NCBI RefSeq assembly: GCF_963921235.1
Contig: NC_086107.1
Location: 111,230,001-111,294,000, forward strand
Source of the DNA: Mobula hypostoma
Taxonomy: Eukaryota
DNA: 64,000 nucleotides
Reading direction: 5' to 3'
Shown piece by piece: positions 1 to 64,000 of the stretch. Numbering within the stretch: the first letter of the stretch is position 1; the number at the start of each line of letters is the position of its first letter. The translations under genes were made by a program, and so were the position numbers. A model generated the notes under the pieces. It was given only the letters and a program-made list of their open reading frames with translations. It had not been told where the DNA came from and did no database searches.

Positions 1-130
1 TCTGTACTAAAGGGACATCCTTGTATTCTTAGACTGTGCCCTCTGGTCCTCCACTCACTCGCTATGGGAAACATTCTCTCCACGTTCACTATCTAGGCCT
101 TTCGATAGTCTATAGGTTTCAATGAGATCT
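1..130 (-). mobile_element. CR1-type LINE 3' fragment
   Basis: Reverse complement matches the CR1 ORF2 C-terminal region seen elsewhere in the window (GDLIETY...GLDRVNVERMFP...RTRGHSL). Confidence 0.75.
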
Positions 131-164
131 CCCTCCCCCCCAAAAAAATAGCAAAGGCAAGTTC

Positions 165-1330
165 ATTCCCCGCCCCGCCCCGCGGGACCGCATCCTATGT
201 GCCGGACATCAGCGAGTTATAAGAACGGAGCGCTCAGAGCCACTGACAAGACTTGCAAGCGAACTAGCTCCCTGCAGCGACCCCGAAGACGGTGGGAGCG
301 ACCTGCAACTTGAAACAACAAAACTATACGCACACCCCTCTCTCTCACACACACACAGTTCCAAATTCCTACCACCGCGGGCGCTAAGGGGCTCTTTAAA
401 ATACATACAAACTTGATTCAAAACATCTGGTTTACAGACAAGCGAGAAAGAAACACCCGCGTCCAACTCTGCCGAAAGGAAAGGCGAGGTGTACCGCGCA
501 CGTCTACAAATAAATAATGCTTCCTTTGATAATAACAAGGATGCAGAAACATGTCCCGTCTATTTCATTTATACTCTAAAATTATGTGTTTTTTTTAAAA
601 AACGGAGCAATCAGGTTACATACCGTCTCCGTTATTACTAAACTCCAGGTCCTTTCTAAGACACCCACGTTCCAGCGCACCGTGGAGGCGATTTGAAGAT
701 AAAACTACAGAGTAACAGGGTCTTGTCCACTTCAGTTAAAATGTACAACTCATTTTGGGGACAAGATGCAAAATCGTAACGCTACTCCGCTTTAAAAAAA
801 CGTTGTTTTCTTCCACTCTGGCCGGGTGCCGATGTCAGCTTCTGTCCCCGAATGCCAGCTGTCGGATTTGCCCGAAAATGAAGTCCGTCACCACAACCCG
901 GAGTATCAGCTCAGCCCCTCACAAGGCGGAGGTTTGAAAAATTAAACAGCTCTTCTCGAAGATTAAAAAAAAGTTTTAGAGGGCTCGCTTCCCCCCCCCC
1001 CCAGAAAATAATAGTTTGGGAGCGGGTGGAAGACAGATATCGGAGCGGGGACACCGATTCTTACCTGGAATCCCTGGAAGTGAAGCCAGTTGCCGAGTTC
1101 GAGCCCAAGCGAGACGCAATGATCACAAGTCGTTCTCACTCAAGCCAACGCCCTCCTCGCTCACCAGCGACTGCAGGACTTCCCAAAGCCTCACCCACTC
1201 CCCGCCAGACTTTTCCGTCCTTAAAGGGACTCATTGCAAATTCCTCCCGTAACTTGCTTTTAATTTTACTGGTAGGGACTCCGGACTTTTGGGTGGAAAA
1301 TAATGATTTCAGTCCGCTGTGTGTTTCGGG
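165..1330 (-). promoter_or_regulatory. CpG island / probable promoter of a minus-strand gene
   Basis: CpG density is visibly much higher than in the rest of the window. GC boxes CCCCGCCCCGCCC at ~168-180. Non-repetitive sequence containing a strong minus-strand splice donor. Confidence 0.65.
1065..1200 (-). other. Candidate first (non-coding) exon of an unidentified gene extending left of the window
   Basis: Minus strand reads ...GGATTCCAG|GTAAGA at 1065/1064, a consensus donor. No ATG in 1065-1200 on the minus strand. CTTTAAGG and ATTTGCAAT lie just upstream. The 5' boundary is a guess. Confidence 0.5.
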
Positions 1331-2119
1331 GGCTCTTTCACTAGAATTATATATGCTCTTATTGTAGTTTTTAGTTATTATTATGTATGTAGTCATAAAA
1401 ACCTTTAAATTGCAATAATAAATACAAATAAAGAATACAAAAAGAGAGCAAAAAATACTGAGGTCATGGGTTTATTGTCCATTCAGAAATCTGATGGCAG
1501 AAGGGAAGAAGATGTTCCTGCAATGTCGAGTGTGTGTCTTCAGGCTCCGGTACCTCCTCCCTGATGGTAGCAATGACCCGGCTGCTGAGGGTCCGACGTG
1601 ATGGATGCTGCCTGCTTGTGGCGTCGCCTTTTTGAAGGCGTCCTGGCCGCTGGGGAGGCTGGTGCCCACGACGGAGCTGGCTGAGTTTACAGATTTCTGA
1701 GAGAGGAGGGAATGAGAAAACACGGGGACCCCAAATCATCCAGCACAACTTCGGTTAGAGGGGAAATTCTGCGTCTCTTTTTAAGGAAGTGGTATTGGAA
1801 CACTTAGGTGGCGGGGTGGAGAGATGTCTCTACCAGAGGAGGCGTAGGGTGCTCCTTTCCTCTGCTAGCCTGGAAGTCACTCTCGGGCAAGGCATGGCGC
1901 CCCCCTCCCCATCAGGGTCACGCGAAGTCACGGGAGCAGGAGGTGGGTGGTCCGATGAGCAGGTGGTGCATATCACAAGTCCTGGTTATGCAACCACTGA
2001 CACCAGACAGACAATCTCTGAACAGTATTGATAATGGCTGGGGTCACCCTTCTTGTAAAGACACTGTCCAGAAGGAGGCAATGGCAAACCACTTCTGTAG
2101 AAAAGTTTGCCATGGTCAT

Positions 2120-2300
2120 GCACAAGACCATAGTCTGCAGACGCTGAAAATCCAGGCAACACACACAAGATGCTGGAGGAACTCAGCAGGCCAGGCAGCA
2201 TCTGCGGAAAAGAGTAAATAGTTGATGTTTCGGGCTGAGACCCTTCTCCAGGACTCCGGGTCTCGGCCTGAAACATCGACTGTTTACTCTTTTCCATGGA
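2120..2300. mobile_element. Penelope-like repeat end folded back on itself (inverted arms ~2206-2243 / 2258-2295), decayed hammerhead motif
   Basis: GGAAAAGAGTAAATAGTTGATGTTTCGGGCTGAGACCC versus GGGTCTCGGCCTGAAACATCGACTGTTTACTCTTTTCC. Confidence 0.7.
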
Positions 2301-2369
2301 TAAGACCATGATCGCCAATGTCATATGACATGGCACATAATGATAATGATGATGATGATTAGAACACAG

Positions 2370-2885
2370 AATAAATAGTACTGTACAGCTCATAATGTTG
2401 TGCTGACCTTTTAACCCACTCCATGATCAATCTACCCTTCCCACATAGCCCTCCATTTTTCTTTCATTCATGTGCCCATCTACAAGTCTCATAAACATCG
2501 CTAACGTATCTGCCTCACTCCCACCCCTAGCAGCACATTACATGCACGCTGGGTAGAACACCCAACTGTACTTTCCTTGAATCACTTTAAAATTATGTCC
2601 TTTCCTATTAGTCATTTCTCACCCCGAAAAAAAATGCTGACTGTCTATTCTCCTTCCTTCAGCGTTTTGTGCACATTGCTCAAGATATCGAGCATCTGCG
2701 GAATCTCTTGAGTATGTAATTTGCCACACATACGTCATACCATCGTGTACACCCTAATCAAGTCACTGCTTATCCTCCTTCGCCCCAAAGAGAAAAGCCC
2801 CAGCTCACTCAGCCTCTCCTCATAAGGCATGCTCTCTAATCCAGGCAGCATCCTGGTAGATCTCCTCTGCACCCTTTCTAAAACT
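2370..2885 (-). mobile_element. Degenerate CR1 LINE 3' fragment(s)
   Basis: Reverse complement resembles the CR1 C-terminus ([17 protein letters not shown]) and 3' UTR. Confidence 0.65.
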
Positions 2886-3349
2886 TGGGGCGCTTCGTCG
2901 GACTGGGCAGAATCAATATGGATTTATGACAGGAAAATCGTCTTGGAACAATCAGTGGGACAGAAGGTTTTTGGGTTGTAGCTAACAGAATCAGTGAGGG
3001 TAATGGATGTATATAGACTTACACCTTTGAGAAGGTGGCATACGGAAGTGTTATTAAGTAAAATTAAAGAGTTTGTTCTTGGGTGATTTACCAGCCTGGA
3101 CCGAGGATCGCTTAACGGACAGGATGCAGGAATAAAGAGGTCATTTTGGGATAGGGAGATTGTAACCATGCATGGATGGGTGCAGGAATCTCAGCTGCTC
3201 ATGGCTCTCATAAATGACTTGAATGAGGGGGCAGCCAGGTGAAATATGTCTGAGTTTACTGATAATATGAAGCTGGGTGGCAGTATGGTTTGTGAAGACA
3301 ATACAGAGAGGCTTCAGAGGCAGATACGATATAGTACTGTGCAAAAGCC

Positions 3350-3351
<2 letters not shown>

Positions 3352-3392
<41 letters not shown>

Positions 3393-3400
3393 TACACACA
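3352..3400. repeat. (CA)n microsatellite inside a decayed Tc1/mariner-like MITE (~3332-3438)
   Basis: CA run flanked by TAGTACTGTGCAAAAG and GTGCCTAAGACTTCTGCACA. Confidence 0.8.
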
Positions 3401-3808
3401 CGCATATATGTATTTAGGGTGCCTAAGACTTCTGCACAACGTGGAGCAGAAAGTAAGTTAGCAAACCTGGTTGAGAGCAAAGGATGTTGGGAGGAGGGTG
3501 GGACATGTGGTAGAGAAGGAAGGCCAGGCACGGGTGCAGACTCACAAAGCCCTGAGACACCAGGCACGGTCACTAGGTTCCAAACAATTGGTTTATTGAT
3601 CATTACAGAATGTCTCTCTGGTGCTTCCTGCTCCCTCCCCTCTCCCTTCCCCTTTTCCAACCGTGATTCCCCTCTCCCTGTCCCCCCTCCCACTCTCAGT
3701 CCACAATAAAGACCCATAACAGAATCAGGTTTATCATCACTCGCATATGTCATGAAATTTGATTTTTTTTATTGCGGCAGCCATACAGTGTGATATATGA
3801 AATTACTA

Positions 3809-3875
3809 CAGTACTGTGCAAATGTCGTAGGCACCCTAGCTATATATATGTGTCTAAGACTTTTGCGTTGTACTA
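3809..3875. mobile_element. Tiny palindromic Tc1/mariner-like MITE
   Basis: TA|CAGTACTGTGCAAATGTCGTAGGCAC ... GTGTCTAAGACTTTTGCGTTGTACTA|TA: imperfect TIRs with TA flanks. Confidence 0.6.
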
Positions 3876-3985
3876 TACATTAGGGACTTTTAAGACACAA
3901 AATACTCTGCAGATGCTGGGGTCAAAGCAACACTCACAACATGCTGGAGGAACTCAGCGGGTTGGGCAGCATCCGTGGAAACGAT

Positions 3986-4023
3986 CAGTCAACGTTTCGG
4001 GCTGAAACCCTTCATCAGGACTG
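3986..4023 (-). ncRNA. Minimal type-I hammerhead ribozyme motif (Penelope-associated)
   Basis: Minus strand: CAGTC CTGATGA A GGGT TTCA GCCC GAAA CG TT GACTG. Confidence 0.7.
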
Positions 4024-4271
4024 TAGAGGGAGGGGGCAGAGGCCCTATAAAGAAGGTGGGGTTGGGTGGGAAGGAGAAGGCTGGTAGGTTCCAGGTGAAA
4101 AACCAGTAAGGGTTAAAGGGGTGGGGGAGGGGAAGCAGGGAGGGGATAGGCAGGAAAGATGAAGAAGGAATAGGGGAAAACACAATGGGTAGTAGAAGGA
4201 GGCTACCTACCAGCCTTCTCCTTCCCACCCTCCCCCCACCGTCTTTATAGGGCCTCTGCCCCCTCCCTCTT

Positions 4272-4309
4272 CAGTCCTGACGAAGGGTTCCGGCCCGAAA
4301 CGTTGACTG
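4272..4309 (+). ncRNA. Minimal type-I hammerhead ribozyme motif (Penelope-associated)
   Basis: CAGTC CTGACGA A GGGT TCCG GCCC GAAA CG TT GACTG: stem I CAGTC/GACTG, core CUGANGA and GAAA, palindromic ACGU stem III. Confidence 0.72.
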
Positions 4310-4739
4310 ATCGTTTCCACGGATGCTGCCCGACCTGCTGAGTTCCTCCAGCGTGTTGTGTGGAACTTTTAAGAGGTGTTTAGATAGGCATATGAATATG
4401 AGGGAAATGGACGGATTTAGACATTGTGTATACAAAGGGATTCACTTAGTTGGCAATTTTATTACTAATTTAATTGGTTTGGCAAAATATTGTGGGCCGT
4501 AGGGCCTGTTCCTGTGCTGTACCATTGACTAACTTTTTCATTTACATAGAGATACAACACAGGATAAGCCTTTCTGGTCCTTCAAACCACGCCGCCCAGT
4601 AACCCCCGATAACCCTGATTTAATCCTAACCTAATCACGGGACAATTTATAATGACCAATTAACCTACTCACTGGTATGTTTCGGACTGCAGGAGGAAAC
4701 CGGGGGGACCCGGTTGAAATCGAGCTCTCACACATCATT

Positions 4740-5130
4740 CGTGCCTGCAGCTCGTTCCACACTCCCGTGACTCTCTGAGTGAAGAAGTTTTCCCTCATAT
4801 TCCTCTTAAACTTTTCACCTTTCCCCCTTCACCCCTGACCTTTGGTTATAGTCCCACCCAACCTCAGTGGAAGTAGCCTGCTTGCATTTACTCCCTCATA
4901 ATTTTGTATACCTCTATCAAATCTCCTCCCAATCTTCTGCATTCCAAGGAACACAGTCCTAACCTATTCAAACTTTCCTTATAATTCCAGACCCGACAAC
5001 ATCCTCATAATTTTTGTCTGTAATCTTTCAACCTTATTTACGTTTTTCCTGTAAGCAGGTGACCAAAACTGAACACATTACTCCAAATTAGGCCTCATCA
5101 AGGTTGTACACAACTTCAAGATAACATCCC
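4740..5130 (-). mobile_element. CR1 LINE 3' fragment
   Basis: Reverse complement resembles PNLEYCVQFWSP...GDLIEVYKIMR...NFFTQRV. Confidence 0.75.
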
Positions 5131-5151
5131 AAAATATGTCTGCGTGCCTTC

Positions 5152-5410
5152 ATGTCAGGCCTGCACTGGCAGGCACCTCCCTGTCTCCACCCAGCTAGCA
5201 GGAGCCACCTGCCACTTATTTCCAACTCATCACCTGCAGCCTATTTAAACCCAGGTCTCATCTACGGCCCTTGTTCACTCATACGAACCATCCAACCTCA
5301 ACCAGTTGCTCCTAGCCTTCAGTTACCCAGTTGAGCTAAGTATCTGTTCTCTCTTATTTTGTGGTCTCTTTTTGGCTTGTTAATTTGCGGCTGTTTGTAA
5401 AATATAATTT
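5152..5410 (+). mobile_element. Possible solo LTR fragment
   Basis: Starts TGTCA, contains CACCTG motifs and TATTTAAA. No clear 3' CA end or TSD found. Confidence 0.3.
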
Positions 5411-5419
5411 ACTGCTAAA

Positions 5420-5860
5420 TAGTACAAAAAGAGATCAGAATAGTGAGGTGGTGTTCATAAGTTAATGGACTTTTCAGAAATCTGATGATGGAGGGGAAGA
5501 AACTGGGTGATGGGGGTCCTTCATGTTGGATGCCGCCTTCTCGGGGCATTGCCTTTTGGAGGTGTCCTCGATGGAGGGGAGGCTTTTACCTGTGATGGAG
5601 CTGGCTGAGTTTACAACCCTCTGCAACTTTTTCCACTCCTGTGCACTGGGGACGCCATACTAGACGGTGATGTAATGAGTCAGAACGTTCTTCACGGTAC
5701 ATCTGTAGAAATTCGCTGGAGTCTTTTTTGATGTGCCAGAAGTCTTCAAACCCCTAATGCAGCATAGCTGCTGGCACGCCTTTGGCGTGATTGCATCAAT
5801 ATATTGGGCCAGGGAGAAATCTTCTGGGACGTTGACAACCCAGGAACTTGAAGCCACTCA
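5420..5860 (-). mobile_element. Rex/Babar-type LINE 3' fragment
   Basis: Minus-strand translation KACQQLCCIRGLKTSG...NFYRCTVKNVLT resembles the Rex/Babar C-terminal motif KAxQRLYFLRRL...NFYRCTVESILT. Confidence 0.7.
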
Positions 5861-7502
5861 CCCTTTCCAACTTTTTCTCTTAGTATCAGAATCAGGTTTA
5901 ATATCACCGGCGTACATTGTGAAATTTGTTGCTTTGAGGCAGCAGCACAATGCAATAAAAACGCCGTAAATTAGAATGCACAATCTATATAAAAATTAAA
6001 TAATATTGCAAAAATGAGAGCAAAAAAAAAGAAAAAAATGTGAGATAGTGTAGATGAACTTATTGTCCATTCAGAAACCTGATGACGGAGGGGAAGAAGC
6101 TGTTCCTGAATCACTGAGTGTGTGTCTTCAGGCTCCTGTACCTCCTCCATGATGGTAGCAATGAGAAAAGGGCATGGTCTGCCATCTTTTTGAGACATCA
6201 CCTTTTGAAGGCGTAACACTGAAGCAGGTTCGCGGGTTTGGTGAATGAGGGAGTAAACGCTGACTGTGAATTAGCATATTAGTCATTTAATGACAAACAG
6301 TAAAAAATACGACCAAACATTCCTGCAAGTTACACAAACTACAGAACTAAATATTCAACAAATATGCGCGCGGGGCATGCCTTCCCAATGGTTCCGGGGA
6401 TGAAAGGAGAGGTAGAATCTCTCACGTGCTATTCTTTATACTCCCGGGGCGTTTGAAACTGGACACTAGATGCTGTGACATGCAAGCCAGCCAATAGGAG
6501 GAGCAGCAGCAGTTTTTAAACTGACTAATCATGACAGAAGAGGGTTTTGAACAGCAAATATGCCACGCCCCCCCCACCCCTGCACAGGACAGGAGGTATC
6601 CAGGGTGTTGAGGTGGTTAGGGCCCATGATCAGGCTGGCCGAGCTTACGACTGCCTGCGGCCTTTTTCTGATCCCGTGCAGTGGCCCCTCCAAACCAGGT
6701 TGGGATGCAATCAGTTAAAATACTCTGCACGGTACATCTGTCGAAATTCGCGGAGGCACATTTCTGACATTTCAATAGAGATTGCACTTATAAAATACCT
6801 TATTGGCTGTAAATCGTTTCACGGGAGGGGTCAGAGGTTACGAAAGCCGTAGAAGAACCACTTTTGGGGTTTCCTCCCTGTACCTGGTCTGTTTCGGAGA
6901 CAATCATCCAATAGAATTCCAAACGGAAGAGTATTATTCTGTCTGCAATCGTTCTGAATGGGAGTACTTAATGCTTCCCTCGAGAGCGGCATATAAAATG
7001 CCATGTTTTGGCAGCTCCAACGTGCAACAACAAAAGAGACAGCGGAGGATTGAAGACTCATCCAGGGGTTTATAAGAATATAAGAATACAATACTTTGAT
7101 ATTGTTCTTTTGCTCTAGTTATTGTAACTTTGAGTATTTTTTATGTCTTGTGGAGGGCAATGTAATTGGTGGAAAGGTACAGAATTCACAGCTGCCAACG
7201 TCGAGTTGGTGTTCACTTTAAGAGGCTTGTCTGACGTGAGGAGGTAGTTACATAAAGGACTTCCTGTACAGTTTTTTTGTGTTCAATAGAAGAGTTGCTA
7301 CATTTTTTCTTAAATGTAAAACACCTCTGCCATTTCATTTGCGAAAACCTACACCACAAAACAGCAGGTTTCGCAATACACAAGGAACCCAGCACGTCAG
7401 GCAGCATCTATGGAGAGGAATAAAGAGTCAACACTTCAGGCCAAGACCCTTCATGCTGACTCAGTAATTTAGCTACATACTTCACAACATACAGTGATAT
7501 GA

Positions 7503-7790
7503 TAGGCATCCGTTAGTCTCATGAGACCATGGATTTGTGTCTTGGAAGGTTTCAAGGGCGCAGGCCTGGGCAAGGTTGTATGGAAGACCAGCAGTTGCCC
7601 ATGCTGCAAGTCTCCCCTCTCCACGCCACCAATGTTGTTCAAGGGAAGGGCATTAGGACCCATACAGTTTGGCACCGGTGTCGTCACAGAGCACTGTATG
7701 ATTAAGTGCCTTGCTCAAGGACATACACGCTGCCTCAGCTAAGGCTCGAACTAGCGACCTTCAAATCACTAGACGAACGCCTTAACCACA
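7503..7790 (-). mobile_element. tRNA-derived SINE with CORE-like middle and RTE-like tail
   Basis: Minus strand: GTGGTTAAGGCG...AGTTCGAGCC (A and B boxes), then TGTCCTTGAGCAAGGCACTTAA. A second copy lies at ~36618-36920. Confidence 0.7.
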
Positions 7791-8494
7791 CAACATACAG
7801 TATGTTAGTGATAATACACCTGATTGTGTTTATTCCCTTTACTGGGACTGCATTTTGCAGACTGCATTATTTAACTTTTGACACTTGTGAATTGTCACCT
7901 ATTCCATAGTATGTCTTGTACAGATTGAGGGACTACCACCGAGACCCTCCCGAATAGTACGTTAGCAGATTGTCATCTCATATCCTCCTGCTTCCCATTG
8001 AAAATCCTAGTGCAAGATTACTGCCTTGAACAGGGTGAGTGCCTTTCTGTTTCCTTCTTGATAAGGAGTGTGGTGTAAAGGATCGATCGAAGTTGTTCAC
8101 AGTGTGGCTCCACTCATACCGTGACAAAACAGACAGTGTTAGCAGGTTTACTCAGTGATCCCAGTGTGGAAACTGAAGCAAGGCAAGGGTTAAATTATTA
8201 TTGTTCAGGCAAGGATAGTTTATAGATAGTGTGTAGACAGTCCAGGCAAGAGAGCTCTTTGAAGAGCATTGGTACAGCAAGGGAGCAGAGCCATTTGACA
8301 TACCAAGACAAGATAAGAAAGTAAACAAAGGATTCTAGAATGACACTTACTGTTGGCCAGTTATTTTAGTAATTCTGAAGTACTATTGGCCTTTAACGTG
8401 CAGATTCTATTGGCTGTTAATACCTAGATTATCATAGTGTTCTATAATGCAAATCAGGAATTTGATCATACACAAGGTCACCAATTGGTCAGAA

Positions 8495-8790
8495 TTTATT
8501 TATTAATTGAAATGCAGTGTGGAATAGGCCCTTCTGGCCCTTCGAACCGTGCAGTGCAGCAAGCCATCGATCTAACCCTGGCCTAATCATGGGACAATTT
8601 ACAATGACCAATTAATCTACTAACCGGTATGACTTTGGACTGTGGGAGGAAACCAGAGCACCCGGAGGAAACCCACGCAGTCACGGAGAGAACGTACAAA
8701 CTCCTTAACAGGCAGTATTGGGAATTGAACCCATGTTGACTGTACTGTAAAGTGTCGTACTAAAACCACTACGCTACTGTGATGCCCTCC
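8495..8790 (-). mobile_element. V-SINE (HE1-like). Further copies at ~22585-22870(-), 26248-26700(+), 44895-45165(+), 48335-48635(+), 51365-51615(-), 54762-55060(+)
   Basis: V-domain GGGTTTCCTCCGGGTGCTCTGGTTTCCTCCCACAGTCCAAAG, tRNA-like head and CR1-like tail GAAGGGCCTATTCC. Confidence 0.8.
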
Positions 8791-8811
8791 CTATATCCAT
8801 TAGTCAATTTA

Positions 8812-9250
8812 TAACCATATAACTATATAATAATTACAGCACGGAAAGAGGCCATCTCGGCCCTTCTAGTCCAACTAACCTAGTCCCACCGACCTGCACT
8901 CAGCCCATAACCCTCCATTCCTTTCCTGTCCATATAGCTGTCCAATTTAACTTTAAACGACAACATCGAACCTGCCTCAACCACTTCTGCTGGAAGCTCG
9001 TTCCACACAGCTACCACTCTCTGAGTAAAGAAGTTCCCCCTTATGTTACCCCTAAACTTTTGCCCTTTAACTCTCAACTCATGTCCTCTTGTTTGAATCT
9101 CCCCCACTCTCAATGGAAAAAGCCTATCCATGTCAACTCTATCTATCCCCCTCATAATTTTAAATACCTCTATCAAGTCCCCCCTCAACCTTCTACATTC
9201 CAAAGAATAAGGACCCAACTTGTTCAGCCTTTTTCTGTAACTTAGGTGAT
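8812..9250 (-). mobile_element. CR1 LINE 3' end
   Basis: ORF 8880-9218 (YSLECRRLRGDLIEVFKIMRGIDRV...NFFTQRVVAVWNELP) followed by a short tandem-repeat tail. Confidence 0.9.
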
Positions 9251-11164
9251 GGAATTTCTGGAAAAAGATGTAATTTCTTTGCTCAGACTTCAGAACAGTT
9301 TGATGACAGGGGTCGTACTGTTCTCCTAGTGCATGAATAAACCTGTTGAGGAACGAGTGAGTTAATCAGTGATGACACAAGATGTCAGCCTCTGTGTGAG
9401 ACTAGAGTCACGGCTCCCTGTTTATTCCATCTCTCCCCAGGGCTGCACCTCACAGTTCATCACTCCCGTTCTCCTCCACTCAGCTAAAAAGGAAGCTTAA
9501 ACTTATAAATACAAATAAGAACAGAAAATCCTCCAAAAACTCGGCAGGTCAAACAATCCCATCTTCCCCTCAGTGAAAATGTTTCAATTCTGGCAACATT
9601 CTAGTACCCTCTCCACCCTCTCCAGATCAATCACATCTTTCCTATAATGGCTTCAAAAAGGAACAAAGGTTCATTTGTTATCAAATTGCGTATGCAGTGT
9701 ACAACTCTGACGTTTGCTTTCTACAGATAATTACAAAAACCATGGTGGTCGTTCATAGAGAAACATCACCCCCCCCCCCACCACCACAGTATGCTCAAAA
9801 AAATCATGCAAACAGCAACACGACGTCAACCCACCAGGTGAAAAAAATTGTGCAAATGGCAACGTCAAACCCTCCCCCCACGCAGAAAAACAAATCGTGC
9901 AAACAGCGGGAACATCAAACACCAAACCTCCCCCCACAAAAAAAACTAACAAATCGCGCCATATAGTAACAAGAAAGATGGGAGAAAGCACAGAATATAT
10001 ATAAAAAAACATAAAGTTGAAAGAGTCTAATTTGAACGGCAGTCCACAGTCCATAAATTGCAGAACTTTGGTAACATCTTCCGACTGTGTTGAGGGAGAG
10101 AGAGAGACCACTCGAACACAAAGGTCTTCTCTCGGGAACAGCGAGCGAGAGATCAGTCACACAGACACCTTCCCTCGGGGGCAGTGAACGAGAGATATGT
10201 CACAGCGGCGAGCAAGAGGCAGGTAGCTGGCGCTGAGCACTTGCTGACTGACTGCCCCGCCTCTCAGCGTCTCCACCTCGAGGCCGCTCGCCTCCTGGAA
10301 TTTTTCTCAGAGACAGCAAAGTACCCAGATCGCTCAATCGATCGGGTGTATAATGTGACAGGGCTGTATACAGAGTTCAAATGATGTTGGCTGCAGGTTC
10401 AACATAATCTTCTTTTAGTTGTATTCTGGATTTTGATTAATGATTTAAAACATCCCAACTATTAAGGATCTGTGAACATTCATTCCAAGGACCTCTGTTC
10501 CTCCACACCTCTCTGTATCCAATTATTTATTGTTCATTTCTTTGGCTCCTTACATTTTCCAAAAGAGATTACCTAACACTTGTCTATTTGAAGTATGCAA
10601 CCCATCCTACCAGGTAATCTAACTCTTCCCGGTCAATAAGATACTAGTATAGTCAGAAGAATGACTGACTAGCTGAACGTAAAGAGTGGGAAGACTAGTT
10701 GGCTGCTGATGACTACTGGTGACCAGGGTGGAAATGTCTAATCAAATTCAAGTTCAGTTTTATCGTAATTCAACCAGACATATGTATGCCGCCAAACAAT
10801 ACAATGTTCCTCTGGACCAAGGTGCACCACACAGTATGTATCACTCACACACACAACACGTAAAGCAATATTACCACAACTAAATTAACAAATAATAAGG
10901 TGCATTTATGACACAAGTTAAAAAGTAAACAGTATAACGCTACTGACGCTTCATACGTGATGAGACCTGGGTGGTGGCAGGGAGCTCAGTAATCTCACTG
11001 CTTGAGGGAAGAAGCTGTTTGCCGTTCTAACAGTTCTTGGCCTAATGCTATGGTACTTCCTGGCCGATGGTAGGGGATCAAAGAGATTGTTGGCCAAATA
11101 AGATGAGGGGGTATAATTTTAAGGTGATCAGGCAAAGTATAGGCTATCGATTCCTATTGACAGA

Positions 11165-11660
11165 GATGGTGGTGGGGACAAGCTCCTATTAAATGCTCCC
11201 AATGGTGTGCATCTCAAATAGCCTCTGACAACCAAGTCCAGCTCCTGACCTTCACGTGTGGCTTAGCTACTAAGCCTAGCAGAACCATTTCTACTGACAG
11301 GAGAAGGGGTAAAGTTGGGTTACCGGCACCATAAAACCAGTCGCTTTGGGTACATGGGGCTCATCAGCCGTGATTAGCAGCTCATCTAGGAGAAAGAAAA
11401 CTCTGATCTCAAACCTTCACTGCCTTGTGGCTATAACTATTCATGGAGAAGGCTTCGGGACTAAACCCCAAGGGAAAAATCCAGAGCTGGAGTCCTTAAG
11501 GCAGTCCTACACCGAGTTCAACGTTGACTGGCAATTCCTGTGGTGCTATTGGTGTCAAACTGTATCAGTCTCTGCCATTCCTTTGAAGAGGGGGAGCTTG
11601 CTACATTGGCAACAGTTTGCTCTCTGTACTGTACTGCCCTGGCTTGCATATCCCATAGGC
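11165..11660 (+). mobile_element. Non-autonomous RTE-like repeat. Related copies at ~28945-29320(-) and 58905-59955(-, interrupted)
   Basis: The same sequence blocks (CCAGAGCTGGAGTCCTTAAGGCAGTCC, CCTTCACGTGTGGC) recur in these copies. The RTE assignment is inferred. Confidence 0.55.
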
Positions 11661-11758
11661 AGCTGGGATGCAATATCCTCCCCTGTGAGGACTGACCAAT
11701 GGAGAACCTCATGGGAGAATGTCAGAGCTAATTCAGAGGGAGGAGGGTGCGTGGAGTG

Positions 11759-12334
11759 CAGACATCCCACCTCTCCCGGAAGTTCCGGGAGTCTCCCGCA
11801 TATTAATAGTGGCTCCCTGATGCCCACAAATTATATACAATATCCCAGAAATTGATTTTTTTGAGAGCAAGCGATAGCGCGTGAGCGAGAGAGCGACTAC
11901 AAGAGACAGGGAGCACGAGAGAGAGAGTGCACGAGCAAGAGAGAGCGTGCGAGAGTGACCACGAGGGAGAGAGAGAGCGCGCCATGGCAGAGTGTTCCAA
12001 AAAACAGGAAATATAAAACGTACGTCACCCCAGACTACACTAAAGTGTACCCCTGCCTAATAGGGGTCAAAAATAATGACAGTGTTGCTCGCTGCACTGT
12101 TTGCAACAGTGACTTTTCTATTGCCCATGGTGGGTTAAGACTGTAAAAGACATGTTGAGGTGAGTTTAACAGTCATTCGTTCATTAGCATAGCTAACGTT
12201 ATTTAAACTAGCTGGCCAGCTGCTCAGGAGCTACTCTATTGCAGACATCCCACCTCTCCCGGAAGTTCCGGGAGTCTCCCGCAAATTAATGGTGCTACCT
12301 CCCTGAAATGAGTGTTTGCAGGGTGGGATGTCTG
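11759..12334 (+). mobile_element. Non-autonomous hAT-like DNA transposon retaining a frameshifted BED-like zinc-finger first exon
   Basis: Perfect 13-bp TIR CAGACATCCCACC / GGTGGGATGTCTG. Flanks GGAGTG and AGAGTG within a CR1 fragment. Internal GCGCCATGG (11984), then ...YPCLIGVKNNDSVARCTVCNSDFSIAHGG/DCKRHVE|GTGAGT (12159/12160). Confidence 0.75.
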
Positions 12335-13414
12335 AGAGTGCAGTGCCGAGGTGGTGGTAGAGACAGGTACATTCAGGACATTTATGGGGCTCTTAGATAG
12401 GCACAGAAACGAAAGAAAAATGGAGGGCTATGTGGGAGGGAAGGATTAAATCGATCTTAGGGTAGGTGAAAAGGTCGACACAACGTTGTGGGCCAAAAGG
12501 CCTGCTCTGTGCTGTAAAGTTCTACACTCTCATTGTCTGGCAGAGGGGCTAAATTTCCTGCTGCTGCTTCTATTTCTTTTATTTTTCTAATCACACTTAA
12601 TTTGTCCAGTACTGAAACTAACTTAACTGGCCCCTACTTACTCCTCCCTGTTCAAACAACAGCACAACTGCAGTACTTTGGCACCACTCCTGATACGAGG
12701 CTGGGTGGAAAAATAATGGTCAGAGCCTTTGCAATTTCCTCCTTGGGGAGCTGGAGTGGAGGGAGTACCTCAGGAAAATCACAGGGGAACTGACACGGAG
12801 TAAATTGCAGCCTCTGCCTCGGGTTCTGGCAGACCTCATTGTAGGCCTTAAACGAAACGGGTAGAGAGATGGCTTTTGCATTGATTTGAATTTCTTAAAG
12901 ATCCCCAAGTTTGGAAAAGCTTCGATTCAGTTGCAAAATAGCAAAAGCAATGCCTTTATTCAGGAAGGGAGGGGAATATGAAGCAGGAAACTACAGATCA
13001 GTTTATTATCGTCTGTTGTTGGGAAAATGTTAGAAGCTATTATTAAGTGCACTGTATAATAGCAAGGTATAATTGTAAAATTCGAAGTACTCTGGCGCAG
13101 TCATGGCCTTGGTCTGTGGTGCTGAACTGAAACCTCTGCTGAGTTGCAGCTCAGACTTTGTCATTTTAAAATAGTTTTTTTGATTCGTAAGGATGGTTTT
13201 GGGGACAAAGAGGTGAGTTAGCTTACGGGTCAGGTTAGGGTTTAGGGACAGGGATGTGGGTGTTCAGCCAGTGTGCAAAAGACAACAAACTGTGCAATTA
13301 CAAAAAGAAAGAAATTATAATAATATATAAGCAGTTAAATATTGAGAACATGAGACGAGGAGCCTTGGAAGTGAGTCCAATAATGGGGCAGGTGAAGTTG
13401 AGCACATCTGCTCC

Positions 13415-13850
13415 ACCTGTTAAAAGCAGAACACCCCAATGGCCAAACATTTTAATTCCAATTCCCATTCCCATTATAATATTTCAGTCCATGGCCTCCT
13501 CTCGTGTGAATATAAGGTGGAGAAGCAGCGCATATTCCGTCTGGGTAGCCTCCAACCTGATGGCAAAGATATCGATTTCTCCTTCTGGTACTTTTCTATC
13601 CTCACCTTCCCTTCCTCTTCTATTCCCCACTCTGGCCTCTTTCCTCTTCTCACCTGCCTATCCCCTCCTCCTGGATTCCCTCCCCCTTCCCTTTCTCCTA
13701 TGGTCCACTCTCCTCCTCGAACAGATTCCTTCCTCTCTAGCCCTTTACCTTTCCTACCTAGCCAGCTTCACCAACCACCTTCCAGCTAGTCCTCCTCCCC
13801 CTCCCCCTACATTTTAATTCTGGCATCTTCTCCCTCCCTTTTCAATCCTC
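13415..13850 (+). mobile_element. Penelope-like element fragment (end of GIY-YIG domain plus pyrimidine-rich 3' region)
   Basis: AKHFNSNSHSHYNISVHGLL...IFRLGSLQPDGKDIDFS. Confidence 0.8.
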
Positions 13851-14149
13851 AGGCTGATTAAATTAAGATAATAGAAAGATAAAGCTTTATTTGTCACATT
13901 TACATCAAAACATACGATGAAATGCATTGTTTGCATCTACAACCAACACAGCCTGAAGGGGTGCTGGAGCAGCCTGCAAGTGCCATCATGCCCACAACTT
14001 ACTAACACTAACCTGGACATCCTTTTGGAATGTGGGAGGAAACTGGAGCACCCCGGAGACACCCACTTGGTCACGAGGAGAAAGTACAAACTCCTTGCGC
14101 ACGGCGGTCGGAATTGAATCCCGATCAATGATTACTGGAGCTCCATTTC

Positions 14150-14752
14150 GCTGAACACCTACGCTCTGTCCGCCAGAGAAAGCAGGATCTCCCAGTGGCC
14201 ACACATTTTAATTCCATGTCCCATTCCCATTCTGATATGTCTATCCACGGCCTCCTCTACTGTCAAGATGAAGCCGCACTCAAGTTGGAGGAACAACACC
14301 TTATATTCCGTCTGGGTAGCCTCCAACCTGATGGCATGAACATTGACTTCTCTAACTTCCGCTAATGCCCCACCTCCCCCTTGTACCCCATCTGTTATTT
14401 ATTTATTATATATTTTCTCTCTCTCCTTTTTCTCCCTCTGTCCCTCTCACTACACTCCTTGCCCATCCTCTGGGCTTCCCCCGTCCCCCTTTCTTTCTCC
14501 CTAGGCCTCCCGTCCTATGATCCTCTCATACCCCTTTTGCCAGTCAACTTTCCGGCTCGAAGCTCCATCCCTCCCCCTCCTGTCTTTTCCTATCATTTCG
14601 GATCTCTCCCTCCCCCTTCCACTTCCAAATCTCTTTCTATCTCTTCCTTCTGTTGGTCCTGACGAAGGGTCTCGGCCCGAAACGTCGACTGTACCTCTTC
14701 CTATAGATGCTGCCTGTCCTGCTGCGTTCACCAGCAATTTTTGTGTGTGTTA
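14150..14752 (+). mobile_element. Penelope-like element 3' part
   Basis: EHLRSVRQ...PVATHFNSMSHSHSDMSIHGLLYCQDEAALKLEEQHLIFRLGSLQPDGMNIDFSNFR*, followed by a hammerhead motif. Confidence 0.85.
14654..14691 (+). ncRNA. Minimal type-I hammerhead ribozyme motif with canonical GUC triplet
   Basis: TGGTC CTGACGA A GGGT CTCG GCCC GAAA CG TC GACTG. Predicted cleavage 3' of C14686. Confidence 0.75.
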
Positions 14753-15617
14753 CTACACTATGTTACCTGTAATTCTCTGGGAGAGATGAAAATGTGTATT
14801 CTGTTCAATAACTTCAGCATACAGGGGGAAACCCGGATCACTGGGGTTTAATTGTTCAGGCATGGAAATCAGGAAGTTTTCCTTCAAACAAAGGGGAGTG
14901 GGGATCTGGATAGCTTTCCTACAAAGCCTGTGGATGTTGGAGACAGGCCTTCTTCTACCTTCCTATCCGGTCCTGTTGAAGGACAAGGGCCTGAAACGTC
15001 GACGGTTTATTCCTCTCCATGGATGCTGCCTGGCCTGCTGAGTTCCACCAGCATTTTGTGTGTGTTGAAGTGAAGGTGAGTGAAGTTATTCCCTTGGGTT
15101 CAGGAGCCAGTTTCATAGCTTTAAAGAAATGTTTGAATTTCTTTAAAGCCGAAAAAAGCAGTTCTTTGTTGAACTGCTCCTGAACCTGGTGGTGCAAGTC
15201 CTGAGGCTCTTGTACCTTCTTCCTGATGGCAACAGCAAGAAGAGAGGACACTCTGGGTGGTGGGGATCTCGGGTGATGGATGCTGCTTTCCTGAGATAGC
15301 ACTCTGTGTGTATTTGCTCAAGGGTATTTATTTATTAATTACACAATTTGTCTTCTTTTGCACATATGTTGACTGTCAGTCTTTATGTTTAGCTTTTTTC
15401 ATAAATTTTATTGTATTTCTTTATTTTCCTGTAAATGCCTGCAAGAAACTGAATCTCAGGGTTGTATGTGGTGACATATAAATACTTTGATAATAAATTT
15501 ACTTTGACTTTGAGCTATGGGGCTGAAGGGTGACCATGAGTCAACAGGAGTACTGAGTGAGGTTACGTTTGGATCAGACACTGCCTCATAAAATTACAAA
15601 ATGTGCATTTCCATGTA

Positions 15618-16712
15618 CACTCACTGACCACTTTGTTAGATACAAAAGTGGGACCCACTGTGGCCTTCTGTTGCTATAACCCATCGACATGTTGTGCATT
15701 CAGCGATGCTCTTCTGCACACCACTGTTGTAATGTGTGGTTATTTGAGTTACTGTCACCTTCCTGTCAGCTTGAACCAGTCTGGCCATTCTCCTCTGACC
15801 TCCCTCATTAACAAGGCATTTTCGCCCACAGAACTGCTGCTCACTGGATGGTTTTTGTTTTTTGCACCATTCTCTGTAAACCTTAGAGATGGTTGTGCAT
15901 GAAAATCCCAGATTAGCAGTTTCTAAAACACTCGAACCACCCTGTCTGGCACCGACAAAGTCACATTTCTTCCCCAGTCTGATGTTTGGTCCAAACAACA
16001 ACTGAACCTCGTGACCATGTCAGCGTGCTTTTATGCATTGAGTTGCTGGTTGTATGGCATTGCCACCTTGTCGTGGTGAAGAGGCTTGTGAGTTTCTGAG
16101 ATCCCGAGAGCGATGTTGTCTGGAGTTTAGCTCCTGGTAGGGTCACGCATAGTGGGAAGGTCAAGGCGAGGTCCAGACAAAGAGGAATCCGACCAAGATC
16201 CCAATGGTGGAGTGGGGATGATAATGGCACATCGCAGTGGCAGTGCAGGTGGAGGAAGGCTGCAGCAGTGAAGTTGCCTCACATTCTGTGCCACCAGACC
16301 CTGAACCCTGAATCTCTCAAGGGCCATGTGGTAAATCACAAACACAAAAAAAATCTACAGATGCTGCAAATCCAAAGCAGCACCCACAAAACGCTGGAGG
16401 AACTCAGCAGGCCAGGCAGCATCTGTGGAAAAAAGTAAACAGTCAACATTTCGGGCTGAGGCCCTTCATCAGGATTTGAATTGGTGGGGGGAATGCCTGA
16501 ATTAAACAGTGGGGTGGAAGGGAAGGAACTGTGTGGACTCATTTCGATCACATTTCGCCCCCATCCTGATGTTTGCTGAACAGCAATTGAACCTCTTGAC
16601 CATGCTTGCGTGCTTTTGTGCATTGAGTTGCTGCCTAACAATTAGCTGATTAGATCATTTGCATTAACAGGCAGTTCTTTACAGGTGGACTTAATAAAGT
16701 GGCCACTGTGTG
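15618..16712 (-). mobile_element. Tc1-like DNA transposon remnant(s) with nested RTE-like and Penelope-like fragments
   Basis: TIRs TA|CACTCACTGACCACTTTGTTAG and CTTAATAAAGTGGCCACTGTGTG|TA. ORF 15636-16001 resembles the Tc1 transposase N-terminal HTH (VGARQGGSSVLETANLGFSCTTISKVYREW...RRMARLVQADRKVTVTQIT). An internal ~90-bp duplication suggests two merged copies. Confidence 0.8.
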
Positions 16713-17399
16713 TAAAACCCCAGGATATTATTCATTCCGGCTTGCAACTTATCCAAAGGTGACAAGCCCTTTAATTCTTCCACTGTTATTATATTTATGA
16801 CAACCTATGTTTCATGCTCTTCCTCTTTAACCACAATGTTGGCAACGTTCCATACACGTGAAGGCAGCTCCAATGTCTGTATCCTCTGCCCCCAAGCACA
16901 GTAAATAACTCATAGTCCCTATTACTTCCTCAGATATCTTCTTGTTCTCTTTATTCTTATGAAACATATTATAGCTTTCTCTGTTTTCCCTGCATGTGTT
17001 TGTTTTAGAGATTTTCTTTGGTTTAATTTCAGTACTTTACACTCCACTGGGCTCTCTCCAACAGGAAAGTCTGAGCATCAATCTACAGGAGAGCTACCAG
17101 TAAGATTGAAAGGGTGCAGTGGATGTTGAGGACCTGAGTTACTGGGAAAGTTTGATCTGGCTCCATGGCTCTGGACTCGCTTACAGGGACCCTACGGTTC
17201 ATGTTTCATGTATTATTCATTTACTTTTTTATTGTTTGCCAGATTTGTTCTTTTTCAGCTGTTTGACGGTCTTTGTCTTGTGGGTTTTTTTCTTGTGGGT
17301 TCTATTGTGTTTCTTTATTTAGCAACTGCCTACAAAAAGACAAATCTCAAGGTTGTATAAGGTATCCATACTTTGATAATAAACGTACCTTGAGACTTT

Positions 17400-17745
17400 G
17401 AATGGGTCAGGACTTTATTGCCCAGAGTGTCGGGGAATTATCAGGGGCATAGATAGGGTAAAAGCAAGCAGGCTTTTCTCCCACTGAGTTTTGGTGAAAC
17501 TAGGACTAAAGGTCATGGGTTAAGGGTGAAGGGTGAAACACTTAAAGGGAACTTGAGTGGGGAACTTCTTCACCGAGAGACTGGCGTCACCAGTGGAAGT
17601 GGTGGATGCGGGTTCGATTGCATCATTTAAGAGAAATTTGGATAGGTACATGGATGGGAAGGGTATGGAGGGCTGTGGGTCAAAGGGACTATGCCTAACA
17701 TTTTGACACAGACTAGATAGGCTGTGGTCCTCTATGACTCTATGA
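17400..17745 (+). mobile_element. CR1 LINE 3' end
   Basis: Matches other CR1 3' ends and has a (CTATGA)n-like tail. Confidence 0.7.
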
Positions 17746-17944
17746 CCTATCCTTGACCTTCGATGGCATTATCACCTCCATGTCCCCCATCGTGAACAAC
17801 CGAGGGTTCACCATTCACCAGAAGAGCAATGGCATCGATTTGGTGACTACAGTCTAGGAATACGGAGTGAAAATTATTTACAAGAATAAACAGTCTTTTA
17901 ATTCTCACATTCATAGTCAATCCTCAACTCTCTGGGTTATCGAG

Positions 17945-18350
17945 GTCCACAATCTTGTTGTGATTTGGTGGCTTGTGTGCCTCGATAACCCAGAGAGTTA
18001 TGTTGGCCGGAGACAGAGCTTTATGGGTGGCACCTGGTGGGGTCACCCATGCCAAACTGGTCGAAGGGTAGAGCCCAGAGTGAGAGTGGTCCACCAGTCC
18101 TCCAGGTGTGGGGGTTTCAGTTCAGGATTAACAACCCTGACTGGTCAGACAAAATTGTTACGGAAACAGCAGCGAAGATTTCTTCTACATCTGAGAGCGA
18201 CGGTATTCCTGAGTCTCCACCCGGGACCTGCGTGACTGACGGTAGCGAAAACCAGGAGGAAGCGACTGACACGATGGAGGAAGTCCCGAACACTGCCAGA
18301 GATAGGAGGACTTTCGTTGGTGCCCTAAATGCCAGTGGCATAATAGGCAG
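17945..18350 (+). mobile_element. RTE (Expander/Rex3-like) derived non-autonomous repeat. Related copies at ~16060-16330(+), 27835-28255(-), 46545-46930(+)
   Basis: Shared block TGGTRGGGTCACCCATGCCAAAC...CCAG and shared 3' part GGAGGACTTTC...GCCCTAAA. Confidence 0.55.
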
Positions 18351-18484
18351 GAAAAAAATTATAGTCGATGCTTTCAGTACTGTTCTGTTTCATACCAGCA
18401 CCTCCCTCTCCTATTTCTTGTTTTTACATTCCCATTATTATAACCCTTATGGTTTGTCTGAAAAATTTCAACAGACTTATTCTT

Positions 18485-18620
18485 CGACCAACACACACGC
18501 AATGCTGGAGGAACTCAGCAGGGCAGACAGCATCTATGCAAATAAATAAACAGTCGATGTTTCAGCCCGAGGCCTTTCATCAGGACTGGAAAGGAAGGGA
18601 GAAGATGCCAGAATAAAGAC

Positions 18621-18669
<49 letters not shown>

Positions 18670-18950
18670 CGGGAGGAGGACAAGCTAGAAGATGGTAGAT
18701 GAAGACAGGTGGGTGGGAAAGGCAAAGGGCTGGAGAAGAAGGAATCTGATGGGATAGGAGAGTGGACCGTGGGAGAAAGGGAAGAAGGAGGGGCACTGGG
18801 GGGAGGTGAGAGGTAGGTGAGGAGAAGAGGTAAGAGGCCAAAGTGAAGAATGGAAGAAGAGGGAAGGGGGAGGGGAAAATAAAAAAAAGAGAGAAAAAAA
18901 TAAAGGCAGGAGAAATCAATGTCCATGCCATCAGGTTGGAGGCTGCCTGG
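18485..18950 (-). mobile_element. Penelope-like 3' region with (TG)n microsatellite (18621-18667) and decayed hammerhead (~18551-18588)
   Basis: Reverse complement reads SLQPDGMDIDFS and CAGTCCTGATGAAAGGCCTCGGGCTGAAACATCGACTG. Confidence 0.75.
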
Positions 18951-19764
18951 ATGGAATGATAAATAGTCCCAAGATTTTCATTGTTGGTGGTTTTATGGTA
19001 ATCTTTCCTGACATAAGCTCTTTGCTTCAGACTTTCAATCACCTTAAATATCAGGAAGAAAATCAGGAGGCCTAAAATAATGGCTCTCCTTGCGTTCTCC
19101 ACCCTTCATGGAAATTCAGTGAGGAAAGCACTGAGAAATAACCCCAAGATTTTCATTCTGGGTAGCTTTGTGGTCATCTTTCCTGATACAAGTGCTTTAC
19201 TTCAAGCTAATTAATTTACAATTTAAATTCCTGAGCTGAAGTTGAGGTTGGGTCACACTTAACCCCATCACCCTTACGGGGCGGAAGCCACTGACAGAGT
19301 CCTCTGTGCTGGGCCAGTCTTTCAAACCATCCCCAGCTGTAACCCATCTTCGAAGATCCTTCCTCTCCCCTGGTGAGGCTCTCAGAAGCTTCTGGTGCTT
19401 CGGATCTTTATGGGATGGGGTTGTTAACCCTATGCCCAACCTTCCTCCTTTCGGTCCCATGTTTGGGATGTCCATGGTGGGAGTTGGGTCACAAGATCTG
19501 TGTAAAAACTATTAATTAAGTCATTTAGCTAGAGTACTGCTGTTCCTAGCTCTTCTCTGCTTGCGTCTCTGAAATGGTATCTGAGACATTCAAACTCAGT
19601 CTAAGGTTTAAGTACTCCAACAAGAGTTTCATAATTTTGATTCAGTTTAAAAAAGACTTCTTGTCAAAGTTGAGCTGAAGCAGTTAGAATCCAACTAATG
19701 TCATAGAATTGTAAAGTGTTATAACAATGAAACAGTTTCTTCATCTTGCCACGTGGGCCGTATC

Positions 19765-20680
19765 AAAGGTGGTGGTGAATCAGCATACAGGAGGGAGGTT
19801 GAAAACTTGGCTGAGTGGTGTCATAACAACAACCTTTCAGTCAATGTCAGCAAGACCTAGGAACTGATTGTAAACTTCAGGAGAGGGAAACCAGAGGTCC
19901 ATGAGCTAGTCCTCCTCAGAGGATCAGAAGTGGAGAGGGTTAGCAACCTTATATCCCTGGGTGTTACATTCCTGGGCACGTGTGCTGGACCCAACATGTA
20001 AATGTTACTGTGAAAAAAGCACAGCAGCGGTTCTACTTCCCTAGGAGATTCGACATGACGTCAAAAACTTTGACAAACTTCTATAGATGTATAGTGGAGA
20101 GTATATTGACTGGCTGCATTACGGCCTGGTATGGAAACACCAATGCCTTTGAATGAAAAACCTTACAAAAGATTACGGATTTGGCCCAGTACATCTTGGG
20201 TAAAATCCTCCCAACCACCTAAATGAAACGCTGTCACAGGAAAGCGCATCCATCATCAGCAATCCTCATCACCCAGGCCTTGCTCTTTTCTCGCTGCTGC
20301 CAACAGGTAGAAGGTACAAGAACCTCAGGACTCGCACCACCAGGTTCAAAAACAGTTACTACCTCTCAACCATCAGGCTCTCGAGCAAAAGGGGATAACG
20401 ACACTCACTTGCCCATCCATTGAGATGTTCCCACAACCAATGGGCTCACTTTAAGGACTCTTTATCTCATTACCTCATGTTCTCGTTGTTTATTGCTATT
20501 TATTTATATTTGCATTTGCACAGTTTGTCGTCTTCTGCACTCTGGTTGATCTTTCATTGATCCTTTTAGAGTTACTATGCTATAATCTTGCCGAGTACGC
20601 CCGCAGGAAAAAGAATCTCAGGGTTGGATATGGTGGCATATATGGACTTTGATAATAAAATTTACTTCGAACTTTGAACA
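19765..20680 (+). mobile_element. Rex/Babar-type LINE 3' portion (degenerate)
   Basis: WCHNNNLSVNVSKT...KKAQQRFYF...NFYRCIVESILTGCITAWYGN, then AATAAA and a (ACTTTGA)-like tail. Confidence 0.8.
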
Positions 20681-21531
20681 ACCATTAACTGTTCATTTAT
20701 ACTAACCCTGCATTAATCTCAACCCATTTTCATCAGCTTCCCCAGGTTCCATTACTCTGGCTCGGGCATCTTGGTCAGCATGGACCAGATGGGCTGAAGG
20801 GCCTGCTGTTTAACTCTATGAACATTCACCGGTGCCCTAGGGGCAATTCACAGTCTCTAACTAACTTACCGAACTAGTGCACCAACATGGTCAGAGTGAG
20901 AATGCACAAACTCTGTTGGACATCAGGATCAAACCCTTGCCCCTGGCACTACCAGGCAGGGACTCAGCTAGCTCTACCATTGAGTGCCCACCCCCCAAGA
21001 TATTTTGGGGGAAGAACATCTCTTGTCCTTTGCTCTTCCAAACCAATGTGGCTGACAGTAAAGTGCCAGTCAAGCCATTCAGTTGGCAAACCTGCTGCTT
21101 CACCGCTCCAGTGACTAGATTCGACCTTGATTTTGTGATTGTGTGGGCACCCCCTTGTTGCTGTGGTTTCCTCCCACATCCCAAAAACATGCCGGTTGAT
21201 TGGTTAATTCACTGCTTAACATTAACCTGAGTTGAAGCGATGGGGAAATTGGTGGGGTATTGAAGAGGAAAGGAGAGAACTTAAGGGTTAAAGGGGAATG
21301 AATCGGAATCAGGTTTATTATCATTCACACACAGTATGTCATGAAATTTATTGTTTAGGGGCAGTGCAATACAGAAGAAGTACCATAAGTTACAATATGA
21401 AAGACTAAGAACAATACATAATTAGAGCCAAAAGAGAGCAAGTTACTGAGGTTGTGTTCATGGGTTCATGGACCGTTCGGAAATCTGATGGCGGAGGGGA
21501 AGAAGCTGTTCCTAAAACATTGAGTGTGTGT

Positions 21532-22044
21532 GGTTAGATTGAGTTGTCTCCGGGAGATGTCGTCGGTGTGCTGTTGATTGTGGTGTGTCCTCCGGATGCT
21601 TGGCCTTTATATACTTTTCAATCAGCTGATAGGTTGTCATTTTGGAAACTCAGTTGTGATGTGGGGAGGAAATCTCGTCACTGATTGGCTGTGTGGCAAA
21701 CTTCGTGCCTTGTGGTCCGGAATCTTGCCCGCAGCGGCTTATAAGTCTCAATAGGTTTCAGAGAAATGTATACAATACACATCCTGAAATTCTTTTACTT
21801 TGCAAACATCCACAAAAACAGAGGAGTGCCCCAAGAAATGTATGACAGTTAAATGTTAGAACGCCAAAGCACCCCCAGCTCCCCTACCCATAGATAAGCA
21901 GCAGCCAAACAACGACCCCCACCTCCACAACCAGCAAAAAAAAAGTAGGACTGAGATCTATGTGTCTGTTTACAGAATTGTTCGCAGAAAACCACACTTC
22001 GTGGAATTTTCTTGTGCGCTGTGTGTTCCCTTGTGCCACGACTG
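21532..22044 (-). mobile_element. Second Penelope-like family (GIY-YIG C-terminus plus pLTR), interrupted by a nested insert at ~21745-21950
   Basis: 10-bp TSD GAGTGTGTGT (21522-21531 and 22045-22054). Minus-strand VVAQGNTQRTRKFHEVWFSANNSVNRHIDLSPT/YKPLRARF. CCAAT and TATATAAA downstream. Confidence 0.7.
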
Positions 22045-23122
22045 GAGTGTGTGTCTTCAGGCTTCTGTACCTCCTTACTGATGGTAGTGGAACTGATGGG
22101 AGTTCTCTGGGAGCTAGCATGGACTAGATGGGCTGGAAGGCCTCCAACTATGTCGTAAGTAATGTAATGGTTAGCACGAAGCTATTGGAGCTTGGGGCTG
22201 TTGGAGTTCAGAGTTCAGTTCCGGCATCCTCTGCAAGCAGTTTGTATGCTCTCCCCGTGAACACGTGGGTCTCCTCTGGTGCTCCCGCAGTCCAAAGACA
22301 CACCGGCTAATAGGGTAATTGGTCATTGTAAATTGCCCTGTGATTGGGCTAGGGTTAAATGGGCGGGCAGCTTGTTGTGCATGCTTCTGAGCTCTACGAC
22401 CTCATGACAAATAGCAGGAATAAAGTCCAGCTGATGAAATGGAGATTGCTATCATCGAAGAGGAGGTACAGGAGCCTGAAGACACACACTCAATGATTCA
22501 GAAACAACTTCTTCCCCTCTGCCATCAGATTTCTGAATGGACAATGAACCCATGAACGCTACCTCACTACGTTTTCCCTCTTTTTAAAAAAATTGAGATA
22601 CAGCGTGGAATAGACCTTTCCGGAACTTCGAGCTGTGCTGCCCAGCAACTCTCCGATTTCATCCCGGCCTAATCACGGGACAGTTTACAAAGACCAATTA
22701 ACCTACCAACCGGTACGTCTTTGGACTGTGGGAGGAAACTGGAGCACCTGGAGGAAACCCACGCAGTCATGGGAAGAACATACAAACTCTTTACGGGCAG
22801 TGGCGGGAATAGAACCCGGGTCGCCTGTACTGTAAAGCGTTGTGCTAACCACTACGCTACCGTGACCCCCTTTGCACTAGTTATTTGATTTATTTTTTAA
22901 ATATACTTCTTACTGTAATTTATAGCTTTTATTATGATGTATTTCACAACATACTGCATGCTGGTGATCTTCACCCTGATTCAAATTCAGATTCAGATTC
23001 AGATCTTGTGGCCTCTGAGGTAATAGCCGTCGGACTCACATTACCCGTTGTGGATGGAAGCTCTGCAAGAAGGAACTGGTAGACTATGGGATGTGAAGTC
23101 AGTGAAACATCTGTCCCAGAAA

Positions 23123-23640
23123 GAACATAGAACATAGAGGATAGAATAGTACAGCACATTGCAGGCCCTTTGGCCCACAATGTTGTGCCGACCCTCAAAC
23201 CCTACCTCCCATATAACCCCCCCACCTTAAATTCCTCCATATACCTGTCTAGTAGTCTCTTAAATTTCACTTGTGTATCTGCCTCCACCACTGACTCAGG
23301 CAGTGCATTCCACGCACCAACCACTCTCTGAGTAAAAAAACCTTCCTCTAATATCCCCCTTGAACTTCCCACCCCTTACCTTAAAGCCATGTCCTCTTGT
23401 ATTGAGCAGTGGTGCCCTGGGGAAGAGGTGCTGGCTATCCATTCTATCTATTCCTCTTATTATCTTGTACACCTCTATCATGTCTCCTCTCATCCTCCTT
23501 CTCTCCAAAGAGTAAAGCCCTAGCTCCCTTAATCTCTGATCATAATGCATACTCTCTAAACCAGACAGCATCCTGGTAAATCTCCTCTGTACCCTTTCCA
23601 ATGCTTCCACATCCTTCCTATAGTGAGGCGACCAGAACTG
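23123..23640 (-). mobile_element. CR1 LINE 3' end
   Basis: QFWSPHYRKDVEALERVQRRFTRMLSGLE...RGDMIEVYKIIRG and a tandem (AGAACAT) tail. Confidence 0.9.
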
Positions 23641-24040
23641 GAGATTAAAAAGACCAAGGTGTCGAGGCCAGGCCCTTACTCGCCTCAGCACTGAACCTGG
23701 CTCTGTGGCTGTGGCCTGCAACCATTGGGCTCCAGGACTGGTTTCACTCACCCCAGCATGGAACCCGGTTCTGTTGGCTATGGCCTGCGACCACTGGACT
23801 TCAGGGCTGGCTTGACTTACCTCAGCGCTGGACCTGGCTCCTAGAGTAGCTGTAATGTTGAAATAGCTCCGCAGCTGCGGCCTGCATCAATCGACAGCCA
23901 CCTCAGCGCTGAACTGTCTCGGTGGCTGTGGGTTCCTGGACCAGCTGCCAATGGCTTCTCCTCCGTGCCTATGGATTCACTTTCAGAGACTCTTTGAGAC
24001 TCATGTTCTCTGTATTATTTGTTTTCTTTTTAATCGCTTA

Positions 24041-24332
24041 TGTGGCGCATGGCCAAGTGGTTAAGGCATTGGTCTAGCGATCTGAAGGTCGTGAATTTGA
24101 GCCCCAGCCGAGGCACTGTGTTGTGTCCTTGAGCAAGGCACTTAACCACACTCTGCGCCAGTCCACCCAGCTGAAAATGGGTACTGGCAAAATGCTGGGG
24201 GTTAACCTCGCGATAGACTGGCATCCTATCCGAGGGGGGAGTCTTGTACTCTCAGTCGCTTCACGCCAAGGAAACCGGCATAAGCACCAGCCTAATGAGC
24301 CTATAAGGCTTGGGACAGGCTTTAACTTTAAC
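24041..24332 (+). mobile_element. tRNA-derived CORE-like SINE
   Basis: A box TGGCCAAGTGG (24050-24060) and degenerate B box (~24091-24104). GTGTCCTTGAGCAAGGCACTTAACC...CTGAAAATGGG resembles the MIR CORE domain. Confidence 0.7.
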
Positions 24333-25215
24333 TTCTTAGTTGTTTGCATGATTTGTTCTTTTTTTCCACACATTGGGTGTTTGATGGTTTTTGTCGTGAG
24401 GCTTTTTATAATGGGTTCGATTGTGCATCTCCATTTTGTGGCTGCCTGCAAGAAGACAAACCTCAAGGTTGTATATAGTATACATACTTTGATATTAAAT
24501 GCACTTTGAACTTTGAACTTGAGCAGACATACCCATGCCAAACCTCAAACTGAACTCCACCACAATATCTTCTCTATCTGCAGTCTGAAGAGAAGACTGC
24601 AGTTGGGAAATGGTTAACGTACAGTTGAAGGAAGTATTTAACACTAGCGTCCATGTAATTAGGACATGTGACTTCAATTAGGTTGCCTAGCGACTGAGTA
24701 GATAGTATTTTTTTCAGACTGTTGAGACCACCCAGTGCCTCTACAAGTGATTCAGAAAATACTAGGAACAGGTCTGGGCTAGGGTGATTGTCTCCACAAC
24801 TTTTGATACTCTCTCGAGTTACCTAACAAAGGTCTTCTTTGGCTGTTCCTCTTCCTCCTACAACATCCCACTCTCATGGATTCCATTGTTCCTGGAAAGT
24901 GATGAGGAGAAATTTTCTGCTGGGCAACCGACGGAGACACCATGACCTTAGGTATACCCAAGGCCTGAATATCCCCTTTCAAAGTGGGTTACAGTTCTGT
25001 GTCTGATCTTACACAGGTTCCGACGTACCTACCCTATCCCCCGCCCGCTATGGGCATCAACTATTTTTCAGATGCGGCTCATTCGATCACACTTTCCCTG
25101 AGACCAGTCGCTTGTACAAAGGTCCTCGAGCTCCACAGGGAGCATGTGTAGCCAGTGGAAGAACTGATAATCACCTGAGATTGTGAACTTGAGAGCTGGT
25201 CAGCTCCCACACCTG

Positions 25216-25251
25216 CTCTCTGTCTCTCTGTCTCTCTGTCTCTCTCTCTTG

Positions 25252-25332
<81 letters not shown>

Positions 25333-25620
25333 TCTCTCTCTCTCTTTTTCTCCTTCCATCTTAATTTCCTCTCTCTCTCTATCTTAATCCTCTCTCTCTC
25401 CATCTTAGTCTCCTCTCTCTCTGATACAAACTTGCTTTCTTTCCTTCTCCCTCTTTGTCTTTCTCCCCCCCCAATCTCACATTCTTCCTCTCTCCCTCTC
25501 TCCTCTCCCACTCTCTCTCTCCCTCCCTCCCTCTCACCCTCTCTCCCTCTTCTCTCCCCCCTCTCTCCCTCTCCCCCTCTCCTCCCTCCCCCTCTCTCGC
25601 TCTCCCTCAATCTCTCCCCC
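25216..25620. repeat. (CT)n / pyrimidine-rich simple repeat
   Basis: Direct inspection. Confidence 0.95.
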
Positions 25621-26439
25621 TGCCAATGCTTGTGTTCTTTTGTGAAATGGCTTTAGTGAGTGATTGTGCGGCAAGACAAGATGATCTAGAGGAATATGCT
25701 ATTCCTTCATCAGATATGAGTGACTTGCCTCAGGTATTGGTTCAGGTCCAACCCCGGACACTCCTGGCATGTTACAGTGTTGCTGCTGAACTGAAGCGTG
25801 TCTGCCCCCATGTGTGGACCTAAAACAGTCCTTGCGCTAACTGCGGGGAGTCAGGACTGTCATCATCCTACACTGCACTTGCCCCAGACCAACACCACTA
25901 GGACTGACAGGCTAATGGGGGCCTGCCTCATTTCCCACAGTGAGACAGTGATTACGCTTCACCCGAGAGCCTGAGTGCTTGGGATATCCTGAGGTTGCAG
26001 GAGCTGCTACAGGATGTCCTGTCCTCCTGTCCTTGCACTCTGTATGGCGTCCCGTGAGACCCGTTTGTTGGGAGAGAGGCATCATGTGACTCACACCTCC
26101 ACTTGTGGGATCGAGTGGGATCGAGTGGGATTGAGTGCCTATCGAGCACTGTGGTTTTACAGAGCAGTTCTACAACACAGAAACACACACACACTCACAC
26201 TCACACTCACACTCAGTCACTCACACAGACACACTCACACACTACAGGCCATGGTAGCGTAACGGTTAGTGCAACCTATTACAGCTTGGGGCACTGGAGT
26301 TTGGAGTTCAATTCCAGCACCCTCTGTAAGGAGTCTGTATTCCCTCCCCATGGAATGCATGAGTTTCCTTCGGGTGCTCAGGTTTCCTCCCACAGTCCAA
26401 AGACATGCTGGTTAGTAGGTTAATTGGATATTGTAAATT

Positions 26440-26604
26440 AGTATACTATTATATTACCTTGTTATTTTATATCTAAACTGCACTGTTTGTACTAACTTCT
26501 TTTTGTGTATTAATATCTCTTGTAAAGTTATATTGCAACAGTGTATTAGTGCCTACATGGTTTACCTTTTGTGTACTAATTCAATAAAAAGATTTAAAAA
26601 GAAA
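26440..26604 (+). mobile_element. Short L1/Tx1-type 3' UTR insertion inside a V-SINE
   Basis: 14-bp TSD GGATATTGTAAATT (26426-26439 and 26605-26618), AATAAA and an A-rich tail. Confidence 0.75.
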
Positions 26605-29600
26605 GGATATTGTAAATTGTCCCGTGATTAGGTTAGGGTTAAATCAGGGGTTGCTGGGAAGGGCCTATTCCACGCTGTGTCTCAATAAATAAATAAATAA
26701 ATTCCAGATTACTATCAGAGCCCGCTGTTTCCTGCAAGCTCTTCCTGTCTTTTCCCTTGTGTGCGTTTGTACATGTGTGGAGGAACATTGGCCAAGTAAA
26801 GCAAGGAAGCAGCGTAGTTATTCTCTCAGCTCGCTGAATAGAAGCTGGGTGTCCCTTTGGCCAGGCTTGGGGAAGAGTGTGAGAACCTGATATGCCTATA
26901 TTTCCTTAGTACCTAGAGGTCTGCCGATGTCCGTCTTGACCTTGCACAGTGAGTGAGCTGAAAGGCATAGATAGAATAAATGTTTTCCAAAGGGCCAGAG
27001 GGCACAGCCTCAGACCATTTAGAACACAAAGGGTGGTGAATCTGTGGAATTCATTGCGACAGACGGCTGTGGAGGCCAATTCACTGGGTATATTTAAAAT
27101 GGCGGTTGATAGGTTCTTGATTAGTCAGGGCCTCAAAGGTTGCGGGGAGAGGGCAGGCGACTGGGGTTGAGAGGGAAAATAAATCAGCCATGATGGAATG
27201 GTGGAGCAGAATCGATGGGCCAAATGACCTATTTCTGTTCCTACGTTCTATGGTCTTATGCTTAGACAAATAGTTCTCCACAAAAAGTTTTCCAGGCCTT
27301 ATAGCAAAAGTGTAACTAACGTGTTGGAAGGGAATATGTCACCCCCGACTGGCTTTGCATGGTTTCGACGTGTCAGAGTCGGGTCCTGGATAGTCGCAGG
27401 TTACGGCAGGAAGGCGATGTCCAGAATGTGACGTGGACACATCCAACTGGATAAGCGTCAAGTATTTTCTGAGGAAAAGAATAAAATGACTACTACCTTT
27501 TTATTTCCTGCGGCCAATTGAACAAGGTAGGTAGCTGTGTAATGAGGCCAGAAAACAGGAAATCTTTTGTTTGGACACCGTGGGTGGAACAATTTCTGCC
27601 TGTTTAAATCCTGAACAGGAAGTGGAATGTTTCTAAAATGAACTGTAGTTTGGTGTTTATTTAATGAGCACGTTGGATTTCAATCAAACTCAGGCAGAAA
27701 GATATTTCCAACTGCTTCCATTAGGAAGCTCTCATCAGTGAATCCTCCATTTTGGACTTTTTGTTCCCCTCACTGTCAACTGTTCCTGGTTTCTTAGCCC
27801 CCTCTCTTCACAGTGACTACATCTACTTACTGCCCATTGCGCCACTGGTGTTTAGGGCAGCAATGAAGGTTCTCCATCTCTGTCTGTCCTTGGCCATCTT
27901 CTAGTCTTTGTCTTGATGGTGTTCAGAGCTTCCTTCATTGCGCCAGTAGCTTCCTCTTGGTTTTCACTGCTGTCAGCCATGCAAGACCTGGTGGAAACTC
28001 AGGAATACTCTCAGATGTAGAAGGATTTTTTGCTGTTTCTGTAACAGTATTTTTTTGATCAGTCAGGGTTGTTAACCATGAGCTAAATCTCTGAACCTGG
28101 AGGACTGGTAGACCACTCTGGTGTCTACCCTTTGACCTGTTTGGCATAGGTGACCCTACCAAGAGCCAAAGCATAAAGCCCTGACTCCACCCAGCATAGC
28201 TCTCCAGGTCATTGAAGCGCGCAATCCTCCAAACCCTACGGCAAGGTCGTGATCTTCTTGCAGGTCTTCACAGTGAAATGCTCCAGAATTTGGGGTGTGA
28301 GCGACTCTTCAGGCTTGGCCTCCGGCTTCACACTCTGCTAACGTGCCTGCGTTCTTCATATACCGTAACCTCATTGAACAGGCTCACAAACTCTTCTCAG
28401 CCTGAATGTCGATTCCAGGGGCCCGCCCTCCAGTCTGTTTTCAGAGACAATGGACATAAACCACAGGGAAGGTGGTCACATGACCCTGAACTCAACAATG
28501 GAACACCCTTAAAATCGCAGTTAAGCTTTACCAGGCAAAATTATTGCAGATCGGGGGAACTCAAGAAAAACATAGAGTCATATGTTGCAGGCTACGGTGC
28601 AGGCTCGAAGGGCTGAATGGCCTACCCCTGCACCTATTTTCTATGTTTCATACAGACATAGAACTCCACAGCACTGAAACAGGCCCTTCAGCCCATCTGA
28701 TTCCAGACTATTATTTTGCCTAGTCCGGTGGACTTGCACCTGTACCATGTCCAAACTTCTCCTAAATGTTGAAATCAATCCAATATCAGTCACTTCCTCC
28801 GGCAGCTCGTTCCACACTCTCGCCACCCTTTGAGTGAAGATATTCCCCTTAAATATTTTACTGTTCACTCTTAATCCATTTCACGATAATTCTAGTCTCA
28901 CCTAACCTCAGTGGGAAAAGCCTGCTTGCATTTACCCTATCTGTGTGTGGCATCCGTTAGTCTCGCGAGACCATGGATCTGCGCCTGGATTCTCTCCAGG
29001 GCGCAGGCCTGGGCAAGGTTGTATGGAAGACCGGCAGTTGCCCATGCTGCAAGTCTCCCCTCTCCACGACACCGATGTTGTCCAAGGGGAGGGCAAGGGC
29101 CGATACAGCTTGGCACCGGTGTCGTCGCAGGAGTTGCCAGAACGAGGTTGAAGGCAACGTCGGACTGCCTTAGGGACTCCAGCTCTGGATTTGTCCTCAG
29201 GGCTTACTCCCGAAGCCCTTCCCATGAGTGGGTATGGCTGCAAGGCAGCGGAGGTTTGGAATCAGAGTTTTCCCTCTCTTAGATGGACTGCCTTCCCAGG
29301 CTGACGAGCTCCACCTACCCGAAACCCTATCTGTACCCCTAGTAATCTTGTATACCTCTACCAAATCTCCCCTCAATCTCCTGCACCTCAGGGAATAACG
29401 TCCGAACCGATTCAACCTTTCCTATACCTTAGGTCTTCAAGTCCTGAAAAGACCCTTGGACTTTTTTCTCTGCACTCTTCCAACCTTATTGATGACAATG
29501 AGGTCGTCATCTCATATGAGGACGTTCTTGTCAAATGGTTGTAGATGCTGGAATTTAGAACAACGAAAGAACTTTTGGAAGAGCAGCACCTGTGGAGGCA

Positions 29601-29867
29601 AAGGGATGGTCGACATTTCAGATTTCTCTATCCACACTATCTAAAGTGCCCTTTTTCATCTCCCTGTCCAGGCACACTCAGAGTTTAAGGAACAGCTTCC
29701 TCCCCTCTGCCATCAGATTTCTGAATGAACAATGAACCAATGAAAACTACATCACTATTTTTTTTCACAAACAAGAGAAAATCTCCAGCTGCTGGAAATC
29801 CAAAGCAACACACACAAAACGCTTGATGAACTCACCAGGCCAGGCAGCGTCTATGGAAACGAGTCAA

Positions 29868-29905
29868 CAGTCAACGTTTCGGGCCGAGTCCCTTCATCAG
29901 GACTG
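29868..29905 (-). ncRNA. Minimal hammerhead ribozyme motif in a Penelope-like repeat (~29765-30135)
   Basis: Minus strand: CAGTC CTGATGA A GGG ACTCGG CCC GAAA CG TT GACTG. Confidence 0.68.
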
Positions 29906-31021
29906 GAAAAAAAGACAAGGAGCCGGAGTAAGAAGGTGGGGGAGGGGAGGGGGAACCACAAGGTGTGAGGTGAAACTATGGGGAGTGGGGGAGAGGTGAA
30001 GTAAAGAGCTGGGAAGTTGATTGATGAAAGATATACAGGGCTGCAGAAGGGGGAATCTGATAGGAGAGGACAGGAGGCTATGGAAGAAAGAAAAGGGGGA
30101 GCAGCACCAGAGGGAGGTGATGGGCAGGCAAGGAGTTACCATACTGCTTTTTTTTCTTTTCTTTTGCTCTCTTTTTACACTACTTAATTTTTATATATTT
30201 TTCTCATTGTAATTTATAACTTTTTTGTTATTATGTATACAATTCCTGTTTAAGGTGGCACTGGTGAAGTGCAGCAAACAACACAAACAGAACTATAAAT
30301 TACTGTACTAATCAAACTTTTTCTCAGATACCGTTACTGTAACTTCCCTCTTGGAGTTGAGCTTTTGAACCGCCTTTACATCCTGGCATTTTTGCGGTGT
30401 GAACTGAAGTCTCGAAGGTGCAGGACTGTTGTGTTGTGGTGGGTGTGGGCCCAGTCGAGGTGGCGGGGCTCAGGCCTGAGGATGGGGAATGAGCCCATGT
30501 TTGGCCAGTGCTGGGGCAGACTCGGAGGTGATTCGATGCAGCAGGACTGAGGCAAGGCACAGTTCAGGCAGCGGGGCCCAGGCCCAGGTCCAAGAGTGAG
30601 AATCGACCCGAGATTTGGCCGATTCAAGTGCAGGGCCAGATTGAAAGGGTCGGGGTGTCAGAGCGGGAGGTGAAGGACAGGCCGCTGTTCAGATCGCTGC
30701 TCTGTGCGTTTTACTCGTCTCTGCGCTGAACTGAGGCAACTAACGAGCTCCTGGATCGGCTGCAGTGACGACTGGCTTCACGGCTGTGGACTCACTTTCG
30801 TGAGCTTCAGTTCTGGATGTCATTTGCTTAATTTTATTGTTTGCACAATATGTTTATTTTTCAACACATTGGGTGTTTGTCAGTCTTTTTTATGGGTTCT
30901 AATGCACGACTTTGTTTTGTGGCAAATCTCAAGGTTGTATGTAGTATACATACTTTGATAATAAATGTCCTTTGAACTTTGACCCTTCAATGTACTGCTG
31001 CTGCAAAACAACATATTTTTT

Positions 31022-31700
31022 AGATTAGATTAGATTATGAGGACACGCAGTCAGTCCTCTTTTATTGTCATTTAGTAATGCATGCATTAAGAAATGATAC
31101 GATTTGTTCCTCCAGAATGATATCACAGAAACACAAGACAAACCAAGACCAAAAAAAACTGACAAAAAACACATAATTATAACAAATAGTTACAACAGTG
31201 CAAAGCAATAGCGTAATTTGATGAAAAACAGACCATGGGCACGATAAAGAAGGTCTCAAAGTCTCTCGAAACTCCCATCATCTCTCGCAGACAGTTGAAG
31301 GGAGAAACTCTCCCTGCCATGAGCTTCCAGCGCGGCCAACTTGCCGATGCAGCATCCTGGAAGCACCTGACCACAGTCGGACTCCGAGTCCATCCAAGCC
31401 TCCAATCAGCCCTCCGACACTGAGCACCGAGCACCATCTCTGCCGAGCGCTTCGACCCCGGCCCCAGCAACAGGCAACAGGCAAAGTCGAGGATTTGGAG
31501 CCTTCCCCTCCGGAGATTCTCTATCGCACAGTTGCAGCGGCAGCGAAACAGGCATTTCAGAAGTTAATCCAGATGTTCCTCTGTGCTTCTCACATCTGTC
31601 TCCATCAAATCAGGATTGTACACAGCCCCTATTTAACACGTACGATATCATTCGGAGTGGTCACGTGCACTGCGTCGCACCGCCATCTTCTCCTCCCCTC
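31022..31700 (-). mobile_element. Complete-looking non-autonomous LINE derivative (5' UTR fused to 3' tail)
   Basis: Minus strand starts GGAGGAGAAGATGGCGG (YY1-type motif), has a CpG-rich body and ends with AATAAA and a (TCTAA)n tail. Confidence 0.55.
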
Positions 31701-31919
31701 TTGATTGTCAGTGATATTAAACTTGATTCTGAATCTGAATGATCTCAGTGGCAGGGAATGGCCACTCCCATGGTTCGGGGGGATGAGGGACCCGCACGGC
31801 CACCTCAGAAGGACCAGGACTGATGCATTTGTGTCAAGTTTGGCTATGTTGCTGAGGAGGCTTCAGATTAGCTTAACAGGCAGATGAGAAGCTGATGACC
31901 TCACATAATTATCCGCCAG

Positions 31920-33620
31920 TTAATTATGGAGTGTGCAGTCCTGGCCTACCCAGGATGTGTTGGCTTTGAGGAAGATGCAGAAGAGGTTTACAAGGATGGT
32001 GCCACAATTAGAGGCTATGAGCTATAAGGACAGGCTTGAAAACTCTGGTTATGGTTGCTTTCTTTGGAGCGGCGGAGGCAGATAGAAGTTTATAAATAAT
32101 GAGAGACAGATAGCCAGAACCTTTTATTCCCAGAGTGGAAATGCCCAAGTAGTGGAGGACTTGCATTTAAGGTGAGAGGGGAAGGGTCTGCAGAAAACAT
32201 TATTTACCCAGAAGAGAATCGTAGGGGTCATGAAAATGTGCTGCTAAAGGCAGTTGTGGGAGCAGATGTGATAATTCAAAGTTCAAAGTTTAAAATAAAT
32301 TTATTATTGAAGTACATATATGTCATCATATACGACCCTCAGATTTGTTTTCTTGTGGGCATACACAATCAATCCAAGAAGCACAGTAGAATTGATGAAA
32401 CACCAAACTCAACAGGACGGATGCCCAATGTGCAAAAGACAACAAAATCTGCAGATACAAAATAAAATAATAATAATAAATAAGCAAGCAATAAATATTG
32501 AGAGCACGAGATGAAGAGTCCTCGAAAGTGAGTCCAGAGGTTGTGGGAACAGTTCCGTGACGGGGCAAGTGAAGTTGACCCCTCTGGTTCAAGAAGCTGG
32601 TGGTTGGGAGGTAATAGCTGTTGATGAACATGGTGGTGTGGGTCTCCAGTCTCCCGGACCGTCTTCCTGATGGTGGCAACGCCAAGGGAGCATGACCTGG
32701 GTGGTTGGGTCCCTTGATAGTGGACGTGACTTTCCTGCGACACTGATGACATTTAAGCGGCTGTTAGATAGTCATAGTCATAGTCATACTTTATTGATCC
32801 CGGGGGAAATTAGTTTTCATTACAGTTGCACCATAATTAATAAATAGTAATAGTAATATTACTATTAGTAAATAGTAAATAGTAATAGTCATAGAAATAA
32901 TAAATAGTAATAGAAAATAGTAATAAATAGTTAAATAGTAATATGTAAATTATGCCAGTAAATTATGAAATAAGTCCAGGACCAGCCTATTGGTTCAGGG
33001 TGTCTGACCCTCCAAGGGAGGAGTTGTAAAGTTTGATGGCCACAGGCAGGAATGACTTCCTATGACGCTCTGTGCTGCATCTCGGTGGGATGAGTCTCTG
33101 GCTGAATGCACTCCTGTGCCCACCCAGTACATTATGTAGTGGATGGGAGACATTGTCCAAGATGGCATGCAACTTAGACAGCATCCTCTTTTCAGACACC
33201 ACCATGAGAGAGTCCAGTTCCATCCCCACAACATCACTGGCCTTACAAATGAGTTTGTTGATTCTGTTGGTGTCTGCTACCCTCAGTCTGCTGCCCCAGC
33301 ACACAACAACAAACATGATAGCACTGGCCACCACAGACTCGTAGAACATCCTCAGCATCGTCCGGCAGATGTTAAAGGACCTCAGTCTCCTCAGGAAATA
33401 GAGACGGCTCTGACCCTTCTTGTAGACAGCCTCAGTGTTCTTGGACCAGTCCAGTTTATTGTCAATTCGTATCCCTAGGTATTTGTAATCCAGACACATG
33501 AACGTACAGAGATTGGAGGAATATGGATCACATGCAGGCAGGAGAGACTTAAATTAATTTGGCATAGCGTTCAGAATCGTCATTGTGAGCTGAAGAGAAT
33601 GTTCCTGTGCTGTTTTGGTC
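31920..33620 (+). mobile_element. Old CR1 3' fragment interrupted by two minus-strand Rex/Babar inserts (~32275-32745 and 32771-33492)
   Basis: CR1 sequence resumes in register on each side of both inserts. Confidence 0.7.
32771..33492 (-). mobile_element. Young Rex/Babar LINE 3' end
   Basis: Open ORF (YKYLGIRIDNKLDWSKNTEAVYKKGQSRLYFLRRLRSFN...SFLPVAIKLYN), AATAAA and a (ACTATG)n tail. Confidence 0.9.
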
Positions 33621-33789
33621 TATGACTTTGTCTGCTTGACCACTCCCTTAACCTATCCATCTGTGTCTTCAGTCTCTTGTGGCATCCCAGCTTGCGAACC
33701 CGCCCATCAGAATCTCTTTATTGCCAGTGTGTGACACATACTAGAATTGATTGTGGTTCATTGCCAAGCATAAAACACAGGACAATACC

Positions 33790-35320
33790 ATAACTGGATT
33801 CCAAGGGGGAGAGTTTCTAGAATGCCTACGAGATGGCTTTTTAGAGCAGTTCATGGATGTGTCTGCTAGGGGATCAGCTATTCTGGATTGAGTATTGTGC
33901 AATGAATTGATTAGAGAGTTTAAGGTACAATAACCCTCAGGAGAGAGTGATCATGTTATGATCAAATTCACCCCGGAATTTGAGAAGGAGATGGTAAAGT
34001 CTGATACATCAGTATTATAGTGGAGTAAATGGAATTACAGAGGCATGAGAGAGGAGTTGGCGAGAATTGATTGGAAAAGAACACTGGCAGGGGTGATAGC
34101 AGCATAATAATGGCTGGAATTTCTGGAAGCAATTCAGAAGACACAGAATATTTACATCCCAAAGAGGAAAAAGTATTCTAAAGGCAGGATAACACAACTG
34201 TGGCTAACAAGGGAAGTTAAATTCAACATAAAAGCCAAAGTGAGGGCTTATAGTAGGGCAAAGATTAGTGAGAAGTTAGAGGATTGGGAAGCTTTTAAAA
34301 ACCAACTGAAGGCAACTTAAAAAGTCATTACAAAGGTAGAGAATGAATACAAAAGTAAGCCAGGCAATAATATTAAAGAGGATACCAAAAGTTTCCTCAG
34401 ATACATAAAGTGTAAAAGAGAGGTTGAGAGTGGAAATCATACTGCTGGGAAATGATGCTGGAGAGATAGAAATGGGAGATAAGGAAATGTGGATGAACTG
34501 AATAAGTATTTTGCATCAGTCTTCACTGTGGAAGACACTAGCAGTTTGATGGAAGTTCCAGGTGTCAGGGGTCATGAGGTGTGTGAAGTTACCATGACTA
34601 GAGAGAAGGTTCTTGGGAAACTGAAAAATCTGAAGGTAGATAGGTCACCTGGACCAGATGGTGTACATCTCAGGGTTCTGAAAGAGTTGGATGAAGAGAT
34701 TGAGGAGGATTAGTAATGATCTTTCAAGATTCACTAGATTCTGGTTTGGTTCTAGAAGACTGGAAAATTGCAAATGTCAAATTCACTCTTCAAAAAGGGA
34801 GAGAGGCAGAAGGAAGGAAACTACAGGCCTGTTAGTCTGACCTCAGTGTTCGGGAAGATGTTGGAGTCGACTATTAAGGATGAGTGCCAGGGTACTTGGA
34901 GGCACATGATAGAACAGGCCGTAGTCAGTATGGTTGCCTCAAAGGAAAATCTTGTCTCATAAATCTGTTGGAATTCTTTGAAGAAATATTAAGCAGAATA
35001 GACGAAGGAGAATCAATTGATGTTGTGTACTTGGATTTTCAGAAGGCCTTTGACAAGGTGCCACACATGAGGCTGCTTAACAAGCTACGAGCCCATGGTA
35101 TTACAGGAGAGATTATAGCATGGATACAATAGTTGCCTCAGCCATTGGGTGTATTTAGGCAGTGGTTGAAACGTTCTTGATTAGCAGGGTATGAAAGGTT
35201 ACAGGGAGAAGGCAAGAGAATGGATTTAAAAGGGAAAATGGATCAGCCATGATGAAATGACGGAGCAGACCCAATGGTTTGAATGGCCTAATTCTGCTCC
35301 TATGCCTTATGGTCTGGTTA
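33790..35320 (+). mobile_element. CR1 LINE ORF2 fragment (endonuclease end to RT N-terminus, internal deletion, 3' end)
   Basis: LNKYFASVFTVED, SPGPDGVH, GNYRPVSLTSV, DVVYLDFQKAFDKVPH, with frameshifts. Confidence 0.9.
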
Positions 35321-36326
35321 TGGACAGCTGAATTATTGTAAAGTAACACTGTAGCAGGTTTGTTCTGGGACATGAATTCTGAATTCTAGACGTGAGAAGA
35401 AGCTGGAAGGGCAGAACGACCCTTTTCAAGGAATCAAGCGGACAGGTACGGTTTTAGGGTAGCAGTTGGCGCTTTGCTTTCCAGCACCAGCCAACGATCA
35501 CCAATCAGGGCTCGATCCCTCCGCTGCCTGTAAGGAGATTGTTCATTCTCCGCGTGACTACGTGGGTTTCCTCCGGGTGCTCTGGTCTCTTCCCAAGTCC
35601 AAAGACGTTTGGTTAGGGCTAGTGAGTTGTGGGTACACTATGTTGCTGCTGGAAGTGTGGTGACACTTGCTCCCCCCCCCCAACACAATCACAATTGATT
35701 TGACACAAACGACGCATTTCATTATATGCTTTGATCTTTCAATGTACTGTACATGTGACAAATAAAGATAATCTTTAGTCTTTATCTTCAAGGAGCAGGA
35801 GTTTCCGTACAACATGTCTGTAGAATAACAATGAAATTCACTGTTCAACATATTGTAGCTGACTATAAAGCAATATTATTTTCCTCAAACATTCCTTAGA
35901 CTTTCCTGACATTTGGTTGCCTGCTCAAGGCCGTGGACCTGAAACACAACCTCTGTTTCTTTTTCCACAGGTACCGTCCGACCTGCCGAGTTTTTTCCAG
36001 CATTTTCTGTTTTTTTTTAATATTTCAGATTTCCAGCATCTGCAGTTTTGACTTTGATTTTTTTTTTACTAGGTTGTCTCTCCTGCCTGTCTGGCAGACG
36101 GGACATTCTGTCTGCTCTCTGAAGCAGTGGTACTGTGCTAAATGACTGACAGAATAATGCCCAGGACTTGCCCGCTTTTTATTGCTACAATCAGGGAGGA
36201 GGTACAGGAGTCTGAAGGCTCACACTCAACATCTCAGGAACAGCTTCTGCCCCTCTGCCACTTGATCATCTTATTTCTGAATCGACAGTTTTTTCCTTCT
36301 CTTTTTACATTACTTATTTAATATAT

Positions 36327-36576
36327 GACCCGGCTGGTGGCGTAGTGGCATCAGTGTCGGACTTTGGGATGAAAGGTCCCGAGATCGAATCCAGCTGGCT
36401 CCCCTGCACGCTTTCCATCCGTGCTGGGTTACGAGCTGGTGATCTGTTTGGAAACTCACCCGGCAGAAGGCAATGGCAAACCATTGCTGTAACTTGCCTC
36501 GTACGCGGTTCCCACGAGAGTCGTGGAAGGAAATCATCCGTTAACCGGAGAAACTCCGGATGCAACGTACCTTTCC
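36327..36576 (+). mobile_element. tRNA-derived SINE with RTE-like tail
   Basis: A box TGGCGTAGTGG (36338), B box GAGATCGAATCC (36381-36392), and GAAGGCAATGGCAAACC motif. Confidence 0.7.
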
Positions 36577-38311
36577 TATTTTATATATATATATAGTCTA
36601 CTTATTGTAATTTTTTATAGGCACCTGTTAGTCTCATGAGACCATGGATTTGCACCTTGGAAGGTTTCCAGGGCGCAGGCCTGGGCAAGGTTGTATGGAA
36701 GACCGGCAGTTGCCCATGCTGCAAGTCTCCCCTCTCTACGACACTGATGTTGTCCAAGGGAAGGGCATTAGGACCCATACAGCTTGGCACCAGTGTCGTC
36801 GCAGAGCAATGTGTGGTTAAGTGCCTTGCTCAAGGACACAACACGCTGCCTCAGCCAAGGCTTCAACCAGCGACCTTCAGGTCACTAGACAACCACCTTA
36901 ATCACTTGACCATGCACCAACACTACTGTAATTTATAGTTTTTATTATTATGTATTCCAATTTTCTGCTGTCAAAAAACAATAAATTTCACAACACATGC
37001 CAGTGATATTAAACCCGACTCTGAGTCCGGTTCACTTACAGAGGGAGTGTACAGGCAGACAATTTGGTACCAGGCCATAACAAGGTAGATTGTGAGGTCA
37101 GTAGTCCATCTTCTTGTCCTAGGTAACCATTCAGTTGTCTATAGCAGGGAGATCAGGAGTTGTCTTTGAGCCTGGTGGGACATGCTTTCGGGTTTTTGTA
37201 TCTTCTTGCCGATGGAAGTAGGGGAGAAGAGAGAATGTCCTGGATAAATGTAGTCTTTGATATGCTGATGTGATACATGGATTTCTTCTTCTGGTAATTT
37301 TCCCTCCCCCTTCCCTCTTCTTCTATTCTCCACTCTGACCCCTTACCTCTTCTCCTCACCTGCTATTGCCTTCCTCCTTCTTCTTCGCTTTCTTCCATGG
37401 TCCACTCTCCTCTCTTATCGGATTCCATCTTCTCCAGTCCTTTCCCTTTCCTATCCACCTGGCTTCACCTATCACCTTCTACTAGTCCTTCTTCCTCTCT
37501 CCCCACCTTTTTATTCTGGCATCTTCCCCCTTCCTTTGCCGTTACGGAGAAGGGTCTCGGCCAGAATTATCAGCTGCTCATTCATATCCATGGATGATAC
37601 CTGATCTGCTGAGCTCCTCCAGCATTTTGGATGTGTTGCTCTGGATTTCTGGCATCTGCAGAATCTCTTGTGTCTTTGATATGTTGGCTGTTTTATAACA
37701 CCCTGAGTGAAGATATTCCCCTCATCTTTGTCCTAAATGATCAATCTCTTGTTCCAAGTCTGTGCCTTAATTGAGATATGTACTTTCATCTGAGAGATGA
37801 GGCTGTCTTTTGGTCAAAGTCTGTTTTCCAGCCCAGTCTCTTTGTCCAGTTTTTCAACCACTACCCAGTTCAGCTCTGGTACTGAGCAAAAAGAGAAGAG
37901 ACAAATAGTAAGGTAGTGCTCATAGGTTCAATGTCCATTCAGAAATTGGATGGTGATGGGGAAGGAGCTCTTCCTGGATCTCTGAGCGTGTGTCTTCAGG
38001 CTCCTGTACCTCCACCTTGATGGTCACAATGAGAAGAGGGTGTGTCCTGGTGTCCTGGGTGATGAAGGCTCTCAGTGATGGATGCTACCTTTTTGAGGCG
38101 TCGCCCTTTAAAGATGACCTGGATGCTGGGAAGGCTAGTGACCATGGTGGAACTGGCTGAATTTACAACTTGCTGCAGCTTTTTCCGATCCTGTGCAGCC
38201 ACAGTGTCTTGGAAACTAAAGGTCAGAAACTGGCCTTTCAGCCCAAACAGTCCACACCAAAGCAGTTAAACTGCCTAGTCCCGCCAAGCTGCACCGGGAC
38301 CATAGCCCTTC

Positions 38312-39317
38312 ATACCACTCCCATCCATGTACCTATCCATACCACTCCCATCCATGTACCTATCCATACACTCCCATCCATGTACCTATCCATACACTCC
38401 CATCCATGTACCTATCCATACACTCCCATCCATGTACCTATCCATACCACTCCCATCCATGTACCTATCCATACACTCCCATCCATGTACCTATCCATAC
38501 ACTCCCATCCATGTACCTAACCATACCACTCCCATCCATGTACCTATCCATACACTCCCATCCATGTACCTATCCATACCACTCCCATCCATGTACCTAT
38601 CCATACACTCCCATCCATGTACCTATCCATACACTCCCATCCATGTACCTATCCATACCACTCTCATCCATGTACCTATCCATACACTCCCATCCATGTA
38701 CCTATCCATACCACTCCCATCCATGTACCTATCCATACACTCCCATCCATGTACCTATCCATACCACTCCCATCCATGTACCTATCCATACACTCCCATC
38801 CATGTACCTATCCATACCACTCCCATCCATGTACCTATCCATACACTCCCATCCATGTACCTATCCATACCACTCCCATCCATGTACCTATCCATACACT
38901 CCCATCCATGTACCTATCCATACCACTCCCATCCATGTACCTATCCATACCACTCCCATCCATGTACCTATCCATACACTCCCATCCATGTACCTATCCA
39001 TACCACTCCCATCCATGTACCTATCCATACCACTCCCATCCATGTACCTATCCATACGCTCCCATCCATGTACCTATCCATACACTCCAATCCATGTACC
39101 TATCCATACCACTCCCATCCATGTACCTATCCATACACTCCCATCCATATACCTATCCATACGCTCCCATCCATGTACCTATCCATACACTCCCATCCAT
39201 GTACCTATCCATACCACTCCCATCCATGTACCTATCCATACACTCCCATCCATGTACCCATCCATACCACTCCCATCCATGTACCTATCCATACCACTCC
39301 CATCCATGTACCCATCC
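38312..39317. repeat. Minisatellite, ~38 units of 26/27 bp (ATAC(C)ACTCCCATCCATGTACCTATCC)
   Basis: Direct inspection. The unit equals a segment of the flanking minus-strand CR1 3' end. Confidence 0.95.
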
Positions 39318-39518
39318 AAACTTCTCCTGAACGTTCAAATCGAGATGGCACCCACCATACCGAACGGGGGATACAACCAGGTAGAATGCATCTGTAGAGA
39401 TTTGCGAGTGATCTCCACGGTACATCTAACTGGTGTAACACTTCATTATGCATTCTGCTACACACATCAAAGTAGCTGGTGAACGCAGCAGGCCAGGCAG
39501 CATCTGTAGGAAGAGGTG

Positions 39519-39556
39519 CAGTCGACGTTTCAGGCCGAGACCCTTCGTCAGGACTA
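39519..39556 (-). ncRNA. Minimal hammerhead ribozyme motif
   Basis: Minus strand: TAGTC CTGACGA A GGGT CTCG GCCT GAAA CG TC GACTG. Confidence 0.62.
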
Positions 39557-39779
39557 CATGCATCCTGCTGTTGTTTTTCTTAGTAAACCACAATGCACTG
39601 ATGTGATGGAATGATCTATATGCAAATCACAGTTTTCACAGCGCATCAATGCATGTGACAATAATTTAAAAAAATTAAATTTACCAATTTAAAGTTTTGG
39701 AATTTTCTGTGGATGTACAGTCACTGGTTATAAATAAACCTGATTCTAACAGATTTTTGCACATCAAGAATCAAGTGAT

Positions 39780-40570
39780 TCTTAATTTGTGGATGACACC
39801 AAGATTGGGAGTGCAGTGGACAGTGAGGAAGGTTATCATGGCTTGCAGAGGGATCTGCATCAGATGGAGAAATGGGCTGAGAAAAGGCAGATGGAATTTA
39901 ATGCAGACAAGTGTGAGGTTTTGCGCAACCAGTGTAAGTCTCACACAGTGAACGGTAGGGCACTGAGGGGTGTGGTAGAACAAAAGAATCTGGGAATACA
40001 GATCCATAATTCATTGAAAGTGGTATCACAGGTAGATAGGGTCATAAAGAAAGCCTTTGGTATGTTGGCCTTCATAAATCAAAGTATTGAGTACAGGAGA
40101 TGGGATGTTATGTTGAAGTTATATAAGACATTAATGAGGCCTAATTTGGAGTATTGTGTGCCATTTTGGTTACCTACCTACAGGAAGGATATAAGTAAGA
40201 GCACAGAAGAAATTTACAAGGATGTTGCCAGGTGTGGAGAAATGGTGTTATCAGGAAAGATTGGATAGGTGAGCAGTTTATTCCTTGGAACGTAGAAGAT
40301 TGAGAGGAGATTTGATAGAAGTATTCAAAATTATAAGGGATATAGATAGGCTTTTTCCACTGAGGTTGGGTGGGAGGTCATGAGTTAAAGGTGAAAGATG
40401 AGAAGTTTAAGGGGAATATGAGGGGAATCGCCTTCACTCAGAGGGCCATGAGACTGTGGAATGAGCTGCCAGCACAACTGGTGCATGTAAGTCCGATTTC
40501 AACTTTTAAGAGAAGTTTGAATAGGTACATGGATAGTAAGGATATGGAGAGCTATGGTCCCAGTGCAGGA
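39780..40570 (+). mobile_element. CR1 LINE RT C-terminal fragment and 3' region
   Basis: DDTKIGSAVDSEEG...WAEKRQMEFNADKCEV...PNLEYCVPFW. Confidence 0.9.
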
Positions 40571-41135
40571 CTATTTGTGAGAGAGAATCTGGAGAGACCG
40601 TGGCAAATTCTGTGTAGAAAAATCCTCTACTTTCTGCCATTGGACACCACAATCAGATCCAGGTGTAAGATTGTGTTTCCTAGACACCTCGTCTGATAAG
40701 AATCCTGGAATCTGTCGGGCTGTCAATGAGAGATAAGGAATTCAAACAGTGCATGCAAAGCTGGAAAGGCACAGTAGAAATGAACAAAGAGCTTTGATTT
40801 TGAGTTTTTTTTTGTGTGTGGAGTACAGTGTTCATGTACTTTATCTCAAATCAGGTATCCCAAAGTACAGTGGATTCGATAAATTGGGTCACATCAGGAC
40901 CAATACATTTTGGCCCACTTAAATGGCTACCCCAATTAAAGTTTCATGGAAATAGTTTTTTAAAAGGTATAAAAAAGACAAACTACTGTTTAGCTCTGTA
41001 ACAAATTATGTACATATATTTCAATTAAATACAGTACAATAAAACTGTGCAACATACATCAAAGTTGCTGGTGAACGCAGCAGGCCAAGCAGCATCTATA
41101 GGAAGAGGTGCAGTCGACGTTTCAGGCCGAGACCC

Positions 41136-44028
41136 AGCGGCTATGGGATTACTTCGAGTCGGTGGACTGGCATGCTCACGGGCTCATCCGCGGATCTGAA
41201 TGAATACACCATGGCTGTCATGGACTTCATTAAAACAGCTGTAGTTGTGTGTCTTCCCCAATCAGAAGCCCTAGATGAACCATCAGATCCGCAATCTGCT
41301 GAGGGCCAGGTCAGTGGCATTCAAGTCTGGTGACCAAGGAAGTTGCAAGAGGTTCCAAATATGATCTCCGGAAATCCACCTCATGGGCAAAGTGGCAATT
41401 CTGGACTAAACTTGAATCAACGAAGGATGCTGGACAGTTGTGGCAGGGCTTGAGTCCCATCACCTCTTGTAAGATTAAATCAAGCAACATAGGTGACAAC
41501 AGGGCTTCACTTCCAGATGAGCTCAATGCCTTCTACACTCATTTTGTCTGTAAAAACATGGGGGAGCCATTACGAACTCCCACGGCCCCCAATGATCTCG
41601 TGATTTCAGTCTCCGAGGCAGTCTTCAGGACGATGAACCCACGAAAAGCATGCAGCCCACCCAGATGGGGTACTTGTCCAAGTACTAAAGACCTGTGCCA
41701 ATCAGCTGGCTGGAGTGTTCACTGAGACCTTTAACCTCTCGCTTCGGCAGTCTGAGGTACCCACTTGCTTGAAGCAGGATTCAATTATACCGGTGCCTAA
41801 GAAGAACCTGCCCCAATGACTATCGTCTGGTAGCACTTACATCCACAGTGGTGAAGGGCTTTGAGAGTTTGGTGGTGAAACATTATCAATTCCTGCCTGA
41901 TAAGTGACTTGGATCCGCTCCAGTTTTCCTACAACAGGTTCACAGCAGATGCTATCTCATTGGCTCTACACTCAACCCCGGAACATCTGGACAGCAAAGG
42001 TGCAGACATCAAGATGCTCTTTATTGACTGCAGTTCAGCATTCAATGCCTTCATCCCCTCAAAACTAATCAATAAGTCCAAGACCTTTGCTTCAATACCT
42101 TCTTATGCAATTGGATCCTCAATTTCCTCACTTGTGGACCCCAGTCAAAAAATCTCCTCCGTGATCTCCATCAGTACAGGTGTATCGCAAGGCTGTGTGC
42201 TTAGCCCCTGCTCTACACACTTTCAGCTTAATGTGAAAAAGACTAAGGAGCTGGTGGTAGACCTGAGGAGAGCTAAGGTACCTGCGACCCCTGTTTCCAT
42301 CCAGGGGGTCAGTGTGGACATGGTGGAGGATTACAAATGGCTGGGGATACGAACTGACAATAAACTGGAATGGTCAAAGAACACTGAGGCTGTCTACAAG
42401 AAGGGTCAGAGCCGTCTCTATTTCCTGAGGAGACTGAGGTCCTTTAACATCTGCCGGACGGTGCTGAGGATGTTCTACGAGTCTGTGGTGGCCAGTGCGA
42501 TTGTGTTTGCTGTTGTGTGCTGGGGCAGCAGGCTGAGGGTAGCAGACACCAACAGAATCAACAAACTCATTCGTAAGGTCAGTGATGTTGTGAGGATGGA
42601 ACTGGACTTTCTGACGGTGGTGTCTGAAAAGAGGATGCTGTCCAAGTTGCATGCCATCTTGGACAATGTCTCCCATCCACTACATAATGTACTGGTTGGG
42701 CACAGGAGTACATTCAGCCAGAGACTCATTCCACCGAGATGCAACACAGAGCGTTATAGGAAGTCATTCCTGCCTGTGGCCATCAAACTTTACAACTCCT
42801 CCCTTGGAGGGTCAGACACCCTGAGCCAATAGGCTGGTCCTGGACTTACTTCCTGGCATAATTTACATACTACTATTTAACTATTTATGATTTTGTTACT
42901 GTTTAATTATTTATGGTGCAACTGTAATGAAAACCAATTTCCCCCGGGATCAATAAAGTATGACTATGACTATGACTTACACTTATGACTGTGTGGCTAA
43001 GCACAGCTCCAGTGCCATATTCATGTTTGCTGATGGCATCACTGTCATTGGCCGAATCAAAGGTGGTGATGAATTAGCATATATGAGGGAGACTGAAAAA
43101 TCTGGCCGAGTGGCAGCATGACAACAACCTCTCACTCAACGTCAGCAAGACCAAGGAGCTGATTATTGACTTCAAGAGGAGGAAACCAGACGCACATGAG
43201 CCACTCCTCACTGGAGGATCAGAGGTGGAGAAAGTCAGCAACTTTAAATTTCTGAGTGTTATTATTTCAGAGCACCTGTCCTGCGCCCAACATGTAAGTG
43301 CAATTTGCGAAGAAAGCACAGAGTCACCTCTGCTTCCTTAGGAGGTTGCGAAGATTCAGCATGATGTCTAAAACTTTGATGAACTTCTATAGATGGATAA
43401 TGGACAGTATGTTGACTGGCTGCATCACAGCCTGGTATGCAAACACCAATGCCCTTGAACAGAAAATCTGACAAAAAATAGTGGATACAGCCCAGTCCAT
43501 TACGGGTAAAAGCTTCCCCACCTCTGAGCAGATCTACATGAAACGTTGTCATCGGAAAGCAGAATCCAACATCAGGGACCCTACCACCCAGGATGTACTC
43601 TTGCCTCACTGCTGTCATCAGGAAGATGGTACAGGAGCCTCAGGACTCGCACCACCAGGTTCAAGAAGAGTTATTACCCCTCCACCGTAAGGCTCTTGAG
43701 CCAAAGGGGATAACTTCATTCACCTTCACTTGGCCCATCGTTGAACTGTTCCCAGAACCTATGGACTCATTTTCAAGGACTCCATCTCATTTTCTCAATA
43801 TTTATTGCTTATTTATTTATGACTATTATTTCTTTTTTTTTTGTATTTGTACAGTTTGTTATCTTTTGCACATTGGTTGAACGCCCAACGGTGCGATCTT
43901 TCATTGATTCTGTTACGGTTATTATTCCATCAATCTATTGAGTATGCCCTCAAGGCAATGAATCTCAGGGTTGTCATGGTGACATCTATGTTGTCTGATC
44001 ATAAATTTCATTTGAACTTTGAGCTTTA
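41136..44028 (+). mobile_element. Degenerate Rex/Babar LINE (RT region), split by a younger insert
   Basis: LPDELNAFY, DPLQF...DAISLALH...MLFIDCSSAFN, GVSQGCVLSP | YDCVA...FADG, NLSLNVSKTKELIIDF, then a 3' tail. Confidence 0.85.
42222..42976 (+). mobile_element. Young Rex/Babar LINE 3' end nested in an older Rex element
   Basis: Open frame QLNVKKTKELVVDLRR...KKGQSRLYFLRRLRSFN...LYNSSLGGSDTLSQ* and a (ACTATG)n tail. Near-identical to 32771-33492. Confidence 0.9.
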
Positions 44029-47000
44029 ATAGTTATCAGTAGAGGAATTGATCCAGTGAACGTTGACACCGCTGTGTTTTGATTATAAATGAACAAGATC
44101 AGCACAGATGACTAGTGCAGATAATTGACTGTCTTCATACAGTTCTTTCAATGACTGCATTCTCCAAGTTTTCATTTTCATTGTGACATTCAAAGTACCT
44201 TCAAATTCTTTGTAATTCTTAGCTTGTTGAAAGAGTGAAATGGTTTCCTTTTCACTCCCGGCTGTTCCTGGCATCTCCAAGCCTGAATGCTTGAAACCGC
44301 AGTGAGCCAAACAGTTCCAGTTGTCTTACTGCTCTTTTCTTGCCAACCATCAGTGACAAAAATTGCTGCTTTTTGAACACAAAGACACACAACTGATGCT
44401 ATTTAAAAACTGTTTGCTCTAAGCATGTTGTAGTGTCTAATGCATGGCTCTGATGCCAGTTGGAAATTGTTTGGTAACAGTCTCCTGTCACAGTTAAGTA
44501 GTATAGCGTCCCAAATAAAGGGAATCCTGGCTATTTTCGTGAATAGCTTTTGTTTTCAAGAATTGTCCCAAATAAGCGGCTGCCCCTGTTAACCAATGGC
44601 CCAATTAACCAGAATCCACTGTAGTTGTAAAACAATCATTTTTTAGCTGGGGCTGAACTAAACTTTTATCCATGGGAAACGTGGCAGCCAGTTCGAGTGA
44701 AAGTGCCACGAGATAGTTTACTCCTGCACAGTGGCACTGTTGTAGGGAACTGAGTTCAATCTTGACCTTGGCTTTGCTGTCTTTGTGGAGTTTTCTTGAT
44801 TTCCCTGTAACCACAGTGCTCCCGTTTCCTTCCACATCCCAAGGATGTACCGGTGGGCACACCTAATCTTGCACTGCTAATTACCCCTACACTTAGGCGG
44901 CATGGTAGCACAACGCTATACAATACAGGCGACTTGGCTTCAATTCCTGTCACTGCCTCCAAGGAGTTTGTACCTTCTCCCCATGTCCACGTGGGTTTCC
45001 TCCGGGTTTCCTCCCGCAGTCGAAAGACATACCAGTTAGTAGGTTAATTGGTCATTGTAAACTGCCCCATGTTTGGGCAAGGATTAAGTCAGGGGATTGC
45101 TGGGTAGTGTGGCTTGAAGGGTCGGAAGGGCCTATTCCGTGTTGCTTCTCAATAAATAAATGAATAAACACAGGAGCTGCTGGAAGTCCGGAGCAACCCA
45201 CAGAAAACGCTGGAGAAACTCAGCAAGTCAGGCAGCATCTATGGAGAGGATAAACAGTTAGTGCTTTGGGCCGAGACCCTTCACCAGGATTATCCCTACT
45301 GTAGAATCGAGGGAAAGTGGATGGGCCTGTGAGGGAAGGTGCAAGGGGGTAAAGGAGGAAGAAAGGAGATGGGGAATGGGATTAATGTGATGGTTCCCTG
45401 TGAGCCAGGAAAGATTTAATGGGATGAACGGCCTCTTAGTGTGTAATTTTAAGTTTCGGGAAAGGAAGATAGGATCTTGTTTTAACGTCTTATCAAAGAG
45501 AGGCACTTTTGACAGTGTAGGCATCCTGTTCTACAGGCACCAACCATCAGCTGCTTTAAATTCCTGGGCCTTGACATGTCCTGGGCCCAGCACGTAGATA
45601 AAATCACAGGAAGGTGTGCCAGTGTATTTACTTTCTCAGAGGTTTAAGGAGGTTCAGTACGTCACCAAGCACACTAACAAAGCTCAACAGATGTTCTGTT
45701 GAAAAGCATCCTGACTGGTTGCATCAAGGTCTGGTATGGCAACTCAAATGCACAGGAACGATGGAAGCCGCAGAGGATCGTGGACTTGTCCCAATGCAAC
45801 ATAGGCACCGTCAGTTGTAATTACAGAAGGGTCAGCCACGTGGGCCAAGTGATTTATCACGAAGAGCTCAGCCACCTGGGCCAAGCCATGTTCTCGCAGC
45901 TGCCATTGGGCAGGAGGAACAGAGGCCTGAAGTCCCACACCACCAGGTTCAGAAACTGAAACTTCCCTTCAATCATTTGGAGATGGAACCAACCAACACA
46001 ACCCTAATCACGGCAGTTTAGCATCAGTGACCACACTGATCACCTTGCATTGAAATAGACTTGGTTTATTTTCGTTCTATTTATGTTTGTTCTTGTAAAA
46101 ATGTGCATTATTTATTGTTAACTTACATTTTGTTTGTGAGTGATGCCGTGCGCCTGTGATGCTGCAGCAAGTACATTTGGCAGGGCATAAACGATGAGCA
46201 CAACTTTGACTTTTCTTTCCGCTCGAGTGGCTCCAGAAGGATGAGCTCACAAAGCTCTGAGACATGGTTCAAGGAGACGCTCGAACAGTGTGCCACTGGC
46301 TTCCTCGTTGGGTTGGTCAAGGAGTCGCTCGAACCGTGTACCGCTGGATTCCGCGTTGGGTTGTGAGGGGATGGTGCTGGTCTCCCTTGTCTGTGCTGAC
46401 CATCAGTGTCCAGAGTGTGCTGCCTGGGTTGACAGAGGGGGCAAATCCAATAAAGGCATTTAAGAGGGTGTTAGGCTGGGAGACAAATGTGTGGAGGATG
46501 GAGGAATATGGACATTGTGTGGAGATTAGTTCCTCCAAAAGGACCGCAATCATCTCATGGTTTAGAGGCTTGTGTGTCTCAACGACCCAGGGAGCCACGT
46601 TGGCTGGAGTCAGGGATTTATGCTTTGGCTCTTGGTAGGGTCACCCATGCCAAACAGGTCAAACGGTAGAGGCCAGACAAAGAATAGTCTACCAGTTCGG
46701 AAGTTCAGCTCAGGGCTAACAACCTTGACTAGTCAATCAAAACTGCTACGCAAGCAGCAATGGAGAATCCTTCTATATCTGAGTGTGCCGGTATTCCTGA
46801 GTCTCCACCCTTGACTTGCATGACCCACTGTAGTGAAAACCGAGAAGAAGCTACTGACATGATGAAGGAAGCCCTGAACACCACCAGAGATGGAGGACCC
46901 TCATTGCTGCCCTCAACACCAATGGGCAGTAAGTAGGGATTAGCTAAATTAAGCATTTTCTTTCTAGTTTAATTAGTTCAATACAACATTGTGGGTTATA

Positions 47001-47089
47001 GGGATTGTACTGTTCTATGTTCCGTGTTCTGTGTTCTAGACTTTGATTTTCCTCCTGTGTCTCTGGTAATATGAAGATCTGAACTATGC

Positions 47090-47800
47090 ATTTTGACTTT
47101 GGAAAGGATAAGAAAGGGAACAAACACCAATCCTCAGAGAGGGGTCAGAAGTGGAAAGAGTGACTGATTTCAAGCTCCTGGGTGTCAATCTCTCTGAGGA
47201 TCTAACCTGGACCCAAAATATCGATGCAGCTACAAAGAAGGCACGACAGAGGCTATATTCCATTAGGAGTTTGAGGAAATTTGGATTGTCACCAAAAGAG
47301 ACTCGCAAATTTCTACAGATATACCATGGAGAGCATTCTAACTGGCTGCGTCACCGTCTAGTATGGGGCAGGGGCTACTGCACAGGATCGAAACAAGCTC
47401 GGAGAGTTGTGAACTTAATCAACTCCATCATGGGCACTAGCTTCTGTAGTATCCAGGACGTCTTCAAGGAGCGATGCCTCAGGAAGGCGGCGTCCAAATT
47501 TCAGGACCCCCCTCACCCAGGTCATGCCGTGTTCTCACTGATAACCATCAGGACGGAGGCACAGGAGCCTGAAGGCACACACTCATCAATTCAGCAACAG
47601 CAACGTCCCCTCTGCCATCAGATTTCTGAATGGACATTGAACCCATTAAACTACCTCACTAATTTTTATTTCTATTTTTGCAATACTTATTTAATTTAGC
47701 TATTTAATGTGAATACTTGCTGTAATTCACCCTGTGCATTACAATGTATGCATTGTACTGCTGCTACAAAGACAACAAATTTCACCAAACCTGATTCTGA
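47090..47800 (+). mobile_element. Rex/Babar LINE 3' portion
   Basis: VERVTDFKLLGVNLSEDLTWTQNIDAATKKARQRLYSIRSLRKFG. Confidence 0.85.
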
Positions 47801-47949
47801 TTCTGCTCAGAGTGATGCTATGCTGCTTTTCATTCTTACTCGTTATATTCCTTCACAGGTGAGATGCCAGTACTTTTTTGCCTATTTGGATATGCAAATA
47901 AAGGGTACAGTGTGTGTTAATGTTCCCTCACCCCAAACAGGCTTATCGT

Positions 47950-48070
47950 GAGACAACCAATATACTGGGAACGTCAGCACTCCTATTTGAACGCACCAAT
48001 ATCGAGCTGCTTCCTGATCTCCGCCCAGTCCGATTGGCTCTTCCCGTCCATCCTGGGCCGGCGCAGTAGG
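47950..48070. promoter_or_regulatory. Promoter-like cluster: three CCAAT boxes, ETS core and GC box
   Basis: CCAAT 47957-47961 and 47996-48000, ATTGG 48033-48037, CTTCCTG 48010-48016, CCGCCC 48021-48026. Locally CpG-rich. Confidence 0.4.
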
Positions 48071-50426
48071 GTAGAAATTAGCCCGCTGTAAAATGGGGCT
48101 CAATTCCTGACACTGTCTGTAAGGGAACCAGGAGTCCGTATGTTCTCTCCGTGACTGCGTGGGTTTCCTCCGGGCACTCTGATTTCCCCCCTGAGTTCAA
48201 AGTTCCCAGCAAATTTATTATCAAAGCACACGCAGTATACGTCACCATATGCAACTCTGACGTGCGAAAGACGGCAACATGTGCAAATACAAAAAAAGAC
48301 GAGGAGTTACACGCACAAATGCCTGAAGAGTGCCGCGGTAGCATGGCGGTTAGCGTGACGCTTTTACGCCTTGGGGGTGTCGGAGTTCGGAGTTCAGTCC
48401 CAGCATCCTCTGCAAGGCGTCTCCATGCATCGTCCCAGTGGAATACATGGGTGTTCTCCCTATTGCTTAGGTTTCCTCCCACAGTCCAAAGACGTGTTGG
48501 TTAGTAGGTTAATTGGTCATTGTAAATTGTCCCATGATTAAGTTAGGATTAAATCGGGGTTGTCAGGAGTTGCTAGGCAGTGCGGCTCAGAGGGCTGGAA
48601 GGGCCTATTCCACATTGCATCTCCAAATGAAATAAAAATATTTAAACGTCACCCACCTGACGAGATTGGCAATGATCCACCTTGCCTCCGGCAATGTCAG
48701 CAGGTGCTCTCTGCTGGCTCCGCTCTGCGTGCAGAGTCTGTCGCTTAGTGGTGCAGCCCTTGCCCTGTGTTGGGGCCACATCCACATAGCCCCTCAAAGT
48801 CAGCAGCCCAAGGTGCATCGGTCAAAAAAGCATGTGAGGGTAGTGGGGAATGAAAATTTGACAATTTGACCCCTAATCCTGGCAATAAGACCATAAGACA
48901 TAGAAGCAGAATTAGGCCAATTGCTCCACCATTCCATCATGGCTGATTTACTATCCCTCTCGTCCCATTCTCCTGCCTTCTTCCTGTAACATTTGACACC
49001 TTTACTAATCAAGAACCTCTGCTTTAAATATACCCAATGACTTGGTCTCCACGGCCCCCTGTGGCAATGAATTCCTTTGATTCATGAACCTCTGGCTAAA
49101 GAAATTCCCCCTCATCTCTATTCTAAAGGGATGTCCTTCAACTCTAAGGTAGACTCTCTTACTATTGGAAACTTCCTCTCCACGTTCACTCTATCTAGGT
49201 CCTGGTCTCTTATGGAGGGAAAGAATTTATGTGTGATCCCTTCACTGAATCTTTGCTTGGTTATGGCTAAGCAAACATAGGCTTTTGTCTGACTGTGAAG
49301 CATTCTGCAAAGTTCCCATGGGTTTAGGTCCAGTTTCCTGTTGTCCCCTGCTGTCAGAGAACTCCAGAGTGTCTCCTCTCTACAGACTCCTTTACTTTCC
49401 AAACGGCACGTCCTAGCGCCGTCTGTGCACAGTCCTTCTCATCACTGTTTCTATATTAGTCTCTGATATCTGACTACGAGACGGAAGACTCTTATCGGTC
49501 AGGAAAGGTTTCTGATGAAGTATACAGGGTGATCTCTGCTGCCTCAAAAATGTTCAAAGTTCAAAGTAAATTTATAATCAGAGTACATATATGTGACCAT
49601 ATACAATTCTAAGATTCATTTTCTTATGGGCATTCACAGTAAGTACAAGAAATGCAATAGAATCATTGAAAGACTGCACCCAACAGGATAGACAACAACC
49701 AATGTGCAAAAGACAACAAACTGCGCAAATACAAAATGAAAGAAAAACAAACTAAGCAATAAATACCAAGAACTTGAGATGAAGATTCCTTGAAAGTGAG
49801 TCCAAAGGTTGTGGGAACAGTGCAGTGATGGGGCAAGTGAAGTTGAGTGAAGTTATTCCCTCCAGTTTATGAGGGGTAATAACTGTTCCTGAACCTGGTG
49901 GTGTGGGTCCTGAGGCTCCTGTACCTTCTTCCTGATGGGAACAACAAGGAGAGAGCATGGCCTGGACGGTGGGGTCCTTGATGATGGACGCCGCTTTCCT
50001 GCGATAGTGCTCTGCGTAGGTGCGCTCAATGGATGAAAGATGAACCAAGATAGGGCTGAGGTGGAGCGTGGTGGGGTGTTGTACAGGATAGAATGGAATG
50101 GTGCAATACACAAAGACGGTCAGAAGGTCGGACAAGAAAATGAACAGTCAATATTTCAGGTTGAGACCCTTCCTCTGCACTGGAATGCAAGAGAGAAGAT
50201 AGCCTGATAACGTAGTCTTTAGTGTGATGCTATTACGGCGCCATTGACCCAGGTTCCATTCCTGCCACTGTCTGCAAAGAGTTGGAACATTCCTTCTGTG
50301 ACTGCATAGGTTCCTTCCAACATTCCAAAGACGTTTGGGTTAATAGGTTAATTGGTCATCTGGGTGTAATTGGGCAGTGCTGGCTGGAAGAGCCTGTTTC
50401 CGTGCTCTATCTCCAAATAAACAAAC

Positions 50427-50800
50427 AGATAGATAGAGAGAGAGAGAGATGCGTAGATAGAAAGAGGGAGATAGATAGAGAGAAAGATAGTGAGAGAGGA
50501 AGATAGAGAGAGAGATAGATAAAGATAGATAGAGAGATAGATAGATAGATGGATAGATAGAGAGAGACAGAGAGAAATAGGTGGATAGATAGAAATTGAC
50601 AGATAGCTAGATAGACAGATAGATAGAGGGATATAGATAGAGAGATAGATAGAGAGAGATGGCTAGATAGAGAAAGAGAGAGAGATAGAGATTGATATAG
50701 AGAAAGAGAGAAGAGAGATAGAGAGAAAGAGAAAGAGAGCAAGAGAGAGAGAGCAAGAGAGAAAGAGAGTGAAGGGAGAGAGACAGAGAGAGAGAGAGAG
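50427..50800. repeat. (GA)n/(GATA)n compound microsatellite
   Basis: Direct inspection. Confidence 0.95.
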
Positions 50801-52196
50801 CTAGTATAAAAAGGTAATGGGAAGAGATGGTGCAACAGCTAGCAAGTGATTAGGGAATCCAGATAAGAGGGTGATGGGCAGATGAGGGAGGGAGGGAGGG
50901 GAACAGGGATGATGTCAGAAGTTGGGGGTTGGGTGATAGGTGGAATGGACGAAAGGCTGAAGAAGGTGGAAAGCTGGATAGAATGGTAATTGGCAATTGG
51001 TTGATCCCATGTAATGAGGTACACTGAAGAGCTTTTTGTTTCCATACATTAGTAGTTGAAGTAATACAAAAGAGGAAAAAACCCAGAAGGCAGAATGTAT
51101 TATACAGTGTTGCAATTAATGTGCAGTGCAGGCAGACAAATGAATAGCAAGGGCCAAGACAAGGTAGATAGAGACCAAGAGTTCATCTGCATTATAAAAA
51201 AATTCATTCAAGAGTCTTATAACGGTGGGAGAGAAGCTACGCTTGAGTTGCATGGTGCTTGTTCTTAGGTTTTTGTGTCTGCTGCCCAATGGGAGGGGGA
51301 AGCAGAGAGAGTGACCAAGTTGGGAGGGGTCCTTCACTTCCACACTCACGAGATATTGACAACATTTTTATTTACTTAGAGATACAATGTGAAACTGGCC
51401 TTTTGAGCCGCGCTGCCCAGCAACTCGCGACAATCCCGATTTACCCCAATTTAATCACAGGACAATTTACAATGACCAATTAACCTATGTCTTTGGACTG
51501 TGGGAGGAAACCAGAGCACCTGGGGGAAAACCACACATTCTACGGGGAGGACGTACAGAGACTCCTTATAGAGGATGCTGAGATTGAATTCCGAGCTCTA
51601 ACTGGTATACTACCATGCCGACCAAGGGTCGAGACCCTGCCACAAGTACTGAAACATTGATGGCCCCTCCACAGATGCTGCTTAACCTGTTGAGTTCCTC
51701 CAGCAGGTTGTATTTTGCTCTGGATTTCAGCATCCGTAGTCTCTGTCGTCCCAAAGGAGCCTTCACAATAAGAATGGAGACGTTGTGGTTCCGAGGTCAT
51801 ACCCACAGCCCCGTAGTGTCACCGAGCAAGTTAATTACTAGAGAGTGCAGATCCCTCAGAATGCCCTGCAGACTGATGTTGATAGAGGAGGTAAAAACAA
51901 AGATTGTCAGATAAAGTTAAAGATTAGCTTTATTTGTTACATGTATATTGAAACATACAGTGAAATGTGTCGTTTGTGTCAACAGCCAATACACTCCGAG
52001 GACCCTACAAATGTCGCCATGCTTCGGGCCGCAACATAGATTGCCCAAAACTTACTAACCCTGACTCGTACGTCTTAGGAATGTGGGAGGAAACCGGAGC
52101 ACCAGGAGGAAATCCATGTGGTCATGGGGAGAATGTACAAGCTCTTTACAGGTAGCGGGAGGAATTAGGTCCTGATCTTCTGATTGATGGTGCTCT

Positions 52197-52912
52197 AAGC
52201 TTTAAGTTCCTCGGGGTCAATATCACAAATGACCTGACTTGGTCCAACCAAGAAGAGTTCACTGCCAAGAAGGCCCACCAGCGCCTTTACTTCCTGAGAA
52301 AACTAAAGAAATTTGGCTTGTCCCCTAATTTTTATAGATGCACCGTAGAAAGCATTCTTCTAGGGAGCATCACAACCTGGTATGGAAGTTGTCCAGTCCA
52401 AGACCGGAAGAAGCTGCAGAAGATCGTGAACACGGCGCAGCACATCACACAAACCAATCTTCCGTCCGTGGACTCACTTTACACCGCACGCTGTCGGAGC
52501 AGTGCTGCCAGGATAATCAAGGACACGACCCACCCAGCCAACACACTTTTTGTCCCTCTTCCCTCCGGGAGAAGGCTCAGGAGCTTGAAGACTCGTACGG
52601 CCAGATTTGGAATAGGCTTCTTTCCAACTGTGATAAGACTGCTGAACAGATCCTGACCCGGATATGGGCCGTACCCTCCAAATATTCGGACCTGCCTCGG
52701 TTTTTTTTTGCACTACCTTACTTCCCATTTTTCTATTTTCTATTTATGATTCATAACTTAAATTTTTAATATTTACTAATTTTAACTATTTTCAATATTT
52801 AATATTTGTAATCCAGGGAGTGTGAAGCACAGAATCAAATATCGCTGTGATGATTGTACGTTCTAGTACCAATTGTTTGGCAACAATAAAGTATAAAGTA
52901 TAAGTATAAAGT
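52197..52912 (+). mobile_element. Rex/Babar LINE 3' end
   Basis: FKFLGVNITNDLTWSN...KKAHQRLYFLRKLKKFG...NFYRCTVESIL...LPSGRRLRSLKTRT and a (AAGTATA)n tail. Confidence 0.9.
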
Positions 52913-53697
52913 GTTCCACAAGCCACTAGGCTACCGCGACACCCCTACTGAGGTATTTCAGATAAAGCTGCACCTCCACAAATGACACCAAGCTCTGAAG
53001 ACATGGGACCACGCTAACAGAATCCGTGGTCAGGCTTGTGTCTGCAACCCCCTCTGCAGGAAAGCCATTCTGTGTGGAGCCACGGCTCAGAACTGTGTGC
53101 AGTTCTGGTCACCACACTTCACAAAAGATCTGAATGCACCGAAGATGAGATTCACAAGGACGTGGACCAGAGCGTCGTCTCAGTTTGAGACTAGATAGGC
53201 CAGGCTTGTCTTCTTTGAAGTTGGAGGAGACAGAGGGCTGGGCTGATAGAACGCAGCCATCTCCGTCATGGGCACTAGCCTCCCCAGTATCCAGGACACC
53301 TTTGAAAGGAAATGCCTCAAAAAGGCAGCGTCCGTCCTTAAGGACTCCTATCACCCTGGACCTGCCCTCTTCTCATTGCTACCATCAATGAGGATTTACG
53401 GAAGCCCGAAGACACACGTTCTAATTTTCAGGAACAGCTTCTTCCCCTCCACCATCCAATTTCCGAATGGCCAATGAACCCATAAACACTATTTCAGTCT
53501 TTATTTCCTCTCTTCTTGCAGAACTTATTTAAGTTAATTTTCTTTTCTTTATACTTCTCTTGTAATTTATAGTTTTTATTATGTTTTGCAATGTACTGCT
53601 GCCACAAGACACAAATTTCACAACATATGCCAGTGATATTAAACCTGATTCTAATTCTGAGGTGCACAACATTGAGAGAGACGTAGATAATAGTTGG

Positions 53698-54560
53698 AAT
53701 TCACTCCTGTAGCAAAGGTACACTGTACATTGGTGAGACCCGTCGTAAGTTGGGGGACCACTTCGTTAAGCAACTCTGCTTCATCTGCCTAAAGTGGAAC
53801 TTCCCGGTGGCCAAACATTTTAATTCTGATTCCCATTCCCATTCTGACTTGTCGGTCCATGGCCCCCCTCTTGTTGCAAGATAGGCCACCCTCAGGGTGG
53901 AGCAGCAACAGCTTCTGGATAGCCTCCAACCTGCTGGCGTGAACATCACTTTCCCCCAGGTCCCCTCCTCCTCCCCTTTCTCCTGTGGTCCACTCTCCTC
54001 TCCTTTCAAACTCCTTCTTCTCCAGCCCTTGACCTTTCCCACCCACCTGGCCTCCACTATCACCCTCCAGCTAGCCTACCTCCTCCCCTATCCTATCTTT
54101 TTATTCTGCCATCTTCCCCCTTCCTTTTCAACCTGATGAAGGGTCTCGGCCTGAAACATCGACTGTTTATTCATTTCCACAGATGCTGCCTGACCTGTTG
54201 AGTTCCTCCAGCGTTTTGTGTGCGTTGCTTTGGATTTCCAGCATCTACAGACTTTCTCACATTTTTAAAACTAGAAGGCATAGGTTTGAGTGAGGGGTAG
54301 GAGGTTTAGAGGGAAGAGATTTTTTTCATCCAGAGGGTAGTTGGAATCTGTAGCACACCACCTTTCCTTTGCATGGCTTTATCTATCATCTGCCAGCTTG
54401 TCCTCCTTCCCCTCCCACCCCCACCTTCTTATTCTCCTTCCTTTCTTCTTCCCCTTCCTTTCTAATCCTGATGAAAAGGGTCTTGGCCCGAAACGTTGAC
54501 TGTTTATTCCTCTCCACGGATGCTACCTGACCTGCTGAGTTCCTCCTGCACGTTGTGTGT
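53698..54560 (+). mobile_element. Penelope-like element: GIY-YIG endonuclease remnant plus two tandem 3' repeats, each with a hammerhead motif (54129-54165, 54463-54502)
   Basis: LYIGETRRKLGDHFVKQL (from 53723), PVAKHFNSDSHSHSDLSVHG. CTGATGAAGGGTCTCGGCCTGAAACATCGACTG and CTGATGAAAAGGGTCTTGGCCCGAAACGTTGACTG. Confidence 0.8.
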
Positions 54561-55198
54561 TTTACTCAGAGGACTGTTCACTCCCTTTCGTTCTTCAACC
54601 TCATTCACATGGACTCATATGAAGAAATCAGCCCTCGTTATTGCCTAATCAATAATCCCGCTGCAGCTCCTCTTTAACACCTCCTGAAGATTCCATGCCT
54701 TGGAAAGCTGAGCTTCCAGCCTTGCCCTTCTTTCAACCAAGTCTCCGTCGTATCAACGCCGCTATAGCGTGGCGGTTGGCGTGATGCTATTACAGCTTGG
54801 GGTGGCGGAGTTCAGCATGCAATTTCGACAGCCTCTGCAAGGAAGTTCGTATGTTCTTCCCATGTGCACGCATGGGTTTCCTCCAGGAGCTCTGGTTTCC
54901 TCCCACAGCCCAAAGGCGTACCGGTTATTAGGTTAATTGGGCGTTGTAAATTGTCTCGTGATTAGGCGAGGGTTAAGTAGGTGGGTTGCTGGGTGGTGTG
55001 ACTTTTTGAGCCAGAAGGGCCTGTTCCACACTGTAGCTTAATAATAAATAAGTAAATAACTAAATTTCCACGTGTGGATTAATGCCCTGATTTCATCTGC
55101 CTTTCTACTCCTTGCATTTAAATAGAACCATTCAATCCTCTGTGCTTTATCATATTCATGTCTTCCTCTGGCTACTGGGCTGATTTAATTCATCTTCT

Positions 55199-55740
55199 TT
55201 TTTTTTAATACTTTATTTTCAAAATTTTCAAAACAAAACAATGAAATCAACAAAAACATACCAGGTCAGACATGTATAAAAATGAAATAAGCAAAAGAAA
55301 AAGGGACATTAGAGGGATGCCTATTGTACAAAGTGCTCAAAATACTAAACATTAAATCTCAAATGAGGGCCGTGAGAGATCAGCTGGGGGGAAATTGCTC
55401 ATCTGCCCCCGGCCTCGTCCAGGTAGGCAAGGAATGGATCCCAGATAGCCAAAAATTTTTAAATTGAATTGGTTCTCAAGAACCTGAGTTTCTCCATCTG
55501 TATGACCAAGATCATATCAGCCATCCATCTCTGAAAGGAAGGGGGAGAGAGTGATTTCCATTCCCTCAAGGTAAGTCTTTTGCCAACAATCATCCCCAGT
55601 ATCAGAGACTGTTGTATGGCTGCAGGGAAACAAATAGTAGATTGCGAGCAGCCAAATATTGCGAGACCAGATTCCAAGGGGAAGGATCTTTTATAGGCCT
55701 TTGGGTAGCAGTCGAATACTTTGCACCAAAATTCAGTCAG
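55199..55740 (-). mobile_element. 5'-truncated L1-clade LINE insertion
   Basis: 11-bp TSD ATTCATCTTCT (55188-55198 and 55741-55751). ORF2 C-terminus FWCKVF...LAIFG...KRLTLREWKSLSPPSFQRWMADM...MEKLRF. AATAAA plus poly(A). Confidence 0.85.
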
Positions 55741-57147
55741 ATTCATCTTCTATATTAGACTGCATCTCTCCCAGTAATCGTGGACGGCCTGTGTCCCATT
55801 CCACTGCCAAGTTAGTTTGGACCTTCTACAACAGTTCCAGTGAGCCTCCCTATTCAGGTTCGGGAAGACCTCAACCAGCTTGTGGAAGTTGTAGTAAGGC
55901 AAGGGTTAAGGACTACATGCAGGCGAGACGTAGTCAAACCCAGTCAAGTTGGATCTTTGAAGCGATACCTCTGCTTACCACAGACGAGATAGGCGGGGAT
56001 GACGGCGTCGATGAGAAGGTCTTCTTCAAACATTGTATCCCTTTGCACAGTAGGAGATGTTGGAGTCAGATAAGAAAGGAAAACCAGAAGGACGTGAAAC
56101 ACACCCGACATCTAACTTCAAAGTGTTCAGCTCAAAGTTTTGATTGACTTCTAACCTCTCTGTTGTGAGTGTCGATTGATCTTGCAAGTAAGGAATTCAA
56201 ACATATACAATTTACCAAATGGTCGTCATTTGAAACTGATAAGCTACTATACTGTCCTGACTGCAGAACAGTGTGGGTGACAGGGGCCCCGCTGTCCCCC
56301 TTGTGCACAAGTAAAATGAAGTGTGGTTGAGCTGTAAGAGTGTGCGTGTACCGGGCCCAGTTATTTTAGTTATTCTATATCAGCGATGACACCACCTTCC
56401 ACAGACAGAGTCCCAGAGATCCAGAAATATGAAGCCCTCCTTCCTGCACCACAGAACTTAATCTCCAGTTACCTGCTCACCAAGACTGTCAGAATCACTT
56501 GCGGACTTAAGTGGAGGAATCCCGGACACTTTGGTCATTCAAACGAAGCAGAAGGTTTATTACAGAAATTGCCCAGCAAAACTAACAAGAACTCAGGCAA
56601 AATCTACAGAATCTTCGAAGTTCAAAGGTGCCTCCCCAGTGCACCTGTGCAGCTGCCCCCATGACTCACTCCATACCTACATGACTACATCAATGACTAG
56701 ACGTCCAACCGACCAGCCTCATCGATACAATGGCTACAAGAGTAGGCTTTAAATCTTGCACAAGCAACTCACGTCCTAGTGTTCCAAGGTCACTTTGCCA
56801 TCTGAGAGACTATCAAGAGCTTGATTTAATACTCTCCTGCTTTCCCCGGCTTAGTTCGGCTTCAGTGAAATTCAGAAAATCTGCAGAGTATTGGACCCAG
56901 ATGCTTTTCCAATCCAAAGATTCCTTGAACATCATGAATCAGGCATAAACCTTTTTGCTGAGCAATTTTATTAAGTGCTACAAACAAAGGAAGACATGGA
57001 CAAAAGCAGACGTAGTCATCTCATAATCACACTAGAGATAACAAAAATTCCACTGATAACAATTAAATTAAAAATAACATCTAAAAAAATACAGAAGCCG
57101 TATTGTGGAAAATTCACTGAACAATTACATTTATATAGGTGATTATG

Positions 57148-58837
57148 CATTCGGTGGCCACTTTATTAGGTACACCTATACACCTGCTTGAAAATGTAAA
57201 TATCTAATCAGACAATCATGTGGCAGCAAGTCAATGGATAAAAGCATGCAGACAGGAAACAAAGAGTAGGGATTAATGGGTCCTTTTCAGAATGGCAGGC
57301 AGTGACTAGTGGGGTACCGCAAGGCTCGGTGCTGGGACTGCAGCTATTTACAATATACATTAATGATGTAGATGAAGGGATTAAAAGTAACATTAGCAAA
57401 TTTGCCGATGACACAAAGCTGGGAGGCAGTGTGAAATGTGAGGAGGATGTTATGAGAATGCAGGGTGACTTGGACAGGTTGGGTGAGTGGGCAGATGCAT
57501 GGCAGATGCAGTTTAATGTGGATAAATGTGAGGTTATCCACTTTGGTGGCAAGAACAGGAAGGCAGATTACTATCTGAATGGTGTCAAGTTAGGAAAAGG
57601 GGAAGTACAACGAGATCAGGGTGTCCTTGTTCATCAGTCACTGAAAGTAAGCATGCAGGTACAGCAGGCAGTGAAGAAAGCTAATGGCATGTTGGCCTTC
57701 TTAACAAGGGGAGTTCAGTATAGGAGCAAAGAGGTCCTTCTGCAGTTGTACAGGGCCCTGCTGAGACCACACCTGGAGTATTGTGTACAGTTTTGGTCTC
57801 CAAATTTGAGGAAGGACATTCAAGCTATTGAGGGAGTACAACGTAGATTCACGAGGTTAATTCCCGGGATGGCGGGACTGTCATATGTTGAAAGATTGGA
57901 GCGACTAGGCTTGTATACACTAGAGTTTAGAAGGATAAGAGGGGATCTGATTGAAACATATAAGATTATTAAGGGATTGGACACGCTAGAGGCAGGAAAC
58001 ATGTTCCTGATGTTGGGGAAGTCCAGAACCAGAGGCCACAGTTTAAGAATAAGGTGTAGACCATTTAGAATGGAGTTGAGGAAAAACTTTTTCACACAGA
58101 GGGTTGTGGTTCTGTGGAATGCTCTGCCTCAGAAGGCAGTGGAGGCCAATTCTCTGGATTCTTTCAAGAAAGAGTTAGATAGAGCTCTTAAAGATAGCGG
58201 AGTCAAGGGATACGGGGAGAAGGCAGGAAAAGGGTACTGATTGTGGATGATCAGCCATGATCACAGAGAATGGCAGTGCTGGCTAGAAGGGCTGAATGGC
58301 CTACTCCTGCACCTATTGTCTATTGTCTGTTATCTATTGACATGGTCAAGAGGTTCAGTTGTTGTTTAGATCAAACATCTGAACGAGGAAGAAATGTGAT
58401 CTAAGTGACCTTGACTGTGGAATGATTGTTGGTACCAGATGGGGTGGTTCGAGTATCTCAGAATCTGCTGATCTCCTGGGATTTTCATGCACAATCTCTA
58501 GAGTTTACAGAGAATTATGTATTAAACAGAAAAAAAACACATCCCTTGAGCGGCAGTTCAACAGTCATCAGAGTTTACAGAGAATGGCGTGAAAAACCAA
58601 AAAAAAAAATCTGGTGAGCATCAATTCTGTGGGCGAAAGTGCCTTGTTAATGAGTGAGGTCAGAGGAGAATGGCCAGACTGGTTCAAGCTGACAGGAAGG
58701 TGACAGTAACTCAAATAACCAGACTTTACAACAGTGGTGTGCAGAAGAGCATCTCTGAACACACAACACGTTGAGCCTTGAAGTGGATGGGCTACAGCAG
58801 CAGAAGACCATGAACATACACTCAGCGGCCACTGAGT
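57148..58837 (+). mobile_element. Tc1-like remnant interrupted by a CR1
   Basis: TIR CATTCGGTGGCCACTTTATTAGGTACAC. Host sequence GCATGCA|GACA...|CATGGTCAAG rejoins across the insert. Transposase N-terminal remnant RRMARLVQADRKVTVTQIT. Confidence 0.8.
57251..58338 (+). mobile_element. Young 5'-truncated CR1 LINE. Uninterrupted 312-aa RT/C-terminal ORF at 57302-58240
   Basis: SGVPQGSVLG, ISKFADDTKLGG, WQMQFNVDKC, PHLEYCVQFWSP, NFFTQRVV, and a (CTATTGT)n tail. Confidence 0.95.
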
Positions 58838-60451
58838 CTGTAGACATACAAGCAAATATAACTAAGTCATGAGGTCTTTGGTTGGTCAGGATCAACAGTG
58901 ATGTTGCTTTACGATCTGGAGAACAAGCTGTTGCCCATGTAGCTGCGTTACTTGCTCCACCCAGTCGATGAATGCAAAAGAACTGCAGAGTTTGGTACCA
59001 GCAGTGTCACAGGAGTTGCCAGTCAACATTGAACTTAGTATAAGCTTGCCTTAGGGACTCCAGCCCCAGATTTTTCCTCGGGGTTTACTCCTGAAGCCTT
59101 CCCCATGAGTGGGTACAGCCGCAAGGCAGCAGAGGTTCTGAGATCAGAGTTTTCCCCTCTCCTAGATGAGCTGCCAACCACGGCTGAATAACCCCATCTA
59201 CCTGAAGCGACTGGTTTTAAGGCGCCAGTGACCCACCTTTGCCTCTTCTCCTGTCCATACCAACGGTTCCACCAGGCTTAGTAGCTGTTGCTGTTCATCC
59301 ATCGTTGACGTCGATGAAGACCTCAACACCATGGTGATGGTGTCGAGACTAGCGCGTGATTTGGATTTAAGTGAGGGAGAGTTGTGCAGCGTCAGCCTCA
59401 CTCTCTCTTCCCAATTCCCACCTGGATCCAGTGGCAAGACAAAGTCTAGACGGCTGGAGATGGGACTAGGTGCAGTGGATGACCAGGACATCTTCTGTGT
59501 CTTGTTGTGCTCTACACGTTCCACGACGCTTGCAGAGACTGCCTTCTTGACCATTGGACCTTCCATTGGTCTCGTCCGCTCAATCTGCCAGAGTCTGTCT
59601 TCACATGCTGGGATAGACAACTCCCTATCTCACCGAGGGTTTGAGACCCGTCGGCTACCAGGTGAGCCTGGTTTAGCTGGCTTGTCGAAGCCGTTGCCCG
59701 GGGTGTGGCCGCTATCGCATGTAAACAGCTACGGGGAGCCACAGGTGAGAGCTGAGTGCCAGGTGGGGACCAAAGGTGGACTAACCGCCTTGAAAAGGAC
59801 GCGACGTGTTCCTCCACCAGAGGTGCTACCCCTCCCTGACACCCCATACACCCCTAGGCCACACGTGAAGGCCAGGAGCTGGACTTGGTTGTTAGAGGCT
59901 ATTTCAGATGCTCAGCATTGGGAGCATTTAATAGGTAGTGGGAGCTTGTTCCCACTGTGCCAGTGGGTACATTTAATTGGTATTTGCAGCTTATTCTGAC
60001 TACCTCCCCCAGCTGTGACAACTTTAAGGAACCTTAAGCAAAGTTAAGCCACAAGGAAAGTGAAAGAAAAATATCAATTCCACTACCAAAACCAACAAGA
60101 AAATACAAATAACTCGCATGGTGCCCCCCCACCCCCTCCGCCGTCGGCATCTACTCGCTCCCTCTAGCACTGGGGCTGTGGAGAGTGCTGTCTATTAAAA
60201 AGCCCCATGGTTGTGTGCTTGGACATCCTCCAACGATAGAGCCTCAAGAACGTAGATTCCATCTTTATGTCCCCTCACCATCCAGGACATCTCCTCTTCT
60301 CATTGGTACCATCAGGGAGGAGGTACAGAAGCTTGATGGGCCGCACTGAATGTTTTGTGAACAACTTCTGTCCCTCCGCCGTCAGATTTCTGAACAGTCC
60401 ATGAATTCATGAACACCACCTCATTATTCCTCTTTTTCACTATCTATTTAA

Positions 60452-60830
60452 TAGAACCATAGAACCATAGAAACTACAGGACAGAAACAGGCCTTTTGGC
60501 CCTTCTTGGCTGTGCCGAACCATTTTCTGCCTAGTCCCACTGACCTGCACACAGACCATATCCCTCCATACACCTCCCATCCATGTATCTGTCCAATTTA
60601 TTCTTAAATGTTAAAAAAGAACCCGCATTTACCACCTCGTCTGGCAACTCATTCCATACTCCCACCACTCTCTGTGTGAAGAAGCCCCCCTAATGTTCCC
60701 TTTAAACTTTTCCCCCCTCACCCTTAACCCTTGTCCTCTGGTTTCTTTCTCCCCTTGCCTCAGTGGAAAAAGCCTGCTTGCATTCAATCTATCTATACCC
60801 ATCATAATTTTATATACCTCTATCAAATCT
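60452..60830 (-). mobile_element. CR1 LINE 3' end inserted in a Rex 3' UTR
   Basis: DLIEVYKIMMGIDRLNASRLFPLR and a (TAGAACCA) tail. Confidence 0.85.
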
Positions 60831-61389
60831 CTATCTAATGTATGTAACTTAAGAGTTATTTTTTTATGTCTTGCACTTTTACTGTTGCCACAAAACAAGA
60901 AATTTTCCACCATTTGTCCGTGGTAATAAATCTGATTTTGATTCTGAATGAGTCAGTCTAGGACCAGGGCCTTGGTTCTTGGAAGAGGGCGTCCGCCTGA
61001 GAACCAGAGGCCTTCACCTGGGATTTAAGCCTTGGCCTTAGTAGGCTTGGAGATCTGGGAATCAGGCCACAGCTTGGCTACTCCCCCCTGCTGAATCCCA
61101 GGATGAGAGCTGGAGCAGTTCCTCGGAATGCTGTCTGACTCATTGAGCAGAGCCGAGAAAAACAGGAGTTTACCGAGTCATCCATGGTACAACCCTTTTT
61201 TTAGTCATTACTTAGTCATCTCCAGATGAAGAAGCCTGTGTCTTTTGTGGCCAGATGGTTGGCAGTACTCCTAGCTGGATGGTGAATCAACCATTTGCCT
61301 ATGTCTGGTGTGGGGACAAATGGTGGCTACTTTACAAATGATCTTTATACCACGCAGATATAATGTTTGTGAGAATGACAGCGTACAAG

Positions 61390-62165
61390 AAATTTAATGC
61401 AGACAAATGTGAGGTGTTGCACTTTGGTAGGACCAACCAGAGTAGATCTTAAATAGGGAACGGTAGGGCACTGAAGAGTGCGGTGGAACAAAGGGATCTG
61501 GGAATACAGGTCCATAATTCATTGAAGGTGGCATCACAGGTAAATAGGGTCGTAAAGAAAGCTTTTGGCACGTTGGCCTTCTGAGTCAATGTATTGAGTA
61601 CAGGAGATGGGAGGTTATGTTGAAGTTTTATAGAATGTTGCTGAGGCCAAATTTGGAGTACTGAATGCAATTTTGATCACCTCCTACAGCAAAGATGTAA
61701 ATAAGGTTGAAAGAGGGCAGAGAAAATTTACAAGGATGTTGCCGAGTCTGGAAGACCTGAGTTGTCAGGAAAGATTGAATAAGTTAGGACTTTATTCCCT
61801 GGAATTTAGAGGATTGAGGTGAGACTTGATAGAGGTATACAAAATTACGAGGGGTAAATGCAAGCAGGCTTTTTCCACTGAGGTTGGGTGGAGCTACTAC
61901 TAAAGGTCATGGGTTAAGGGCGGAAGGTGAAAAGGTGAGGGGAAACTTCCTCACTCAGAGGGTCATGAGAGTGTGGAACGAGCTGCCAGCCCAAGTTGTG
62001 CATGTGAGCTGATTTCAACGATTAAGAGAAGTTTGGTTAAGTACATCGATGGTAGGGGAGTGGAGGGCTATGGTCCCAGAACAGGTCATTGGGAGTAGGC
62101 AGTTAAAATGGCTTAGTATGGACTAGATGGGCCAAAGGGCCTGTTTCTGTGCTGTACTTTTCTAT
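61390..62165 (+). mobile_element. CR1 LINE RT C-terminal fragment
   Basis: FNADKCEVLHFGRTNQ...RDLGIQVHNSLKVASQV and a typical 3' end. Confidence 0.85.
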
Positions 62166-63530
62166 GCCTGTAAGGCTCAATCTTCTCAGTGCAGGGAATG
62201 TTCACTAAATAATCAGAATCAAGATTATTATCGCTGCCTTATATAACATGAAATTTGTTGTTTTGCACCAACAAAGGCATAAAATTAATATAAATTACAA
62301 AATAAATAAGTAATGCAACATTAAAAAGCAATAGCGAAATAGCGTTCATGGGCTCATGGTGATTGCGGAATCTAATGGAGGGGGGAAGAAGCTCTTTCCT
62401 GAATCGTTCACCATTTCTCAACCTCGTCTGGGAGGGACGCTGTGGCTGGGGTATGGTTGTCCATGGATGATTGTGGGAGGGGAGTTTGGTTCAGGACACC
62501 TGATTCAGGTCACCTTGCCTGTGTTGCTTGCTAATGCTGGTGTCATCAGAACATGCGTGCATGGTCAACTGAAACTGCTGGTTAAGGCCGTCACCCCTAC
62601 TGGGGCATAGGCTGCGGACAGCAGCTCACCCGAGTCCCCGGTCCTGGGCCAGTCTTTCCAGTTGTCCCCAGGTGTAGCCCATCCTCGAAGACCCTTCCTC
62701 ATCCAGGGATGAGGTCTTTGGAACTTCTGTTGGTGTTCCTGTAACTCCAGGTTTTAATGGGATGGGGTCGAAAGCCTCGTGCCCAACCCTCCCCCTTTCA
62801 CAGCCGGGCTGGGGACTGACCCTGGTGGAGTGTAGATGACACACTGCCCAGCATCTTTATGAGGGGACACTTAGACACTGCAGATGCTGGCATTCGGGTC
62901 AACAAACAATTTGCTGGAAGAGCTTAGCGGGATGACCAGCGTCTGTGGGATGATGTGGAGTTTTGACCCAAAACGTTGATAGTTCCTTTCCTTCCCGCAG
63001 ATGCTGCTGATTTCCTCCAGCAGATTGCCTGTTGGCTCCGGCACCTCAAGTACAAATTTATTGTTACGCATGTATACCGCCAAATGAGACAACGTTCCTC
63101 TGGACCAAGGTACACAGCACAGTACATATAACTCACATAGATTACACGTAAAGTAATATTACCACTAATAATAAGGAGCATTTACGACACAAGGAAAAAG
63201 TAAACAGTATAACGTTACTGGCACTTCCTACGTGATGAGACCTGGGTGGTGGCAGGGAGTTCAACGGTTTTACAGCCGGGTGGGGTGATGGGGAAGAAGC
63301 TGTTTCCCATCCTTACAGTTCTTGTCCAAATGCACCTTTGAGTGTTGTTGCAGTTTGTGTTCACCGTCGTCTCCCTGCCTGTTTAGGCTCCTGGTGTGTC
63401 ACTCTCTCATCCCCAACAAACACCACAGTCGATGTTCCAGGCTAGTGGTTCTCCTGTTTTTATTTCAGATTTCCGGCATCTGCAGATTCTTTTTTGATTT
63501 TTAGCTCAGGGAGCTGTGTGAATTGGGTAT

Positions 63531-63565
63531 CTGGTGCCACCTAGTGACTAGTATCTATACTGCAG
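63531..63565 (-). promoter_or_regulatory. CTCF binding motif with upstream motif
   Basis: Minus strand: CTGCAGTA-TAGATAC-TAGTCACTAGGTGGCACCAG. Confidence 0.55.
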
Positions 63566-63599
63566 GTACACTGTGGAGCCAGACTTTCTTGATGATACG

Positions 63600-64000
63600 T
63601 AGGACATAGAACATTACAGCTCAGAACAGGCCCTTCAGCCCACAATGTTGTGCTGACCTGTTAACCTACTCTAAGATCAATTTAACCCTTCCCTCCCACA
63701 TAGGCTTTTTCTTTCATCAATGTACCTAAGTCTCTTAAATGTCTCTAATGTATCCGTCTCTACCACCACCACTGGCAGTGTAAAGAACTTTTCTCTGACA
63801 TCCCCCCTATCCTTTCCTCCATTCACTTTAAAATGATGCCTCTTCATATTAACCACATCTGTCCTGGGAAAAGAGCCTCTGGCTGTCCACTCTATCAATG
63901 TCTCTTATCATCTTGTACAGACCGATCAAGTCACCACTCATCCTACTTTGCTCCAAAGGGGGAAGCCCTAGCTTGCTCAATGTATCCTCCTAAGACATGC
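63600..64000 (-). mobile_element. CR1 LINE 3' fragment
   Basis: Reverse complement resembles GDLIxxYKMIRxIDRVDSQRLFPR. Confidence 0.8.

What the first reader, a model, noticed from the sequence alone, without database searches (positions are those of the whole stretch)
2206..54502. Dispersed family of minimal, dimer-type hammerhead ribozyme motifs carried by Penelope-like repeats
Seen in the sequence: a 38-nt motif CAGTC-CTGANGA-A-GGGN-N4-GCCC-GAAA-CG-TY-GACTG. The best copies are 3986-4023(-), 4272-4309(+), 14654-14691(+), 29868-29905(-) and 39519-39556(-). Weaker copies are 16440-16475(-), 18551-18588(-), 54129-54165(+) and 54463-54502(+). Decayed copies lie near 2220, 7430, 14970, 37540, 41111, 45255, 50146 and 62960. 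In the best copies the core CUGANGA/GAAA/UH is fixed while N7 and the stem II loop vary. Stem I (CAGUC/GACUG) closes the fold. Stem III is just the palindrome ACGU, which can pair only with a second copy, and there is an extra A after A9. Established knowledge: Penelope-like elements carry minimal type-I hammerheads in their pLTRs that are thought to cleave as dimers (Cervera and de la Pena), and an extra A at this position is known in the CChMVd viroid hammerhead. Inference: at roughly one motif per 4 kb here, this genome may hold a very large hammerhead family able to cut host pre-mRNAs or lncRNAs.
Basis: partly seen in the sequence, partly recalled or inferred. Interest (0 to 1): 0.72.

Follow-up and report, generated by a model that had tools for sequence, protein, structure and literature searches.

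The report
Ray Penelope remnants carrying minimal hammerheads
The scattered motif is real but ordinary: it is the small hammerhead RNA motif already known from Penelope-type jumping genes, left behind in broken end-pieces, probably in a ray genome; most copies are damaged and the lone ones are predicted not to cut host RNAs.

Summary
The motif is real. It is the published minimal type I hammerhead (min-HHR) of Penelope-like elements (PLEs): extra base after A9, palindromic ACGU, no loop III. Three copies follow GIY-YIG endonuclease remnants, one 88% identical to stingray and manta PLE proteins with a Neptune-type linker. PLE hallmarks are present: fold-back pairs, a one-sided ~40-nt tail, and 12-13-bp target duplications.

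Only 5 of 20 copies keep core and fold. The core is no better conserved than downstream DNA among copies (9.6% vs 12.6% mismatches, p=0.30), and catalytic G12 decays like neighbouring CpGs. The motif is conserved between subfamilies whose upstream DNA is unalignable, which points to selection in the parent elements. No close same-strand pair has two intact copies, and all five intact monomers are predicted to fold with the core paired off. The high density likely arises because insertions end 60-110 nt downstream of the motif, so even short stubs carry it. Cutting of host RNA is unsupported and was not tested. The scan has noted this family many times before, in this and other genomes.

The parts
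3986..4023 (-). Intact min-HHR (GUU site), left arm of a fold-back PLE insertion; long 3' end with tail
4272..4309 (+). Intact min-HHR (GUU site), right arm of the same fold-back; short 3' end
3883..4374 (.). Whole head-to-head PLE insertion; arms 3935-4089 and 4205-4360 are 93% alike; 13-bp target duplication 3883-3895 / 4362-4374 (1 mismatch)
14147..14362 (+). C-terminal 72 aa of a PLE GIY-YIG endonuclease, 79-89% identical to Hypanus/Mobula proteins P0001-P0004
14654..14691 (+). Intact min-HHR (GUC site, predicted cut after 14686) at the end of the pyrimidine-rich 3' UTR of the 14147 copy, which ends near 14754
14968..15005 (+). Damaged min-HHR (A6U, broken stem II); separate insertion of another subfamily, 314 nt from 14654
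29868..29905 (-). Intact-core min-HHR (GUU; 3-bp stem II) in a 5'-truncated PLE end with the long tail (to about 29765)
39519..39556 (-). Intact-core min-HHR (GUC; G10.1-U11.1) at the front of a 98-nt stub 39460-39557 bounded by a 12-bp duplication (39558-39569 / 39448-39459, 1 mismatch)
16440..16477 (-). min-HHR with intact core, broken stem I and non-palindromic stem III
18551..18588 (-). min-HHR with intact core, ACAU stem III and A10.1-U11.1; downstream of an endonuclease remnant at 18909-18968
54129..54165 (+). min-HHR with broken stem I and ACAU stem III; downstream of an endonuclease remnant at 53708-53953
54463..54502 (+). min-HHR with 2 extra A after A9 and a weakened stem I; separate copy about 335 nt from 54129 (76% alike)
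2132..2301 (.). Small fold-back: decayed HHR 2219-2256(-) (A6G) joined head to head to a partial HHR 2258-2283(+); 8-bp repeat AAGACCAT at both ends
7383..7454 (-). 5'-truncated, decayed HHR remnant
35920..36045 (+).
37539..37576 (+). Decayed HHR (4 core mismatches) in a PLE end starting near 37280
41048..41135 (-). Remnant starting in stem II; lacks the CUGANGA strand
45255..45292 (-). Decayed HHR (4 core mismatches, including G12A)
50145..50182 (-). Decayed HHR (U4A), 3'-truncated
51615..51745 (+).
62876..63040 (.). Old fold-back: decayed HHR near 62945-62982(+) with an inverted downstream arm 62901-62950(-)
13385..13852 (+). PLE end with an endonuclease remnant (13385-13582) that breaks off inside the HHR

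Best explanation
These motifs are the known minimal hammerhead carried in the 3' end repeat of a Penelope-like retrotransposon (likely Neptune clade, likely in a ray), left in 5'-truncated insertions that are decaying, and they likely cut RNA only in the parent element's transcript, not as lone genomic copies. Mechanism: (1) Shown: order endonuclease remnant, pyrimidine-rich UTR, hammerhead, conserved downstream block, 3' end. (2) Shown: insertions end about 60-70 or 85-110 nt past the cut site. Inferred by analogy with the anole element PAc: these are two internal reverse-transcription start sites, so any copy of about 100 nt or more carries the whole motif, which explains the density. (3) Inferred: copies span the cut site, so their templates were uncut or re-ligated RNA. 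(4) Inferred: the motif is selected in the master lineages, where two hammerheads of one pLTR-ORF-pLTR or tandem transcript pair through ACGU, probably helped by the element's protein, and cut after position 17 at a low rate. (5) Predicted: a lone copy folds as a hairpin in which G5-A6-N7-G8 pairs with C15.2-G16.2-U16.1-H17, an inactive state. (6) Shown: inserted copies accumulate mutations, largely CpG transitions, in core and flank alike.
For: PLE identity: window 14147-14362 has 16 homologs among 32 candidates; the top four are Hypanus/Mobula proteins at 79-89% with RY[IV]D RT motifs, a CX2-5CxxC linker and GIY-YIG (Pfam GIY-YIG E 5e-4 to 2e-3, below the curated cut-off). Endonuclease remnants lie upstream of 3 of 20 motif copies. 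Insertion anatomy: fold-back with a 13-bp duplication and a one-sided tail; a 98-nt stub with a 12-bp duplication, as described for PLEs in PMC8557442 (passages). 3' ends: 8 of 20 at +58 to +70, 9 of 20 at +85 to +110, 3 other. In runs X23 and X1, contigs leave the element at +104/+108 into heterogeneous A/T-rich sequence (agreement 0.36-0.40). Selection in masters: between subfamilies the motif is 0.76-0.92 identical (omitting the decayed 37539 copy, 0.61-0.71), while the 100 nt upstream is mostly at shuffle level. Neutral decay of copies: core mismatches 19 of 198 vs 67 of 531 downstream (p=0.30), or 18 of 182 vs 30 of 389 after dropping shared-variant columns (p=0.42). G12>A is 16-17% depth-weighted in X23, against 9-21% for loop CpG changes. 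The core-paired hairpin is the MFE in 7 of 10 copies folded, including all 5 intact ones. Literature.
Against: No cleavage was measured. No full-length element or RT fragment of this family lies in the window, so the pLTR-ORF-pLTR dimer and the clade rest on relatives. No genome was held, so copy number and subfamily consensus conservation could not be measured genome-wide. The 20-copy test has low power, and copies are not independent. Stem covariation is weak: 3 of 9 pairs have a both-sided change, reached by 26 of 500 shuffles. The downstream block (+20 to +60) is nearly as conserved between subfamilies (0.66-0.83), so the conservation may serve protein binding or priming rather than catalysis. 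In X1 and X4, C11.1>U reaches 51-60% while G12>A is 5-6%: an abundant lineage carries G10.1-U11.1, which fits selection in masters but departs from the canonical pair. The folding energies ignore tertiary contacts, and the laid runs are contigs of unverified kind from possibly other species.
Confidence: 0.85

Rival explanations
1. The motif is hammerhead-derived but is kept in the parent element mainly as an RNA structure or signal (protein-binding site, transcript start or 5' boundary), with little or no cutting even there.
For: In PAc, core mutants did not affect insertion in vitro and no RNA-seq reads ended at the site (PMC11167929). Conservation continues past the motif. No copy starts at the cut site (0 of 20), while 7 of 20 have their homology start at -32 to -19, at or inside the motif's front. 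Fold-back joints in contigs sit mostly at the front edge: 4 of 5, 5 of 6 shown.
Against: All catalytic positions are kept in the majority of copies and across subfamilies, and the same core is kept across metazoan PLEs. PAc's hammerhead does cleave with protein, with C3/G8 rescue. The -31 boundary is partly an artefact of where subfamilies stop aligning (14654 shows it despite having a UTR upstream). Two joints (table 5c) have a side at +1 and +3; their type is not given.
Confidence: 0.25
2. The ~100-140-nt pieces are a non-autonomous retrozyme or SINE-like family that amplifies by itself through its own RNA circles.
For: The 98-nt stub at 39460-39557 starts one base before stem I and has its own target duplication. 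Non-LTR retrozymes derived from pLTRs are reported, including in one chondrichthyan (10.64898/2026.07.22.740005).
Against: No tandem array of the motif exists in the window. Stubs belong to the same subfamilies as endonuclease-bearing copies, and their 5' ends vary from -19 to beyond -500. A unit cut from a circle would begin at +1, which was seen in 0 of 20.
Confidence: 0.07
3. One reading: dispersed copies are an active ribozyme family that cuts host pre-mRNAs and lncRNAs, as neighbouring pairs or in trans.
For: 5 of 20 copies keep core and fold. GUU sites and G10.1-U11.1 pairs occur among published PLE min-HHRs, so these copies cannot be called dead from sequence alone. One hybrid site (14654 core with the 14968 cleavage strand) can be drawn.
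Against: No protection of the core in copies. The close same-strand pairs each include damaged copies. The hybrid 14654/14968 form computes at -8.2 kcal/mol against -12.7 and -11.4 for the two separate folds. The 3986/4272 pair lies on opposite strands and folds as one long hairpin. Strand split is 10:10. No host coding exon was detected among the window ORFs scanned with Pfam. Published activity is low or absent.
Confidence: 0.05

Closest known systems
Minimal type I hammerheads (min-HHR) in pLTRs of metazoan PLEs (Cervera and De la Pena 2014, PMC4209133)
   Same: CUGANGA-H, G10.1-C11.1, GAAA-palindrome-UH with no loop III, U-rich 5' flank, short helix I, mostly solitary copies, some close inverted pairs, thousands per genome. 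The C-G-U-C/U arrangement is common in their alignment.
   Different: Stem II is short (4 bp plus a 4-nt loop, against mostly 5-8 bp). No cartilaginous fish appeared in the alignment part read or in a search of 2 of the 3 supplementary files.
Endonuclease-positive PLEs, Neptune clade (as described in PMC8557442)
   Same: C-terminal GIY-YIG with a CX2-5CxxC linker in close relatives, 5' truncation, inverted truncated copy at the 5' end, 30-40-bp tail on one end, hammerhead near the 3' end.
   Different: Only 3' fragments are in the window; the linker was seen in relatives, not here. Nematis shares the linker. No RT tree was built.
PAc (Poseidon element of Anolis carolinensis; PMC11167929)
   Same: Hammerhead upstream of two 3' ends that define a tail; A/T-rich flanks.
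   Different: Different clade. In PAc the ORF starts inside stem II; that was not established here. PAc's protein-assisted cleavage is measured; here it is only inferred.
Animal non-LTR retrozymes (10.64898/2026.07.22.740005)
   Same: pLTR-related sequence with a type I hammerhead; occurs in Chondrichthyes.
   Different: Retrozymes are defined by tandem units each with a hammerhead; no such tandem is in this window.

Membership tests
PLE min-HHR (type I) | Core C3U4G5A6N7G8A9, G12A13A14A15.1, U16.1, H17 | tested here: met
   All 11 invariant bases in 8 of 20 copies ungapped; majority base at every core position
PLE min-HHR (type I) | Short helix I closing the motif, and helix II starting G10.1-C11.1 | tested here: met
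   88.9% of 117 cells paired vs 14-47% for slid controls; covariation weak. C11.1 is U in 10 of 20 copies
PLE min-HHR (type I) | Unpaired base between 9 and 10.1 | tested here: met
   A in 17 of 18 copies covering the position
PLE min-HHR (type I) | Palindromic 15.2-16.2 with no loop III | tested here: met
   ACGU in all 5 intact copies; broken in many others, G16.2>A in 9 of 20
PLE min-HHR (type I) | Located in the terminal repeat of a PLE | tested here: met
   Downstream of endonuclease remnants in 3 of 20 copies; a paired 5' pLTR is not present in the window
PLE min-HHR (type I) | Self-cleavage as a dimer or with protein | not testable with these tools
   Needs in vitro transcription; only contigs were available
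EN+ Penelope-like element | Single ORF with RT and C-terminal GIY-YIG | tested here: met
   Met in 79-89% identical relatives P0001-P0004; the window holds only the endonuclease end
EN+ Penelope-like element | 5' truncation, inverted truncated copy, one-sided 30-40-bp tail | tested here: met
Neptune clade | CX2-5CxxC motif between RT and EN | tested here: met
   Present in 4 of 4 top relatives; not covered by the window fragments; also found in Nematis
Neptune clade | RT phylogeny | not tested
   No tree built; no reference set on hand
Non-LTR retrozyme | Tandem units each with a complete hammerhead | tested here: not met
   No such tandem among 22 TRF rows or in the self-BLAST
Rfam hammerhead families | Match to a curated covariance model | tested here: not met
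   No hammerhead family at E<=1 in the window

The most novel reading that the evidence does not exclude
Intact copies are latent switches. Each folds 'off' by pairing its catalytic GAYG with CGUY, and is switched on in trans by the element's protein or by pairing through ACGU with an element transcript. Where the element is expressed, host RNAs carrying a sense copy would then be cut at many sites, a transposon-triggered cleavage of the transcriptome.
Probability: 0.06. Interest if true: 0.7.

Novelty: new member of a known kind. Interest (0 to 1): 0.15.

Why it matters
As it stands, little: it extends a 2014 observation to a ray PLE family, and the scan has already logged this family many times. 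Its use is as test material for an open question, what the hammerhead does for Penelope-like elements (stated as unclear in PMC8557442). The copies record where copying starts (two 3' ends), that templates were uncut, and a predicted inactive hairpin that could explain why such ribozymes need protein. If lone copies were shown to cut host RNA in vivo, that would be a new large-scale effect of a transposon on a vertebrate transcriptome, but nothing here indicates it.

Tried and rejected
Whole-genome count: impossible, no genome held; no copy-number extrapolation is claimed. Rfam: one spurious Hsp83 3' UTR match over the fold-back, far below its gathering score, and no hammerhead. Expression: no RNA holder listed on record; the runs laid (4 of 24, 2 of 24) are contigs, which cannot show RNA ends, strand or level, so nothing is concluded on expression or cleavage. 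Host gene context: Pfam scans of 24 window ORFs and 80 more gave only retroelement or transposase-type domains or weak hits below cut-off; a long intron is not excluded. Covariation as evidence: weak for stems I and II and not distinguishable from CpG decay for the 'off' helix (1 of 4 pairs with a both-sided change, reached by 207 of 500 shuffles). Calling GUU or G10.1-U11.1 copies dead: rejected, both occur among published PLE min-HHRs; searches for rate data gave nothing usable. Reading 14654/14968 and 54129/54463 as partial tandems: rejected, they are 76-77% alike and separated by unrelated DNA. Target-duplication search: 1 convincing of 10 copies scanned; 2 more found by eye and checked. 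One extra region (29633-29670) scored was dropped from the count of 20 as mis-registered. One search is ungapped and mis-registers copies with indels or truncations (54463, 51626, 2258, 41111, 7425). A literature search for this family in rays returned no paper on it by listing; bioRxiv supplements of the 2026 preprint (species and family tables) and file 1 of PMC4209133 were not seen and may bear on whether it is already described.


Full report
Observation. All nine listed copies lie at the stated coordinates. A core pattern gave 8 matches against none in 100 shuffles. The motif reads as a type I hammerhead: 5-bp stem I, CUGANGA, an extra A, 4-bp stem II with a 4-nt loop, GAAA, ACGU without loop III, then H17. 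Only 5 of 20 copies keep all invariant core bases, the palindrome and both stems. Rfam has no matching model.

What carries it. The 14654 copy follows a 72-aa frame whose best relatives are Hypanus sabinus and Mobula hypostoma proteins at 79-89% identity. These hold RT motifs, a CX2-5CxxC linker and a GIY-YIG domain, the layout given for Neptune and Nematis PLEs in PMC8557442 (passages). The 2026 preprint found only Neptune and Poseidon in vertebrates, so Neptune is the likely clade; a ray is the likely host (inference). Endonuclease remnants precede 3 of the 20 motifs, and a fourth PLE end (13385-13852) breaks off inside the motif. No RT part of this family is in the window. By my hand-set intervals the family covers about 5.1 kb, 8% of the window.

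Insertion anatomy. The 3986(-) and 4272(+) copies are the arms of one head-to-head insertion with a 13-bp target duplication, a long 3' end on one arm and a short one on the other. The 39519 copy is a 98-nt stub running from -33 to +64 relative to the cut site, inside a 12-bp duplication. Across copies, 3' ends fall at +58 to +70 (8 of 20) or +85 to +110 (9 of 20), and contigs of runs X23 and X1 leave the element at +104/+108 into mixed A/T-rich sequence. This matches the one-sided 30-40-bp tail of PLEs, which in the anole element PAc corresponds to two internal reverse-transcription starts (PMC11167929, parts 1-2 of 4 read). Because the motif lies within about 100-140 nt of the 3' end, nearly every truncated copy includes it. 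That is the likely reason for the density. No copy starts at the cut site (0 of 20). Seven of 20 start at -32 to -19, and fold-back joints in contigs cluster at the front edge (4 of 5; 5 of 6 shown). Part of this boundary is an alignment effect, and two joints have a side at +1 and +3 of unstated type. The idea that an RNA starts at the front edge comes from earlier scan notes and is only partly tested here.

Is the core selected? Among the 20 copies, core positions mismatch at 19 of 198 against 67 of 531 in the downstream block (p=0.30); two copies were left out of the downstream count, and 5'-truncated positions were excluded by eye. Four of the 9 columns that vary among the five best copies are CpG transitions. 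In contigs laid on the 14654 copy, 9 of the 12 listed differences inside the motif are CpG transitions (32 further rows of the table were not shown). G12, the general base (PMC6155905, passage), changes to A at 17% in X23, as often as loop CpG positions. These are depth-weighted figures from contigs of unverified kind and species. Between subfamilies, by contrast, the motif is 76-92% identical (omitting decayed 37539) while the upstream 100 nt is mostly at shuffle level, and in X1 and X4 the wobble-preserving C11.1>U reaches 51-60% while G12>A at the same CpG stays at 5-6%. The picture is selection in master lineages and neutral decay after insertion. Against over-reading: the downstream block is almost as conserved, and covariation is weak.

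Can the copies cut? The two close same-strand pairs (14654/14968 and 54129/54463) are separate insertions with damaged members. One hybrid site can be drawn for the first pair, but it computes less stable than the separate folds. In 7 of 10 copies folded, including all 5 intact ones, the predicted monomer pairs G5-A6-N7-G8 with C15.2-G16.2-U16.1-H17, hiding the core, and the double-hammerhead form is less stable than alternative dimers (secondary-structure energies only). The alignment cannot separate this helix from CpG decay. Published results agree with low activity. A single S. mansoni min-HHR did not cleave and dimers cleaved weakly (PMC4209133, parts 1-2 of 4). PAc's hammerhead cleaved only with protein, was not needed for insertion in vitro, and left no RNA-seq ends. 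One of nine Xenopus dimers cleaved, strongly (10.64898/2026.07.22.740005, parts 1-3 of 5). GUU sites and G-U closing pairs occur among published PLE motifs (supplement part 2 of 3), so the five intact copies are not dead by sequence; they lack partners. No host coding exon was detected; a CpG island with a minus-strand splice donor near 1064 suggests the window lies upstream of a gene (inference).

Comparison and verdict. I found no paper describing this ray family in three searches (listings), and no shark or ray name in 2 of 3 supplementary files of the 2014 paper; the 2026 preprint reports retrozymes in one chondrichthyan, and its tables were not seen. The scan's index lists 93 findings with these words in at least 24 genomes and 1838 notes fitting 'hammerhead penelope' in this genome; these are unchecked notes, not support. 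Verdict: a real, new member of a known kind; interest 0.15. The host-RNA-cutting inference is unlikely (about 5%) but untested.

Noticed in passing
window 180-1250: CpG island with a minus-strand exon ending in a CAG|GTAAGA donor near 1064 and no obvious ATG; likely the first exon of a gene running left out of the window.
   Followed up: partly
window 14692-14707 and equivalents in most copies: A pyrimidine run ending in YAG then ATG follows the motif, like a splice acceptor; some copies have GG instead of AG. Penelope is known to retain an intron near its hammerhead.
   Followed up: no
window 13385-13852(+): A PLE end with an endonuclease remnant that stops within the hammerhead, just after C3-U4, 300 nt upstream of the 14147 copy.
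   Followed up: partly
runs X1 and X4 laid on window 14678: C11.1>U at 51-60% depth against 5-6% G12>A, indicating an abundant lineage with a G10.1-U11.1 pair.
   Followed up: partly
window 38311-39318: A 26-bp minisatellite, about 38 copies, 95% matches.
   Followed up: no
window 57242-58240(+), 39786-40268(+), 8880-9365(-), 23296-23886(-): LINE reverse-transcriptase 3' fragments, CR1-like by recalled resemblance; Pfam RVT_1 on the first two.
   Followed up: no
window 41879-42832(+), 32987-33553(-), 47112-47699(+), 52156-52656(+): Fragments of a second LINE family matching Pfam ALKBH8_N (and RVT_1 in the first).
   Followed up: no
window 15636-16019(-) and 16548-16710: Remnants resembling a Tc1-type DNA transposon (weak HTH_Tnp_Tc3_2 match).
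   Followed up: no
window 25647-26060(+): Unique, coding-looking stretch after a long CT tract, with no Pfam match; possibly a decayed retroelement or a small exon.
   Followed up: no
P0003, P0008: Ray gene models named as a kinase-domain protein and a neuromedin-U receptor include this PLE's coding sequence, probably annotation read-ins.
   Followed up: no
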